Shown here piece after piece: positions 1 through 64,000 of a stretch of DNA of 64,000 nucleotides (position 1 is its first letter; every line of letters starts with the position of its first letter). Below the pieces are notes generated by a model. It was not told the DNA's origin. It did no database searches and saw only the letters and a program-made list of their open reading frames with translations. The DNA comes from Candidatus Norongarragalinales archaeon (lineage in GTDB: Archaea; Micrarchaeota; Micrarchaeia; Norongarragalinales; Norongarragalinaceae), in contig JAWABJ010000001.1 in the NCBI GenBank assembly GCA_038884755.1, positions 650,188-714,187 of the forward strand. Direction: 5' to 3'. A program made the translations under genes and the position numbers.

Positions 1-962
1 CCGGTAATGGAATATTGCGTTATCGCATTTTGGCCCAGCGGTTCCACCTGCAACGTGGGCGCGGAGCGGAGGCCTATCGCCTTCCAAGAAAATACGCTGG
101 AGCCGAACTGGGCTTCGAAAGACTGCGGAACGAAGTCCGCGTCTGGCTTTACCACTATTTTCTTTTCTGACTCAGGGTTTTCAGAAAACCCGCTTTCCTC
201 CAAAACGCGTTTTACTCGCGGGTTCCCTTCCAAAAGCCCTTTCCCTACGACCACGCGCGTCTTGCCCTGCAGCGAAGAGTTGGAAACGTCTTCAGCGAAA
301 ACAAGCGTTATGTCGTCGCCTTGCTTGCGCAAAACGTCTTCAAGCGAATCTTGCGGAATTCCCGCGATCGCGCTCTTGTTCAGCAAAAGAACCGCGTTTT
401 CAGGCCGGTCGAGAAACATCAAAACCGGAAAACCCCTTTTACCCTTGGCAGCCTGCGCGAAAAACAACTCCCCCTCTCCGGTAATCGCGAAAGTCAAGCC
501 CCACTGCGCGCCTCCTGCAGTGTTGGTTATTGTCTCGCCCCCGCTTCCGCCAATCGCGTTCGCTATCACGTGCTCGCCGCTTAAAGCCTGCCTTCCGTCG
601 ATAATCGCCTCGAACTTCCCTTGCTCGCGCAAAATCCGTTCTATGTTTTCGATTACTTTCGAGTCTGCGCGCGGTATTTCCACGATTATTTCCTTATCGC
701 CTAACGGCCTTACTATCGCCTGGCTTAACCCAAACGCATTGATGCGCGTTTTGATAGTGTCCACCATCGACTGCATGGTTTCAGAGTCCACGCTCCGCTC
801 TAGGGAAATGGGCACGCGCACGCCGCCGACGAATTCTATGCCCATGTGCGCGTCGAACGTCGCGGGGTTAAAGTCTTTCAAAAACAGCAGGCCTAACGCT
901 ATTACGAACGCAAGCAAGACCACTTGAACCCTGCGCCTTTGCAAAAGCTCTTTCCAACCCAT
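1..962 (-). CDS. secD: Protein translocase subunit SecD (5' part, runs off window)
   Basis: Manual translation from ATG at 962: MGWKELLQRRRVQVVLLAFVIALGLLF...MGIEFVGGVRVP...TIKTRINAFGL...; lies directly downstream of secF. Not in the ORF track because its stop is outside the window. Confidence 0.85.
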   Translation of the reverse strand, partial: MGWKELLQRRRVQVVLLAFVIALGLLFLKDFNPATFDAHMGIEFVGGVRVPISLERSVDSETMQSMVDTIKTRINAFGLSQAIVRPLGDKEIIVEIPRADSKVIENIERILREQGKFEAIIDGRQALSGEHVIANAIGGSGGETITNTAGGAQWGLTFAITGEGELFFAQAAKGKRGFPVLMFLDRPENAVLLLNKSAIAGIPQDSLEDVLRKQGDDITLVFAEDVSNSSLQGKTRVVVGKGLLEGNPRVKRVLEESGFSENPESEKKIVVKPDADFVPQSFEAQFGSSVFSWKAIGLRSAPTLQVEPLGQNAITQYSIT

Positions 963-964
963 TT

Positions 965-2062
965 TTACACGCTCTTTTCCTTGCGCTCGACGCTCCACAA
1001 TATCAAAGGCGCGTTGCCCATCCAAGTCGCGATGGAGTCGACCAGCGCACCTATCACGGCGACTGCGCCGACCTGGTAGTAGAACGGAATTTGCAGCAAC
1101 AGCGACAAAGCAAGCAGGGTCCCGAACGCGATGAGCACGGACGCGTTCATAGTCAAGCCGGTTTTCATCGCGTCAAAAGCCCTTTGCGCAGCCGTCCCTT
1201 CCTTGCGTTTTACCACGCGCGCGGTAAGCATCACATCCGTGTCAAGCGAAAATCCGATTAGCATGAGCAAGGCAGCGACGCTCGCGAGAGTCAAAGGAAT
1301 TCCCACTAAACCCATTACCCCGGCGGTTATGACTATGTCTGCAACCGCCCCGAAAATCACCGCGAAACTGGACGCCCACGCGCGGAATATTAGGAAGATT
1401 ATGACTGCCGAGAGAATGAAAGAATACAAAACGACTTCGCGGGTTTTAGTGACGAAAAACTTGCTTAGCGAAGAGCCGACTTCCTTGAACGAAGCGTTTT
1501 CGACGGAAACCACGCTTGCCAGGGCTTGCGAAACTTCGTGCCTGTAAGAGCTTCGCGCGTTCAAAAACGCCTGTTGCGCCTGCTCTACCGCTTTTCGCGC
1601 ATCAGGCTCGCCCAACTGCCTTTCGGAAAACAGCGAGTTCAACTCCCGGGCTTTTGCTAAAACCTGCCGCCCTTTTTCCGCAGCAAGAGGTGAATTCGCT
1701 ATTTCCAATTGCACGAGCTCGTTGTTCAAGGAATTCATTTCCGACAAGAGCGTTTCGCCTTTCGCTAGGTTCTCGTCGGAAGGAATTTCTATTTCCACCC
1801 CGCTTCCGGCGGGCGAGGAGAAACTGCGTATGCTTGCAGAGCCGAATTGCGCCAAAGCACCCTGAATTTCAACTATTTTTTTTGGCGAAACCTCGCCGTC
1901 AGTAAAAACGGTTATGAGCAACCCTCCTCTCAAGTCAATGCCTTGCGGTATTTGCGGAATGTAGAACAAAGCCGCAACGATTAGCACTAAGGGGAACACG
2001 AAATACAATTTGTAGTGCTTGTTTTCGTAAGGGTTGGAAATATGCATTTTGAGTAAGCCCAC
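965..2062 (-). CDS. secF: Protein translocase subunit SecF
   Basis: GIDLRGG and LLMLIGFSLDTD motifs, several TM segments, adjacent to secD. Confidence 0.9.
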   Translation of the reverse strand: MGLLKMHISNPYENKHYKLYFVFPLVLIVAALFYIPQIPQGIDLRGGLLITVFTDGEVSPKKIVEIQGALAQFGSASIRSFSSPAGSGVEIEIPSDENLAKGETLLSEMNSLNNELVQLEIANSPLAAEKGRQVLAKARELNSLFSERQLGEPDARKAVEQAQQAFLNARSSYRHEVSQALASVVSVENASFKEVGSSLSKFFVTKTREVVLYSFILSAVIIFLIFRAWASSFAVIFGAVADIVITAGVMGLVGIPLTLASVAALLMLIGFSLDTDVMLTARVVKRKEGTAAQRAFDAMKTGLTMNASVLIAFGTLLALSLLLQIPFYYQVGAVAVIGALVDSIATWMGNAPLILWSVERKEKSV

Positions 2063-2182
2063 CGTTTAGCGCCCTATCAGTGATGATTAAAAGCCGCTTA
2101 GAAAAACTAGGCGCGAGAGGCTTAAAAACTCTTTTGAAAAGCAAAGGGTTTTTCTTGATTGGCATGGAAGATTATTGTTCAA

Positions 2183-2352
2183 GCAGGGGTAGCGAAGCCT
2201 GGTCAAGAACCTTTTTGCTCTCGCAAAAAGCTTCACCAAAAACGCGACAGGTTCAGGGCCTGTTCTCTCAGGAGTTCGAGGGTTCAAATTGAGCAAAGCG
2301 CTGGCTTTGCAACGTTTCACTCGCTTTGCTCGTGAAACTCCCTCCCCCTGCA
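2183..2352 (+). tRNA. tRNA-Leu(CAG) with two BHB introns (2206-2240 in D-loop; 2289-2338 in T-loop)
   Basis: Removing the introns gives GCAGGGGTAGCGAAGCCTGGTCAAACGCGACAGGTTCAGGGCCTGTTCTCTCAGGAGTTCGAGGGTTCAAATCCCTCCCCCTGCA. Central helices TGGT/ACCA and TTCA/TGAA have 3-nt bulges. Matches the intronless tRNA-Leu at 39469. Confidence 0.92.
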
Positions 2353-2416
2353 CTTAGACCTGCGGAAAGCATGGAGTATAAAATCAGCCCCGCTACTATA
2401 TCCTATAGAAGAGGTA

Positions 2417-2863
2417 ATGGGCTATATGGCAAGCAACACCAAAAAGAGCATGCAGAAGTCCAAGGGATTCTCGGACTTTGAGCGTGAAGCGATGAAAGAG
2501 CGCGCCCAAGAGCTGATGGCGGGCAAGGCCGACGGGGAAAGCGCCATGCTCACGAAGATCGCCGAGATGCCGGAACCGGATCGCACGATGGCCAAGCGGC
2601 TCCATGCTATCGTCAAAGCCAGCGCGCCAGCCCTCTCACCCAAAACCTGGTATGGAATGCCCGCTTACGCCAACAAAGACGGCAAGGTCGTCTGCTTCTT
2701 CCAAAGCGCAAAGAAGTTCAAAACGAGGTATGCTGCACTGGGTTTTAGCGACGCGGCAAATCTTGACGAAGGCGCCATGTGGCCGACCACCTTCGCGCTG
2801 AAGAAATTGACTGCCGCAGAAGAGGCAAAAATCGCCGCGCTCGTGAAGAAAGCAGTAAGCTGA
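2417..2863 (+). CDS. DUF1801 (YdhG-like) domain protein
   Basis: [15 protein letters not shown]...KVVCFFQ...[14 protein letters not shown] typical of DUF1801. Confidence 0.75.
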
Positions 2864-2934
2864 CAAAGTTTACCACGGGGCTCCGTGCAGATGGCTGCAG
2901 CGTTGCCCGGCTGGATCCCTTAAGCGTTCAGAGC

Positions 2935-3387
2935 TCAAATCCAACCAGCCTTTTTGTAGGCTCTAATCCCTTCCTTGAGCAAAACTCCCAAGTCCTCCAG
3001 CACCTGCGCGTCAAGCGAAGAAACGTTGAAGCAAGACTTTCCCTTCAAAAACTTTCTCGTCAACGGACTTTTCGTCTTGCTCAACAGCGCAGGGTGAGAG
3101 TATACAGGCATGGAGTAAAAGCCCACGAAAGTCTTTTGCAGTATTATTCCTGCAACGTAGGTCTTCTTCGGCTTTCTCACGGGTATAGAAACTTCCTTCC
3201 TACCGTAAAGGTGCAAACCGGGCGTTCCTCCCTTAGCTCGCGAACCTACAATCGTAGGACGAAGCTCCAAACCATTGGAGTTGTCTTTCAAAAGTTTTGC
3301 TAGAGACTTGAAAACAACATTCAAGTTTTCCAAGTTCTTCCAACCTGTTTGGAGAAAACAAAAAAAGCTAGAGGCTCTTCTTCTCAA
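2935..3387 (-). CDS. DUF1801-like protein (true start probably downstream of 3387)
   Basis: K.FVGFY.MPVY.HP.LL...KGKSCFN pattern. Confidence 0.55.
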   Translation of the reverse strand: MRRRASSFFCFLQTGWKNLENLNVVFKSLAKLLKDNSNGLELRPTIVGSRAKGGTPGLHLYGRKEVSIPVRKPKKTYVAGIILQKTFVGFYSMPVYSHPALLSKTKSPLTRKFLKGKSCFNVSSLDAQVLEDLGVLLKEGIRAYKKAGWI

Positions 3388-3799
3388 CTTTAGACTCGAA
3401 TTGCTCGTCGTTCAATTGCCCGTTCACCCAAGCTTCGACGTCAGCGTTCGCCACAGTCCACATTGTCGTAGCGTTCCCACCGGAATATTGCACTGCGATT
3501 ATTTTCTGCGAGCCTTGAGAGCTTGCAGAAGCAGCGCCTATCACGAACTTTTGCATGACGCCGGAATCAAAGCCTTCAGGCAATTCATACGCAACATACG
3601 CTTGCGCTTCGCTCACGTCGACAAAAGGCTCCTGAATACCGCCCCCCAACAACGTCGCATATAATTCAGTATTCCGAAGAGCCTGCTCTTCTTCAGGGTC
3701 GCTGTATTCGGCAACACCCTGCTGTGCGAAGAGGAGAAAATAAGCGGCGCCCGCGAGAGCGAGAACGACGACGATTGCGATTATTGCAAGCTTATTCAT
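3368..3799 (-). CDS. Membrane-anchored hypothetical protein
   Basis: N-terminal hydrophobic anchor, acidic body, coupled to upstream gene. Confidence 0.6.
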   Translation of the reverse strand: MNKLAIIAIVVVLALAGAAYFLLFAQQGVAEYSDPEEEQALRNTELYATLLGGGIQEPFVDVSEAQAYVAYELPEGFDSGVMQKFVIGAASASSQGSQKIIAVQYSGGNATTMWTVANADVEAWVNGQLNDEQFESKVEKKSL

Positions 3800-3802
3800 T
3801 TT

Positions 3803-4597
3803 TTATCTCCTGTTTCCCCATCGGTTTCTTGAATCCAGAGGGCCCAAGTCTATGGTGCGCGTGTTCATCAAATGCCGGGCGGTGTTCGAATGAGCGCCTA
3901 TCCCCATCATGTAAGCGAATTGCGCGGGCCCGTGAAGGTTGGGATTGAGCAGCGCAATGTCGGCAGGCCCTATCAAGCCCGGATTCAAACGCAGAATGTC
4001 GTTCGGGCCGATCAAGCCGGGGTTTATCTTGAAAATGTTCCACGGGCCTACGGCGTTAGGGCTTCTGCTGACAGTGTCGTAAATCAAGCCCGGGCTGCGA
4101 GCGAGATAACCGGGCGGTCGCGCGAAGTAAATGCCGAAATTACGGGCATCGTTCGAGTAAAACTCGTGGCGCGGAGAAGTATACCAAGTTCGTGCGGGAC
4201 ACGAAGCTTGCGCGCGGATTGCAGCTTGGATTGCAGCGTGTTTTGAAGCGTCAATCGCGTATATCGTAATCGCATTCTTGGACAAAAGGCATTTCAAATG
4301 TGAAGCCTTGTCTTCAGCGTTCGATAGCGAGCGCATTGCGTTATCCGTAGTCGTGATAGTGAAATCCGGTTCCCCCCCGCTGGCGCGCGAAAACTCGGCG
4401 CCATTCCAAGAGTAGAAGTCGTTTTGGCTTCCCACGCGGATTTGAACCAACGCCTTCGAGCCGAGCAACTGCCTCATTTCGGGAGTGCCGGCCGCTTGGT
4501 TGACGAGAGTCTGCAGTTCTTCCGCGCTCGCGGCGTAAGTAGAGGCGAATAATAATAGTAACGCTATTGCTCCCCACGCCTTCATAGTAAAAACCAA
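3803..4597 (-). CDS. Secreted hypothetical protein with C-terminal NPGLIGP repeats
   Basis: Signal-peptide-like N-terminus; three 13-aa-spaced NPxLxGP units. Confidence 0.6.
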   Translation of the reverse strand: MVFTMKAWGAIALLLLFASTYAASAEELQTLVNQAAGTPEMRQLLGSKALVQIRVGSQNDFYSWNGAEFSRASGGEPDFTITTTDNAMRSLSNAEDKASHLKCLLSKNAITIYAIDASKHAAIQAAIRAQASCPARTWYTSPRHEFYSNDARNFGIYFARPPGYLARSPGLIYDTVSRSPNAVGPWNIFKINPGLIGPNDILRLNPGLIGPADIALLNPNLHGPAQFAYMMGIGAHSNTARHLMNTRTIDLGPLDSRNRWGNRR

Positions 4598-4659
4598 CTC
4601 AAAGGTTGTTTAAAAAACGTTGCTTACGCTTTTTTCTCCCTGCAATCGTGTCAAGGAAG

Positions 4660-5958
4660 TCAAGGCGTCAGCCTGTTCCTGTCGCGCGGGAACAAAGCGC
4701 ACTCGCGAATATTACTGCGATTAGCAAGCTTCATGCAAAAACGCTCGGCGCCGATGCTCCAGCCTGCGTGCGGAACCGCGCCGTATCGAAACGCGTTGAC
4801 ATACCACTCGAAATCCGCCGGCTTGAGGTTTCGGGCTTTCAACTGCGCTACAAGCGTGTCGGGATCATGTATTCTCTGCGCGCCGCTCGCTATTTCCAAT
4901 CCTTTGAAAACCAAATCGTAAGATTTGCATACTTTCGGGTTTTCTTCCAAAGGCATTGCGTAGAACGCGCGGGAAAGCGTGGGCCACCGGATTGTGAAAA
5001 ACGCGTCAGCTCCGAGAATCTTCGGAAGCTGGGAATCGGCTTCTTTAGGAATGTCTTGGCCCCAGTCCACTTTGAACCCTTTCTTGTCGAGTTTTTCCAA
5101 AACCTCGTCGTAAGTGAAGCGCGGAACTTCCTTCGGAATTTCGTACTCCGCGTCCAAAAGCTTCAATTGCGCGGCGCAGTTTTTCTTGACGCTCTTCAAA
5201 ACGTGCAAAAAGAATTCTTCCAAGTAATCGAGCGCCTTGAAATCGTCTATGAAAGCGCATTCGATATCCATCTGAGTGCTTTCGTTCAAATGCACGGTCG
5301 TATTGTGCTTTTCAGCTCTGAAAACGGGAACAGTCATGAACACTCGCGTCATTCCGCCCAACACGGCCAGTTGTTTGTAAAGCTGCGGGCTTTGAGCCAG
5401 GAAAGCTTTCTTTTCAAAATATTTAACCTCAAAAACGTCCGTCCCGCCTTCACTCGCGCTTTCCAAAAGCGTCGGGGGGTTTATTTCCTGGAAGCCCAGT
5501 TCAATAGCTTTTTCGCGGAACGCCTTTTGCAATTCCGCGCGGATTTTGAAAGTAGCCTGGGTTTCCAAACGCCTCAAGTCCACGGAACGGTTGTCCAAAC
5601 GCACGTCAATGTCTGCAGGAACTTTGCCCGTCAATTCGAACGGGACTTGTTTTACAACTTTCCCCAGGATTTCGATTTTCGAAGGCGAGATTTCGCACCC
5701 GAAGGCGGAAACGCCCGGGTTTTTCTTTACCGTGCCTTCGACGAAAACGCTTGTTTCCTTCACCAGAGTTTCGGCTGCCTTGGCGAGTTCGGGTTGTTCG
5801 ATTTTTTTTATCGTCACCTGCGCCAAGCCGCCTTTCTCGCGAAGCACCAGGAACAAGAGTTTTCCCACGTCGCGCTTTTCGTGCACCCAACCCGCAACTC
5901 GCACGCGCTTTCCGTCGAGCTCGGGGGTTATTTGGGACAAGGAGTGAGTCAATTCCAT
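4660..5958 (-). CDS. aspS: Aspartyl-tRNA synthetase (archaeal type, possibly non-discriminating)
   Basis: OB-fold GWVHEKRD, LAQSPQLYKQ, FRAE, SGAQRIH, FPRD. Confidence 0.95.
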   Translation of the reverse strand: MELTHSLSQITPELDGKRVRVAGWVHEKRDVGKLLFLVLREKGGLAQVTIKKIEQPELAKAAETLVKETSVFVEGTVKKNPGVSAFGCEISPSKIEILGKVVKQVPFELTGKVPADIDVRLDNRSVDLRRLETQATFKIRAELQKAFREKAIELGFQEINPPTLLESASEGGTDVFEVKYFEKKAFLAQSPQLYKQLAVLGGMTRVFMTVPVFRAEKHNTTVHLNESTQMDIECAFIDDFKALDYLEEFFLHVLKSVKKNCAAQLKLLDAEYEIPKEVPRFTYDEVLEKLDKKGFKVDWGQDIPKEADSQLPKILGADAFFTIRWPTLSRAFYAMPLEENPKVCKSYDLVFKGLEIASGAQRIHDPDTLVAQLKARNLKPADFEWYVNAFRYGAVPHAGWSIGAERFCMKLANRSNIRECALFPRDRNRLTP

Positions 5959-6012
5959 GCGAAATCCACCAAATTACTTATAAGCGAGGTTGTTTTTTAA
6001 ATTGAGAACGTA

Positions 6013-6144
6013 TGGGGGATCTGAGATTCGAAGTCCGGAGCTTTTCTTTCTTTTCCAAGGTTTTCTTTCTTTCGCAAAGAAAGAAAAGCTTCTCAGGTCG
6101 CCAGCTCCCAAAGCTGGCAGGATACCAGGCTACCCCAATCCCCC
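6013..6144 (-). tRNA. tRNA-Pro(TGG) with 59-nt intron (6033-6091) at the T-stem/T-loop boundary
   Basis: Mature GGGGGATTGGGGTAGCCTGGTATCCTGCCAGCTTTGGGAGCTGGCGACCTGAG|TTCGAATCTCAGATCCCCCA; relaxed BHB. Confidence 0.9.
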
Positions 6145-6261
6145 GTGATTACAAAATTGCGGGCTGGAGGGAAATAAAACAAGCGGTTTCGCATACGTAT
6201 TTATTCGCAAAACCTTTTTTCCTTTAAAACGGTTTTTTGGAAAGAGGGGAAAAGACGCGGG

Positions 6262-6594
6262 ATGATAGGCGAATCGAGGCAGCCCAGGATAGTTTCCATA
6301 GGCAGGCAGCAGAAAAGCTTGATGGACTACCGCGAAGCTGGTGAGTACGTGCCCTACCGCAGGCAGACGCCGGCGTTTTACGCCGAGGCGAAACAGCTTT
6401 TCACCGACAACGAAATAATACTGCTCGCAATTTGGCTCGTTGTCTCTCCTTCCGCGGCGTTGGCGTACTTGATTTGGATAAAATACGAGCACTTGAGGCT
6501 TTTGGCACTGCTGCTGTTTGCGGTCGGAATAATCCACGCAGCCTACCAGTGGCAAGGCTTTTACGGGTTCGTTAGGAACCTCGCCGGTTTTTGA
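6262..6594 (+). CDS. Small membrane hypothetical protein
   Basis: ORF with hydrophobic segments between two tRNA genes. Confidence 0.5.
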   Translation: MIGESRQPRIVSIGRQQKSLMDYREAGEYVPYRRQTPAFYAEAKQLFTDNEIILLAIWLVVSPSAALAYLIWIKYEHLRLLALLLFAVGIIHAAYQWQGFYGFVRNLAGF

Positions 6595-6641
6595 AACGCG
6601 AGCGTGGGGTTTAAAGAATTCGCGACACAATTCTTTACGGT

Positions 6642-6972
6642 GGGCCTATAGCTCAGCCTGGACAGAGCAACTGCCTTCTAAGTCAGGCTTTTCTTTTCAC
6701 AAAAGAAAAGCCCGACGCGGTAAAAGAAAACTCGGTTTTTCTTTGGCGCGGCGCCAACCGCACCTTTCTTTTCGTGAAAAAGAAAGGGGCAAGGCAGCAG
6801 GAGGTCGGGGGTCCGAAAGGAGGAGAAACCAAGGTTTCTCCTCTCTACGCCTCTTCCTTTCGAGGAAAGAGAAAGGCGCGTTGCGCAAGAAAAAATAGTT
6901 TTTCTTTGGCGGCGCCCTCGCCTTTCTTTTTTCTAAAAAGAAAGGCAAGGCACGGAAATCCCCCTAGGCCCG
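6642..6972 (+). tRNA. tRNA-Arg(TCT) with two long introns (6681-6795 at 37/38; 6818-6958 at 59/60)
   Basis: Mature GGGCCTATAGCTCAGCCTGGACAGAGCAACTGCCTTCTA|AGCAGGAGGTCGGGGGTCCGAA|TCCCCCTAGGCCCG; second intron has helix TCCG/CGGA with 3-nt bulges. Confidence 0.88.
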
Positions 6973-7027
6973 CTTTTTTGCTGAAGAAAACGCAAGAGTT
7001 TTTATCGTTAGGCTGGTTAAGTATGCG

Positions 7028-7774
7028 ATGATAAAACTCAACGTTTTCCCCTTGGATTTGGAGTACGACGATTCCGAAAAAAAACTTTACTTCGAGGGAG
7101 TCGAACTTTCGCCGAACGTGCGCACTCTCGGCGAAATGTCGAGCGTGGTTTTAGACAAGGTTTTTTTCGAGAAAGCCGACAAGAAACGCATTCAGTACTA
7201 CATGTTCAGGGAGATTGCGAAGAAAGGCGACGTCGAGCTTTTCAAAACCCCGCCTTTGGAATTGTCTTACGACATTACGGTGATTCCCACGCTCGATTTG
7301 GGGAGGGAGTTCAACAAAACCCTGGGGCATTACCACCCGAAAAGCCCGTTTGGAGCGCGTTATGCCGAGATTTACGAAGTGCTCGAGGGTGAAGGGCATT
7401 ACTTGCTGCAACGCCTTGATGAAAAAACGGGAAACGTTGACGACGTCATGCTTGTGATAGCGAAGAAAGGCGACAAAGTGGTAGTGCCGAACGGCTATGG
7501 GCACATTTCCATAAACCCCAGTTCGAAAACACTGGTTTCCGCAAACATCACGGGCGTTTTCAAGAGCGAGTACGACCCTTACAGGCTCAAGGGCGGAGGG
7601 GCTTATTACGAATTGATAGACGATTCGCTTTCTCCCAACGAAAACTACGCGAACCTTCCGCTCATTAAAACGGTCGACGCCATGGACTTGCCTTTGAACC
7701 AGCAGTTCGACGGCGACAACATTTACGCGCAGTTCGTCGAAAACCCGACGAAGTTCGACTTCCTGAAAAAGTGA
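7028..7774 (+). CDS. Cupin-type glucose-6-phosphate isomerase
   Basis: KTLGHYH, YAEIYEVLEGEG, VPNGYGHISIN cupin-PGI motifs. Confidence 0.85.
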   Translation: MIKLNVFPLDLEYDDSEKKLYFEGVELSPNVRTLGEMSSVVLDKVFFEKADKKRIQYYMFREIAKKGDVELFKTPPLELSYDITVIPTLDLGREFNKTLGHYHPKSPFGARYAEIYEVLEGEGHYLLQRLDEKTGNVDDVMLVIAKKGDKVVVPNGYGHISINPSSKTLVSANITGVFKSEYDPYRLKGGGAYYELIDDSLSPNENYANLPLIKTVDAMDLPLNQQFDGDNIYAQFVENPTKFDFLKK

Positions 7775-7787
7775 TTGCCCGGCACAA

Positions 7788-9749
7788 TCATCTTCGCGCG
7801 AGGATGAGGAAAACAAGCAGCAAACCCAAAATCGAAAGGCCCATTGCCGCGTAATCGTACCACGGTTTTTCAAAACGCAGCACGACTTTCTCTCCCCGCT
7901 CGACCCCTTCCACCGCGACAAGCCCTCCTGCGGCTTCAAGCACGCGCAATTCTTTTCCGTTAGAGTAAGCTTTCCAAAGCGGGTAGTGCATTACCGAAAC
8001 GAAAGCGAAGCCGCTTTCGGGCGCGGTGAAAACGAGTTCCCTCGCGCGTTCGTCAAACTCTGTTTCGAAAGCGACTCCTTCCTCAGAAGACGCCAAGCGC
8101 AACGCCTCGCTCGCGTTTTTTTCGTCGACAGAGTAATCCGAGCTTGCAGGTTTGGTTTTAGGAAGGGTGAAAACCTTGGAAAGCGGCTCGAACGAATGGC
8201 TGGAAACAAGCTCCCTCTCGAAAAACTCTTCCGCATCGTCCAAGTCAAGCAAAACGCCTTGGGAAACGAAGCCGCCGACGCCAGGCGCTTCGTAAGTGAT
8301 GACGTTGTTGCGCTGCTGCACGAGCACGAAGCGCACGTCTAGCAAGACCAGCTTGTTTTCGAACGAAACGGTGCCGTTGGAAAAGCCCAACCCGCTCACG
8401 AACGCTGAATACTCGGGATTGAGCCGCTCTGGGGGGTCGTAAAGCGTGGTGGAATTGCCGGAAAGCGAGACGAGCAGAACGTCGTCCTGCAAGTTCTGTC
8501 CTACAGTCAAAAACCGCCCTCCCCCGCCCCTGTAATCCAAAACCGAGTAGTAGTAGGAAATTACTGGAGCTACGGGAAAAGAGTATGACGGCGCGGGAAT
8601 CGCCAGGGGGTTCAAATCCAATGCTATTGCCATCGTTACGAGCGCAATTGCAAACCAGCGGGGCAAATCGACGTTCGAAAACCGCGCTTCTATCGCGCGC
8701 GACGCGAAGCCGGCTGCCAGTGCGGCGAAAAAACTCAGGAAAAAAGCGGGTCTGGACAGCGTTTGGTTCAACGGCGACAGCGCTTGCGGGAAAAGCGTGT
8801 CGAGCAAAAAGAAAGCCAACAACGCTAAAATGGCGTGAGAGTGGGGCGTTTTTTCCTTAAGCGCGCGGTAAAAGAAAACTGCGCAAAGCGCGGCCACGCT
8901 GAAGCCCAAGTAAAGCGAGTGCACGGTTTCCAGAGAAAACTCGCGCTGGAACAAGCTAACCGCAATATCCACGGGATTCACATTGCCCGCGCCGGAAGGC
9001 AGGTAGCGCGCCAAGTGCGTTTCCCGGAATTCGAACAAAAACGGCAGGAGAAAGAAGGACGAGGCGAGGATTGCGATTGCAATAGCCAAAGCCAATCGCT
9101 TTAAACCTTCGGCCGCCGCAAAACCGGAGCGCGTCAAGAAAACCCACGCGAAAGAAATGAAAATGAAATACGCGGCCGAAAGCGGGTGGGTGGAAAGGGC
9201 AACGGCAAAGAGGATTGAAAGCGCGGCCAACGCCTTTCTTTCAAATTTTTGCGAAAGGCTTTCGGCGCATAACAGAATCCAAGGAAGGAGGGCGTAAGCG
9301 AAAACGCGCGTCAACGAGCCCCACAATCTAGCTTCCACTGCCAACGGAAAGCTAAGCAACGCCGCCAAGGCCGCAACGAACGCAAAACGACCTTGCAAAC
9401 CAAGCTTTTTCGCGAGGAAAAAAACTCCCGAGGCGAGGAGGAAGTATGAAACGAAAACTAGGAACGAAAGAGAATTCCAGACTCCCATCACAACCGCGAA
9501 CGCACCGCTCAGGAAGTAAAAAAAAGGCGGGTAGGTGCGCGAGAAAACGCTGTTGGTGAAAAAATCGAAGGAAAAATCGAAATTCCCGCTTTCAAACTGG
9601 TGTTGGGCAAACCAAGTGCCGTAAGCGTGAAAGCCTATGTCGGTCCCCAAATTCGCTGGAATGCTTTGCTCGCCCTTCCAAGCGCTCGTGGCAAAAAGGC
9701 ACGCTATCGAAAGCAAGAGTAGAAAAAACGCGCTTTCGTTCCATTCCAC
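7788..9749 (-). CDS. Multi-pass membrane glycosyltransferase-like protein (GT-C / YfhO-like)
   Basis: D..FH, YPP, ALSTHP motifs, many TMs, C-terminal YPLWKAY.NG..L domain. Confidence 0.65.
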   Translation of the reverse strand: MEWNESAFFLLLLSIACLFATSAWKGEQSIPANLGTDIGFHAYGTWFAQHQFESGNFDFSFDFFTNSVFSRTYPPFFYFLSGAFAVVMGVWNSLSFLVFVSYFLLASGVFFLAKKLGLQGRFAFVAALAALLSFPLAVEARLWGSLTRVFAYALLPWILLCAESLSQKFERKALAALSILFAVALSTHPLSAAYFIFISFAWVFLTRSGFAAAEGLKRLALAIAIAILASSFFLLPFLFEFRETHLARYLPSGAGNVNPVDIAVSLFQREFSLETVHSLYLGFSVAALCAVFFYRALKEKTPHSHAILALLAFFLLDTLFPQALSPLNQTLSRPAFFLSFFAALAAGFASRAIEARFSNVDLPRWFAIALVTMAIALDLNPLAIPAPSYSFPVAPVISYYYSVLDYRGGGGRFLTVGQNLQDDVLLVSLSGNSTTLYDPPERLNPEYSAFVSGLGFSNGTVSFENKLVLLDVRFVLVQQRNNVITYEAPGVGGFVSQGVLLDLDDAEEFFERELVSSHSFEPLSKVFTLPKTKPASSDYSVDEKNASEALRLASSEEGVAFETEFDERARELVFTAPESGFAFVSVMHYPLWKAYSNGKELRVLEAAGGLVAVEGVERGEKVVLRFEKPWYDYAAMGLSILGLLLVFLILARR

Positions 9750-9763
9750 CGCAAAAGCCCTTT

Positions 9764-11413
9764 TTACATGTCCATGCCGGGACCGCCCGCTCCGCCCCCG
9801 CCAGGAGGCATTGCAGGCGCCTTGCCCTTGGAAGCGATTATGTCGTCAATGCGCAAAATCATTTCAGCGGCTTCGCTCGCAGACTGCATCGCCTGTTTCT
9901 TCACGCGAACCGGCTCTATGATTCCCAAATCACCCAAATCGTGGACGCGCGCCTTGTAAACGTCTATTCCCAAGCCGGAGTTTTTCTTCTCGTGCTTGCT
10001 GCGCAAGTCCACGATAGTGTCAATGGGGTCCAGACCACAAGACTCGGCCAAAGCACGTGGAATCACTTCCAGCGCTTCGGCGAAAGCGTGAATGGCCAGC
10101 TGCTCCCTTCCACCGACTTCAACCGCGTATTTGCGAAGGCGCATCGCCAACTCCATTTCAGTGCTGCCCCCGCCAGTCACGTACTTGCCATCCTCAACCG
10201 CAGACTTGACAGAGCCTATGGCGTCAACCAACGCCCGTTCAGCCTCGTCGACAACATGCTGCGTGCCCCCGCGAACCAAAAGCGTAACGCTTTTCGGGTC
10301 CTTGCACTTTTCTACGAAAACCATTTGCTCGCCCGCGACCTTGCGCTCTTCAACCAGCCCGGCGTGGCCCAAATCCTTGGTCCCGAGGTCGTCGAGAGTG
10401 GTTACAATGCGGGCGCCAGTAGCGCGAACGAGCTTTTCCATGTCGCTCTTTTTCACGCGCCTTGCGGAAAGTATTCCTTTCTTGGCGAGATAGTGCTGCG
10501 CAACGTCATCAATGCCCTTCTGGCACATGAGCACGTTCGCTCCGGAAGCCGCGATCTTGTCCACCATTGCCCTGAGCATTTTCTCTTCCTGCTCCAAAAA
10601 CGCGGTCATCTGCTCCGGCGAGGTTATGGAAATCCGCGCGTCAGTCTCAGTCTTTTCTATCTCCAACGCCGCGTCGAGCAAAGCGATTTTAGCGTTCTCG
10701 ATTTTTTTGGGCATTCCCGGGTGCACCACTTCCTTGTCGATGAGCACTCCGTTTATGAGGTTGGTCTGCATTACGTCCCCGCCCTGCTTTTTCTCTAGCT
10801 TAATGTAATCCTTGTCCACAGTAATCTTGCCGGCGCTTTCAACTGCAACTTGCGTTACCGCGTCTACAACCATTTTCGCGAGAAAATTGCGGGCTTCGCC
10901 AGCTGAAACCGTTTTGCTCCCCATGGAAACAGCCGCGATTTTCTCGAGCGTAGCCTTGTCTTTCAAGCCCACGGTTTGCGAAACGGAATGCAATTCGTCA
11001 ATCGCCTTTGCAGAAGCCATTTTGTAGCCCGCGATTATGGTCGAAGCGTGAATCGACTGGTCGAGCAAGTCTAACGCATTCTTCAAAAGCTCTCCCGAAA
11101 GCACGACAGCAGTAGTCGTCCCGTCGCCCACTTCCTCGTCCTGGGTTTTCGCGATTTCGACCATCATTTTTGCAGCAGGATGCTCCACGTTCATTTCCTG
11201 CAAAATCGTGGCGCCATCGTTCGTTATCACTATGTCGCCCATGTCTGAAACCATCATCTTATCCATTCCCCGCGGGCCTAGAGTCGTTTTGACTGCCGAA
11301 GCCACGGCATACGCCACGGCAATATTCGTCCTTTGCGCATCCCTTCCCAATAGCCTTGAAGAGCCTTCCGGCAACACCAAAACGTTTTGTCCGTTAATTT
11401 GTCCTTGAGTCAT
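9764..11413 (-). CDS. ths: Thermosome (group II chaperonin) subunit
   Basis: [24 protein letters not shown], Gly/Met-rich tail. Confidence 0.97.
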
Positions 11414-11542
11414 ACCACATCCACCTCTCTTGAAAAAGCATTGATACGATTAGAAACCGCAACTACGCTGTAGCAAAAAGCGATTGCCTGAGAATTGACC
11501 TTCCATATTTATACGCGCAAAGTGTCTTTTAAAAATTTCGGT

Positions 11543-13258
11543 TCAGGTCCTTTTGCTCCTCGCTTCGATGACCTTCCGCTTGCCCTCGATTTCCTTGTCA
11601 TCTATTTTCTTGAACAGGATTTCTGGCTCCCCCAGCGTGTGCCCGCTCTTCAAACCCAATTCCAAGGCATCATCCCACTCCACGCCTTCGAACCTCACGT
11701 TCAACTGCGAAAAAATCCGCCTGGAGGTGAACGGCACGAACGGCTCGAGGATTATCGCGATGCTACGCAGCGCGTTCGCAGTGAGAAAAACGCAGGTTTT
11801 CGCTTTTTCGGGATCAGTTTTGATAGCATGCCACGGCGCGGAGTCGTTGAAGTACTTGTTTGCCTCGCGGGCGAGGCCTACGGCGCAATGCAACGCTTCC
11901 TGAAGCTTGTACGCCAAAAGCAGTTCACGCGTTTTCTTTACGCTATCCGCAATGGTTTTCTTGAACGCCTTGTCGCCCTCGTCAAGCTTTTTCGAAACGG
12001 GGATTTTCGAGCCGTAGTTGTTTTTCGCGAAAACTAGGCAGCGTTGAAGCAAGTTACCCAGCGTGTCGGCCAAATCGCCGTTGACGCGTGTTTGAAACTC
12101 GCTCCAGAAAAAGTTGGTGTCGCTGTGCTCTGGCAGGATGGATAGGAGATAATAACGCCAGTAATCCGCTGGAAACCAGTCCAGCGCCTCGTCCGTAAAA
12201 ATGCCCCACTTGCGAGACGTAGAGAATTTTTCGCCTTCGTAATTCAAGAATTCGACACTCTTTACCTGGTAAGGGAGTACGGCGTATTCCGACGCGAAAA
12301 GCACCGCCGGCCACGTCACCGTGTGAAACGCAATATTGTCTTTCCCAAGAAAATGGATTATTTTCGATTGCGGACCACGCCAGTACTCCTCCCACCTTGC
12401 GCTTTCCCCTTTCTCGTCGAAAAGCTGTTTTGTAATCGAGATATAGCCTATGGGCGCGTCGAACCAAACGTAGAAAACCTTGTCTTCGTACCCTTTCAGC
12501 GGCACGCGCACTCCCCACTGCAAATCGCGCGTTATGCAACGCTCCCGCAAGCCTTCGCGAATCCACTGCAGCGCGAAGTTTCTCGCGTTGGAAGGCCACT
12601 GCTTTTGCTTTTCAATCCACTTGCGCAGTGGCTCGCTGACTTTCGGAAGGTCGAGAAACAAGTGCCTGCTCTCGCGGAAGTCGATGTTGTTTTTTCCGCA
12701 AATAACGCACGATGGGTTCAAAAGCTCTATCGGGTCGAGGACCTTGCCGCATTTTTCGCACTGGTCGCCCTTGGCGTAAGGGTAAGCGCAATGCGGGCAC
12801 TTGCCGGCCACGTACCTATCCGGTAAAAACCGCTTGTCGGTCAGGCAAAACGGAAGCTTCAGGGTTTTTTCCGCAATCAACCCCTTCGCATGCAAGCGCT
12901 TGAACACTTCCTGTGTGGTCTCGTGGTTTTGTTTTGCGCTGGTACGCCCGAAGTAATCAAAACGCAATCCCCACTTTTCGTATATGCCGCGCTGGATTTC
13001 GTAGTACTTGTTGACGTAATCGCGAATGGGCGTTTTCTCTTCGAGAGCTGCGACTTCGCAGGCGGTCCCGTGCTCGTCCGTCCCGCATACGAAAATCACG
13101 TCTTCGCCCTGCAAGCGTAAAAAACGCGCGTAAACGTCGGCGGGAAGCATGCTTCCCAGTAGGTTGCCCAAATGCTTTACCCCGTTGACGTAAGGCAACG
13201 CGCTCGTGACAACTATCTTTTCCTTTGCTTTCGCCTTTCCCTTCAAGAAGCAAACCAC
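11543..13258 (-). CDS. metG: Methionyl-tRNA synthetase (no C-terminal tRNA-binding domain)
   Basis: TSALPYVNG.KHLGN, GTDEHG, YVWFDA, KFSTS. Confidence 0.96.
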   Translation of the reverse strand: MVCFLKGKAKAKEKIVVTSALPYVNGVKHLGNLLGSMLPADVYARFLRLQGEDVIFVCGTDEHGTACEVAALEEKTPIRDYVNKYYEIQRGIYEKWGLRFDYFGRTSAKQNHETTQEVFKRLHAKGLIAEKTLKLPFCLTDKRFLPDRYVAGKCPHCAYPYAKGDQCEKCGKVLDPIELLNPSCVICGKNNIDFRESRHLFLDLPKVSEPLRKWIEKQKQWPSNARNFALQWIREGLRERCITRDLQWGVRVPLKGYEDKVFYVWFDAPIGYISITKQLFDEKGESARWEEYWRGPQSKIIHFLGKDNIAFHTVTWPAVLFASEYAVLPYQVKSVEFLNYEGEKFSTSRKWGIFTDEALDWFPADYWRYYLLSILPEHSDTNFFWSEFQTRVNGDLADTLGNLLQRCLVFAKNNYGSKIPVSKKLDEGDKAFKKTIADSVKKTRELLLAYKLQEALHCAVGLAREANKYFNDSAPWHAIKTDPEKAKTCVFLTANALRSIAIILEPFVPFTSRRIFSQLNVRFEGVEWDDALELGLKSGHTLGEPEILFKKIDDKEIEGKRKVIEARSKRT

Positions 13259-13355
13259 CGCTTATCGGCAAACGCAAAAAAATATGGAAAAACAAGGTTA
13301 AAAATGAGCGTCGGGATTGCGCGCAAGCGCTTCACAAAAAGGGGGGGGGAAGGCT

Positions 13356-13441
13356 TATGCAGAAATGCAGGAAATCTTTTGCTTCCAGCAAGGCTAAGAA
13401 TGCATTTCTGCAGCTATAGAAGCCGGATGCCGGCTTCTATA
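13356..13441 (-). terminator. Two tandem 12-bp stem-loops followed by a C/T tract, downstream of the small gene
   Basis: TATAGAAGCCGG/CCGGCTTCTATA and TGCAGAAATGCA/TGCATTTCTGCA inverted repeats. Confidence 0.45.
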
Positions 13442-13591
13442 TTATGCAGCCTTCTTCAAATCCTTGATTCTCTCTGCGACGCCCTTCGCCTCTTTTTCAA
13501 GAGACTCTTGGTAGTCCTCGAGCATCTCGATTTTCTCTTCCTTCGTCAGGAAGCCGCGCATGCCGTAGCACCCGCAGTCGTATCCACCCAT
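13442..13591 (-). CDS. Small coiled-coil protein (DUF5320-like), 49 aa
   Basis: MGGYDCGCYGMRGFLTKEEKIEMLEDYQESLEKEAKGVAERIKDLKKAA*; strong SD GGAGGTG; divergent from PadR gene; below ORF-track cutoff. Confidence 0.75.
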   Translation of the reverse strand: MGGYDCGCYGMRGFLTKEEKIEMLEDYQESLEKEAKGVAERIKDLKKAA

Positions 13592-13674
13592 TTTGCACAC
13601 CTCCCTATTTTGTTATCGGACATACGATATACAGCAAAACGCATATTTAAATATATCGGTCGTCCAATACGTTT

Positions 13675-13977
13675 ATGGGAAAAACCGATGCTTGCTGTGA
13701 CATGCGGGGGATGCTGTCGTTCTTGTTGCTGTTCTTGATTTCGAAAAAGCCCATGCACGGGAAGGAAATAGCTGACGAGCTGGAGCGCAGGAAGGGAGAA
13801 AGGCCGAGCCCTGGAACCATTTACCCCGCACTGAAGGCTTTGAAGCAATCGGGGTTCGTGAAGGAGAAGAAATCGGGCAAGACGATTACGTATACCATTA
13901 CCGACAGCGGGAAGCGGGCGTTGAAGGTTTCGAGGGATAGGTTTTGCAGGACGTTCGTAGAAGTTTTCGAGGCATGA
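13675..13977 (+). CDS. PadR-family transcriptional regulator
   Basis: PMHGKEI...PSPGTIYPALK.L...Y.IT..G. Confidence 0.9.
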   Translation: MGKTDACCDMRGMLSFLLLFLISKKPMHGKEIADELERRKGERPSPGTIYPALKALKQSGFVKEKKSGKTITYTITDSGKRALKVSRDRFCRTFVEVFEA

Positions 13978-13983
13978 GGTATC

Positions 13984-14253
13984 ATGAGCGAAGCAACCGA
14001 ATTAAGAAAGGAAATAGGAAAGCTCAAGGAGAGGAACACCAAAGTAGAGGCGGACAAGGCTTGGGAAACGAGCTGGGCGAGAAAACTCTTGATTTTCGTG
14101 CTTACGTATTTGGCTATGGTCGTTTATTTTCAAGCAACGGGACTTCCGAATCCGCTCGTCAATTCCTTTGTGCCAGCATTGGCTTTCGTCATTTCCACCC
14201 TAAGCCTGCCTTTCTTCAAGAAACACTGGACTGAAAGAATTTACAGAAAGTAA
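13984..14253 (+). CDS. Small membrane hypothetical protein
   Basis: RN.KVEADKAWETSW.RK motif plus TM segments. Confidence 0.65.
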   Translation: MSEATELRKEIGKLKERNTKVEADKAWETSWARKLLIFVLTYLAMVVYFQATGLPNPLVNSFVPALAFVISTLSLPFFKKHWTERIYRK

Positions 14254-14255
14254 AA

Positions 14256-14396
14256 TGCTCCGCCCGGGATTCGAACCCGGGTTGCTGGCTGTCCATACGG
14301 CCTTTCTTTTTTCGTCGAGGTTTTTTCTTTCCGCGAAAGAAAAAAAAAAGGTCGTTTGAAAGGCCAGCGTCCTGGACCGGACTAGACGAGCGGAGC
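14256..14396 (-). tRNA. tRNA-Glu(TTC) with 66-nt intron at 37/38 (14291-14356)
   Basis: Mature GCTCCGCTCGTCTAGTCCGGTCCAGGACGCTGGCCTTTCA|AGCCAGCAACCCGGGTTCGAATCCCGGGCGGAGCA. Confidence 0.92.
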
Positions 14397-14439
14397 TCTT
14401 CTAGCATTAGGGAATAGAAAGAATTTGCTCGCGCGGGTT

Positions 14440-15102
14440 TTAAATGATTTTTCTTTCGCGAAGTTTCGAGAAGACGAGCATGGAAACCTCTTCCTTGCCT
14501 TTTAGCCTCCCGTTTTCCATGCATTTTATGACGAGCCAGTGTTTTTCCTTCGCCAAACGCAGGTAGTTGTCGTAGACGGCGTTCGCGTAAAAAGCGTCTT
14601 TCTCGTGAATGTCTTTCTTGACCCCGCGAATCTTGTTCTTCCTTTTTTCAATCAGCCTTCCGCTTTGGACCGGCGGAACGTCGAGAAATATTACTATATC
14701 GGCTTTAGGCAACCCTTGCTCCACGCGTTCTATCCACTCGAGCATTCTTCTTCTTCGTTCTGCAGTAAGCCCCGCCGTCTGGTAAGCTAGGTTGGCTTGC
14801 GTATACCGGTCTAAAACGACGATGAAGCCTTTCCGCAAGTAATCTTCAATTTCGCCTTTGCGTGAATACCGGTCCAAAGCGTAAAGCAGCGAGGCAAAGT
14901 GCTTTGAAACTTTCCCTCGCCCCCCAAATTTTCCCTTCAAGTAAAGCGCGATTAGCTTTCCCACGGGAGTGGCGTAAGAAGGAAAGTCCATCAAAACCGC
15001 TTTCTTTCCCGAGCGCTTGAGGTTTTTCACCAAAAGCTCTGCTTGCGTTTTCTTGCCCGAAGCGTCAATGCCTTCGAAAACGATTAAAGCCACTGAACCC
15101 AC
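14440..15102 (-). CDS. tmk: Thymidylate kinase
   Basis: FEGIDASGKKTQ P-loop, LYALDR, DRY motifs. Confidence 0.92.
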   Translation of the reverse strand: MGSVALIVFEGIDASGKKTQAELLVKNLKRSGKKAVLMDFPSYATPVGKLIALYLKGKFGGRGKVSKHFASLLYALDRYSRKGEIEDYLRKGFIVVLDRYTQANLAYQTAGLTAERRRRMLEWIERVEQGLPKADIVIFLDVPPVQSGRLIEKRKNKIRGVKKDIHEKDAFYANAVYDNYLRLAKEKHWLVIKCMENGRLKGKEEVSMLVFSKLRERKII

Positions 15103-15112
15103 CGTTGGAAAA

Positions 15113-15676
15113 CTATCTTATGAAATTGCGCAGCACTGATGCCGCGAAGGGAATAAGGATGTTGTCGTCTACCTTCAAGTCCACGCTTTCGACTACTGCC
15201 AGCAAAAGCGAGTATATAACGGCGTTTTGCAGGCCCAAAAAAAACATTGACGAAGCGACGCCCGCTAGGATGAAAGCGCCAAGTCCGTCCCAGGTCTTAT
15301 TCTTGTTGAACGGAAGCGGGCGCGTGCCTGAAACGCCGACGAGCGTGGCGAAACCGTCTCCGAAAGCTAGAATTGCAAGGATTCCCATCGCGAAGTTGAA
15401 GTCAACCGCGGAAAACAGGAACAGGGCGCCTGCCACGTACGTGAGTCCGCCGCGCGCGGGAATGCGCTCGCGCCTGTCGAAGGTTTCCAGCATGAAGTCT
15501 ATGAACTTGTTCCTCCACCCTTCGATTTTAAGCTGCACGAACATCAAGCCCAAAAGCAGGATTATTCCCAAAAGCAGTATGGTCAAGTCGCGGCCTGCAA
15601 AGTTGGCTATGAACAAAAGCATGGTTCCGAAGAGCATGTGCAAAATCTGTCGTCCCAGTTCCACCATTCGCAACAC
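15113..15676 (-). CDS. Dolichol/phytol kinase-like (SEC59/DGK1/VTE5 family) membrane protein
   Basis: RQILH, FGDGFATLVG, KTWDG, DDNILIP. Confidence 0.85.
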   Translation of the reverse strand: MLRMVELGRQILHMLFGTMLLFIANFAGRDLTILLLGIILLLGLMFVQLKIEGWRNKFIDFMLETFDRRERIPARGGLTYVAGALFLFSAVDFNFAMGILAILAFGDGFATLVGVSGTRPLPFNKNKTWDGLGAFILAGVASSMFFLGLQNAVIYSLLLAVVESVDLKVDDNILIPFAASVLRNFIR

Positions 15677-15680
15677 CGTT

Positions 15681-16193
15681 TCAGGCTACTTTCTTGTTCA
15701 ACAGGTTTTCGTCCAGCATCTCGTCCAAGTCGAACTTCGCATCGCCGCCGTAAAACTTTTGCCAAATTTCGAAAACTGCAAGGTAAACCATTACAGCCAG
15801 AGCCACGCCTCCCGCAATCTGGTCGAGCGAGTGGACGCCGAGCCAAACCCTTGACAGCGATATTATTACGGACAAGAAAAACAACGGGAGGAATAGGGAC
15901 GTTCCTATCGCGCCCATGGCTAGGGCGGTTGTTGCTACGGCGTGCGTGGAGGGGAAGCCTTCGGAAGAAGGGCAGGGAATCTGACCGTTGCCCGCGATTT
16001 CACAAGGGCGTGGTTGGTCGAAAAAAGCTTTCAGGCCCACGCCCAGCGCCAAAGCCAAGACCAGCGAAATGACGAAAACCTTCTGGTTTTTGGCGAAAAA
16101 AAACACTAGAAGGAAGGCGACTGCAGCGTAGGCAAGGAAACCCCAAGTGCTGTGGAAGAAAAGCCCTATGGAATTGAAAACGGAGGTTAACAT
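15681..16193 (-). CDS. PAP2-family phosphatase
   Basis: K....PRP, FPSTHA, SRVWLGVH motifs. Confidence 0.9.
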   Translation of the reverse strand: MLTSVFNSIGLFFHSTWGFLAYAAVAFLLVFFFAKNQKVFVISLVLALALGVGLKAFFDQPRPCEIAGNGQIPCPSSEGFPSTHAVATTALAMGAIGTSLFLPLFFLSVIISLSRVWLGVHSLDQIAGGVALAVMVYLAVFEIWQKFYGGDAKFDLDEMLDENLLNKKVA

Positions 16194-16273
16194 GAGAAAT
16201 CTCGAAAGGACTTAAGAAAACAAGGCTTTTTAGTCTTGCGAAAGCAAAAAAGTTTTGAAGAAAATACCTATAC

Positions 16274-16363
16274 GCCGGAGTAGCTCAGTTGGTTAGAGCG
16301 CTAGACTCATAAGCGCAACGCTGTGAAACCTAGAGGTCGGGTGTTCAATTCTCCCCTCCGGCA
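16274..16363 (+). tRNA. tRNA-Met(CAT), elongator type, with 16-nt intron at 37/38 (16312-16327)
   Basis: GCCGGAGTAGCTCAGTTGGTTAGAGCGCTAGACTCATA|ACCTAGAGGTCGGGTGTTCAATTCTCCCCTCCGGCA; GCC acceptor start as in archaeal elongator Met. Confidence 0.88.
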
Positions 16364-16364
16364 T

Positions 16365-17129
16365 TCAACGCTTTTTCGCCACAGGCTTCATCAAAAGAAA
16401 ATGCCTGTTTCCTTCAGAGTGGATGTAAATCCCGCGAAAGCCTTTCCAGTCCACGAACTTGTAGGCGGTTTCAAGCGGGTGCCCCTGCTCTTCGACCAAC
16501 TCCAAAAGATAGTGCCTGCGCTGTTCGTTTAAATCGTGCAGTTGAGTTTTGACCGCGCTCAAGGTTTTGGTCTTATCCAAAGTAACCCGGTCCAAGCCCG
16601 CCAGTTTCGAAACGTCCATCTCTTTCTGGGGAAAATTCAGCCGCCCGCGAATGTAAAAACGGTGTTCGCCGGGACCGTACCTGTTCGCAACCCAGTCTGC
16701 AACCCTGAACCCCTCGTGGTTTACGTTGACTACCAAAGACGGGATGTTGTGGGGGCTCATGGTGCTTTGCTTCGTTCGATTGCCGAGCATTTCCTTGATG
16801 CGGGCATGCATCATCGTCGCTATCCCCAAACCGCGGTAGTCCCTGTGAACGCCGTTGAACAAAGTCAAAAACGAGTTTCCCTCGCCTTTCAACGCTATGT
16901 AAAAGCCGACAGGCGTTTTATCGTAAAAAGAAACCAAAACAATGCCCGGCCGTCCCAACTTAGGGTCGACTATCTGGAGCAACGCATCCTTACCCAGGTA
17001 AGGGTGTTTTTTTCTCTTGCCGCTCCTGCTCACGCTGGCGTGCAATTGAAGTTCTTCAAGCTGTTCCGCCAGCCTGTGCTCGTCAGGATGCAGTTCGCGA
17101 ACCAAAATGTTTTCAGCGGGTTTTCTCAT
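16365..17129 (-). CDS. GNAT-family N-acetyltransferase domain protein
   Basis: GVHRDYRGLGIAT acetyl-CoA motif, N.PS...N...GF. Confidence 0.75.
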   Translation of the reverse strand: MRKPAENILVRELHPDEHRLAEQLEELQLHASVSRSGKRKKHPYLGKDALLQIVDPKLGRPGIVLVSFYDKTPVGFYIALKGEGNSFLTLFNGVHRDYRGLGIATMMHARIKEMLGNRTKQSTMSPHNIPSLVVNVNHEGFRVADWVANRYGPGEHRFYIRGRLNFPQKEMDVSKLAGLDRVTLDKTKTLSAVKTQLHDLNEQRRHYLLELVEEQGHPLETAYKFVDWKGFRGIYIHSEGNRHFLLMKPVAKKR

Positions 17130-17140
17130 TCACACACCGT

Positions 17141-17638
17141 TCAAGCGTGAAACGCTTCCACAAAATAGTCGCGCCCGTCCTTGCGCACGAAAATGTCGTG
17201 CATGGGAAGCGAACGCTGGTTTGACACGACGAACTCCTTCAGCATGAGTGAATCCGATGGAATCATTTTCTCTGGAAGCTTGTCCAAATCGAACCACTCG
17301 ACTTCCCCTTCTATCGAACGCGTCAATTGCAGTTGCTTCGGCTTCAGCTGCACTACAAAAAGCAGGAAATGCTGTTTTTCCTTTGCATTGTCCTGTGGCG
17401 TTATTATTTCCGAAGAAATGCCGCGCAGCGCCACGAACTCGCAATCCAAACCCGTTTCTTCGCGGGCTTCGCGCACCGCCGCTTCCTTAAGCGTTTCCCC
17501 GAAGTTTATCTTCCCGCCAGGAAAACCCCACTGGTCTTTGTAAAGCCGCTTTTCGTGCTTCAGCAGGAGAATCTTGTTTTCAAACAAAATCGCGTCAAGC
17601 ACAACACCCAACGGCTTTTGCTCTTCCGCCCCGTTCAT
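17141..17638 (-). CDS. NUDIX hydrolase
   Basis: [25 protein letters not shown]udix box. Confidence 0.9.
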
Positions 17639-20280
17639 GAGAATTTTCCCCTCGCAAACGCCTTGTCCCCGCCGCCCTTGGCGCCCTTCGCCTTAAGCAG
17701 TTCAACCGCATTCTCCCCGCTTTGCGCGCCCGACGCCGCCGCAATAAACCCCTCCTTGTTCCAAACTACCACGCTCGCGCGGGGGTTTAATTCTATCGTT
17801 TTCAACGCTATCTTCTCCAAAAGCCTCTGGGGCGCATTCAACTCCTGCGAAGTTTTATCTTTCAAAGAAAACTCGCGTGCGTAATTCTCCGCGTTCTTCT
17901 CCCACAAATCCTCGATTTCCTTCTTTTGCGCTTTCCACTCCTCAAAAAACCTTTGCACAGTCGAAGGCAACTCGTCCAAATGCACGCTCAAAACATCTGC
18001 AGCATCTTGCAAATACGCTTCGTGCTCGCTAACGTAAGCCAAAGCCCGGTCTCCGGCCTTGTAGCGTATTCTCAACACCCCGTCCTGAACTTGTTCTATG
18101 GCGGTTATTTTGATGAAACCTATATCCTTAGTATTTTCACAATGCGTCCCCCCGCAAGCTTGAACGTCCCAACCTACGATTTCGACAATACGCACTTCGT
18201 CCGAAGGCGGCCCGCCTCCCTGGTAAATGCCAAAACCGTACTTTCGCTCAGCCTCTCCCCGCGGCTGGAAAGAACACTTGATTGGAAGGCCTTTGCGCAC
18301 GACTTCGTTAGCCAAACGCTCTATCTCTCTCCTTTCCTCGCCAGTGATTTTCTTGTAATGCGTAATGTTAACGTGCCCTTCATCCTCGTCTTTTCTCGAG
18401 CCGGCTTGCCAAACGTGCTTTCCCAAAACGTTTTGAGCCGCGCGAAGCACGACGTGCGTTGCAGAATGGTGCTTTCGAATGTCCTCGCGGCGTTTTTCGT
18501 CGAGCTTCAGAGAAACTCCCTTGCCTTTCGCGAAAGGTGAGTGTTTTTCCAAACAGTGGACAACAACGCCATCTTCCTTTTGTACATCACGAACAAAAAC
18601 CCCGTCGATCCACCCGTGGTCTCCGCACTGCCCTCCGCCTTCGGGATAGAAAATAGTCTGGTCCAAAACGATTTTGTCTTCCTTCGAACCCATTACTTTC
18701 GCGTCCAAGGCGTAAGCGAAGGGCTTGTCGTAATAAACCAATTTCGTTGGCTTGAGCCCGTCGAACTCTTTCTTTTTCGCTTGCGCCTGCTTTTCCAAAA
18801 CGTGCTTTTCAGCAAGCTTCTTGTAAAAGTCGGTTGGAGCGGAAAGCTGCACGCCTTGCTGTTTCGAAACGCTTTCCACCAATTCAGGCGTAATCCCGTG
18901 GCTCTCGTACAAAACCATCATTTTGTCGGAAGTCAAAGGCTCTTTGCGCGAAATTATTTCGCGAACCTTGTTCGAAGCGTTTTTCAGCGATTCTTCGTAC
19001 TTCTGCTTTTCAACGTCTATTATTTCCTGCAGTGCAGGCAACCGTTCTTCAAACTCGGGCCACAATTGCTTGAGTTCGCGCGCGTGGAGTTTCATCAAGT
19101 CCATCAAGCTCAAATTCAAGTTGTGGTCTTTCACGAACGAAAAGCAACGGCGGAACAACAAGCGAAGGTTATAGCCGCCTCCCGTGTTTGAGGGTATCGC
19201 ACCGTCGCTCAACGCCATTAAAAGCGTACGCGAGTGGTCTGCCAAAGCGTAAATAGCTTGCATGGGCGCGATTTGCTTTTCCATCTCTTCGAGCGAAAGC
19301 CCGAGCATTGACGCTATCTTCTGCTTTTCCTCGCGCATATTACGAACGCTTTCAACGTCCAATCCTGCCGAGAGCGACGCGTATTTGCGCAAAAGCGCAT
19401 CGTCAAAACGCAGTCCGGAGTGTTTTTTCGCGTACGCTATCACGGACGGAAAAACCGCATCGTACGCGGTCAATTCGCCCGTGTAATACCACAACAACCT
19501 TTCAAAACCCCAGCCCACGTCTACCACGCGCATTGGAAGTTCTTTCGTCCCTTCCTTCGCGTCCCAGTAGTACTGCATGAAAACGCTATTCACTAGTTCG
19601 CTGCCATTCGCAAAGCTTTCGATGCACGGGCCGAACGCGCTGAAGTCTGGCATTGACCAAACGTCTTCGGCGTAAGTCAAATCGTTCTTGGGGACTTTCA
19701 AAACCTTAGTCAAAAAGTCGTAATTTAGCCGAATGCAATCGTCGAGCCAGTACGCTTTCTTGTCTTTCGGGTGGTTGAACGACTTTTGCCCGGCCATCAT
19801 GAAGCCGGAAAAATGACGGCCCGTAACCCCGACGTTCGCAATGTCCACAAACCTCATGCAAGGCTGCGGCACGACCAAGGGATTCGCGGGGTATTCGAAA
19901 ACTACTTTTCCGCCTTCCAACCTTTGAAAATCCACTACGTCAGCAATGACGAAAAACAAGTCGTCTCTCCACTTTGCGAGCAAAGGATAGCGTGGAATTA
20001 CCTCGTGGTTGTTTTTCTTCCAGAAGTCGGCGAATTTCTTCCAAAACGCGGCGTAGCTCTCGCGCAAAGGCGTTTTCTTGAAGAAAGAGTATTCCTCGTG
20101 AGAACTGTCTCCGCACGAGTCGCTTCCGCCCGCAGTCCAATAGTTTTTGCCGCACTTTACGCACGTTTTCCTCACAAAACCCTGCTCGTCGAACAATTTC
20201 GTTTTATAATATTTCGTAGGGTTTTTGGAAAACTCGTCTTTCAAGCGTTCTTTCGACACTCCAGGCAAGTAAAGAGGCAT
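17635..20280 (-). CDS. alaS: Alanyl-tRNA synthetase (archaeal type)
   Basis: [41 protein letters not shown]; start moved to MPLYLP because the longer ORF overlaps rnpB. Confidence 0.95.
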
Positions 20281-20325
20281 AATCGCTTTTACTCGCTCAA
20301 AGTTTAAAAGAGTGAAGAGGAACGG

Positions 20326-20642
20326 GGGTGTCGGGTCGTAGTCCGCTTTTTGTTGCTCGCGACATCCGTCTAAGCGTCCGGCAAACGGGACTTGCACCCC
20401 TTATAGCCCAGCTCGTTTCACCCGACTTCCGCGCAACGTCACATTACGGTCATACTGCGCGCGGTTCGGTATCGTTTCTATTCCAGGCTCGCGCCCAAAA
20501 CGCGGGCACTTGCGTGCCTCCGTCCTTTGCTTTCTTTGATTGAACTTTCTTTCTCAAAGAAAGTTCAGGAGGGTGAGCGGAACTTCCTCAGCTGCCTCCC
20601 CTTATGCAGGAAAGGCTACCGACAGTCGCGCACCCAACACCC
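20326..20642 (-). ncRNA. rnpB: RNase P RNA with an A/U-rich insertion (~20523-20570)
   Basis: GAGGAAGTTCCGCTCACCC (CR-I), TAGAAACG, TGAAACG, GGGTGCAAG, AACAAAAAGCGGACTAC (CR-V); terminal P1 stem. Confidence 0.9.
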
Positions 20643-20786
20643 TTAAAGTAAGTATGCCCGAAGGGGCTTAAAAACGTAGTTGAAGTGAATAAAACGGCAT
20701 TGGAAAGAAAGCTTGCAGAAACGAGAAAAAGAAAAAAAAAAGAAAATAAAAAGGAAAAAAGATTTTTTTTGAAATCCTCAACGAAT

Positions 20787-20813
20787 TTATCTGCGTCTGC
20801 GTCTCTTTGCCAT
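20787..20813 (-). CDS. Candidate 8-aa basic micro-peptide MAKRRRRR
   Basis: ATG GCA AAG AGA CGC AGA CGC AGA TAA with GGGTGA SD 9 nt upstream, TTTATATA box ~60 nt upstream and a long T-rich tract downstream. Confidence 0.4.
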   Translation of the reverse strand: MAKRRRRR

Positions 20814-20895
20814 TTGTCGTATTCACCCGCTGAATTTCAAAAATTTTAATTCATCATCCGAATTCGATATATAAACATTTGCAAAAGTGATTTGA

Positions 20896-21600
20896 ATGGA
20901 AAAAAATTCGGAAAAACTGTCTGAAGCGTTTTATTCTGCTGAAGCAATGCTCGGAAAAAACTATTTCGTGCACGCTTCGTTCGAAAAATACGCCGGGCTC
21001 AAAGCCAAAGTCGAGTTCAAGGACGGAAAAATAATCGCGAAAGCGAGCGACGGTTTCGAAAACGCAGAGCGCGACGTGCTCGTAGGGTTGGCGCTGGTCC
21101 TTTTGGGCGGAATGTTTCGAAAACGCATAGACAACGCTTACACGAAAGCTTACAAAGAGTTTTCCACGCGCGAGTCGTCAAGCGAATACCACGACACGCT
21201 GCGCAAGCTGCGGGGGCACAAGAGAAATTTGGATCCGAAAGGAAAATATTACAATCTAACCCCCATTCGCGACACTTTGTTCATGCTTTACCCGCACGTT
21301 CTCGGGCAAACGCCCCAACCCGCCATAGGGTGGAGCGAAAAAAAGAGCAAACGCATTTTGGGTTTTCACGACGGCGCTTTCAACGCCATCACGATCAACA
21401 GAATTCTCGACTCCGAACGCGTTCCGTTGTTCGTAGTGCAGTACGTCGTGTTTCACGAATTGCTGCACTGCAAGCACAAAGTGCTTTTCCAAAGGGGCGA
21501 GAGCATGCGGCGCACCGTACATCCGAAGGCGTTCAAGGACGACGAGAAAATGTTTTCATTGGCTGAGAAAGCAGAAGAGTGGGTTCAACGGAACCTATAA
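20896..21600 (+). CDS. SprT/M48-like zinc metallopeptidase domain protein
   Basis: I.INR.LD...VP.FVVQYVVFHELLH and H...F motifs. Confidence 0.8.
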   Translation: MEKNSEKLSEAFYSAEAMLGKNYFVHASFEKYAGLKAKVEFKDGKIIAKASDGFENAERDVLVGLALVLLGGMFRKRIDNAYTKAYKEFSTRESSSEYHDTLRKLRGHKRNLDPKGKYYNLTPIRDTLFMLYPHVLGQTPQPAIGWSEKKSKRILGFHDGAFNAITINRILDSERVPLFVVQYVVFHELLHCKHKVLFQRGESMRRTVHPKAFKDDEKMFSLAEKAEEWVQRNL

Positions 21601-21655
21601 CAAAAATCAACCAAACCAATAAATAGCAGCTATATCAATTGATATACGATGCGTT

Positions 21656-21940
21656 ATGGAGAGTGAAGTGATTTTCAAAAGCAAAGTCTTGCGTTTCCCT
21701 ACGCTGGATACGGTCTTGATGATTGAAAAAGCGGCCAAGAAGTCGTACGGCGAGAAAACCTTAACCCAGCTTTGGAAGTCTCTTCCGAAAAAAGTGATGT
21801 GGCAAACCTTCAAGACCACCATAGACTATCTAATTTATTCAGGCAAAATTCTTATCGACAAGAGAGATAATACGGTAATCTGGACTTGGGACCCCGAAGG
21901 AATAGAAAAACTGAAAAAACGGGGCCTAATTATTAGATGA
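21656..21940 (+). CDS. Winged-helix-like protein, putative antitoxin
   Basis: PTLDTVLMIE...LWKSLPKKVMWQTF..IDYL..SGKI; stop overlaps the toxin-like gene start (ATGA). Confidence 0.65.
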   Translation: MESEVIFKSKVLRFPTLDTVLMIEKAAKKSYGEKTLTQLWKSLPKKVMWQTFKTTIDYLIYSGKILIDKRDNTVIWTWDPEGIEKLKKRGLIIR

Positions 21941-22255
21941 TAGGAAAGACTAAAACGGGTAGCTTTTGCTGACGAGAAAACGAAACTAGAGTTTCAAAAA
22001 CTTGACTGCGGAAGGTTTGAAGAAAAACAGCTTTTCGAAAGTGTTAGAAAAACCATCGATGTCCTGATCGAGAATCCTTTCGTTGGAGTCAAAATTCCAA
22101 GAAAACTGTGGCCTAGAGGGTATGCGGCATATGGGATTAAGAGCTTGTGGAAATACAATCTCCCGAACGGTTGGAGGTTAATCTACACCGTAAAAAGCAA
22201 CGATGCTGAAATCATTGCAACAATCATCGAGTGGTTCGGCTACAAAAGCAAGTGA
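21937..22255 (+). pseudogene. Frameshifted RelE-like toxin
   Basis: ATG at 21937 hits TGA after 11 codons; the +1 frame reads RVAFADEK...ENPFVGVKIPRKLWP...LWKYNLPNGWRLIYTV...EWF with no start of its own. Confidence 0.65.
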
Positions 22256-22256
22256 G

Positions 22257-22562
22257 TTAAAACGCGTAGAGCTTGCGCTTGAAATCCCGCACTTTGCTTC
22301 CCTTGAAGCGAATTCCTTCGCGAGAAAGCAGTCTTTTCTTTGCCGCGGGACCGCTTTCGAAACCGCCGAGCGTTCCGTCGCTTTTCACAACCCTATGGCA
22401 CGGGCATTTCGGCATTCCCGGGCTTTTGTTCAAAGCGTTGCCTACAGCGCGCGCTGCTCGCGGCTTTCCGATTGCTTTCGCTACAAGCGCGTAAGTGGAA
22501 ACCCTGCCTTTGAGAATTCTTGCCGCAGCCTTGTGAACTTTTTCAGTAAAATCCATTTTCAT
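22257..22562 (-). CDS. ogt: O6-methylguanine-DNA methyltransferase (single-domain MGMT)
   Basis: ARAVGNAL, PCHRVV, KK.LL.REG. Confidence 0.88.
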   Translation of the reverse strand: MKMDFTEKVHKAAARILKGRVSTYALVAKAIGKPRAARAVGNALNKSPGMPKCPCHRVVKSDGTLGGFESGPAAKKRLLSREGIRFKGSKVRDFKRKLYAF

Positions 22563-23026
22563 CCCAGCAATTGCTTTTCCTTGAAAACCTGGTTGCAATA
22601 TGCACAACGCAGCTTGACCGGTTCCCTCTCCTCGACGATAAACTTGAATTGCACAGTCTTGTTGCTCTCGCAACTCGCGTTAGGGCATTTCGCCACGTCC
22701 GTAATGACTTCGGGCAAAGAAACGCGAAATTTTTCGACAGCCTTGTAATCGCGAACAATATTCACGCTTATGTAAGGAGAGAGTATCGCCAGTTTTTCCA
22801 ATTCGCTCTTCCCGATTTCCTTGCCCTCGATTTTAATCAAATCCTTGAGCCCGAATTTCGTGCTCGGAACGTTAGTCAAAAGGGTTATCGAGCCTGGAAA
22901 GCTTTCGTCGATTCCCAAAATCCTCAACACCAAGAAACTCCTGCCTGCCGGAATGTGGTCTATTACTATGCCCCGCTCGATTTTCCTCGCCTTCAAAAAC
23001 TCGTTGTCTTCGCTCAAATCACTCAA
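22559..23026 (-). CDS. pyrI: Aspartate carbamoyltransferase regulatory chain
   Basis: G.VIDHIPAG, KDLIKIE, CPN..C, RC.YC. Confidence 0.93.
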   Translation of the reverse strand: MSDLSEDNEFLKARKIERGIVIDHIPAGRSFLVLRILGIDESFPGSITLLTNVPSTKFGLKDLIKIEGKEIGKSELEKLAILSPYISVNIVRDYKAVEKFRVSLPEVITDVAKCPNASCESNKTVQFKFIVEEREPVKLRCAYCNQVFKEKQLLG

Positions 23027-26000
23027 CCCTCTCGAATTGTTTTGCCGTTTCCAAAGCCACGTCGTTCAACGAAATGATTCCGAAGTCCTTGAATTTATGC
23101 AGGCTGTCGGCAATGCGAACGGCCTGAAACGCACCCATGACCAAAGGAATCTTGCGCGCTATCGCCTTTTTCCTCAATTCGCTTTCCTTCGCGTTGTTGA
23201 AACTCACGACGAAAGAAACCTCTCCTTGTTCCATCAGCTCCCGCCAGTCTTGCGCGTTCGTATAAACTTTCAAGCCCGCATCTGAATACTTGTGCACCAA
23301 GAGTTTTTTCCACTTTCCGCAATCGCCGACGAAAACGCTTTTGCCGAAGCGCATTCCGGCTGCGAGCAGCGCTTTCCCGAACGCTTCCTCGAAATTGTCC
23401 GCGATTCCCATGGTTTCGCCGGTGGATTTCATTTCCGCGCCTACGACAGGGTCAACTTCGGGAAAGCGGTTGAACGGGAAAACGGGCATTTTAACGCAGT
23501 AGTATTTCGATTCGGCAATTTCCGGAAACCCTTCGAGAGTCATTACTCCCGCCTGGATTTTAGCAGCTATCTTTGCAATGGGCATTCCTATTGCTTTACT
23601 AACGAAAGGAACGGTTCGCGAAGCGCGCGGGTTAACTTCCAAAACGAACGCTTCGTCGCCCTTAACAACGATTTGAATGTTGCATAGTCCTTTGATTTGC
23701 ATGGCGAGAGCGATTTTCTTTGAATAATCGATGGCTTTAGCTTTCGCTTTTGGCGAAATGCTTATCGTGGGTATGACGCAAGCGCTGTCTCCCGAATGAA
23801 TTCCGGCTTCGTCAACCTGTTCCATCACTCCCGCAATAAACACTTTCGAACCGTCGCCCACCAAGTCAATGTCGAGTTCGGTTGCGTCTTCAATAAAGTG
23901 GTCTATGAGCAGCGGGTGTCCTTCGGAAACGTCAATCGCTTCGACGATTTTCTCGCGCAACTCGCTTTCATTATGCACCAAATGCATTGCCCTTCCGCCC
24001 AAAACGTAAGAAGGGCGGATGAGCAGGGGATAGCCGACATCTGAAGCGATGGCAAACGCCTCTTGCTCGTCAAACGCCAACCCGCTTTCGACAATCGGAA
24101 TTTTCAAGTCTTTCATGAGTTTCTTGAACTTCTTGCGGTCTTCAGCAATGTCGATGGCTTCAACGCTCGTTCCTAGAATGGGAATTTTGTTTTCGCGCAA
24201 AGGCAATGCCAAGTTTATGGACGTCTGGCCGCCGAACTGCACTGCTACGCCTTCAATCTCGCCTTCTTGCTTTACGACGTTCAAAACGTCTTCAATCTTC
24301 AAAGGCTCGAAATACAAACGCGAGGAAATGTCGAAGTCAGTGGAAACAGTCTCGGGATTGTTGTTTATGATAATGGCTTCAAAACCCTCTTCCTTCAACG
24401 CTGCAACGGCATGCACCGTGCAGTAATCGAATTCTATTCCCTGCCCGATGCGTATTGGCCCGGACCCGAGAATTATTACCTTGCGTTTTGCTTTTCCAGG
24501 CTCAACCTCGTTTTGCCCGTCGGACGTCGAATAGTAATAAGGCGTCAAAGCTTGAAATTCGCCTGCGCAAGTGTCGACCATCTTGAAGGAAGCGTGCAGC
24601 CCTTGCTTTTCGCGCATGAAGCGGATTACTTCAACCGAACGGCCGGAGTATTTGCTCACCATCACGTCCGACAACGATTGTTTCTTGGCTTTCTCGAGCG
24701 TATCCTCGTTGAAATTGTCTTTCAACTCTTCCTCGACCAACGCAACGTTCTTGATTTTCTCCAAAAACCAAGGATTGATTTTCGTAGCGTGAGCAATTTC
24801 CTCGACTGAATAGCGTTTTAACGCGGCGAGCAAGTCGAAAATGCGCGTTTCAGTAGGCTTTTCTAACGCCTCCAGCGAAACGAGCTTCGAGTATCTCCTC
24901 TTCTCGACCGAACGCAACGCCTTGTTGTACGCTTCTTCGAAAGTCCTTCCAATCGCCATCGTTTCGCCAGTGGAACGCATGCTCGTTCCAATCTCGTTTT
25001 CAGCATACAGTTTGTCGAAAGGCCAGCGAGGCACTTTCAACACAACGTAATCAAGCGCAGGTTCAAACATCGCGCTTTTACCCGTAATCTCGTTTTCCAC
25101 GTCAATCAAAGAATATCCTAGCGCGAGTTTCGCGGCAATGCGCGCAATCGGATAGCCAGTCGCCTTAGATGCAAGCGCGCTCGAACGCGAAGTGCGCGGG
25201 TTGACTTCTATAACGTAGTATTCGCCTGAAGACTGGTCTAGAGCGAATTGAATGTTGCACGCTCCAACCACGCCCAACGCGCGTACGACTTTAATCGCAG
25301 CACTTCGCAGTTTCTGGTGGTCGTCGTCGCTCAGAGTTTGCGCTGGCGCGACTACGACGCTTTCGCCCGTATGAATGCCCATAGGGTCGATATTTTCCAT
25401 GCTGCAAATGGTAATGCAATTGTCGAAAGAATCGCGTATAACCTCATACTCCATTTCGCACAAACCGGCAACGCTCTTCTCCACCAAAAGCTCGCCGGAC
25501 CCGCTCGAGGCAAAGCAACTCTTGCCTTTTTCCTCGATTTCTTCTTCCCGCTCGACAATCATTGTTCCCATTCCACCCAAATTGAAGTCAGGGCGCAGGA
25601 TTACGGGCAAGCCAATCGTTCCAACCGCTTTCTTCAACTCTTCAATATTCTTCACGCGCAAGCTCTGAGGAACCGGCTCGCCAATCTTCAAAAGCAAATC
25701 CCTGAATTTCTCCCTGTCTTCAGCCAATTCGATAGTTTCAATGCTCGTTCCCAAAACTTTGACTCCTTTTTCCTTCAGGAAATCGCGCAGTTCAATCGCT
25801 AGGTTAAGGCTGGTTTGCCCGCTCATGGTCGCAATAAACCCGTCCGGCTTTTCCTTTTCTATTATTTTGCGGATTGTTTCGCCAGTCAAAGGCTCAAGAT
25901 ACACAATATCGGCTGTATCCAAGTCTGTTTGAATCGTGGCAGGGTTGGAATTAACCAAAACCACTTGCACTCCTTCTTCTTTCAAAGCCAAGCAAGCTTG

Positions 26001-26084
26001 CGCTCCGCTGTAATCGAATTCTGCAGCTTGTCCAATAACTATGGGGCCGCTTCCAACAAGCAAGACTTTCTTTGGCTTGTTCAT
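23019..26084 (-). CDS. carB: Carbamoyl-phosphate synthase large chain
   Basis: GSGPIVIGQAAEFDYSG, GIHTGES, EVNPR, GSGPIRIGQGIEFDY; start MNKPKK overlaps carA stop. Confidence 0.97.
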   Translation of the reverse strand: MNKPKKVLLVGSGPIVIGQAAEFDYSGAQACLALKEEGVQVVLVNSNPATIQTDLDTADIVYLEPLTGETIRKIIEKEKPDGFIATMSGQTSLNLAIELRDFLKEKGVKVLGTSIETIELAEDREKFRDLLLKIGEPVPQSLRVKNIEELKKAVGTIGLPVILRPDFNLGGMGTMIVEREEEIEEKGKSCFASSGSGELLVEKSVAGLCEMEYEVIRDSFDNCITICSMENIDPMGIHTGESVVVAPAQTLSDDDHQKLRSAAIKVVRALGVVGACNIQFALDQSSGEYYVIEVNPRTSRSSALASKATGYPIARIAAKLALGYSLIDVENEITGKSAMFEPALDYVVLKVPRWPFDKLYAENEIGTSMRSTGETMAIGRTFEEAYNKALRSVEKRRYSKLVSLEALEKPTETRIFDLLAALKRYSVEEIAHATKINPWFLEKIKNVALVEEELKDNFNEDTLEKAKKQSLSDVMVSKYSGRSVEVIRFMREKQGLHASFKMVDTCAGEFQALTPYYYSTSDGQNEVEPGKAKRKVIILGSGPIRIGQGIEFDYCTVHAVAALKEEGFEAIIINNNPETVSTDFDISSRLYFEPLKIEDVLNVVKQEGEIEGVAVQFGGQTSINLALPLRENKIPILGTSVEAIDIAEDRKKFKKLMKDLKIPIVESGLAFDEQEAFAIASDVGYPLLIRPSYVLGGRAMHLVHNESELREKIVEAIDVSEGHPLLIDHFIEDATELDIDLVGDGSKVFIAGVMEQVDEAGIHSGDSACVIPTISISPKAKAKAIDYSKKIALAMQIKGLCNIQIVVKGDEAFVLEVNPRASRTVPFVSKAIGMPIAKIAAKIQAGVMTLEGFPEIAESKYYCVKMPVFPFNRFPEVDPVVGAEMKSTGETMGIADNFEEAFGKALLAAGMRFGKSVFVGDCGKWKKLLVHKYSDAGLKVYTNAQDWRELMEQGEVSFVVSFNNAKESELRKKAIARKIPLVMGAFQAVRIADSLHKFKDFGIISLNDVALETAKQFERVE

Positions 26085-27220
26085 TTCATCAACTTCAAAA
26101 ACTCTTCGAAATAAAACGCCGCGTCGTAAGGCCCGGGATTCGCTTCGGGATGGAATTGGATGGAAAAAGCAGGCAATTCTTTGTGGCGCAAGCCTTCGTT
26201 CGTGCCGTCCAAACAATTCACAAGCGTTTCCTCAGCTTCCTTAGGCAAAGACTTCGCGTCTACAGCATAACCGTGGTTTTGCGACGTAACGAACGCCCGT
26301 TCGGTATTAACATCCCTAACTGCGTGGTTCGCCCCGCGGTGTCCAAACTTCAGTTTGAACGTTTTAGCGCCCAACGCGCTCGCCAAAAGCTGGTGGCCCA
26401 AGCAAATGCCGAAAACAGGCTTTTTGCCCAACAGCTTTTTGATTTCAGCAACTTCCTTCGCACAAACGACCGGATCTCCAGGCCCGTTCGAAAGCATAAT
26501 CCCGTCAAAATCGTTTTTCAACACTTCTTCCGCCTTTGTGAAATGCGGAAATACTGTTACTGAACAACCGCGTGCAAGCAAATTGTGCACTTGGCTTGTT
26601 TTAGCGCCGTAATCCATCAAAGCAACCCGGAATTTCTCGTTCTTGGCGGCAAAAGTCTGAAGCTTTTTCTCGCTCACCCTCTCGACGAAATTAACGCCAG
26701 CATAATCAAACTTTTCCAATTGCTTCAAAGCGTTTTCTTTCACGTTTCCGAAGTCGCTTTCGTTAATCGCACCTTTCCAGGTAACTAATGCGGACGGCAA
26801 AACGCCGTGCTCACGAATCTTGCGCACAATCGCGCGCGAATCCACGCCAGCAATGCCCGAAACGCCTTGCTCTTTCAGCAATGCGTCGAGGCTCTTGCGT
26901 GAAGCGTAATGGGTTGGCGTTTTACAGGCTTCCCTCACTACAACGCCGTTAGCCCAAACTTTATTCTCGAAAGACTCGAAAGCGCTTTCGCCCACGCCGT
27001 AATTGCCTATCAACGGATACGCAAAAGTGAGAATTTGGCCGGCGTAAGAAGGGTCGGACAAAGACTCTTGAAAGCCCATCATGGATGTAGTAAAAACAAG
27101 CTCGCCGGTCGAATAGCCTTCAGCGCCCAAGGCTTGGCCTAGAATTACGGAATTGTCGTCGAGAAATAGAGCTGCGGACGCCTTAGAAAGAGAACGGGAG
27201 GAGACGGAAGACAACGGCAT
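26081..27220 (-). CDS. carA: Carbamoyl-phosphate synthase small chain
   Basis: GELVFTT.M.G.QESLSDPSYAGQ, SNGPGDP, GICLGHQ, QFHPEANPGP. Confidence 0.96.
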   Translation of the reverse strand: MPLSSVSSRSLSKASAALFLDDNSVILGQALGAEGYSTGELVFTTSMMGFQESLSDPSYAGQILTFAYPLIGNYGVGESAFESFENKVWANGVVVREACKTPTHYASRKSLDALLKEQGVSGIAGVDSRAIVRKIREHGVLPSALVTWKGAINESDFGNVKENALKQLEKFDYAGVNFVERVSEKKLQTFAAKNEKFRVALMDYGAKTSQVHNLLARGCSVTVFPHFTKAEEVLKNDFDGIMLSNGPGDPVVCAKEVAEIKKLLGKKPVFGICLGHQLLASALGAKTFKLKFGHRGANHAVRDVNTERAFVTSQNHGYAVDAKSLPKEAEETLVNCLDGTNEGLRHKELPAFSIQFHPEANPGPYDAAFYFEEFLKLMK

Positions 27221-27354
27221 GAAGCCGCCTGAAACACCTTCAACCCCACTAAACATAGCAATCTAAAATACTACTTTGCGGTGCAAGGAATAAAAGCCTT
27301 TGCGACTAGCACTGGAAAGCTACTCTAATTAAGTTTAAAAACCCTGAATTAGTC

Positions 27355-28230
27355 GTGGTTAAGACGAAGAAAATGATAAGCAAGTATTTGAATAAGCTCT
27401 ATGTTAGAGACTGCCTTAGCTTCATGAAAGAGCTACCGGCAGGCAGCATAGACGTTATAGTAACTTCGCCACCATACAACATAGGCAAAGAGTACACTAC
27501 CTACAAAGACGATAAAACTAGGATAGAGTATCTCGACTGGATGGAACAAGTAGCTATAGAGAGCAAACGAGTATTGAAAGAAAACGGCTCGTTCTTTCTT
27601 AATGTTGGCGGAAAACCGTCGGACCTTGCTATTCCTTACGATGTTGAAAACCGGTTTAGAAAATACTTTGTCTTACAAAACGACATCATTTGGGTTAAAT
27701 CAATAACAATCACTAAGGAAGATGTCGGCAAGTCTAATGGCTTAAGAAGTGACGTTTCGGTAGGTCACTATAAGCCGATTCAAAGCAACAGGTTCCTAAA
27801 CAATTGCCACGAAAACATATTTCATTTTACTAAACATGGCAAAACAGAGGTAGACAAGCTTTCAATTGGAGTGCCTTATCAATACAAATCTAACATAGAA
27901 CGCTGGGGTAAGACAGAAGACAGAAGGGATAGGGGGGATGTTTGGTTTATCCCTTACGAAACGATACAAAGCCACAGACCACACCCGGCTACGTTTCCAG
28001 AAAAACTACCGCTAATGTGCATTAAACTACACGGAGTAAAGAAGGACATTGTAGTTTACGATCCATTCATGGGAGTTGGAAACACGCCGTTGGCATGCCT
28101 AGAATTGGGAGTAAATTATATTGGCACCGACATCGATAAAGGATATGTTGAAATGGCTGAAGAGTTTATTCGAGAAAAGAAGGCTCAAGCCAGATTAGCT
28201 ACAAAGCTCGTATCTCTTTCAGAAGAGTAA
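27355..28230 (+). CDS. Site-specific DNA methyltransferase (beta class, probably N4-cytosine)
   Basis: TSPPY catalytic motif before HPATFP and DPFMGVG SAM motif; lower GC than backbone. Confidence 0.9.
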   Translation: MVKTKKMISKYLNKLYVRDCLSFMKELPAGSIDVIVTSPPYNIGKEYTTYKDDKTRIEYLDWMEQVAIESKRVLKENGSFFLNVGGKPSDLAIPYDVENRFRKYFVLQNDIIWVKSITITKEDVGKSNGLRSDVSVGHYKPIQSNRFLNNCHENIFHFTKHGKTEVDKLSIGVPYQYKSNIERWGKTEDRRDRGDVWFIPYETIQSHRPHPATFPEKLPLMCIKLHGVKKDIVVYDPFMGVGNTPLACLELGVNYIGTDIDKGYVEMAEEFIREKKAQARLATKLVSLSEE

Positions 28231-28681
28231 GCGCTTTTTTACGAGAAATTTTCGTAGTAGTGCTTAATTTTTTATCGTTCCACCATTCAAGCACTTGCCC
28301 AACAGGGACGATCCAAAAAGGAATATCTGGAAAAGATTCGATGTCAGAAATTATGAAACCTTCAATTTCTCTAAGTTTCTTGAGAAAGCCTTCTTTGCCA
28401 AAAGACCGCCCAGAGCCAACCATGTAACTAGGCGAGAAGTAAATACCAGCCTTTGTGATGCTTCGAACTTCCCACTTGCCGCCTTTAGAATCTAAAAGGT
28501 CAAAACCTGCCCCTTCGCTTGGTGCAAGTTTACCATGCAAAACCTCGTAAGCAAGACGACGCTCTAACAAAAACGAAACGCGCCTCCCGTCAGTGAAGTA
28601 AAGCCTAACATCTGCTTCAGTTATTTTGAGAGCATTAGCTATCGCTTTAATATTCCAAGTAAACTTGCCGCTTGCTTTCAT
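28199..28681 (-). CDS. Putative small type II restriction endonuclease (PvuII-like)
   Basis: EGAGFDLLDSKGGKWEVRSI resembles the PvuII core EGNDAVDNAGQEYELKSI; 160 aa; convergent with the MTase. Confidence 0.6.
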   Translation of the reverse strand: MKASGKFTWNIKAIANALKITEADVRLYFTDGRRVSFLLERRLAYEVLHGKLAPSEGAGFDLLDSKGGKWEVRSITKAGIYFSPSYMVGSGRSFGKEGFLKKLREIEGFIISDIESFPDIPFWIVPVGQVLEWWNDKKLSTTTKISRKKALTLLKEIRAL

Positions 28682-28729
28682 GAAAGAATAAACTAAAAGG
28701 GAATTTAAATAAACCCCTAAAAAAAAGGG

Positions 28730-29689
28730 TTAGCGGACTTTGAATTTACTTTTTATCCCCGCCTGTTCAAAGTGTTCTTTAAGCGAATCTATAAGAGCTT
28801 CAGTCATTGAATTTATTGCCTTGTGGCTAGTCCCCATCGCACCCCATTCACAGTCTGTGGACCATTGTTCCGATTTCATTTTTGGAATAATGCGCAAAAT
28901 CTTTTCAAAGGTTTCAGCGGTTATTTCCTTGTTTGGATCAACATAGTTAAGTACGATGTATCGAAATAGCTTATTCATCACAAACACTCCGGTCCGTCTG
29001 AACAAAACATATTTTGTGGGCTGGGCATGTGCTTCAGAACAAATGTTTCTTATCGCAATCCAATAGTGATCTAGCATTTTTTCTAATATTTCGGTTGGCG
29101 TTCCTTTTAGATCGGATTTGAATATCGGCTCAAGAGAATCGGTAAATGCCTTTTGATTAATAAATGCCCCAGATCTCGGTTCTTCGTTAGCCATCTGGAT
29201 TCGGGTAGACCACACTTTTGAGGATCTATTTAGATATTCTGCTATTGCTAAAGCGTGCGGCTTCCAGTCAATACCACTAATTACTTGTTGAGGAAGGTTT
29301 GCCTTTGATACCCCGATCGTCCCTCCAAATTCTTCCTTTATATGAGGAAGAAACTGCTCTGCTAGATCAGTTGGAACGCCTCGTTGAGTTTTATTCATTA
29401 TAACAAACTGCAGCATCTCAGTGAACTCGATATTTTTTAGACCAGCGGCTTTAGGATCAACCCACAAATTCGGACAGATTATTATTACTGGAAAAGGGTA
29501 TTCTTCAACTCGTTCATCTCCAGGAGGAAAGGAATCGATGAGTTTTCGAAGACCGGCTATCCTGTGTTGGCCATCAACTTGCCAAAGTTTCTGATTAGGT
29601 GGCAAACGAATTTCGCCAAAACTACCGTTAACTTTCTTGAAGATAGGCGTTTTGTCTCTGGAATAGGCGCTGACTTTTCTTTTTTTCAC
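28730..29689 (-). CDS. DGQHR (DndB-like) domain protein, apparently 5'-truncated
   Basis: VDGQHRIAGL and F...NKTQRGV motifs; the nominal GTG start lies in the 23S processing stem. Confidence 0.7.
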   Translation of the reverse strand: MKKRKVSAYSRDKTPIFKKVNGSFGEIRLPPNQKLWQVDGQHRIAGLRKLIDSFPPGDERVEEYPFPVIIICPNLWVDPKAAGLKNIEFTEMLQFVIMNKTQRGVPTDLAEQFLPHIKEEFGGTIGVSKANLPQQVISGIDWKPHALAIAEYLNRSSKVWSTRIQMANEEPRSGAFINQKAFTDSLEPIFKSDLKGTPTEILEKMLDHYWIAIRNICSEAHAQPTKYVLFRRTGVFVMNKLFRYIVLNYVDPNKEITAETFEKILRIIPKMKSEQWSTDCEWGAMGTSHKAINSMTEALIDSLKEHFEQAGIKSKFKVR

Positions 29690-29716
29690 GCTGTGCAGGT
29701 TTTCTCGAGGGGTAGT
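29681..29716 (-). other. 3' arm of the 23S precursor processing stem (pairs with ~34480-34516; BHB helix TCAT/GTGA)
   Basis: Leader TTTTCAT-GAA-GCTGTGCAGGTTTATCGAGGAGTAGT is complementary to trailer ACTACCCCTCGAGAAAACCTGCACAGC-GTGA-AAA. Confidence 0.8.
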
Positions 29717-29896
29717 CTCACGATTAGAAACATCAAAGCTTTACAGCTCTGCTTCCAAACAATTGTGAGGTTATGGTCGTTAGTAACGCTCGGCTGAACA
29801 CCTCGCTTGCGCTTGGTGCGTACACCTGCGTCCTATCAAACTCATCTGCTATGAGTGACCTAAGCCGCTTCGTTTCAGGATTGGCTTCGTCCTTAG

Positions 29897-29943
29897 CTAG
29901 GCAGCAGTTTTTCCAAGGTTTTTTTCCTACGGAAAAAAAGCTT
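29897..29943 (-). other. 47-nt BHB intron in 23S (~E. coli 2754)
   Basis: Helix AGGC/GCCT with 3-nt bulges; removal restores GAAGGCAT|CTAAG. Confidence 0.85.
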
Positions 29944-30038
29944 ATGCCTTCAGGACTTATCCTAATGGCGCGTGGCTACCCTGCTTGCTTGCAAACAACA
30001 GGCGAACCAGAGGCGCCGGATCGATGTTCCTCTCGTAC

Positions 30039-30740
30039 TTATCGATCCTTCCCTTCAAGCGGCCAAACAATCCTAAAAGATGCAACCGAACTGTCTATGT
30101 CGCCTCTTCTAGAACGCTTAAGCAATTCAAAACGAAACACTTTATCCGGATGAGCCGAATCAAAACAATCGTAAAACTTCAACACTTGCTCGCTCCCGTG
30201 AACCATCAACGCAAACATTTGCGTTTGGCTTCCTTTCTTAACGTACGGCCCGCAAACGCGTCCGCAGCGAACTCCGAATTCGGAAACGATTTCCTTTATT
30301 TCGCCCAGAACACCCTGGTTGGCTTGAGCCAAATAAACCCGAATGTCCTTTTCAGGAATGTTCAAAGTCGTTTTCTCGAAGGAATTAACGCTTCCCTCCG
30401 CATCGAAAAAACCCCGGACGTAAGCCGCCTTAAGTTCTCCAGAGCCTTTTGAAATCCACGTTGGGGTTAGCCAAGTGGATTGGTCTCCGTTGAATTCAGC
30501 GAACTTCGAAAGTTCTTGAAAAACTTTCTTGGAAGTAATGCTCAAACACCAAACGCCATGCCGCTCGTCGAAGTAAAAGCTAGCGTTCTTGCCGAAATTC
30601 CTTTCGAGAATTCCGGCCAAAAGCTCGAGCCATCGTTTGCTCTTTTGGTAAAACCCGATTCGATAAATGCCTTGTTCAGGAATGCTCGTGATGTTTCCAT
30701 CACGCAAGGCTCCGATCAAGTAAGCGATTTCTTCATTCAC
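30039..30740 (-). CDS. Double-motif LAGLIDADG homing endonuclease (no stop inside the intron)
   Basis: AYLIGALRDG and YVRGFFDAEG motifs; probable GTG start at 30740. Confidence 0.85.
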   Translation of the reverse strand: MNEEIAYLIGALRDGNITSIPEQGIYRIGFYQKSKRWLELLAGILERNFGKNASFYFDERHGVWCLSITSKKVFQELSKFAEFNGDQSTWLTPTWISKGSGELKAAYVRGFFDAEGSVNSFEKTTLNIPEKDIRVYLAQANQGVLGEIKEIVSEFGVRCGRVCGPYVKKGSQTQMFALMVHGSEQVLKFYDCFDSAHPDKVFRFELLKRSRRGDIDSSVASFRIVWPLEGKDR

Positions 30741-30836
30741 GATTAATCCGAAATCTTCCTCTGCTTTTAAATCTTGAGAGAGTGGCTTTCCAGTGCTTCC
30801 AGTGAATTGCCTATGATTGTGCGTTCTAAAAGAGGT
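30097..30836 (-). mobile_element. 740-nt BHB intron in 23S (~E. coli 2597) encoding a LAGLIDADG endonuclease
   Basis: Helix GTCG/CGAC with 3-nt bulges, long terminal stem; removal restores AACGTCGCG|AGACAGTTCGG. Confidence 0.9.
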
Positions 30837-30956
30837 CGCGACGTTCTGAACCCAACTAACGTAGGTCTTTAATGGATGAACAACCCAACCCTTGGTGGCT
30901 CCTGCACCACCAGGATGACCTGAGCCGATAGCGATGTACCAAACCGCGGTGTCGAT

Positions 30957-31158
30957 TTGTCCTTTGCAGAACAATCTTTCCCGCCCCCTACGCGTTGAGC
31001 GTCAGAGTTCAAACCGGTCACTAACATCTTTTGCGAGAGATTACCTAAACCTAACCAGCATGGATGCCAGTGTCGGTTTAAACGAAGACTGATCGCTCAA
31101 AACACGGGGTTGAAAAAGAAAGTTCCATTCGCCTTTCAAATGAAAGAAAGGGGAAAAA
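30957..31158 (-). other. 202-nt ORF-less BHB intron in 23S helix 89 (~E. coli 2477)
   Basis: Helix GTTC/GGAC with 3-nt bulges; removal restores GAGAGTTCAT|ATCGAC. Confidence 0.85.
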
Positions 31159-31274
31159 ATGAACTCTCAACCGCGACGAGCCTGTTACCCCCGGGGTAGC
31201 TTGTCTGTCAGAATGAGCCCTCATTAAAAGGGCATCATTGTTCGTTAAGCCCTGCTTTCGCACCTGCGACCCAT

Positions 31275-31321
31275 AAAACAGATTTTTCTTTACTTGATTT
31301 TTCTTTCGTAAAGAAAAATCA
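31275..31321 (-). other. 47-nt BHB intron in 23S (~E. coli 2360 region)
   Basis: Helix AACA/TGTT with AAT and TTA bulges. Confidence 0.8.
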
Positions 31322-31749
31322 TTTGTTAAGATCACAGTCAATCCAGCATTTGTCTTTGACCCTCTACAACGCATTTCTAACGCGTCTGAGCTGAATATTG
31401 GGCGCCTTTGTTATCTTTTCGAAGGCGTGCCGCCCCAGCCAAACCACCCACCTGCAGCTGTCTTTCTTTCGAAATGAGCAATGCAGTCGAAAAATAGCAG
31501 TGTCACACTTTCGCCTATCGCACTCCCGGAAGAGTGCGCTTGACGGCTCCTGCTTACGCTTTGATTCTCCAACCGAATTACAACAACAGGCTGTGGTTAA
31601 GCTCCACGGGGTCTTCGTTTCCCTTTAGGATTCCTCGGCATGTTCACCGAGAAGTAGGTTCACCAGGTCCAAGGTAGGGACAGCAAGACAGTCGTTACGC
31701 CATTCATGCAAGCCGCCAATTAAGCGGCGAGGTACTACGCTACCTTAAG

Positions 31750-32474
31750 CAACTTTTCGTATGCATTTTGCACTGAAAAGCTGGACTATATCTTCACCGT
31801 CTTAGGGTGTTCGGCGTATAGTCTCTGAGGATCCTGTCTTTGCGTCCAACTCTTGCATTATTTCATCCAAAGTGCTCTTGCGTTGTTTTCCTTCCAAATT
31901 CATTCGGAAGGCCAAGCGCACGAGTTTTTTGAACGAGTCAAGGTCGGAATGCTCTTTTCTTTCTAACGCTTCAACAATTTCCTTGAACAGAAGAAAGTCT
32001 TTCTCTTTCGAGACAAGCGGATACTTGTCGAAAAAAGGAATTACTTTCTCCGCCAACTGCCTTCGGTTGTCTACAACGAACTGCATTAATTCCGGTTGAC
32101 CGTGTTTTTCCACGACCCTTCCGCAAGAAAGCCTGCTTCGGAATAAATCCAAAACCGCTTGTCCTTGCTTGTGTTGGGTTACGTGAAAAACCGGGTCTAA
32201 AACCAACCCGAATTTTGCAGTGTCTTCTTGTTTTAAAGACACGTTGAAACAACCTTCAGCGTCGGCGAATCCGCTCAAGAAAAAATCGGCGTTTCTTCCT
32301 TTCGTGAGTTTACTCAACCCAGCCATAGGCAACCACCTTTTTGGTTCTTTTAAAATTACAGTTTCCTGCTGATAGCATTCAACGTTTCAAGCTCTTTTCC
32401 TTACTCAGGGTCTTGAAACTCCCGCGTTCCAGCATACAGCCGAATTTAGCGACTCCCTTTAACTTGATTGCTCA
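31750..32474 (-). mobile_element. Group I intron at 23S position 1923 carrying a LAGLIDADG ORF
   Basis: P1 exon GACTCT pairs with GGAGTC (U.G at splice site); core elements TGCTGGAA, ATCAGCAGG, TCAGAGACTA, AAGATATAGTCC; terminal G before CTTAAGGTAG. Confidence 0.92.
31802..32332 (-). CDS. Single-motif LAGLIDADG homing endonuclease
   Basis: FLSGFADAEGCFNVS...F.VTQ...VIPFFDKYPL; C-terminal SSETIR overlaps the intron core. Confidence 0.92.
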   Translation of the reverse strand: MPMAGLSKLTKGRNADFFLSGFADAEGCFNVSLKQEDTAKFGLVLDPVFHVTQHKQGQAVLDLFRSRLSCGRVVEKHGQPELMQFVVDNRRQLAEKVIPFFDKYPLVSKEKDFLLFKEIVEALERKEHSDLDSFKKLVRLAFRMNLEGKQRKSTLDEIMQELDAKTGSSETIRRTP

Positions 32475-32766
32475 AGAGTCAGAGTTACTCCCGCTCTTTG
32501 CCAGTCCTTTGCTCCCTTGAAAAGGAGTTTGAGATACTGGTAGTGAGCAGGCGTCAACCATCGTACTCAACCTTTCGGTTTTGCGATGATTTGTGTTTTT
32601 GATAAACAGTCGCTGTCTCCTTGCCACTGCGACCTACAAACCCCCAATCGACAAAGTCTATGGAAGAATGTAGGCAGCCCTTCTTCCGAAGTTACGGGCC
32701 TAGATTGCCGAATTCCCTTACCATGGTTCTCCTGCCACGCCTTGGCTTGCTCTGCCAGGACCACCT

Positions 32767-32830
32767 TTCAGTAAAAAATTTCTTTGGGTTTTCTTTACTG
32801 AATTTTTCTTTTCCCAAAAGAAAAATTCTT
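32767..32830 (-). other. 64-nt BHB intron in 23S (~E. coli 1617)
   Basis: Helix CAGT/ACTG with 3-nt bulges; removal restores GAACCAGTAC|AGGTGG. Confidence 0.85.
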
Positions 32831-34690
32831 GTACTGGTTCTGGGTACGGACACTCGAGATCACTCCCGCTCCATTTTCACGGACTCTAGGATTCAGCCCA
32901 ACCCCCTTGCGGAGGCCATTCCCAGCTTCAACGAGTGCTCCTCATTACGAGACTTCCCCGTTGTATTCAAGTTAACAACGATGCGCGTTGTGGGCCTATC
33001 CCTAAGCGTTTGGATGCGGGCTTGCGTTGCCGCACTTACTCAAGTGGTACGCGAATGTTAACGCGTTTCCCTTTCGACATCACTGTCGTTTAGTCTTAGG
33101 ACCGACTTACTCTTGGTCGACTAACGTTGCCAAGAAACCCTTAGTCCTTTCGGCGTCCAGGATTCACACCTGGAATAGTTGCTACTAGCACCAAGATCTT
33201 CATTGCAATCCGCTCCACAAGACCTCACGGCCTTGCTTCTGCGCGAACTGCACGCCCCTCTACTAAATCACGCTCAACAAAGCGTGTTCTGAAGTATCGG
33301 CGAACTGCTTAGTCCCGAGAGTTTACAACGCTCCAGTCCTTGATGGGTCCGCTGTTACGCGTTGTTTAAAGGATGGCAGCTTCTGTTCCTACCTCCCCAC
33401 TGTCTGAGAACCGAAACGTCTTGAAGAACACTCAGCAGTTTCTTAGGGGCCTTAACTCCAGTAAGCGTCTTTACGCCCTCGCCGCACGCGCTTAACTCAT
33501 GCGGCCAACTCCTGTCTTCTACAACGTCGTTAGCTTCGGAGTTTGATAGCAAAGTGAGGGCTTTCGCCCCCGTGCTTCGCAATCGGTAGCTCTACCTAAC
33601 GACAATCTCCAACAGGGCTGAACTGCGGTTCACTTCGAAGGGAACCCGCTATCGCCAAGCTCGAATGCACTTTCATCCCTAAACGCGAGTCACCCAAGAG
33701 GCTAGACCATCACTGGTTTCGGGCTTCCACCACCCTGAAGGGCGGCTTCACCCTGCTCACGCTTAGATCGCTTTGGCTTCGGGTCTCACGAGAGTGACTT
33801 GACGCCGGTTAAGACGTTCTCCCTCGCACCTTGCGGTGTTGCGGAGTTTTCGCTTTCGCTATGCACAATGCTTGCCACTCTCGTGAACTCCTTGGCTCTT
33901 GCTTCAAGAAGTACGACACGACCCCGTGCCCTCTTCGGGCCTTTCGGGCCGAGTCTTCATGTCGCCTTACAATTTCAGGCACTTTTAACGCCGCTTTCGC
34001 GGTGCTTTTCAGTTTTCCCTCACGGTACTGAATTCGCTATCGGTCTTGAGTTGTATTTTAGGGTTGCAAGTTAATACTCGCGTTTTCACACAGCCAATCC
34101 AGGCTATGCTACTCTGGAATTCCTCCCATCCCCTTTCGGTTCGCTTACACGGCTTTCACGTTCTAAAGCGGCATTTTCCAATGCCCTTCAGCTCTCGATC
34201 GGGGATTAAAAGAAGGAACCCAAACTCCACATTTCTACTCTCTTTGCAGAGAGGATTCGGTTTGCCCTGATGCGCTTTCGTTCGCACTAATCACGCAATC
34301 CCTATTGGTTTCTCTTCCTCCGCTTACTAAGATATTTCAATTCAGCGGGTGTGCGCTCTTTCCAGAGCATTCGGGAACCTTGGGTTCAAAGCCTGCATGC
34401 GGCTACCCCAAGCTTTTCGCAGCTTGCCACGCCCTTCGTCGCCACTCAAGCCAAACCATCCACTGTAAGGCTTTGCAACAACTACTCCTCGATAAACCTG
34501 CACAGCTTCATGAAAATATGCACTCTTGCGAGTGCATTAAATCAGCACTTCGAATTCAAACGCCCGTGCAAGGGGTCTTGCTTTGAATTCTGTTTTCTTC
34601 GCCCGCAAACCGTTTTGAGGCGGTCAGCGGACACACGCATTTTCCTGTGATTTCCGCGCTCCGGTTTTTTCCGGCGGTTTTTCTTTTTTT

Positions 34691-34745
34691 GCTTTTCTTT
34701 CTTTACTTAATTTTTTCTTTCTTTCGCAAAAAGAAAGAAAGGTTA
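34691..34745 (-). repeat. Free-standing Y-R-R mirror (triplex-type) element just 3' of tRNA-Ala
   Basis: CCTTTCTTTCTTTTT-GCG-AAAGAAAGAAAAAA-TTAAGT-AAAGAAAGAAAAGC. Confidence 0.75.
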
Positions 34746-34746
34746 G

Positions 34747-34818
34747 TGGACTCGGTGGGATTTGAACCCACGGCCTCCTGCTTGCAAAGCAGGCGCGCTG
34801 CCACTGCGCCACGAGCCC
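34747..34818 (-). tRNA. tRNA-Ala(TGC), intronless, in the 16S-23S spacer
   Basis: GGGCTCGTGGCGCAGTGGCAGCGCGCCTGCTTTGCAAGCAGGAGGCCGTGGGTTCAAATCCCACCGAGTCCA; G3:U70 pair. Confidence 0.96.
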
Positions 34819-34879
34819 ACTCGCAGCGCGCGGCTGTCAATTATTATGACAGGGGAACGAAGAGAGGCGAATGAAATTT

Positions 34880-34922
34880 GCAAAACGCTTTTTTGATCAA
34901 ACTTTTTTCGAAAAAAAGTTTG
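34880..34922 (-). repeat. Y-R-R mirror element in the 16S-tRNA-Ala spacer
   Basis: CAAACTTTTTTT-CG-AAAAAAGTTTG-ATC-AAAAAAGCG. Confidence 0.65.
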
Positions 34923-35039
34923 TCCATTGCAGAGTTAGACTTAAAGGATAGCTTCTATCCTCCGTTTTACTTTGCCCAAATTAGTTCCCGGAACAAATGG
35001 AGGTGATCTAACCGCAGGTTCCCCTACGGTTACCTTGTT

Positions 35040-35255
35040 CATGTAGTTCCACATGTCGCCATGCGGCATGGACTATATCATCATCTCAATTTCTTGAGCG
35101 TCTGCGTGTAGTCTCTGAGGGGTCAATCATTTTCATGACGACTTCCCTGCTGATAGACCCCACCTGAACCGTTGCCGGTTCAGGATACACGGGTTGTTCC
35201 AGCATACAGCAGATTTTGTCTGCATCCTCGCGGATGCAGGTCGCAACATAAGTTT
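35040..35255 (-). mobile_element. 216-nt ORF-less group I intron at 16S position 1506
   Basis: P1 GTCGT/GCGAC; TGCTGGAA, ATCAGCAGG, TCAGAGACTAC, GATATAGTCC; terminal G before AACAAGG. Confidence 0.92.
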
Positions 35256-35796
35256 ACGACTTAACCCTCCTCATGAAGATCTAGCTCGAATGCGACCGAA
35301 GTCGCAGCCTCACTAAAACCTCACTTGGATGGCTTGACGGGCGGTGTGTGCAAGGAGCGGGGACATATTCACCGCGCGATGATGACACGCGATTACTAGG
35401 GATTCCAACTTCATGGGGGCGAGTTTCAGCCCCCAATCTGTACTGGAGTAGGGTTTAGGTGATTGCCTCCGCCTTTCGGCGTCGGAACACATTGTCCCTA
35501 CTATTGTATGCCACGTGTGGCCCAGCAGATTCAGGCCATACGGACCTAGCGTCGCCTTCTCCTTCCTCCCACTTAACGCGGGCAGTCTCCACAGAGTGCC
35601 CTCCGAATTGCTTCGAAGGTAGCAACTGTGGACGAAGATCTCGCTCGTTGCACGACTTAACGTGACACCTCACGGCACGAGCTGGCGCTGGCCATGCAAC
35701 ACTTCTCGGCTTGTTGGCTAAGATCTTTAGTCTGAGCTTCATACTGCCGTCTCTGCTGGTGAGTTTCCCGGCGTTGAGTCCAATTGAACCGCAGCA

Positions 35797-36483
<687 letters not shown>

Positions 36484-36713
36484 TTCCTTTAAGTTTCAAT
36501 CTTGCGATCGTACTCCCCAAGCGGCAGACTAAACGTTTTCACTACGGCACTGCAGCAACGCGAAGTCGCTGCAACGCCAAGTCTGCATCATTTACTGCAC
36601 AGGACTACTCGGGTATCTAATCCGATTCGCTACCCTGGCCTTCGTTCCTCACCGTCAGACGTGTTTTGTCCAAGCGCTTTCGCCACCGATGGTCCTCTAA
36701 GGATTACAGGATT

Positions 36714-36764
36714 GTAAGCACAGTTTTTCTTTACTCAATTTTTCTTTCGTAAAGAAAAATTGTT
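36714..36764 (-). other. 51-nt BHB intron in the 16S 690 loop (~E. coli 694)
   Basis: Helix GAGT/GCTT with 3-nt bulges; removal restores GGAGTAA|AATCCTG. Confidence 0.82.
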
Positions 36765-37819
36765 TTACTCCTCCCCCTAAAGTACCCTTGGACTCCCCCA
36801 CTCTCAAGCTCGGTAGTATTCCCTGCACGCCCATCCGTTGAGCGGATGGATTTCACAGGAAACTTGCCAAGCCGGCTACGGACGCTTTAAGCTCAATATT
36901 CGTGGATACCACTAGTTCTACCTGTGTTACCGCGGCGGCTGGCACAGGATTTACCCAGAACTTATTCCACCGGCTATTCAAGCCGGTTAAAAGCCGACCT
37001 TTCGATCGGCACTCGGACTACCCCCATCACGCTTTCGCGCATTGTGGAATTTTCGCGCCTGCTGCATCCCGTAGGACTCGGGCCCTTGTCTCAGTGCCCG
37101 TCTCGGGGCTCCTACTCCCATAGCCCCTACTGATTATAGGTTTGGTGGGCCGTTACCTCACCAACAGCCTAATCAGCCGCAGTGCCATCTTACAGCAAAC
37201 TTGCTCCAATTCGCTTTTTTTTCAACCGCCAACCGTTCCAGGTACGGCGGCCTATGGCGTGTTACCCGCACTTTCGCGCGGTTATTCGCCTCTGTAAGGT
37301 AGGTTCACTACGTGTTACTGAGCCGTTTGCCGGGATTACAAGTGTAATCCCCAAACTTGCATGGCTTAGTCGTAATCCGATAGCAGTATCCTCCAGCAGG
37401 ATCAACTGGTGTTGTCCTAACACCCGATTCGGGTGTTAGGACGGAGATCGCAAGAACTAACTTATCTTGCGGAATGAGCGTCTTGCATAGAGTTATTTGC
37501 TCTCTTCTTCCCCTGCGTCGAACCCAAATGAGAATCGCTTGCCATCAGAGATGGAAGAACATAATTCTTTGTTTGAGTGCCCATGATCGCTGTAGTAGTA
37601 AAAATAGCAACGCCAGTCATGGATTCACGCAGAGGCGAAAAACGCGATAGCAAGGCGTTTCTACGCTCTCAGATAAAGTCTTCTATGGCTTGCCGGGAAC
37701 TACAGCATTAGAAAAAACACTCTTTCCGAAGAAAGAATGCCTTTATTAAATCGTCGAAAGGAGTTTAAAAAGCTTTTGAATCAACCGCGGGATGTAGCGC
37801 TTTGCAAGCGAAACAAATA

Positions 37820-38170
37820 CTACAATCCGCGAAACACGCCGGCGTATTTTTCCCTGCTTTTGAAAACGATGAATTTTTTTCCGCGAGATTCGAAAAGAAT
37901 GCTTTCGTTTTTCAAACGCGTCGCTTTCCCGATCCCGTCAGACGGGGAGATTAAAACCACGCTTTCGTCCTTGTTCAGCAAACCGTCGAGCAACACCACG
38001 CTTTCGGGGTTTTCCAACTTCGACTTTCGCAAGAGGAAAAACGCCTGCTCGAGGGAACTCGCATTGTCCGAACACAGCCATGCCACGTTTCCGGTGGAAT
38101 TGCAAACCCCCCGGTACGCGTGGAAATGCACCGAAATCTGCCTGGGCTTTACGCTGACGACATGATACAC
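37820..38170 (-). CDS. Hypothetical protein (start uncertain)
   Basis: 3' half of the 214-aa ORF looks coding; no recognisable motif. Confidence 0.35.
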   Translation of the reverse strand: MYHVVSVKPRQISVHFHAYRGVCNSTGNVAWLCSDNASSLEQAFFLLRKSKLENPESVVLLDGLLNKDESVVLISPSDGIGKATRLKNESILFESRGKKFIVFKSREKYAGVFRGL

Positions 38171-38481
38171 ACTAACCACCTTTCCCGGAAATCCGCCCGA
38201 AACGCAAAACCCTTGAAGGGGGCGGTTTTCGGCTAGAAGGTCGAAGACCGCGAACTGCGCTAAAAAAGCAAATTTTCGGTTTGAAGACAAAAACCCAAGC
38301 CTAAAGGGTCGATAATAACAGCACCCGAGGCAAGGGGACTTTCTAACATTTTTAAAGTTTATAAAGTTTATTAAGCATTGGGGGGGAGTTCTTTTCATGC
38401 GCTCGCGCGGCTGCACCGAACGCGCCTCGAAAAAGTTTTTATTCGGCAAAAAGCTTATTCGCAACAGGAGGATTGGGGCTT

Positions 38482-38598
38482 ATGGCAAAAAAACAATTGT
38501 TTTACCAGAACGCGAACACCACGGAAAGGCTGTTGGTTTTGATAGCGCTGTTCATGGCGATAATAGCGACTACGGGCGTAATCGCGCTGGCTTCTTAA
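38482..38598 (+). CDS. 38-aa single-TM small protein
   Basis: MAKKQLFYQNANTTERLLVLIALFMAIIATTGVIALAS*, preceded by GGAGG. Confidence 0.5.
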   Translation: MAKKQLFYQNANTTERLLVLIALFMAIIATTGVIALAS

Positions 38599-38643
38599 GG
38601 GGTTAAAGCCAGGAATTAAAAAAACTCGGCTAGTCTTAAAGTC

Positions 38644-39126
38644 ATGAAGAGCACGAAAAAACACGGAAAGCTCGAAACCGCTACTTTCGCGGCAGGCTGC
38701 TTTTGGGAGCCGCAACTCGTTTTCGACAACACGCCCGGCGTAATAGAAACGCAAGTGGGCTTCACTGGGGGCAATGCGAAAAACCCGTCTTATTTGCTAG
38801 TGTGCACCGGCCTCACGGGGCATAGGGAAGTGGTGCAAGTTAAATTCGACCCGAAAATGATTCCTTACGAAAAGCTTTTGGAAATATTTTGGGAAGTGCA
38901 CGATCCCACGCAGGCGAACGGGCAGGGAGTCAACGCCGGCAGCCAATACCGCGCCGCGGTTTTCTACCACGGTGGAGAACAAAAAAAGCTGGCGGAAAAA
39001 ACAAAAGCGGAATTGGAAAAAAAGGGAATGAAAATCGCTACGCAAATTCTCCCAGCGGGCGAGTTCTACCTGGCCGAGGAATACCACCAGAAGTACTTGC
39101 AAAAACGCGGGCTGAAAACTTGTTAG
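38644..39126 (+). CDS. msrA: Peptide-methionine (S)-S-oxide reductase
   Basis: FAAGCFW, HDPTQ.NGQG, FYLAEEYHQKY. Confidence 0.95.
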   Translation: MKSTKKHGKLETATFAAGCFWEPQLVFDNTPGVIETQVGFTGGNAKNPSYLLVCTGLTGHREVVQVKFDPKMIPYEKLLEIFWEVHDPTQANGQGVNAGSQYRAAVFYHGGEQKKLAEKTKAELEKKGMKIATQILPAGEFYLAEEYHQKYLQKRGLKTC

Positions 39127-39146
39127 TTGAAAAATAGTGGTTTAAA

Positions 39147-39467
39147 ATGCGTTGGAGCATCGCACATTCTGTCAGCGGGATGGAACAGCACGTAGTGAAG
39201 ATAATTAGAAATGAATCGGAAAAAGGGCCAGTCGTAGTGCATGAAATTTCATTCAGGAGGGCTTCACTCAATTGGCCTCCTAAAAGAAGGGAAATGCCGT
39301 GGAGTGAAGCGAAAGAAGACCTTTTGCATAAGGAAACAGTTCATGCAAAAACGCCTGAAGAAGCGGCAGAAAAATTCGTGCAAATACTTAATGAAAATGT
39401 ATTTGGAATCACAAAAGACACTAGCGATTACTACCGTGATTTGCTGAAAGAAATGATTAAAGACTGA
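39147..39467 (+). CDS. Hypothetical protein (lower GC, abuts the tRNA-Leu 3' end)
   Basis: ORF only. Confidence 0.45.
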   Translation: MRWSIAHSVSGMEQHVVKIIRNESEKGPVVVHEISFRRASLNWPPKRREMPWSEAKEDLLHKETVHAKTPEEAAEKFVQILNENVFGITKDTSDYYRDLLKEMIKD

Positions 39468-39468
39468 G

Positions 39469-39553
39469 TGCAGGGGGAGAGATTTGAACTCCCGAACCCC
39501 TAAGGGAGCGGGTCCTAAACCCGCCGCGTTTGACCAAGCTCCGCCACCCCTGC
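39469..39553 (-). tRNA. tRNA-Leu(TAG), intronless
   Basis: GCAGGGGTGGCGGAGCTTGGTCAAACGCGGCGGGTTTAGGACCCGCTCCCTTAGGGGTTCGGGAGTTCAAATCTCTCCCCCTGCA. Confidence 0.95.
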
Positions 39554-39793
39554 GCGAAAATAATCTGTTTGAGAGGGAATTTAATTGCGAAAGGCGGCGT
39601 GCGGGTGAAAAGGCTCAGCCGCGTTTGACAAATCGCCTGAGAATCCAGGTCTTCACCTTGTCCAAAACTGGCTTTTGCTGAACTTGTTTTGAGCTTCGCT
39701 CGGAGTTTCGAAAATTTTTGAGACCTGTGAAACCAGCGCTCTTGGCTTCAAAAGGTTTCTTTCGGGATTTCAAAGGCTCTTGCGTCAAGCGGT

Positions 39794-40534
39794 TCACCCG
39801 TACATGGGGTTTTGCTGCATTTGCTGGTAGTTCTGGTGCATGGCCTGCATTTTCTCTATCGCGTCTTTCATGTTTTGCTCTACCTGCTTTCCTTCGCTCA
39901 CCAGCTGTTTGGTATCCACTTTCAGCCCGGCAAGCTTTGCGACGACATCCAAAAGCCTGGCCGCGCCCAACGGGTCCAACGGCTTGTTGGTTTCCACCAT
40001 CAAGTTCGCGGCGGGAAACTTTTGCGCCGCGCACTCGGCAATCAGCACGCCAGACACGCCTTGCGTCGCGCCTTCCTTAATCAAGTCAATGCCGCTTGCG
40101 CGCAAGGCATTTTGAACTTCGGGAGTGGAGGCTATGCCGTGCACTTTTTCAGACGGCGTTTCCAACGCAATGCCTGCGAGACTGTAGACGGCTTTAGCTT
40201 TTTTCGCTTTCGCGAAATCTATCAGCTCGCGAGCCAGGGGCAGGACTATGTCGGCGGGAATCACGAATTCCGAAAACACCACTATCAGGTTGTCTTGTTC
40301 GCTCGCGTAAATGCGAGCTGGGGAAACGGGCTTGAAGTCGTGGATTGCGGCGATTGGGGGAAAGTGAGAGGAGGAAAGGTAGCCCGCGAGCTTCATGCTC
40401 GGGCGCGAGGCGAGGAAAGACGCGCCTATCGGCCCTATCATTCCTACGCCGGGAAACCCTTCGACGATGACGGGATTTTTCAGCGAAATTTTTTCCATTT
40501 CCCTTATTTCGACAATCATTGAGACACCGCTCAA
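39794..40534 (-). CDS. PAC2-family proteasome assembly chaperone
   Basis: EGFPGVGMIG, P.RIY, DP.GAA, C-terminal MYG (HbYX). Confidence 0.9.
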   Translation of the reverse strand: MSGVSMIVEIREMEKISLKNPVIVEGFPGVGMIGPIGASFLASRPSMKLAGYLSSSHFPPIAAIHDFKPVSPARIYASEQDNLIVVFSEFVIPADIVLPLARELIDFAKAKKAKAVYSLAGIALETPSEKVHGIASTPEVQNALRASGIDLIKEGATQGVSGVLIAECAAQKFPAANLMVETNKPLDPLGAARLLDVVAKLAGLKVDTKQLVSEGKQVEQNMKDAIEKMQAMHQNYQQMQQNPMYG

Positions 40535-40552
40535 GGCATTATCTCGACGGCA

Positions 40553-41263
40553 TTATAATAGTATTGCGCCGCGCACGAGGTTGAACAAAAACAGCGATAA
40601 CGGCGCCATCACGGAAAAATACAACAGGGCTTTCTTGGTTTTTTCTTCCAGGCGGGCGACGAAAACGCTCGAGACAAACGCGAAAACAATCAAATACGCT
40701 TGAGTCGCCAAAAGCACGGTTTCGCGCATTCGCAAGTCGGGCTTCAAGTCCAGCAGTTCGACCGTAAACCCTTCCTGGAGGGAAGAGGAAATGTTGAACA
40801 ACAGCGCCAAAACCATCGGAACCAGCACGCTTCCGCCTATAAGCAGCGTGTATTTCTGGAGAGCCAGCGCGGACGAAGTTTCCCGGACTATTTCCTGGAG
40901 TGAGTAAACGTCTTCCGCGACTTCCTTGAACATTTTCCCGGAGTTGGAAGCCCCCGAGCTGTAGAATTTCAAGACCAAATCACAAGCCCGTTGCAAGAGC
41001 ATGGATGAATTCCGTTTTTTCATCTCATCTAACGCTTGCCTGACTGAGTAGCCGGTGCGGATTCTTTCCAACGCAAGGGCAAACTCTTCGCTCAAGGCGC
41101 CGCAGTCCGACTGCGCTATTGCTTCGAGCATTTTTTCTATGGGAGAGTTGGACGGGAAGGACGCGATTTGGAAAAGAGCCTGCGGCAGCAAGTCATCTAT
41201 CTCCTTCTGCCTCTTTTCCTTCCGGTACTCGTCTGCGAGGCTGCTTAGAAACCACAAACGCAT
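40553..41263 (-). CDS. Type II/IV secretion system F-family (TadC-like) membrane protein
   Basis: IDDLLPQAL, GALSEEF, G.SV.QAL, TM segments. Confidence 0.8.
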   Translation of the reverse strand: MRLWFLSSLADEYRKEKRQKEIDDLLPQALFQIASFPSNSPIEKMLEAIAQSDCGALSEEFALALERIRTGYSVRQALDEMKKRNSSMLLQRACDLVLKFYSSGASNSGKMFKEVAEDVYSLQEIVRETSSALALQKYTLLIGGSVLVPMVLALLFNISSSLQEGFTVELLDLKPDLRMRETVLLATQAYLIVFAFVSSVFVARLEEKTKKALLYFSVMAPLSLFLFNLVRGAILL

Positions 41264-41264
41264 T

Positions 41265-42095
41265 TCACAACACCTTGGGCTTTGCTTCACTCAAGTAAAA
41301 CAAGATTGCGAAATCTGCAAGCGGGAAAACTATCACGAAAAAAACCACTATGTCCGCGGTGGTGAAAGTCAAGGAAAGGAAGGAAGAGCCTATCATCACG
41401 TACGCGGAAAACAGCGCGGGGACTATCGTGCTTGCCGCTATGAACAGCAAGCCGAAAAACGCTTGTTTTGCCGCGAACTCGCGGCTTTTTACTCGCTGTT
41501 GTTGGATCAACTCGTCGGCAAGCTTTTTCATCTCCTCGTCCGCGAAACCGTGCTCGTAGGAAAAGCAAAGCTGCATCACCGCGCGTTTCACTTGAATGCT
41601 GTCGACTCTGTCGGAAAAACGAAGCAAGGCGCTTTGCACCGAATGCCCGCGCTTGAATTCCGCGCAAACGCGCGCCAATTCCTCGCCCAGCGCTCCGAAA
41701 CCGCTGGCTCCGCCTTCAAGCGTTTTTTCAAAGGCGGTTGCCAGGCTCAAGTCCACGGCTGCACCCCGCAAAAACAAGGGCAAGTCCCTTTCGATTTCCG
41801 CAGCACGGCGTTTTTTCAAAAACCAAGGCAGGTAAAGCGATGCTGCAAAGACCGCGGAAAAAACCGGGAGTGAAAACGAAAGGGCTGCAACCGCATCGGA
41901 CAAGGCGAGTGAAAATGCGAGTGAAACCGCGCCAAGCGCCAAAGCGAACGAAAAGCAAAACGAAGAGTACACCCGCGCGTCGAAATCCAATGAAGACTGG
42001 AGCAAATCCTTTTCCAGTTTTTTCAGCGAATGCCCGTCGAGGGGACAGGGGATTAGTGAAAACCCTTCCACAAGCGAGCGAAAGTTCAAAGCCAC
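41265..42095 (-). CDS. Type II/IV secretion system F-family (TadB-like) membrane protein
   Basis: EIERDLPLFL, G.LGEEL, G.SVQSAL..FSDRVDS. Confidence 0.8.
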   Translation of the reverse strand: MALNFRSLVEGFSLIPCPLDGHSLKKLEKDLLQSSLDFDARVYSSFCFSFALALGAVSLAFSLALSDAVAALSFSLPVFSAVFAASLYLPWFLKKRRAAEIERDLPLFLRGAAVDLSLATAFEKTLEGGASGFGALGEELARVCAEFKRGHSVQSALLRFSDRVDSIQVKRAVMQLCFSYEHGFADEEMKKLADELIQQQRVKSREFAAKQAFFGLLFIAASTIVPALFSAYVMIGSSFLSLTFTTADIVVFFVIVFPLADFAILFYLSEAKPKVL

Positions 42096-43444
42096 TCTGC
42101 CCCCAGCCCGAACGCAAACTCTTGCGCTTTCAAAGTGAAGTCTTTGAAGCCTGCAAAGCGGGTTTTTTTCAAGAAAGATTTCCTTCGGGCGACTTCCCGC
42201 CAAAACTCCCTTAGGGAAAAACCGTAGTTTTGCAGGGTTTTTTCGGCCACCGCGCTGCATTTCAACCCCTTGCATTCGTTGAGAACTCCGCTCGCGTCGA
42301 GGGAAAACAAAAACCGTGGCTTTGAATTTTTGACTTCGGCGATTTCAGTTACCTTGCGCATTTCCCTCGCTTTTTTTGCCTTCAAGTCGAAAAAAGAAAT
42401 GCGTTTTTGCACTAAAACCAGGTCAACCGCGTCCAAATCGCCTTCGTCCACTCCGAACGCCTTGAGGCGGGACATCACGTCTAGCGAGGATTTCGAGTGG
42501 AAAGTGAAGAAAGAGCCTTTAGCCTGTCCGGCCAAAAGCGAATCCAACAGCCCTTCGGCCTCGGCCTTACTGCGCACTTCTCCCACGACCACGCGATCCG
42601 GCCTCATCCTCAAAGTGTCCCGCACTAAATCCTTCAAGCTCGCGCCGGCATCTTCGCTTGCAATCATTTTCACCACGTGTTTTTGCAGCAAAAACAACTC
42701 TGGAGTTTCTTCCGCGACGATTATCCGCTCGTTCAACGGAACGAACGAAAACAAGGCGTTGAGCGTGGTGGTTTTACCGCTGCCCGTGTTGCCTGCAATG
42801 CAAAGCGAAACGTCCCCGTACAGCACAGTCCAGAGGAAGGCGAGCGCGTCAACGGAAACCGTGCCGAAATCGGCCAGCTCCCTCGCGTTCAGCGGGTTTC
42901 GCAAAAACTTTCGTATGGAAAGCTCCACGCCGTCGAGGCAGACGGGAGGAATGCTCGCGTGCAACCGCGACCCGTCGGGAAGCACGGCGTTCAAGCGCGG
43001 GTTTTTCAGCGTCACCCTCCGCCCCAGTGGACGCGCGATCTTGTTCACCGCGTTTACGGCGTGCTCTTCGCTCGTGAAAAACGCGTTCGTCTCCAGCCAA
43101 CCTTTTTTCCGGTGGAAAACGAAAACAGGCTTTCCCACGCCTATTACCGAAATTTCCTCGAGCTCGTCGTCCGCCAGGAGGAAGTCGAGTACTCCCAGCC
43201 CCTCGACACAGTTTTTTGCTATGCCGATTATTTTCTCCCCGCTCGCCTTCTCGAGGATAATGTTTTTCTCTTCGCATAATGCCCGCAAGAGCGAATGCAG
43301 GCCGCGCGAAGGCTCGCGCAAGAGCAGCTGAAGCAATTGCGAGAGTATCTCGTCCTCGCGTTCCGTCAATTCGATTGGTGGCACGAAATAAGGCGTTTTT
43401 TCTCTTGCGAGTTTCCAACCGAATTTTTCTTCAACGCTTTTCAA
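42086..43444 (-). CDS. TadA/CpaF/VirB11-family secretion ATPase
   Basis: GNTGSGKTT, LRMRPDRVVVGEVR, TFH. Confidence 0.92.
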   Translation of the reverse strand: MKSVEEKFGWKLAREKTPYFVPPIELTEREDEILSQLLQLLLREPSRGLHSLLRALCEEKNIILEKASGEKIIGIAKNCVEGLGVLDFLLADDELEEISVIGVGKPVFVFHRKKGWLETNAFFTSEEHAVNAVNKIARPLGRRVTLKNPRLNAVLPDGSRLHASIPPVCLDGVELSIRKFLRNPLNARELADFGTVSVDALAFLWTVLYGDVSLCIAGNTGSGKTTTLNALFSFVPLNERIIVAEETPELFLLQKHVVKMIASEDAGASLKDLVRDTLRMRPDRVVVGEVRSKAEAEGLLDSLLAGQAKGSFFTFHSKSSLDVMSRLKAFGVDEGDLDAVDLVLVQKRISFFDLKAKKAREMRKVTEIAEVKNSKPRFLFSLDASGVLNECKGLKCSAVAEKTLQNYGFSLREFWREVARRKSFLKKTRFAGFKDFTLKAQEFAFGLGAEWL

Positions 43445-43827
43445 CTGGATTTACGTTCTCCGGGGTTCCAGGAAAGCCTTTGCCCGACGCGCACTTTTGC
43501 GCTCCCGCCGGGAGGAAGTTCAATCAAAAAAAATGCAGGCTTGGAAGGCGTGACGAACAGCCTCCACGGCTTTATGCGCTTGAAAACGCAAACCACCCGC
43601 TTTCGCGAGTCGAGGAAAACAGCGTCGAAAACCGGGCAGAAAAACGAGTGGATGGCGTTGCGCTTTACGCCTTCAGAATCGAACTCGAACAACAGGGAAA
43701 ACGCCTTGCGTTTAAACATCAAGCCAATTGTTTTTTCAAGCGGGGTTGACGCTTGGAAAGCATTCCACAATAGCTTGTTGTTCTTGAAAATCGCAACCTT
43801 GCGCATCTGAAAACCATTAGCAGGCAA
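43441..43827 (-). CDS. DUF192 domain protein
   Basis: GLMF, IHSFF..FDAVFLD, IELP.G. Confidence 0.8.
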   Translation of the reverse strand: MPANGFQMRKVAIFKNNKLLWNAFQASTPLEKTIGLMFKRKAFSLLFEFDSEGVKRNAIHSFFCPVFDAVFLDSRKRVVCVFKRIKPWRLFVTPSKPAFFLIELPPGGSAKVRVGQRLSWNPGERKSS

Positions 43828-43859
43828 GAGTTAAAAAGACTTTCAAGAGTTATCTACTC

Positions 43860-44549
43860 ATGCGCAAACTCTCTCACCTTGCCATTACTCCGGACGGCAA
43901 CCGCAGGTATGCGGCGAAGCACAGGCTTTCTTTCCAACAGGCGTACAAGGCGGGATTCGACAAGATCAAGGAGGTCCTTGAATGGAGCGAAGAGCCCGAA
44001 CGCATCACGCTTTGGGCCATGTCTCTGGACAACCTTTTGAAACGCTCTGCGTTCGAAAAAAAGATTTTGTTCAAACTGATGGCGCGGCACGTGCAGGAGA
44101 GCATCAACACCCAGCAGTTTTCCGATGAAGGCGTGAAAGTGAGTTTTTTCGGAAGGCGGGATTTGCTTCCGCGCGAGTTGAACGCGCGTTTCGAAGCGTT
44201 GGAAAGACAGACTGAAGGCGGTGGAAAACAGTTGAACATAGCGATCGCATACTCGGGAAGGGACGAGATTTTGAGCGCGGCGAAATCGCTCGCTTTCGAC
44301 GCGAAAGCGGGAAGAATCGACCCGAGCGGGTTGAAAGAAAGCGATTTCGAAAAATACTTGTATTGCAGCGATTCGCCCGACCTCGTGATACGCACTGGAG
44401 ACGCGCAACGCCTTTCCGGGCTGATGCCGTGGCAGACGGCGTACAGCGAAATCTACTTTTCCAAAAAACTCTGGCCGGAATTCGGCAAAAGCGATTACGC
44501 CGACGCCATTAGATTCTATCGCGAGACCGAAAGCCGCAAGGGAAAATAA
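43860..44549 (+). CDS. uppS: cis-prenyltransferase (undecaprenyl diphosphate synthase family)
   Basis: HLAITPDGNRR, YSGRDEI, DLVIRTG...RLSG..PWQ..YSE. Confidence 0.93.
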   Translation: MRKLSHLAITPDGNRRYAAKHRLSFQQAYKAGFDKIKEVLEWSEEPERITLWAMSLDNLLKRSAFEKKILFKLMARHVQESINTQQFSDEGVKVSFFGRRDLLPRELNARFEALERQTEGGGKQLNIAIAYSGRDEILSAAKSLAFDAKAGRIDPSGLKESDFEKYLYCSDSPDLVIRTGDAQRLSGLMPWQTAYSEIYFSKKLWPEFGKSDYADAIRFYRETESRKGK

Positions 44550-44699
44550 AACTCACTTGAATTTTATTATCCTGCGTGGCACTTCAAGGCGCTCTGCCAA
44601 GCCTTTGCGCGCGGCATCTTGCTCGCTTGAAGCAAAAAGAATGCTCTTTCCCTGCCAAAAAGGTGGCTTTTCACCACTATCGCAGTCTATTATAAATAA

Positions 44700-45788
44700 T
44701 TAATGGCTCTTGAAAACGAAATCCATGTCCCCGATTCTTTCCAGCGCAAAAGGAACTCCGGAAAGCTTTGCAAACGCGAAAGCGAAATCCAAGCCAACGT
44801 TGGGCAAAGAAAACAACTTCGAGTGCAAAAGCCAATGCATTCGGAAAGTCTTTTCGTACGCTTTTCTCCAGCGTTGTTCGTAGTCCAAAACGCCGTTCTC
44901 GAAATAATTTTCAATCGCACTCGCCGCTTGTTGCCCGCACAACCCGCCGAAAACAATCCCTCCCCCAGTCGTGGATTTTACTTGTCCCGCCGCGTCGCCC
45001 ACCAAAATGACAGAATCTTTTTGCGTTTTCGAACGCGGGAATAGGGGAATCGAGTAGTTGAACTCCCGCCCTTTCTTTTTCTCTTCCCCTAAACCCATTT
45101 TTTTCAAAAGCTTTCTTTTTCCCGAGTTCAATGCCGAAGGGTTCGTCGTAGCGAGCCCCACGCGCGCCGTGCTTTCGTTAACCGGGACAGACCACGCGAA
45201 AAAGTTGGGCGCGATCGACTGGTCGAGAAAAACGTGAACTTTGTCCGGCGTCTCTTGCGTGAATGAATATTCGGCTTCCCAAGCGGAAGCGAAGCGTCTG
45301 AAAGGTGGAAGGCCGCTTTCGCGCGCCACGAACGAACCCAAGCCGTCAGCACCCACGACCACCCGCGAGTGAAACTCGCCTGACGGCGTTGTTATGCTCA
45401 ATCCGCCGTTTTGCGAGAGTTTTCTCGCGCCGGCGTTCAAAAACAACTCCGCGCCTTTGTTTATAGCCTCGCCCACGCACTTTTCGTCGAACGCCTGGCG
45501 GTCGAGGACAAACGCGACCGGCGTTTTGGTTTGCACTGAAAACGAGACGCGCGGCGAATGCACTATCGCGCCGTGGATTTCGTTCAAAACTGTTTTCTTG
45601 AAGTCCACGCCAATGCGTTCAAGCCCGCTGGCGGAAACGAGCGCGGTGCACTTGTTGAACTTGCCCGGGCGCGCGTGTTCTTCCAAAAGCGCGACGCTAG
45701 CGCCCTTGCTTGCTATTGCTCTTGCGGTCATTCCACCGACGCAAGACGCGCCCACTACTACGCAATCGAATTTTTTCGTTCCAACCAC
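44700..45788 (-). CDS. Geranylgeranyl reductase-family FAD oxidoreductase
   Basis: VVVGA, DRQAFD, GADG, LVGDAAGQVKSTTGGGI. Confidence 0.85.
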   Translation of the reverse strand: MVGTKKFDCVVVGASCVGGMTARAIASKGASVALLEEHARPGKFNKCTALVSASGLERIGVDFKKTVLNEIHGAIVHSPRVSFSVQTKTPVAFVLDRQAFDEKCVGEAINKGAELFLNAGARKLSQNGGLSITTPSGEFHSRVVVGADGLGSFVARESGLPPFRRFASAWEAEYSFTQETPDKVHVFLDQSIAPNFFAWSVPVNESTARVGLATTNPSALNSGKRKLLKKMGLGEEKKKGREFNYSIPLFPRSKTQKDSVILVGDAAGQVKSTTGGGIVFGGLCGQQAASAIENYFENGVLDYEQRWRKAYEKTFRMHWLLHSKLFSLPNVGLDFAFAFAKLSGVPFALERIGDMDFVFKSH

Positions 45789-45800
45789 TCTTCCTGCAAT

Positions 45801-46514
45801 TTAGTTTGAAGCGCGGAGTTTTAAGAGCGTTGCGAACATTTTCAGCGCGGTTTTCAGCCCGTTGGCGTAGGTTATGGTCCCGCCTTCGCGCATGTGCCAC
45901 TCCACCGGAATTTCCTCAACTCGCAAGCCTAGTTTTTTCGCCTGGAAAAGCATGTCTACGTCCCAAACGAAATTCGACGTCCTGATTCTCGGCAAGAGCT
46001 TTTCCAAAGCGCTTTTCCTGAATGCCTTGAAGCCGCATTGCGTATCCGCGTAAGGAAGCCCGAACAAGAGTCTTTCCAACATATTGAAAGCTTTGGCTGC
46101 AAGCAGCCTGCCTGCCGGAATCTCGGTTTTAGAAGACGGCATATAGCGGGAGGCGATTGCAATGTCGCTTTTCTCCAACGCCTTCAGCAATTTCGGCATT
46201 TCCTTTGCGGGAACGGAATAATCGGCATCCATAAAGAAAACCATGTCCGCCTTCGCATGCGCCAGACCCTCGTTCAGCGCGCCGCCTTTTCCCAGCCTGC
46301 GTTTGAAAACCAAAAGCTTGATTTTTCCCGCCGCATCGAGCGAATTGGCGCGCGCGAACTTTTTCGCTACAGACGGCGTCGAGTCCGTGCCGTCGAAAAC
46401 TATCAACACTTCGAAATCCCACTTTGCTTGCTTCAAAAAACCTATCAAGCCTTCTAGGGTTTGGAGAATGCGTTTTTCCTCGTTGTAAGCCGGAATCACG
46501 ATTGAAATCTTCAA
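45801..46514 (-). CDS. GT2 glycosyltransferase (dolichyl-phosphate glucosyltransferase-like)
   Basis: SIVIPAYNEE, GKGGAL, MDAD, DTQCGFKAF. Confidence 0.9.
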   Translation of the reverse strand: MKISIVIPAYNEEKRILQTLEGLIGFLKQAKWDFEVLIVFDGTDSTPSVAKKFARANSLDAAGKIKLLVFKRRLGKGGALNEGLAHAKADMVFFMDADYSVPAKEMPKLLKALEKSDIAIASRYMPSSKTEIPAGRLLAAKAFNMLERLLFGLPYADTQCGFKAFRKSALEKLLPRIRTSNFVWDVDMLFQAKKLGLRVEEIPVEWHMREGGTITYANGLKTALKMFATLLKLRASN

Positions 46515-46524
46515 GCCAACACCA

Positions 46525-47916
46525 TCACAACGCCTGCTCTAGTGGCGGGAGTTTCGCGAATGAAGGCATCGCGCTTTCGAACAAGGCGTAAACGCGCTCC
46601 AAATCCCCTCGCGTTTTGCCTTCGAACCTGGCGCTCAACAGAGGTTCGGTAAGCGAAGCGCGCACCAGCCCCCACGCCTTTTCATCTTGATACTTTACGC
46701 CATCCGAAGTCAAAAGCCTTAACTTTCTCGCTTTCAAAGCCTTCTCTGCCTGTGCGACGGCCTCGAACTTGCGTGCACAAGGAATGCGCAGCTCGCGCGT
46801 CGCGTGATAGCGTTTTACGGTCGCCACAAGTTGCGATGCGCGTTTTCCGCTTTTGCGCAGGATTTCGCAGAATTTTGCGCTCGCAAAAATACCATCGTCA
46901 AAGCCGTTGTTGTCGGCAAAACAAACGTGCCCGGTAGTTTCACACGCGAAAACCGCGCCCTTGCGCATCGACTCGCGGACGGCAATGCGCCCCGCGTTCG
47001 TCTCAACCGCCTTTCCGCCGAGTTTTTCTATTTCCTCCCGCACCACCATCGAGCAGCGCAGTTCAAACCCCACCGAGCCACCCTTTTTTTTCGGAAGAAC
47101 ATCGCGGATGAACAGCACGTTTGCTTCGTCGCTTTTGATTACGCCTCCTCGCTCGTCTACGAAAACCGCCCGGTCGCCGTCCCCGTCGAACGCCACGCCC
47201 AAATCGGCGTTCTCCGCAACAACGCGTTTTTGCAAATCGCGAACGTTCTCTGGCTTCGACGGGTCTGGCAAGTGGTTTGGAAAACGCCCGTCAGGCTCGC
47301 AGTACAAGGGAATTACTTTTGCACCGAGTTTTCGCAGCAAGCGCACTCCGACTTCGCCGACGACACCGTTCCCACCGTCAACGACTATCTTCAAACCGCC
47401 AAGCTCGGAATTTTTCGACGCTGCAAAACGCAAGTATTCGTCCAAAACGTTTTTTCCGTGCACTTTGCCGTACGCAAGCCTCGGCTTTTCCGCGAACTTT
47501 TTCGACTCAAAAATTTTTTTTACCGCGAGCAACTGCCTCGAGCTCAACGGCCAGATGCCGGAAAGCATTTTCACGCCGTTGTACTGCGGGGGGTTGTGGG
47601 AAGCGGTTATAACTGCAGCCCCGTCGGTCTTCAGCGCGAAAGCTGCAAAGTAAGCGACCGGCGAAGGCACGACGCCCACTTCGAAAACAGTGCAGCCGGT
47701 GGAACGCAACCCCCCAACGAACGCCTTGAACAGCGAAGGCGACGAAAGCCGGTTGTCCCGCCCGCACGCTAATCGCGGATTTCGGGTTTTGCCCGCGGCG
47801 GTTTCCTTGAGCATGAAAGTACCGAACGCCTTTCCCAAGTCCAAAGCCCGTTTTTCGTCGAAGTTTTCGCCGTAAACGCCGCGCACGTCGTAACCGCCGA
47901 AAATCCCTTCCACCAC
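46525..47916 (-). CDS. Phosphomannomutase/phosphoglucomutase
   Basis: YDVRG, TASHNP..YNG.K, DGDGDR, VRASLTEP. Confidence 0.92.
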   Translation of the reverse strand: MVEGIFGGYDVRGVYGENFDEKRALDLGKAFGTFMLKETAAGKTRNPRLACGRDNRLSSPSLFKAFVGGLRSTGCTVFEVGVVPSPVAYFAAFALKTDGAAVITASHNPPQYNGVKMLSGIWPLSSRQLLAVKKIFESKKFAEKPRLAYGKVHGKNVLDEYLRFAASKNSELGGLKIVVDGGNGVVGEVGVRLLRKLGAKVIPLYCEPDGRFPNHLPDPSKPENVRDLQKRVVAENADLGVAFDGDGDRAVFVDERGGVIKSDEANVLFIRDVLPKKKGGSVGFELRCSMVVREEIEKLGGKAVETNAGRIAVRESMRKGAVFACETTGHVCFADNNGFDDGIFASAKFCEILRKSGKRASQLVATVKRYHATRELRIPCARKFEAVAQAEKALKARKLRLLTSDGVKYQDEKAWGLVRASLTEPLLSARFEGKTRGDLERVYALFESAMPSFAKLPPLEQAL

Positions 47917-48033
47917 AACACCTGCCGTAAGACTAAACGCGTCCTTTCTTAAAAACGCGTAAAACTGTTTCACCCGCAACGATTAAAAAGGTAATACTTC
48001 GTAATACTTTCCTTCGTTTTTGGCGGGATTGTA

Positions 48034-48738
48034 ATGCTTACCAGAATCAGTCTTACCATGGAAAAAGAGCTGTTGGGGCGCATAGACGCGCTGGTCGACG
48101 GCGAAACCATGAAAAACCGCTCGCAAACGGTTTCCCTGCTCTTGCGCAACGCCTTGAAGGGCATGAGCGTGGGCAAGGCGCTCGTGCTTGCCGGAAAAAA
48201 CAATTTCCTTTTAGATAAAATCCTCGGTTGGCTTAAGAAAAACGGGATTACCGAAGTGGTTATAGCAGTCGGGAAGGACGAGAACTTGAGAAGGAAGCTC
48301 GAAAGCTGGGAGAAGGGAATGAACAAGGAATATTCTTTCGACGAGAATAAAGGAACTGCGAACGCAATCAAGAAAGCAAAACACTTTTTGAAAGAACCGT
48401 TTTTGCTTTGCTATTCCGACGTGTTTTGCGAAGACTTGGTTTTGAAAGACTTGCTTTCGTTCCACAACATACAGAAAGCCAAGTGCACGCTTGTTTTGAC
48501 GTGGAGCAAGCAGCCGAGCAAGTACGGCGTCGCGAAAATGCTGGGCGCGAAAATAATCGACTTCGAGGAAAAGCCCTCCAGCGCCGAAGGGTTTTTGATA
48601 AACGCCGGCGTCGCAGTGTGCAATCCAGAAGTTTTCGACTCGCTCGAAGAGCCGAGCTTCGAGAAAAACGCCTTGCCCGCGATGGCCGCGCAGGGAAGCC
48701 TTTCTGGATACGTGTATTACGGAAAATGGGTTCACTGA
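48034..48738 (+). CDS. Ribbon-helix-helix domain fused to a degenerate sugar-phosphate nucleotidyltransferase domain
   Basis: RISLTMEKELL..ID.LVD.....NRSQ.V..LL (RHH), then GTANAI, YSD, YGVA, FEEKP, INAG; lacks the GxGTR/PK loop. Confidence 0.75.
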   Translation: MLTRISLTMEKELLGRIDALVDGETMKNRSQTVSLLLRNALKGMSVGKALVLAGKNNFLLDKILGWLKKNGITEVVIAVGKDENLRRKLESWEKGMNKEYSFDENKGTANAIKKAKHFLKEPFLLCYSDVFCEDLVLKDLLSFHNIQKAKCTLVLTWSKQPSKYGVAKMLGAKIIDFEEKPSSAEGFLINAGVAVCNPEVFDSLEEPSFEKNALPAMAAQGSLSGYVYYGKWVH

Positions 48739-48764
48739 AAAAGCAGTAACGGGGTGGGAAAAAA

Positions 48765-49769
48765 ATGCCTTTGGTGCCGATGAAGCAGATTTTGGACGAA
48801 GCCGCGAAGGGAAAGTACGGTGTTCCGCACTTCAACGTCAACAACATGGAACAGGCGCAGGCGATAATGCGGGCTGCGGATGAAGTTTCTTCTCCGGTAA
48901 TAATGGCAGCCTCGCGTGGCGCGTTGAAATACACCGACTTGATTTTCATAAAACACCTGATGCTAGCATGCATAGAGAAATACCCGAAATTGCCCGTGTC
49001 AATGCACTTGGACCACGGCAACAACCTCGAATCCGTGAAAACCGCGATTTCGCTGGGCTTCACTTCCGTGATGATTGACGGCTCGCTCAAGGAAGACGCG
49101 AAAACCCCGACTTCGTTTGAAGAAAACGTGAGGGTAACGCGCGAGTGCGTGGACTACGCGCACAAGTTCGGCGTCACGGTAGAAGGAGAGTTGGGAACGC
49201 TCGGCGGGATAGAAGATGGCGTGGGTTCGGGGCAGGCGCGCTTGACCGACCCGGGACAGGTTAAAGAATTTTTGGAGCGCACGGGGGTTGACGCGTTGGC
49301 TGTCGCAATAGGCACTTCACACGGCGCTTACAAATTCAAGATCAAGCCCGACCCGGACAAGAATCTGCTCGCGATGGACGTCATCCGAAAAATCCACTCG
49401 CTATGCCCAGATTTGCACATGGTAATGCACGGTTCTTCATCAGTCCCACAAGAGCTTTTGGACGTGATCAACAAATACGGAGGAAAAATACCGCCCACGT
49501 ACGGCGTTCCATTGTGGGCGATAAAGGAAGGCATTGCAGCGGGAGTGCGAAAGATAAACGTCGACACCGACTTGCGCCTGGCTTCTACCGGCGCCATAAG
49601 AAAATTCATGTGGGAAAATCCCGAGAAGTTTGACCCGCGCGAGTACTTGGGGCCGGCGAGGGAAGCCATGCAAGGGGTGGTGAGGGAAAGGTTTATCGCC
49701 TTTGGTTCTGCAGGACACGCGTTTGACTACTCTCCCGCTTCGCTGGAAGACATGAAAAAAATTTACTAA
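48765..49769 (+). CDS. fba: Fructose-bisphosphate aldolase class II
   Basis: HLDHG, SVMIDGS, VEGELG, GTSHGAYK, MHGSS, KINVDTD. Confidence 0.95.
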   Translation: MPLVPMKQILDEAAKGKYGVPHFNVNNMEQAQAIMRAADEVSSPVIMAASRGALKYTDLIFIKHLMLACIEKYPKLPVSMHLDHGNNLESVKTAISLGFTSVMIDGSLKEDAKTPTSFEENVRVTRECVDYAHKFGVTVEGELGTLGGIEDGVGSGQARLTDPGQVKEFLERTGVDALAVAIGTSHGAYKFKIKPDPDKNLLAMDVIRKIHSLCPDLHMVMHGSSSVPQELLDVINKYGGKIPPTYGVPLWAIKEGIAAGVRKINVDTDLRLASTGAIRKFMWENPEKFDPREYLGPAREAMQGVVRERFIAFGSAGHAFDYSPASLEDMKKIY

Positions 49770-49785
49770 GCGCAGGTGTTGAAAA

Positions 49786-50754
49786 ATGGTTGACAGGAAC
49801 TTGTCTTTGGATTTCGTGCGCGTTACCGAAAGCGCTGCAATTGCCAGTGCGCGGTGGACGGGCTTGGGCGACAACCACGCTGCCGACAAGGCGGCTACCG
49901 AACACATGCGCGCGCGCTTGAACAACATAGATTTCAAAGGGAGGATAGTGATAGGTGAAGGCGAGAGGGATGAAGCGCCAATGCTTTACATTGGCGAAAC
50001 AGTTGGGAACGGCAACGGCGGGGAGTTTGACTTGGCAGTCGACCCGTTGGAAGGAACAAACTTAGTTGCCAAAGGCTGGAGCAACGCTTCGAGCGTGCTG
50101 GCGGCTGGAAAGAAAGGGGGTTTGCTGCACGCGCCCGACACGTACATGGACAAAATAGCTTGCGGGCCGGAAGCCGCGGGAAAAGTAGATTTGGATTACG
50201 CGCCTGAAGAAAACATCCGCATAGTCGCCGAATCCCTGGGAAAAAAGAAGAACGAAGTGACGGTCGCGATGATGGACCGCGACAGGCATTTGGATTTGAT
50301 GAAGAAAGTGCGCGGCGCTGGCGCGAAAATACGGCTTATTACCGACGGCGACCTTTCGGCCGCGCTTGCGACTGCAATGCCGGAGCACGGGATTGACTTG
50401 CTTTTGGGCATAGGCGGCGCGCCCGAAGGCGTGATTTCCGCCGCTGGAATGAAATGCCTTGGCGGGTGGTTTCAAGGGCGCTTGAAGTACAGGAACGAAG
50501 AGGAGAGAAAGCGCGGAGGGAAAATGGACATCGACGAAAGCAAGAAATTCTCGATGGAAGAACTGGCCAAGGGGGAAGTGCTTTTCGCAGCTACAGGCGT
50601 GACCGAAGGCTACATGCTCAAGGGCGTGCGTTTCGACGCAAAACACATTTACACTCACTCGCTGGTAATGCGTTCGAAAAGCAAGACTGTTAGGTTCATT
50701 GAAGCGCTGCACGACAGCGAAGTGCAAAGGGGCTTCGAAGGTGAAAAGAAATGA
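49786..50754 (+). CDS. glpX: Fructose-1,6-bisphosphatase class II
   Basis: IGEGERDEAPMLYIGE, VDPLEGT, GGAPEGV, AATGVT. Confidence 0.95.
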   Translation: MVDRNLSLDFVRVTESAAIASARWTGLGDNHAADKAATEHMRARLNNIDFKGRIVIGEGERDEAPMLYIGETVGNGNGGEFDLAVDPLEGTNLVAKGWSNASSVLAAGKKGGLLHAPDTYMDKIACGPEAAGKVDLDYAPEENIRIVAESLGKKKNEVTVAMMDRDRHLDLMKKVRGAGAKIRLITDGDLSAALATAMPEHGIDLLLGIGGAPEGVISAAGMKCLGGWFQGRLKYRNEEERKRGGKMDIDESKKFSMEELAKGEVLFAATGVTEGYMLKGVRFDAKHIYTHSLVMRSKSKTVRFIEALHDSEVQRGFEGEKK

Positions 50755-51461
50755 AAGCGGTGATAGTTTGCGGCGGGAAAGGAACTAGGCTTCGGCCGTA
50801 TACGCATACGATTCCCAAGCCCATGCTGATGCTCGGGCGCAAGCCCATCCTCGAATACACCATAAACCATTTCAAAAGCGAAGGGTTTACTGAAATAATC
50901 CTGGCAGTGGGGCACTTGCGGGAGCAGATAATGAACTACTTCGGCGACGGAAAGAAATTCGGGGTGAAAATCGAGTATAGCGTGGAAGAGGAAGAGCTTG
51001 GGGACGCAGGCAGCATAAAAAACGCCGAGAAGCTTTTGAAAGGCGAAAGCCACTTCATAGTGGAAATGGGAGACCACCTCACCAACCTGGACTACAGGCG
51101 AATCGTGGATTTCCACGCGAAGCAAAAAGCTTTCGCCACCGTGGGGCTGAAGCGCATGGGAACGCCATTCCAATTCGGAACCGCGAAAGTGAACCAGGCG
51201 CTCGACGTGGTGGAGTTCCAAGAAAAACCCATAATCGAAAACCTGGTTAACGCGGCGATTTACGTTTTCGACAAGCGCGCGCTGGAATACTTCCCGCGGA
51301 AAGGCGGAATATCGTTCGACGTCATCCCGAAACTGGTGAAGGAACGCAAGCTCAAAGGGTTCATTTTCGACGACTATTGGATCGACGTCGGCGGAATAAA
51401 GGAGTATGAAGAGCTCAACCAGTCCGTGAGCGTCATGGATTTGATAAGCCACGCCAAGTAA
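50751..51461 (+). CDS. Sugar-phosphate nucleotidyltransferase
   Basis: GGKGTRLRPYT..PKPM, FQEKP, WIDVG. Confidence 0.92.
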   Translation: MKAVIVCGGKGTRLRPYTHTIPKPMLMLGRKPILEYTINHFKSEGFTEIILAVGHLREQIMNYFGDGKKFGVKIEYSVEEEELGDAGSIKNAEKLLKGESHFIVEMGDHLTNLDYRRIVDFHAKQKAFATVGLKRMGTPFQFGTAKVNQALDVVEFQEKPIIENLVNAAIYVFDKRALEYFPRKGGISFDVIPKLVKERKLKGFIFDDYWIDVGGIKEYEELNQSVSVMDLISHAK

Positions 51462-51505
51462 TTTTGTTTTTTAGGAAAAAAGAAAAATTAAGTAAAGAAA
51501 AAACT
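51461..51505 (+). repeat. Y-R-R mirror element at the operon end
   Basis: TTTTGTTTTT-TAGG-AAAAAAGAAAAA-TTAAGT-AAAGAAAAAA; same TTAAGT spacer as the copy at 34691. Confidence 0.6.
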
Positions 51506-51593
51506 GGAAAAAAAAAAGAAAAAGAGGGGGGACGACCTTGGCCGCCTTCAGGCGGTTTCGGTCGCACCCGGCGTGGGAGTCGAATTTTCTATT

Positions 51594-52940
51594 TCAACCT
51601 CTTTCCGATTCTACTTCGACCGAAGCAATCGGGGTTGCGGTTGCAACGTCGGCCGAAACCACGGCAGCAACTTCCTCCGCAGCCGACACTTCAACGGGCA
51701 CCACGGCCGAAGGGACGATTATGTCCGCAGCGGGCTGTCCGTTGAGCAACGCGTTGACTAGGCGGGTGATGTGCTTGAGCAGCTGCACGCTCTCGTGTGC
51801 TGCAACCCACTTTTGCCTGAGCGTTACGCTAGCGTCGGTGGAAGTCATCACCTTGAGGTTTTCCTCCAAGCGCACTATCACCTTGTCCAAGCTCGCGGTT
51901 TCAACGCCGTTCGCTTGGAGCTTGGACTGGATTTCCTTCAGCTTCGGAAGCAGGTTTTCCACTTTCTTGGCAATGTTGTCAATCCTGTTCTGGATTATCC
52001 AGTAGTACGCCTTCTTGCGGAATTCTTTCCACGCGTCGTTCACGCTGTTGACTATCTTGCGCTTTTCCTCCACGGTAGTCGCGGCATCGAAAGCCAGCGA
52101 CTGCTCCTTCACGAAGGAAACGAACGCGTCGATTTCGGCTTGCGGAACTCCGTACGCTGAAAGCTTTTGCGCGCGTTCGGTCAAAGCCGCAAAGCTGAAT
52201 ATCCAGTACGCGGCAGCGTTGGGCTTCAGCTCGCCTTTCAAACACTTGTAATACTCTTCAGCCGAAATCTGCGGGCGCTTGCACTTGTTCTTGACCTCGG
52301 CTTCGACTTCGGTTTCAACCTCTGCGGTCTTTTCCTCGAACTTCACGTGCAACGCCTTGACTGCGGAAACGTGCGCAAGCCACTTAGCCTTCACGTTGGC
52401 GCCAGTCGCTGCGTCTACAGCAACAATGCTGTCGGCAGCGGTAGTCAACCCGCCGAAAGCCCCGGTAGAATCGCCGCCGCTAGCAGTTGAAGGGACTATC
52501 CTCTCGCATTCCTTGGCTCCTGCAGTGTGTGCAAGGCACTTGTTGGCGTAAGTCTTGCCGTTCTCGCAAACTACGGGAGCGTATTCGAGAGTGCAGTACG
52601 TCTGAGCCACCAAAGCAGGGCCCCTGCCCGCAGCATCCGGCCTTACCACCGTGCGTTTCGGAGCAACTGCCGAAGGCCTTATGCAATCGGAATCGTCATA
52701 ACCGTCTGCCTTGGCTATGCATGAATTCCAAAACTTCCTGCCGTCACAAACCACGGGGTTGAAAGTCTTGGGGCAAGCCAAACTCGGCCTGCGGTCTCCA
52801 GCAGAAGTCGGGTCGAAACCGCTTCCGAAACCGGAGTTTGAACCTTCGCCCTCCGCGAAAGCCAGCATGGGAAGCAGTCCGAAAACCGCGAATCCCAAAA
52901 GCAAGACTCTTGCGACAGAGCCAGCGTCTCTCTTTTCCAT
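51594..52940 (-). CDS. Secreted protein with two Kazal-like domains and a helical C-terminal region
   Basis: Signal peptide; CPKTFNPVVCDG.KFWNSC and CTLEYAPVVCENGKTYANKC; GAGGTG SD before MEKRD. Confidence 0.75.
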   Translation of the reverse strand: MEKRDAGSVARVLLLGFAVFGLLPMLAFAEGEGSNSGFGSGFDPTSAGDRRPSLACPKTFNPVVCDGRKFWNSCIAKADGYDDSDCIRPSAVAPKRTVVRPDAAGRGPALVAQTYCTLEYAPVVCENGKTYANKCLAHTAGAKECERIVPSTASGGDSTGAFGGLTTAADSIVAVDAATGANVKAKWLAHVSAVKALHVKFEEKTAEVETEVEAEVKNKCKRPQISAEEYYKCLKGELKPNAAAYWIFSFAALTERAQKLSAYGVPQAEIDAFVSFVKEQSLAFDAATTVEEKRKIVNSVNDAWKEFRKKAYYWIIQNRIDNIAKKVENLLPKLKEIQSKLQANGVETASLDKVIVRLEENLKVMTSTDASVTLRQKWVAAHESVQLLKHITRLVNALLNGQPAADIIVPSAVVPVEVSAAEEVAAVVSADVATATPIASVEVESERG

Positions 52941-53196
52941 AATACCACCTCGCGAACAAATGCGATTTGCTTTTTTTTCAAAAACTTTGCGAGAGTTTTT
53001 CCTTTCTCGCGCAACCATTGCCTTTCGGCGAATATTTAAGCATTCTTTCAAAACCAAGCTTTACGAAAGGCGAAAAAAGCATTTTGCGGCCTTTTTACGC
53101 CCTGCAAAGCTTTACGACGCTTTATTCACTCCGCCGTTCAAGCGCTCGGTTGAGCATTACGGCAGGATTAAAAAAACGCCGAAGCGTAATCAGGTA

Positions 53197-53958
53197 ATGA
53201 AAAATGCAGTTTGTTTTTTGGTTTTCGCGCTTTTCCTTTCGGCCGCAAGCGCCTCCACCTTGAAGGGAACGGTTTTCGATTCTGGCCTCCAGCCCACGCG
53301 AGCGATAGTGACGGTCAACACCACACCAAAACAAACTCTAGTCGCTCAAAACGGTTCTTACTCGTTCGAAGTGCCGCAAGGCGTTTTCAAACTCACCGCT
53401 ACCGCGGGCAATCAATCCGTCTCCGAAACAGTCTCGATAGTTTCCGACGGGGTTTTCAACATGGACATGGTTTTGCTAGGCTTCGACGCGCCTTCGCTCG
53501 ACATCCCGATAGTTTCGGAAGAAAGCGATTTGGGAAGCGTGACGAACGGAAACGGGCAGCCGCAGCCCAACGCGGGCTTCGACTGGAACGGCGCAATCAT
53601 CCCCCTTGCAGTGTTGGCGCTGGCGGTAATGCTCTTTCTCTTCCACAGGGAATTCAGGAAAACGCTGGGGGAAGTCAAAACCCTGCAGAAAAACGCTTTC
53701 AGGCAAAAACGCCCACAGGCCGCCCTGAAACAGGAAAACACGGTCCAAACGCAAGGATTGAGCGAATTGCAGCAGGAAATAGTGAAGGAACTGCAGAAAA
53801 GCGAAGGACGGATGAACCAGAAAGACTTGAGAAAGCTCCTGCCGTTCTCGGAAGCGAAAATCTCGATAGAACTCGATTTTCTCGAGGAAAAAGGAGTCGT
53901 GAAAAGGTTCAAGAAAGGCAGGGGCAACGTCATAGTCCTATCGCCAAAAAAAAAATGA
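53197..53958 (+). CDS. Membrane-anchored HTH transcriptional regulator with extracellular beta-sandwich domain
   Basis: Signal peptide, G.Y.F.VP.G.FKL, one TM, C-terminal GRMNQKDLRK.LPFSEAKIS..L..LE.KG...FKKGRGN wHTH. Confidence 0.75.
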   Translation: MKNAVCFLVFALFLSAASASTLKGTVFDSGLQPTRAIVTVNTTPKQTLVAQNGSYSFEVPQGVFKLTATAGNQSVSETVSIVSDGVFNMDMVLLGFDAPSLDIPIVSEESDLGSVTNGNGQPQPNAGFDWNGAIIPLAVLALAVMLFLFHREFRKTLGEVKTLQKNAFRQKRPQAALKQENTVQTQGLSELQQEIVKELQKSEGRMNQKDLRKLLPFSEAKISIELDFLEEKGVVKRFKKGRGNVIVLSPKKK

Positions 53959-53985
53959 TTCCGGCAAAAAAGGCGAGATAGCAAA

Positions 53986-54468
53986 ATGAAAAGCATAAGG
54001 CAGGCGCAGGCGGTCGTTTTCCACAAAGGCAAAGTCGTGCTTTTGAGAAAACGCGACTCGCATTTTGACTTTAAAAAGAAAAAATGGGTTTGGTCGAAGA
54101 AGGCTTTTTGGCGCTTGCCGAAGGGAAAGCTCGAGAAAAACGAAAGCGCGATGCAGGGGCTAAAGCGAGAGTTGCTGGAGGAAATAGGCGTGAGCAAGCT
54201 TTCAAAGCCAAAGAAAGTTTATTCTTATTCTTACCAAGCGCCGAAAGGCACGCTGAGGAAAGTGCAGACGTTCGCACTCGAGGCGAAGGAAAAACCGCGT
54301 TTGACGCCGATGGCGAAAGCCGAGGGCATTACTCGCGTGGCGCTCTCTACGGTAAAAGGAGCGGCGAAAAAACTCGAGTGGGAAAACGAAAGAAAAGCTC
54401 TGGCACCCTTTTTGCGCCAAGACACTGATGCATTAGCGGGTTTTAACCCTAAATTGAGGAAAAAGTAA
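53986..54468 (+). CDS. NUDIX hydrolase
   Basis: WRLPKGKLEKNES....LKRELLEEIG. Confidence 0.85.
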   Translation: MKSIRQAQAVVFHKGKVVLLRKRDSHFDFKKKKWVWSKKAFWRLPKGKLEKNESAMQGLKRELLEEIGVSKLSKPKKVYSYSYQAPKGTLRKVQTFALEAKEKPRLTPMAKAEGITRVALSTVKGAAKKLEWENERKALAPFLRQDTDALAGFNPKLRKK

Positions 54469-54667
54469 GTTGTGTTATCGGGAGGTCATACCAATCCTGC
54501 GGCAAAAAAGAAGAGTAGAAAAGCTGCTAAATAATCTATCCACAAAGCCGCTGCATAATACCAAGCCACTCACGGAATACTGGTTTCAGACTTCCCCGAG
54601 GTTAAGATAGATGAAAAAATAGTAAAGCTTCCATTTTGGCTTTCATTATACGTTTAGTGAAAAGATT

Positions 54668-55264
54668 ATGAAAAAATTTGATTCACACAAATTCGTTACT
54701 CGTGAATTAAATCCCATTTTTTATTCTCTTAAAGTAAAGGTAAGCAGAGAAACTCCTTTTGCACGGGTTAGACATGAAAATTATCAGCTGCTAACAGATG
54801 ATTGGCATACTGATTTGAAAAAAGATTTAGAAAGAAACTTTGATGAGTTAACCGTTAATTCTACTTCATTATCTCCAGACGAAATCCTTGACTGGCTTGA
54901 AAGAGTTGTTTCCCGAATAGAAGCATATGGCCCCTACTATTGGAATGATGCAGAAGAATTTTACGTTCAATGTCTTTCAACATCATTATTAGACTATTTG
55001 CCTGAAAAGGAGGTGGATGAACTTATGGTAAAACATCAACAGAAATGGACTACTTACATCAAAAACATGCGAAAAGAAACCCAAGAAATGTTGCAAGAAA
55101 TAGAACGCCTAAGTAAGAAAAAGGAATCGCTCCAAAACCAAATTCAAAACTTAAACGAAAAAATGGACGAAAGTAAAGAAGCTCAAAAAGAATTGAAAGA
55201 GATAACTACTAGAAACAAAGTAGCAAGGTTCGTGGACAAAATTACTACTAAACTATTCGGATAA
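54668..55264 (+). CDS. Hypothetical coiled-coil protein (AT-rich)
   Basis: ORF with C-terminal heptads; composition differs from backbone. Confidence 0.6.
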   Translation: MKKFDSHKFVTRELNPIFYSLKVKVSRETPFARVRHENYQLLTDDWHTDLKKDLERNFDELTVNSTSLSPDEILDWLERVVSRIEAYGPYYWNDAEEFYVQCLSTSLLDYLPEKEVDELMVKHQQKWTTYIKNMRKETQEMLQEIERLSKKKESLQNQIQNLNEKMDESKEAQKELKEITTRNKVARFVDKITTKLFG

Positions 55265-55342
55265 AGCATGTACCTTTAATGCAATTTTCTTGTTGCATTA
55301 TCAGCATATCCCGTCAAAGAAACAGTGTCTTGCGCCAAAAGC

Positions 55343-55393
55343 TTTAAATATCCAATAGCGCTTATTCATCGGCGCGAACGCTACATATTGCGT
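55343..55393 (+). promoter_or_regulatory. TATA box (TTTAAATA, 55343-55350) and NrdR box (ACGCTACATATTGCGT, 55378-55393)
   Basis: 16-mer matches the NrdR-box consensus acaCwAtATaTwGtg; lies upstream of nrdR-nrdA-nrdB. Confidence 0.7.
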
Positions 55394-55477
55394 TTTTGGG
55401 GCGTTTTTCGTTCTTTTTTAGGGAATTCTCGGAAAAAAAAGGAGGCGGGGGGTTATGCAAAACGGAGGGAGGTATGC

Positions 55478-55927
55478 GTGATTTGTCCTTACTGCGGACA
55501 CCCTGAAACCGAAGTTCTCGAAAGCAGGGATTCAGAAGACTCCACGAGACGGCGACGGGAATGCGAAAAATGCAAGAAACGCTTCACGACCTACGAGCGC
55601 ACCGAAGCGCTCGACCTGGTGGTCATAAAGAAGGACGGGCGGCGCGAAAAGTTCGACCGCAACAAAATCAAGGCGGGAATAGTCCGTTCGTGCCACAAGC
55701 GGCCGATAAGCATGGAACAAATCGACAATTTCGTCGCCGAAGTAGAGATGGAATTGCGCAACATGGACGAGACTGAAATCCCTTCGCACAAGGTAGGGGA
55801 AATAGTGATGGAAAAGCTCAAGAAGCTCGACAAGGTCGCGTACGTGCGTTATGCCTCGATTTACAAGGAGTTCGACACTCCCAAGGATTTCGCGAAGGAA
55901 GTCGAAAAACTGTCGAAGAAAGAATAA
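55478..55927 (+). CDS. nrdR: Transcriptional repressor NrdR
   Basis: CPYC...VLESR...RRRRECEKC..RFTTYE, ATP cone, LDKVAYVRYASIY; GGAGGT SD. Confidence 0.96.
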   Translation: MICPYCGHPETEVLESRDSEDSTRRRRECEKCKKRFTTYERTEALDLVVIKKDGRREKFDRNKIKAGIVRSCHKRPISMEQIDNFVAEVEMELRNMDETEIPSHKVGEIVMEKLKKLDKVAYVRYASIYKEFDTPKDFAKEVEKLSKKE

Positions 55928-55959
55928 TTTTTCATAAAAAAAAAGGCGGGTGGGGGATT

Positions 55960-58875
55960 ATGGCTGTGCAAAGCAAGTTGATGGTGATAAAGCGCAACGG
56001 GGAAGTCGTCGATTTCGACCCTTCGAGGATTAAAAACGCCATCACGAAGGCAGTCAAGGCTGTCGGAACGCACTTGCCTGAAGAAGCGTTGGAACAGATT
56101 ACGCTGGAAGTTTGCGGGGAGATAGAAACCCGCTTCACCGAATTCTACCCGAACGTGGAAAACATTCAGGACATAGTGGAAAAGCACCTGGTAAAGCACG
56201 GGATGTACGAAATCGCGAAGGAATACATATTGTATAGGGCAAAGCGCAACGAAGAACGCGAACTCGAGAGAAAGCACAACATCGAAAAGTCTCTTTTGGG
56301 AAAGCTGCGCGTGAAAAAGCGCGACGGCAAAATCGTAATGTTCGACATCAACCGCGTGAAGAAAACGATTGCGCGCGTAAGCCAGGGTTTCGACGCTGTT
56401 TCGCCAGACTTGATAGCAAAGGAAGTTATAAAAAACGTTTACGACGGGGTTTCGACCGAAGAGATAGAGAAAGCCCTCGTTCTTGCGAGCAGCTCGTTCA
56501 TAGAAATGGACCCAGCGTACAGCTACACTTCAGCCAGGCTGTTCTTGCAGAAACTGTACAAGGAAGCTATCGGACGGTCGATTACGGAAAACGAACTCGA
56601 TTCTGCTTATAGGGAGCAGTTCGTGGAAGGCATAGCGGAAAGCGTGAAACTCGGGCTTTTGGACAAGAGAATGCTCGAGTTCGACGCGAAAGACTTGGCT
56701 AAAGAGCTTAAGCTTGACCGCGATTTGCTTTTCGGCTATCTCGGCATCCAAACGCTCTACGAGAGGTATTTCCTGAAGACTGAAGAGGGAAGGCGCATCG
56801 AACTCCCCCAGGCGTTCTGGATGAGGGTTGCTATGGGGCTTGCAATCGAAGAAAACGACAAGAACGAAAAGGCGAAAGAATTTTACGACGTCCTATCGTC
56901 CTTGCGCTTTGTTTCATCCACGCCCACGCTATTCCACTCTGGAACAACCCACCCGCAATTGAGCTCTTGCTATTTAACTACGGTGAAGGACGATCTTGCG
57001 CATATATTCAAATGCCTGGGCGACAACGCCCAGCTTTCCAAGTGGTCGGGCGGGTTGGGCAACGACTGGACCAACTTGCGGGCGACAGGCGCTTGGATAA
57101 AGACCACCAAAGTCGAAAGCCAAGGCGTAATTCCGTTCTTGAAAATAGCTAACGACGTTACGGTAGCAATAAACCGCAGTGGAAAACGCAGGGGGGCAAC
57201 GTGCGCGTACCTCGAAACGTGGCACTTGGACATTGAAGATTTCTTGGACTTGAGGAAAAACACGGGGGACGAACGCAGGCGCACGCACGACATGAACACG
57301 GCAAACTGGATTCCCGATCTGTTCATGAAGAGAGTCATGGAAGACGGAACGTGGACTCTGTTCTCTCCCGAGGAAGTTCCCGAACTACACGATTCTTACG
57401 GAATGAAGTTCGAAAAACTTTACACAGAGTATGAGGAAAAGGCGAGAAACGGTAAGATAAAAAAGCACAAAGTCGTATCCGCCTCGAAACTGTGGAGGAA
57501 AATGCTGGGAATGCTTTTCGAGACCGGCCACCCGTGGATTACGTTCAAAGACCCGTGCAACATCCGCTCGCCCCAAGACCACGCGGGCGTAGTGCATTCG
57601 TCGAACCTCTGCACCGAAATCACGCTCAACACGTCCGCGGAAGAAACGGCCGTATGCAATTTGGGTTCGGTGAACCTCGAAAGGCACGTTTTCGACGGGA
57701 AAATAGACTACGAACTTTTGGCGAAAACGGTGAAAACGGCAATACGCATGCTCGACAACGTCATCGACATCAATTTCTACCCTACGGTAGAAGCGCAAAC
57801 CTCAAACAAGCGCCACCGGCCGGTGGGCTTGGGAATAATGGGCGTAGCCGACATGTTTTTCATGATGGACTTGAACTTCGACTCGGAAGCGGCGGTCCAG
57901 ACTTCCGATAAGGTAATGGAATTCATTTCCTACCATGCGATTCTCGCTTCTTCGGAATTGGCGAAAGAGCGCGGCGCGTACGAAAGCTACAAGGGCTCGA
58001 AGTGGGACCGGGGAATATTCCCCATAGACACGCTCAATATTCTCGAGAGGGAACGCGGGGTGAAAATCCCTTACGCCCGCAACGAAACCCTCGACTGGAC
58101 GCAGGTGCGCGAGCACGTCAAGAAGCACGGCATGCGCAATTCCAACACCATGGCCATTGCGCCGACGGCGACCATTTCCAACATCGCGGGCTGCTTCCCG
58201 ACCAACGAACCGATATTCAAGAACATTTACGTGAAAGCCAACATAAGCGGCGAGTTCACCATAGTGAATTCGTACCTCATCCAAGACTTGAAGAAAATGG
58301 GGTTGTGGAACAGGGAGATGCTCGAGCAGCTTAAGTACTACGACGGGTCTCTCCAGCTTATAGCAAGCATTCCGCAAAAACTCAAGGAAAAATACAAGGA
58401 AGCTTTCGAAATCGAGCCGGAAGTGCTGATAAGGCACGCGGCCGCGCGGGGAAAGTGGATCGACCAAAGCCAGTCGCTCAACATTTTCTACAAAGGCGTT
58501 TCGGGAAAAAGGCTGAGCGAAATTTACATGTACGCTTGGATGATGGGATTGAAGACTACATACTACCTTCGCACTTTGGCGGCAAGCCAAATCGAAAAAT
58601 CCACGCTCGACGCGAGCAAGTTCGGCTTCACGCAAAAGCGCGAGTACAAGGCGATGGAGGAAACCGCGTCATTCAAGCCGGGGCCGATGAATCCTGCAGT
58701 TGCGGTTCACGAGCCGGTGATGATACAAGCGCCGGCTTTCTCCAAAGAAGCGGAAGATAAACACGGAATGGCTGCTGGAACTCAGGCAGAGATGCAAACC
58801 GGAACAGCGTACCCCGCGCAAACGCAACCCAAAGTGTGCCTGATAAACGACCCGGACTGCGAAGCGTGCCAATAA
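55960..58875 (+). CDS. nrdA: Class I ribonucleotide reductase alpha subunit with two ATP cones
   Basis: STPTLF, LSSCY, SNLCTEI, VCNLGS, APTATIS, KTTYYLR, C-terminal CEACQ. Confidence 0.96.
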   Translation: MAVQSKLMVIKRNGEVVDFDPSRIKNAITKAVKAVGTHLPEEALEQITLEVCGEIETRFTEFYPNVENIQDIVEKHLVKHGMYEIAKEYILYRAKRNEERELERKHNIEKSLLGKLRVKKRDGKIVMFDINRVKKTIARVSQGFDAVSPDLIAKEVIKNVYDGVSTEEIEKALVLASSSFIEMDPAYSYTSARLFLQKLYKEAIGRSITENELDSAYREQFVEGIAESVKLGLLDKRMLEFDAKDLAKELKLDRDLLFGYLGIQTLYERYFLKTEEGRRIELPQAFWMRVAMGLAIEENDKNEKAKEFYDVLSSLRFVSSTPTLFHSGTTHPQLSSCYLTTVKDDLAHIFKCLGDNAQLSKWSGGLGNDWTNLRATGAWIKTTKVESQGVIPFLKIANDVTVAINRSGKRRGATCAYLETWHLDIEDFLDLRKNTGDERRRTHDMNTANWIPDLFMKRVMEDGTWTLFSPEEVPELHDSYGMKFEKLYTEYEEKARNGKIKKHKVVSASKLWRKMLGMLFETGHPWITFKDPCNIRSPQDHAGVVHSSNLCTEITLNTSAEETAVCNLGSVNLERHVFDGKIDYELLAKTVKTAIRMLDNVIDINFYPTVEAQTSNKRHRPVGLGIMGVADMFFMMDLNFDSEAAVQTSDKVMEFISYHAILASSELAKERGAYESYKGSKWDRGIFPIDTLNILERERGVKIPYARNETLDWTQVREHVKKHGMRNSNTMAIAPTATISNIAGCFPTNEPIFKNIYVKANISGEFTIVNSYLIQDLKKMGLWNREMLEQLKYYDGSLQLIASIPQKLKEKYKEAFEIEPEVLIRHAAARGKWIDQSQSLNIFYKGVSGKRLSEIYMYAWMMGLKTTYYLRTLAASQIEKSTLDASKFGFTQKREYKAMEETASFKPGPMNPAVAVHEPVMIQAPAFSKEAEDKHGMAAGTQAEMQTGTAYPAQTQPKVCLINDPDCEACQ

Positions 58876-58889
58876 AGGTGAAAAAAAAA

Positions 58890-59888
58890 ATGGGAAACAT
58901 CATCAACGACTCGAAAACCGACCCGAACAAAATCCTGCCTATGACTTACTTGTGGGCGAGAAAGCACTACAAGGACGGGGTAGCAAACAATTGGACTCCC
59001 GAAGAAGTTTCCATGCAGAAAGACGTCGAACAATGGAAATCTCCCGCCGTGCTGTCGGAAACCGAACGAAAGCTCATATTGTGGAATTTGGGCTTCTTTT
59101 CAACTGCCGAATCACTTACGGCGAACAACATAGTCCTCGCCGTTTACAGGCACGTCACCAACCCAGAATGCAGGCAATACTTGCTCCGCCAAGCGTACGA
59201 AGAAGCAATACATACGGACACGTTCATCTACTGCTGCGATTCGCTGGGGCTCGACCCGGACTACATTTTCAACATGTACAAGACCATCCCTTCGATAAAA
59301 AACAAGGATGACTTCGTGGTGGAATTAACAAAAAACGTTTTCGACCCCAACTTCAGCACCGACGGCGTGGAAAACATGCAAAAATTCATCCACGACTTGG
59401 TGGGTTTTTACGTGATAATGGAAGGGATATTTTTCTACGCGGGCTTCGCCATGATGCTCGCGCTCAAGCGCCAGAACAAGATGATAGGCATAGGCGAACA
59501 GTTTGAATACATCATGCGCGACGAGAGCCTGCATTTGGCTTTCGGATGCGATTTGACGAACACCATCCGCCAACAGAATCCGGGCGTTTGGACTCCCCAG
59601 TTCCAGCAGTACCTCGTCGATTTGATAAGGAAAGGAGTGGAGTTGGAAAAGAATTACGCGCGGGAAGCGTGCCCTGAAGGGGTTTTGGGAATAAACTCAG
59701 AGCAGTTCGTCCAGTACGTCGAATACATCGCAGACAGGAGGCTCGAGCGGATTGCACTGCCGAAGCAGTACAATGCCGAAAATCCGTTCCCGTGGATGAG
59801 CCAGTCGACAGACTTGACGAAAGAAAAGAATTTCTTCGAAACGCGCGTCACAGAATACCAAACGGCCGGCAATTTGAAGTGGGAGTGA
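58890..59888 (+). CDS. nrdB: Ribonucleotide reductase beta subunit, class Ic (R2c)-type
   Basis: FFSTAES, EEAIHTDTF, EGIFFYAGF, RDESLH, NFFETRVTEY. Confidence 0.93.
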   Translation: MGNIINDSKTDPNKILPMTYLWARKHYKDGVANNWTPEEVSMQKDVEQWKSPAVLSETERKLILWNLGFFSTAESLTANNIVLAVYRHVTNPECRQYLLRQAYEEAIHTDTFIYCCDSLGLDPDYIFNMYKTIPSIKNKDDFVVELTKNVFDPNFSTDGVENMQKFIHDLVGFYVIMEGIFFYAGFAMMLALKRQNKMIGIGEQFEYIMRDESLHLAFGCDLTNTIRQQNPGVWTPQFQQYLVDLIRKGVELEKNYAREACPEGVLGINSEQFVQYVEYIADRRLERIALPKQYNAENPFPWMSQSTDLTKEKNFFETRVTEYQTAGNLKWE

Positions 59889-59889
59889 A

Positions 59890-60012
59890 ATGGAAAAGCA
59901 AGAGCTGTTGGTAGTAATGCTCGCAGTGGGAATAGTCCTAGCTGGCGTCGCACTGCTGGTCGTGTTCGGAATACTGGCCGACAGCCCGTCGTTCAAGGCC
60001 TTGTTCAACTGA
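59890..60012 (+). CDS. 40-aa single-TM small protein
   Basis: MESKELLVVMLAVGIVLAGVALLVVFGILADSPSFKALFN*, immediately after nrdB. Confidence 0.55.
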   Translation: MEKQELLVVMLAVGIVLAGVALLVVFGILADSPSFKALFN

Positions 60013-60052
60013 AGAGCCATTCAACTGTAAAAAAAAAAGCGGGGGGAAGTCT

Positions 60053-61288
60053 TTGACTACTTTCGACAACGCACTCAAACAACTCGAAAACGCGTTCAAA
60101 ATCTCGGGGGCAAGCGAGCAAACGCGCTTGCGCCTGCAAAACCCCCAGCGGATTATCCAAACGACTTTCCCAGTGAAAATGGACGACGACAGCGAACGGA
60201 TTTTCTACGGCTACCGCGTGCAGTACAACAACGCACGAGGACCGTTCAAAGGCGGAATACGCTACCACCCTAAGGTGGATTTGGACGAAGTGAAAAGCCT
60301 GGCGTTCTGGATGGCCGTAAAATGCGCGGTCGCAAACATCCCGTACGGCGGCGGGAAAGGGGGCGTGGAAGTAGACCCGAAAAAACTAAGCAAAGGCGAA
60401 CTAGAACGCTTAAGCAGGGGATTCATACAGACTATTGCCGATACCATAGGCCCGGACAAGGACATTCCAGCCCCGGACGTCAACACTACTCCGGAAATAA
60501 TGGATTGGATGGAAGACGAGTACGCAAAAATAACCGGCGACGAAAGCGGGGCGGTCATCACCGGCAAGAGCGTGGCGAACGGCGGGCACGAGGGACGCGA
60601 AGACGCAACTGCACGCGGAGGGTTTTACGTTTTTCAAGAGGCAGCCAAATCGTTCGGAATTCCGGCGGGCACGAAAATAGCAATCCAAGGATTCGGAAAC
60701 GCAGGCGGATTCATGGCCAAATTCCTTTTCGACGCGGGCTACAAAGTAGTGGCAGCAAGCGATTCTAAAGGAGGAATTTACGACGAAAGCGGGCTGGACG
60801 TCAACGAAATAAAGAAATTCAAGGAATCAGGCAAAAACATTCAAGACTACGAAGGAAAAAAGGTCTCCAACGAGGAATTGCTCGAACTGCCCGTGGAAGT
60901 TTTGATTCCAGCCGCGCTGGAAAACCAGATTACCGAAAAAAACGCGGACAAAATCAAGGCGAAAGTAATCCTTGAGTTGGCGAACGGTCCGACCACGCCG
61001 AAGGCGGAAGAAATCCTTTCCAAACGAGGAGTAATCGTAATTCCGGACGTGCTCGCGAACGCGGGGGGCGTGACGGGAAGCTATTTCGAGTGGAAGCAAA
61101 ACAAAGAACGCACGAAATGGCCTTTGGAAAAGTATCACGGTGAGTTGGAGAAGGTCATGCGCATGCAGTTTAACGAAGTTTTGAAGTTTTCCAAACAGCA
61201 CAAATGCATAATGCGCACGGCTGCGTATGCATTGGCATTGCAAAGAATCGAAAAGGCATATGCGTTAAAGAACCGCCGCTTTACTTGA
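60053..61288 (+). CDS. gdhA: Glutamate dehydrogenase (Glu/Leu/Phe/Val family)
   Basis: GPFKGGIRYHP, GGGKGG, DIPAPDV, IQGFGNAG, ELANGP. Confidence 0.95.
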   Translation: MTTFDNALKQLENAFKISGASEQTRLRLQNPQRIIQTTFPVKMDDDSERIFYGYRVQYNNARGPFKGGIRYHPKVDLDEVKSLAFWMAVKCAVANIPYGGGKGGVEVDPKKLSKGELERLSRGFIQTIADTIGPDKDIPAPDVNTTPEIMDWMEDEYAKITGDESGAVITGKSVANGGHEGREDATARGGFYVFQEAAKSFGIPAGTKIAIQGFGNAGGFMAKFLFDAGYKVVAASDSKGGIYDESGLDVNEIKKFKESGKNIQDYEGKKVSNEELLELPVEVLIPAALENQITEKNADKIKAKVILELANGPTTPKAEEILSKRGVIVIPDVLANAGGVTGSYFEWKQNKERTKWPLEKYHGELEKVMRMQFNEVLKFSKQHKCIMRTAAYALALQRIEKAYALKNRRFT

Positions 61289-61979
61289 GCCCTTCCCACA
61301 GAATTTCTTCCTTTGAATCGATGCTCAGCCCGCTGTCGTTTATAGTCAAAGGGTGGATTTTTTTCGAGTGGTCGGTGCCGCGCATCTTGCGCACGAAAAA
61401 CGCGCGGTTGGGCGGCGAAAAGAACATTTGCACCACTCCGTCGGTCAAAAACTCTTCCACCCCGAAACGCGAAACGGCATTCTTGCCCGCGGGAGTCTCG
61501 CACGTCAACAGCGTAGTGCAATCCATCTTGCGCAGTTCTTCTATCAAGGTGTAAATCGCATAGCGGATTTGCCGAATGTCCTTAAGCCAAAACGCGAACG
61601 CGGTGATGCTGTCCACCACCAGGCGTTTCGCCTTCAACGCCCGCGCTTTTTCAACGATCCGCTGCACTTGCGCCTCGGGATTGTTCAGCAGCTCTTCCGT
61701 AGGCTCGAACTTGTAAATTTTCAACTTCCCCTCGCGCTCGAGCGAAACCAAGTCCCACTTGAAGCGCTGCACGTTCCACCAGATGTTGTGCGGCCCTTCT
61801 TCCATGGTGATGTAAACGCCCGCATCGCCGTAATCCTTCGCGCCGTTGTACAAGTACTCCATGCAGAAAATGCTTTTCCCAGTGCCAGCTGGCCCAGAAA
61901 CGAGAATGCTCGACGCTTCGGGAAAGCCGCCTTCTATGAGCTCGTCCACACCCGGAATCCCGCTTTTGACCCTGTTCAT
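61281..61979 (-). CDS. KaiC/RAD55-like ATPase
   Basis: SGIPGVDELIEGG, GPAGTGKS, VVDS, RKMRGTDH. Confidence 0.92.
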   Translation of the reverse strand: MNRVKSGIPGVDELIEGGFPEASSILVSGPAGTGKSIFCMEYLYNGAKDYGDAGVYITMEEGPHNIWWNVQRFKWDLVSLEREGKLKIYKFEPTEELLNNPEAQVQRIVEKARALKAKRLVVDSITAFAFWLKDIRQIRYAIYTLIEELRKMDCTTLLTCETPAGKNAVSRFGVEEFLTDGVVQMFFSPPNRAFFVRKMRGTDHSKKIHPLTINDSGLSIDSKEEILWEGLK

Positions 61980-62045
61980 TTTTCACGACCGAACTGCTTA
62001 ACTCAAGCCGCGAATTTAAAACCTTGCGAGCGCAAGAGTATTAAC

Positions 62046-63275
62046 ATGGGAGGAGTGCCTTGGCTTTCTGGAAGGCAAGCGGTTGCGCTGGTTCTCGCGC
62101 TGGCTTTTCTCGAACTGGCGTCGGTATTGTACTTTTTCGGAGTGGCCATAAGCCCTGCCACCGGCTACGCCGTCGGCCAAGTCCTCAGCACTGTGCAAAA
62201 CGAGCTTCCTTCAAACTACTACTTCAACGCCGACGCTGCGCTCGAAGTTTTCGACGGAAAGCCGGCGTTCAGGCTTTCGCTCGGCGAAAACATGGTCATG
62301 AGCGGAAAAGCCAGTGATTTGAACGGGTACGGAGAGTTGAGCGCTTCAACGTGCGTTTGGGCCGCAAACGCTTTTTCTTCAACGACCGCAGTTTCCTTTT
62401 CCGGCTGCAACGCCACCGACTGCAACTACACTTGCACGCTTACCGTTTCCTCGTCCACCCCCCCAGGCACGTACAACATCACTTCCAACATAATCGACAC
62501 TTCCAACGCGCAGTCGCAATTGTCGCAGCTGGTTTACCTTTTCGAGTTCACCCAGTCCAACCGCGGCGAAGGCAGCAGCGGAAGGGGCAGGGATATTTTG
62601 ATACTGAGGCCTTACGTACCTTCACCAACGCCGACAACCCAGCCTACAGCAACGGCCGCCGCTTCCCCCGCGCCTACGCTCGAACCCACGCTCAAGGAAT
62701 TCAGGCTTTCGCTCGCGGCGCCCGACTTCATAAACAAGTGCGAAGTCAAGGAAGTCGAGGCGATAGTAGAAAACAACAACCCCTCGCAGAAAAGCGTGGT
62801 TTTGGATTTCGAAGGAAAAAGCATAGAAATGGACTTGCAGCCTTTCGAAGTGAGAAGCGTGTTCTTCAGAATAAAAGCACCCAAGGAAAAAGGGGAAAAC
62901 ACTTACGCGCTGCACGCCAAGCTCTACCGTAACGGCATTGCAATCGAGGAAAAACAGAAGGTAGTCAAGCTGTTGTGGAAGGGACTCGACGTTTGCGTCA
63001 CGCAAGCGCCTTCAAGCGAATTCGGGTTCATTGCCGGCAAGAACAGCGTGGCGCGCGTGGGACTGGAAATCGCCACCGACTACTCTCCTTCCACGCTCGA
63101 AATCGAGGTTTTTAAGGGCGAAAGCCACGCTTTCATCGACTTGCAAGACACGCCCGACGGGTATTACGAATCTTCGTTTAAAGTTTTCGAGAAAGGCGAG
63201 TACGAGTTCAGCGTGCGCGCGAGAAAGGGCTTCGAAACAGTCGAGGAAAAGTTTGAAAAAGCGCAAATCGGTTGA
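62046..63275 (+). CDS. Secreted/surface hypothetical protein with Pro/Thr linker
   Basis: N-terminal TM with TGYAV, Ig-like segments, PSPTPTTQPTAT linker; start reset to MGGVPW. Confidence 0.7.
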   Translation: MGGVPWLSGRQAVALVLALAFLELASVLYFFGVAISPATGYAVGQVLSTVQNELPSNYYFNADAALEVFDGKPAFRLSLGENMVMSGKASDLNGYGELSASTCVWAANAFSSTTAVSFSGCNATDCNYTCTLTVSSSTPPGTYNITSNIIDTSNAQSQLSQLVYLFEFTQSNRGEGSSGRGRDILILRPYVPSPTPTTQPTATAAASPAPTLEPTLKEFRLSLAAPDFINKCEVKEVEAIVENNNPSQKSVVLDFEGKSIEMDLQPFEVRSVFFRIKAPKEKGENTYALHAKLYRNGIAIEEKQKVVKLLWKGLDVCVTQAPSSEFGFIAGKNSVARVGLEIATDYSPSTLEIEVFKGESHAFIDLQDTPDGYYESSFKVFEKGEYEFSVRARKGFETVEEKFEKAQIG

Positions 63276-63314
63276 TATATCGCACGAAATTGCTTTGCTA
63301 AGGGCGTTTTTGGA

Positions 63315-63485
63315 ATGGCGTTGATATTCGGTTTTGAAGTGAACCTGCTCGAACTCATGGTGCTGTTCGAATTCATACTCATCATAGCCGTCGCGGCATT
63401 GCTTTTGGAACTGCGCAGGCTGAAGAAACTCGTGGACGAAGCGTACCAAATAGAAAAAATGCACAGCGAAGAGGGGAAAAAGTGA
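63315..63485 (+). CDS. 56-aa membrane protein
   Basis: MALIFGFEVNLLELMVLFEFILIIAVAALLLELRRLKKLVDEAYQIEKMHSEEGKK*. Confidence 0.6.
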   Translation: MALIFGFEVNLLELMVLFEFILIIAVAALLLELRRLKKLVDEAYQIEKMHSEEGKK

Positions 63486-63589
63486 GAAAAACTGCTATCG
63501 CGGGGGGTAGGAAAAGCATTAAAAAGCATTTAAGGCAGATTTCTTCAACAATCAACGGAAAAAAACTGCGGAAAAAAAGGTTTTTTCGA

Positions 63590-64000
63590 ATGGCTGAAGT
63601 TTCAAACAACACGCTCGTCACCATAGTTTTGCTGGCTTTAGCAATCACGCTCTTGGCAACTTGGGCTTTGTTCGCCAAAATCGGCGGAATCCAAGTCGCC
63701 GGCCTGGTCTCCAACCCAACCGGAACGGTTTCCGCAAGCGTGCAATCCACAACCGACATTTTCCTGCAAAACAACACGGTCAACTTCGGGGGTGTGAGCG
63801 TGGGAAACACTTTCGACACCAGCGTCAACTATTCCAACGCCAGCCAATTCCTCCTACGCAACGACGGCAGCGTGCGGGTGAACGTCACCATAGCTGCAAC
63901 CGCATTGTGGAATTCCACTTCGGGAAACAATTCGAACTATAGATTCAACGTCACGAACGCCAGCGGAAACACTTCACTCGGAACCGTAGACGCCAAAAAC
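63590..64000 (+). CDS. Surface glycoprotein-like protein (partial, runs off window)
   Basis: MAEVSNNTLVTIVLLALAITLL...VNFG...LRNDGSVRVNVTI; several N-x-S/T sequons. Confidence 0.65.
   Translation, partial: MAEVSNNTLVTIVLLALAITLLATWALFAKIGGIQVAGLVSNPTGTVSASVQSTTDIFLQNNTVNFGGVSVGNTFDTSVNYSNASQFLLRNDGSVRVNVTIAATALWNSTSGNNSNYRFNVTNASGNTSLGTVDAKN

Follow-up and report, generated by a model that had tools for sequence, protein, structure and literature searches.

The tRNA and rRNA genes of this archaeon carry a short repeat that is best classed, judging from sequence, as a putative A/T-rich variant of the BoxC/PIT triplex repeats that has colonised BHB introns. Each copy, or module, spans 35-50 bases and consists of a hairpin followed by a mirror-image purine tract, laid out as U-Y, a loop of mostly 3-4 nt, R1-U', a turn and R2, where Y is the pyrimidine tract and R1 and R2 are the purine tracts. 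The explanation preferred here, with modest confidence, is that of a non-coding repeat of exon edges that likely adopts a three-stranded fold, probably in single-stranded DNA, and likely survives by its removal from RNA. The splicing endonuclease and end-trimming nucleases would take the module out of transcripts, allowing essential RNA genes to tolerate copies. The fold would be a triple helix, most likely of the pyrimidine type (T.A-T, C+.G-C) and formed by the Y-Y-R strand, resembling that of telomerase-type pseudoknots, and copies may spread among paralogous tRNA genes and intron sites via recombination or intron transposition. Pairing of Y with R2 in RNA would have been adopted secondarily, as a means of closing the intron stem in roughly half of the introns.

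A strict scan, requiring a perfect Y:R stem of at least 7 bp, a loop of 3-7 nt and a second A-rich purine tract within 14 nt, found 45 copies in the 927-kb genome, 11 of them in the window (the whole 64-kb stretch analysed), and at most 2 in shuffled sequence. Stable-RNA genes contain or adjoin 39 of the 45, and 30 lie inside them. Of 58 Y-loop-R hairpins in the genome, the third tract lies on the R side in 45 and on the opposite side in 2; 16 local block-shuffles gave means of 3-6 hairpins and a maximum of 1 in each of two R-side classes. The analysis bears out an earlier sequence-only reading of the window, which had proposed a dispersed, non-random family with triplex-type symmetry inside BHB introns, and whose listed loci and recurring spacers are all in place, two copies (at 2206 and 51467) passing relaxed criteria only. 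The tracts are rich in A/T and contain one to three G. In 21/41 of the genome's own copies U:U' pairing lengthens the hairpin (null 2.8), two marker G bases lie 14 or 20-22 nt apart (14 in 23/41), and a Watson-Crick pair closes the turn in this G-G register in 32/41. The inner A-runs are equal in 26/50 own copies (permutation mean 12, maximum 21) and in 47/81 copies at loci elsewhere in the phylum (mean 19, maximum 30). Extra R units occur in tandem in tRNA-Leu(TAA) and in a relative's Pro intron.

Each copy thus has a hairpin and a third tract on one strand, and the mirror register expected of intrastrand-triplex repeats (PIT/ITxF class II-III) was assessed by comparing, copy by copy, the longest mirror match of the second purine tract with its longest direct match. 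The mirror match is longer in 20 copies genome-wide, the direct match in 6, and 19 are tied; among 86 modules from 185 loci of relatives the ratio is 52:11. Mirror symmetry thus prevails over direct repetition across the genome but not in the window, where mirror wins in 2 copies, direct in 4 and 5 are tied. Of the two examples originally offered, tRNA-Glu is a true mirror (12 against 7), whereas tRNA-Pro is a tie (12 against 12); the 16S, 23S-31275, 23S-29897 and 34691 copies are better direct repeats.

Within the window, the D-loop of tRNA-Leu(CAG) holds a first intron (2206..2240, plus strand) with a weak all-A variant of the module, read by eye, and a 4/4 central helix; its excision together with a second intron (2289-2338) leaves an 86-nt tRNA. 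The T-arm BHB intron of tRNA-Pro(TGG) (6033..6091, minus strand) contains a module at 6041-6087 with a 12-bp Y:R1 stem, a CCTTGG turn and a 12-nt mirror tract, and the anticodon-loop intron of tRNA-Glu(TTC) (14291..14356, minus) contains one at 14301-14345. Two introns interrupt tRNA-Arg(TCT) on the plus strand. The one in the anticodon loop (6681..6795) pairs a sense module (6688-6730) with an imperfect antisense module at its 3' end; the one in the T-loop (6818..6958) opens with a hairpin of a different family, B (from 6822), and closes with an antisense module (6899-6945). The order Y-R-R on the transcribed strand, described as general apart from the second halves of these two introns, is indeed kept in single-module introns; however, no sense copy occurs in the second of the tRNA-Arg introns, and the copies in leaders run antisense. 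Four rRNA inserts with BHB ends, all on the minus strand, are filled by modules and have a 4/4 central helix each: three in 23S rRNA (29897..29943, 47 nt, module 29908-29939; 31275..31321, 47 nt, module 31283-31318; 32767..32830, 64 nt, module 32789-32825) and one in 16S rRNA (36714..36764, 51 nt, module 36724-36759). A trailer copy lies immediately 3' of tRNA-Ala(TGC) (34692..34740, minus) and an all-A variant in the spacer between 16S and tRNA-Ala (34888..34918, minus), both from the strict scan. A free copy (51467..51503, plus) directly follows the stop codon of the ORF at 50751-51461 in a convergent intergenic gap. The copy in RNase P RNA (20530..20563, minus; gene 20327-20641) had been counted among the introns, and is instead a variable-length stem: neither an insert-less orthologue nor BHB borders were found in the 6 of 19 loci parsed, and three relatives have a stem of different length at this place.

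Across the genome, 24 of 38 tRNA introns contain a strict module and 14 do not. The BHB motif at an intron's borders has a 4-bp central helix with two 3-nt bulges; the central helix reaches at least 3/4 in 23/24 module-bearing tRNA introns (null 16%), a figure inflated by the partial use of BHB score in choosing the borders. Default ARAGORN with introns found 4/7 tRNAs in the window, its relaxed output was rejected as noise, and an automated search put the introns of about 10 of the 30 genes in the wrong place; intron calls were remade from the anticodon. After splicing in silico, 29/30 tRNAs are called with the expected anticodon, and Ser(GGA) is miscalled. Modules lie 3-18 nt from RNA processing sites: in introns, sense copies (22) begin at a distance of 3-11 nt from the 5' splice site and antisense copies (3) at one of 12-16 nt from the 3' splice site, so that the hairpin end faces the exon whichever strand carries the module, a rule kept by 37/39 clearly placed copies in relatives. 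A near-identical module opens introns at differing positions in Pro, Leu(TAA) and Ser(GGA), and paired modules occur in only a few archaeal introns.

The module is cargo of the introns and not what defines them, since relatives have different modules, or no module, at these intron sites. The view of the module as the intron body thus applies to the 24 tRNA introns and four rRNA inserts, but not to the remaining 14 or to orthologous sites with module-free introns. Turnover at orthologous tRNA and rRNA loci is fast, and precise inserts are missing from orthologous genes, as would be the case for BHB introns. Of 13 relative contigs, 10 have an empty 16S site, 2 carry other modules there and 1 has an intron without a module; among 14 tRNA-Glu(TTC) genes, 5 have no anticodon intron, 6 an intron with a module and 3 an intron without. 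The tRNA-Pro site of a congener keeps the intron with all three tracts shortened jointly. The 32767 site of the relative G002 carries a different, 44-nt module, and the 31275 insert is present in some and absent in other DNA runs near-identical to G002.

The host encodes an epsilon2-type EndA (E 2.7e-125 to PDB 4fz2) and RtcB, and is thus predicted to have an endonuclease able to cut non-canonical sites, and a ligase. Removal from RNA is suggested by a single metatranscriptome contig, X15-2, from another study and strain, a close relative: it skips the 44-nt module insert of G002, which a DNA run (X2) spans, and over 845 nt its only differences from G002 are one mismatch and one shared gap. 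The adjoining 47-nt insert is skipped in a DNA run (X7) as well, so an intron-less allele is an alternative to splicing of the 44-nt insert. In runs on the window's own rRNA, joints skip both 16S and 23S inserts; the 16S joint was rejected as splicing evidence because the RNA matches G002 (33/35 listed positions), whose DNA lacks the 16S insert.

The family had been taken to be one of this genome, but it is confined neither to this genome nor to introns: an estimated 21,000 or so GTDB stretches match across prokaryotes. Bacterial copies are intergenic, with G-G spacing of 14 in 54/123, and in 41/76 the loop is complementary to the 5 nt following R2 (null mean 5.3, maximum 12; 28 distinct loops). 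This covarying pseudoknot, in loci of 60-70% G+C, has a 5-bp helix and 3 free nt in 35/45; the archaeon's own copies mostly lack it (at least 3 pairs in 3/66 relaxed copies). One Paraburkholderia genome has 147 matches, mostly convergent pairs that form the ends of MITE-like elements of 420-480 bp, with terminal inverted repeats around a non-coding core. No target-site duplication was evident by eye in 5 paired elements, and no partner ORF was recognised in the 13 loci listed. Modules neighbour GTAG-type REPs in Xanthomonas loci, and a G-rich BoxC-like copy adjoins an A-rich module in an Aeromonas locus. The archaeal genome, 93% complete, has no match to the Y1 transposase (PF01797, E up to 1), to the reverse transcriptase RVT_1 or to the nuclease DUF559. 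As a mobiliser DUF559 was also set aside in the phylum, where 43/401 genomes match, the module-rich G006, G007, G010, G094 and G207 not among them, and 1 of 30 DUF559 loci has a module, at a distance of about 1.5 kb. The viral data are not read as evidence of a vector: some 660 viral-contig stretches match, and the first 45 of 135 parsed are mostly A/T-rich contigs and largely chance-like. A tentative proposal is that small mobile elements of a hitherto unrecognised, pan-prokaryotic class use the module as their recognition end, which would fold as a telomerase-like pyrimidine triple helix or pseudoknot in single-stranded nucleic acid. In Micrarchaeota such ends would be delivered to RNA-processing sites, and the element would thereby drive how BHB introns are gained and turned over in tRNA and rRNA genes.

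Several known systems resemble the module in part. BoxC/PIT/TMECO repeats, as described in the accessible text of Holder 2015 (PMC4666352), share the Y-loop-R-loop-R order (class II as read on one strand, class III on its complement) and are short, dispersed and non-coding, with no linked transposase and with loci that vary between relatives. TMECO copies are rich in G/C, hardly differ from one another and are confined to intergenic DNA, with no strand bias (PMC4666352), whereas the module has no G/C-rich consensus, shows covariation between copies, carries an extended stem and a register of 14 or 20 nt, lies inside tRNA and rRNA introns with fixed polarity to the exons, and gains a pseudoknot in bacteria. 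That text cites Hoyne and Maher 2000 for intrastrand-triplex repeats and counts A/T-rich class II motifs in bulk in its database; the word tRNA does not occur in it. BHB introns of ARMAN/Micrarchaeota and Thermoproteales, in the accessible parts of PMC3239211 and PMC4033280, likewise have BHB ends, positions 37/38, 53/54 and 59/60, several introns per tRNA, epsilon2 EndA and similar introns across different tRNAs; they are short (13 and 25 nt substrates), with no shared triplex-type body described there, unlike the present introns, most of which in tRNAs carry such a body, itself also found elsewhere. Telomerase RNA, SAM-II and preQ1-II are single-copy functional RNAs with pyrimidine-motif H-type pseudoknots (PMC7583470), in which a pyrimidine loop runs parallel to the second stem's purine strand, a layout matched by the bacterial Y-Y-R strand; the module, in contrast, is multicopy, in both orientations, and in most archaeal copies without the pseudoknot stem. 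REP/BIME and MITE-type repeats are also small, palindromic and arranged in convergent pairs, but the module has a third mirror tract, no GTAG/CGTC tag and no Y1 transposase in its genome. Cyanobacterial SDR and Rickettsia RPE are small palindromic repeats inserted in RNA genes. No Rfam family reached the gathering score on the window's modules or in 20 GTDB loci, none passed the cut-off in 9 non-tRNA contexts, and a literature search, covering few subscription journals and no supplements, found no published description of the family.

The geometry of the bacterial pseudoknot hints at folding of the opposite (Y-Y-R) strand into a pyrimidine triplex. Mismatches on the Y-R-R strand, A.C against G.T, number 31:9 by copies and 14:8 by distinct contexts, a bias that weakly favours the complementary strand. 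The 28 sense against 5 antisense copies at tRNA genes count against a purely DNA-level element. Secondary-structure models prefer plain Y:R2 or Y:R1 hairpins, and cannot score triples. A purine-motif triplex (A.A-T, G.G-C) on the Y-R-R strand, which would make the module a direct A/T-rich analogue of E. coli TMECO, is somewhat unlikely, although the tract order is that of TMECO's own class II, the closed turn fits, as does the BoxC-like Aeromonas copy, and the TMECO triplex forms in vitro according to the accessible text of PMC4666352. The same text holds that purine-motif triplexes cannot form in RNA, and a review finds the evidence mixed (PMC7583470). The original proposal of such a triplex on the transcribed RNA thus keeps its symmetry but is doubtful in RNA, and both geometry and the mismatch bias lean to the complementary strand. 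In the bacterial pseudoknot, R2 would form the loop crossing the minor groove. Purine-motif triplexes permit A-to-T swaps, yet only one is seen among 12 internal third-strand mismatches. Y-R-R (class II) and Y-Y-R folds could coexist in an extruded cruciform, where the preferred explanation and the purine-motif one overlap.

It is unlikely that the module acts as an RNA folding switch, in which Y has R1 and R2 as alternative partners and the stem beside the BHB is completed by Y:R2 alone, tuning tRNA and rRNA splicing. Y:R2 is in register with the intron stem and favoured in 12 of 21 folded single-module introns, sense copies begin close to the 5' splice site, and in 6 copies the direct match of R2 is the longer one; but Y:R1 is favoured in the other 9, the same design occurs in trailers, leaders, antisense copies, RNase P RNA, intergenic DNA and bacteria, and Watson-Crick switching does not need mirror covariation. 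The epsilon2 enzyme, moreover, cuts relaxed motifs lacking one helix (accessible part of PMC3239211). The switch, which the earlier reading offered as an alternative, is therefore not general. ViennaRNA probabilities for the BHB helix were low and were set aside because the program penalises 3-nt bulges. Quite unlikely, too, are RNA-borne mobile introns, excised with their modules, re-ligated at EndA, RNase P and RNase Z ends and copied into DNA; this would account for placement within a few bases of processing sites, fits the shared module of Pro, Leu(TAA) and Ser(GGA) and the presence of RtcB, and has a precedent in the intron transposition proposed for Thermoproteales (PMC4033280, in its accessible part, citing Fujishima 2010). 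Against it, the genome has no RVT_1 match, antisense copies at 3' splice sites and in leaders require a DNA step, and bacterial copies are intergenic. An origin by slippage and fold-back copying within A/T runs, without selection for structure, is largely refuted and highly improbable: tandem R units and chance-like viral matches would suit it, but fixed G-G spacing, mirror covariation, one-sided polarity and a covarying pseudoknot in G+C-rich bacterial loci do not.

Bacteria have been known to carry natural intrastrand triplex sequences for 25 years, during which neither a function nor evidence of triplex formation in vivo has emerged, according to the accessible text of PMC4666352. Three-way covariation over thousands of diverged copies provides evolutionary evidence for selection on such a fold, and 45-nt oligonucleotides of both strands offer a cheap route to testing it. 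Module-bearing introns cause standard tools to miss most tRNAs of such genomes, and the family provides a handle on the gain and exchange of archaeal tRNA and rRNA introns.

A strict scan of the genome finds 45 copies of a module in which a pyrimidine tract (Y) is followed by a loop, a complementary purine tract (R1), a spacer and a second purine tract (R2). The third tract lies on the R side in 45 of 58 Y-loop-R hairpins and on the other side in 2, while in 16 local block-shuffles hairpins average 3-6 and no R-side class holds more than one copy. The genome-wide search thus bears out the non-random family proposed in the sequence-only reading. All of the loci named there are present, although those at window positions 2206 and 51467 pass relaxed criteria only. 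Sorted by location, by reading of the scan output, 25 of the 45 strict copies lie in tRNA introns (22 sense, 3 antisense), four in rRNA inserts, one in rnpB and one in an rRNA spacer. Six are in tRNA trailers, all sense, and two in leaders, both antisense. The other six lie elsewhere, two of them within long ORFs, probably by chance. At contig C1:173535-173698 (-), three modules stand in a row around a short stretch with ATGATGA, which we take to be C-box-like; this locus, for which no Rfam match was found, is possibly a small RNA.

The genome, which is archaeal (927 kb, 51% G+C), encodes RtcB and a three-unit splicing endonuclease EndA of epsilon2 type, whose 403-aa frame matches ARMAN-2 EndA (PDB 4fz2) at E 2.7e-125. 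The window holds one rRNA operon and the RNase P RNA. There are 38 tRNA introns across 30 tRNA genes, and 24 of these introns carry a strict module. The bulge-helix-bulge (BHB) central helix has at least 3 of 4 pairs in 23 of the 24 (random 16%), a figure inflated by the choice of intron borders partly by BHB score, and 29 of 30 spliced tRNA products are called with the expected anticodon. The four module-bearing rRNA inserts (51, 64, 47 and 47 nt) are precise, are missing from most relatives among the matches listed, and each have a 4/4 central helix at their aligned borders. Module-holding introns thus fall within the usual BHB class, as outlined in PMC3239211. The rnpB copy had been counted among them and does not belong there: its stem varies in length in three relatives, and no BHB was found in the 6 of 19 loci parsed. 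The rnpB module is thus probably retained in the RNA.

Several other features of these genes were observed. The segment after the first conserved box of the RNase P RNA (window 20327-20641; relatives' loci L388 and L390) is very short in the genus, at 52-82 nt compared with ~160 nt in genomes G012 and G406. The 3' strand of the helix at the Pro intron (window 6033-6091) is out by one base for its own tRNA but would fit CCGG T-arms, perhaps a remnant of the intron's transfer from a different tRNA. In the tRNA-Thr(CGT) intron (C1:381152-381293), small G/C stems have AAAAGAAAA tracts, several in all, for their loops, and a tRNA-Ile with anticodon UAU and two introns (C1:13053-13218 (-)) matches what is reported for ARMAN lineages. 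On the minus strand of the window, three long rRNA introns contain LAGLIDADG ORFs (30097-30836, 31750-32474 and 35828-36486), an ORF-less 202-nt 23S insert (30957-31158) has a 4/4 central helix, and a 216-nt insert at the 16S rRNA 3' end (35040-35255) is scored by Rfam as a group I intron (RF00028), with no good BHB.

RNA contigs bear on splicing in a congener, genome G002. Metatranscriptome X15 agrees with G002 at 33 of 35 listed positions. One of its contigs, 845 nt long, differs from G002 by a single mismatch and a single gap that both DNA runs also have, and skips exactly the 44-nt module insert of G002; DNA run X2 spans the insert without mismatch. The sequencing runs stem from separate studies. 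The skip hints that the insert is spliced from RNA but does not prove it. A 47-nt insert is skipped in X15 and X17 and also in DNA run X7, and is thus polymorphic in DNA.

The sequence-only reading had held that R2 is the mirror image of R1. Many copies cannot tell mirror from direct, since the core AAAGAAA is its own mirror image, and comparison of the longest mirror and direct matches gives 20 wins, 6 losses and 19 ties for the mirror in the 45 own copies. The mirror also prevails in 86 modules from 185 loci of relatives (52 wins, 11 losses, 23 ties), but not in the 11 window copies (2 wins, 4 losses, 5 ties), so the claim stands genome-wide and in relatives and not for the window. The A-runs that border the spacer match in length in 26 of the genome's 50 relaxed-set copies, where permutation gives a mean of 12 and a maximum of 21; for the 81 copies at other loci in the phylum the count is 47 (permutation mean 19, maximum 30). 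Of 41 own copies, 23 have their R1 and R2 marker Gs 14 nt apart and 12 have them 20-22 nt apart; in this G-G register a Watson-Crick pair closes the turn in 32 of the 41, the direct-looking TTCAGT class included. The spacer also pairs with bases 5' of Y and so lengthens the hairpin: 21 of 41 copies reach 4 or more of the 6 pairs (null 2.8), and this extension is often preceded by a C.C mismatch. In a congener's Pro intron, all three tracts are shortened together. The design is thus preserved even where individual bases are replaced, a pattern that a three-stranded fold would demand. The spacer-R2 unit is amplified in tandem in the tRNA-Leu(TAA) intron (C1:567955-568081), and a much larger amplification occurs in a relative's tRNA-Pro(CGG) intron (L435).

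A module almost identical to one in this genome occurs in the Micrarchaeota record L156, which together with the epsilon2-type EndA suggests that the genome belongs to Micrarchaeota. The module pattern is present in 108 of 401 genomes of the phylum: 19 of 20 in the genome's own family, and 1 of 94 and 2 of 83 in two others. A reversed-order control in the genome gives 6 matches, as against 43 for the module order. A stricter pattern is estimated, by scaling from 1/64 of the collection, to occur in ~21,000 GTDB stretches; the 123 matches listed include Proteobacteria, Bacteroidota, Bacillota and 14 archaeal records. Of 76 long-loop copies from bacteria, 41 show pairing between the loop and the bases that follow R2 (null mean 5.3, max 12), across 28 distinct loops, and in 35 of 45 the result is a 5-bp helix with 3 free bases. 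Loops are short in the archaeal copies, most of which have no such helix. The pattern matches at 147 places in one Paraburkholderia genome, for the most part as convergent pairs that lie 420-440 bp apart within longer inverted repeats. The A/T-rich module adjoins a G-rich BoxC-like triplex copy in Aeromonas (L141) and REP palindromes, presumably GTAG-type, in Xanthomonas (L455, L460 and L470). There is also a second hairpin family in tRNA introns and trailers, of the type GGAGAAAC-N4-GTTTCTCC followed by a CCTCTTCC-like tract. Its order is of the opposite class, R-loop-Y-Y, with a third tract in 9 of 15 R-loop-Y hairpins, and the nine loci found are at window 6822-6841 (+), C1:43871, 116550, 212771, 300833, 494220 and 638823, C2:66629 and C3:28488.

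The opposite strand of the bacterial module, Y-Y-R, resembles an H-type pseudoknot whose first loop, the pyrimidine tract, runs parallel to the purine strand of stem 2, a position that pyrimidine-motif triples occupy in telomerase RNA and several riboswitches (PMC7583470). Read on the Y-R-R strand, internal mismatches are A.C (G.T on the complement) rather than G.T by 31 to 9, a lead that shrinks to 14 to 8 when distinct contexts are counted. On the Y-R-R strand of the bacterial pseudoknot, R2 would presumably be a loop crossing the minor groove, which leaves an exact mirror without explanation on that strand. Purine-motif triplexes cannot form in RNA according to Holder et al. (PMC4666352), and a review rates the evidence as mixed (PMC7583470). 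Given the pseudoknot geometry, the mismatch bias and this doubt, we lean toward a pyrimidine triplex that would form on the Y-Y-R strand. This is the DNA template strand for most intron copies, and an extruded cruciform might let the two strands fold jointly. The alternative put forward earlier was an RNA switch, in which the choice of purine tract controls splicing. In folded structures of 21 single-module introns with flanks, Y pairs with R2 in 12, often continuing the intron stem, and this much of the idea stands as what may be a local adaptation in the modelled folds; Y:R1 is favoured in the other 9, and a switch is rejected as the family's reason for being.

Profile searches of the genome, which is 93% complete, give no match for Y1_Tnp, DUF559 or RVT_1, and DUF559 shows no link to modules across the phylum. 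The module behaves like the BoxC/PIT/TMECO intrastrand-triplex repeats but falls outside that family, which is G/C-rich and intergenic (PMC4666352). No Rfam family matches it, and no published description was found, although intron tables in supplements may hold such sequences unremarked. In genome G009 (L428), the tRNA-Pro(TGG) 3' end recurs downstream and Y:R hairpins separate the repeats, an arrangement that resembles an integration scar. One trailer start is common to three tRNA-Ala genes and another to two tRNA-Arg genes, and the Pro, Leu(TAA) and Ser(GGA) introns, which occupy three different positions, all begin with a near-identical module. Such sharing is a plain sign that modules have been copied between paralogues. 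Gene conversion and intron transposition (Fujishima 2010, as cited in PMC4033280) are the likely routes of spread.

Orthologous sites in relatives are empty, module-free or differently filled. Of 13 relative contigs, three of them from bin G003, 10 have nothing at the 16S intron site, 2 carry other modules there and 1 carries an intron with no module. The three rRNA contigs of that bin (L061, L081 and L082) are divergent, 79-88% to the window, which suggests mis-binning. The 23S-32767 site in G002 holds a module of a different subfamily, and the 14 Glu(TTC) genes comprise 5 without an anticodon intron, 6 with an intron and module and 3 with an intron alone. Within the genome, 14 of 38 tRNA introns have no strict copy. 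The module is thus cargo of introns. Sense intron copies begin 3-11 nt past the 5' splice site and antisense copies lie 12-16 nt from the 3' splice site, so that on either strand the module turns its hairpin end to the exon and its tail the other way. The rule also holds for 37 of the 39 copies in relatives whose placement is clear (2 others lie within a tRNA call and 45 are not placeable). Although sense copies dominate at tRNA genes (28 versus 5), this exon-facing placement on either strand suggests that the module is the end of a DNA-level element.
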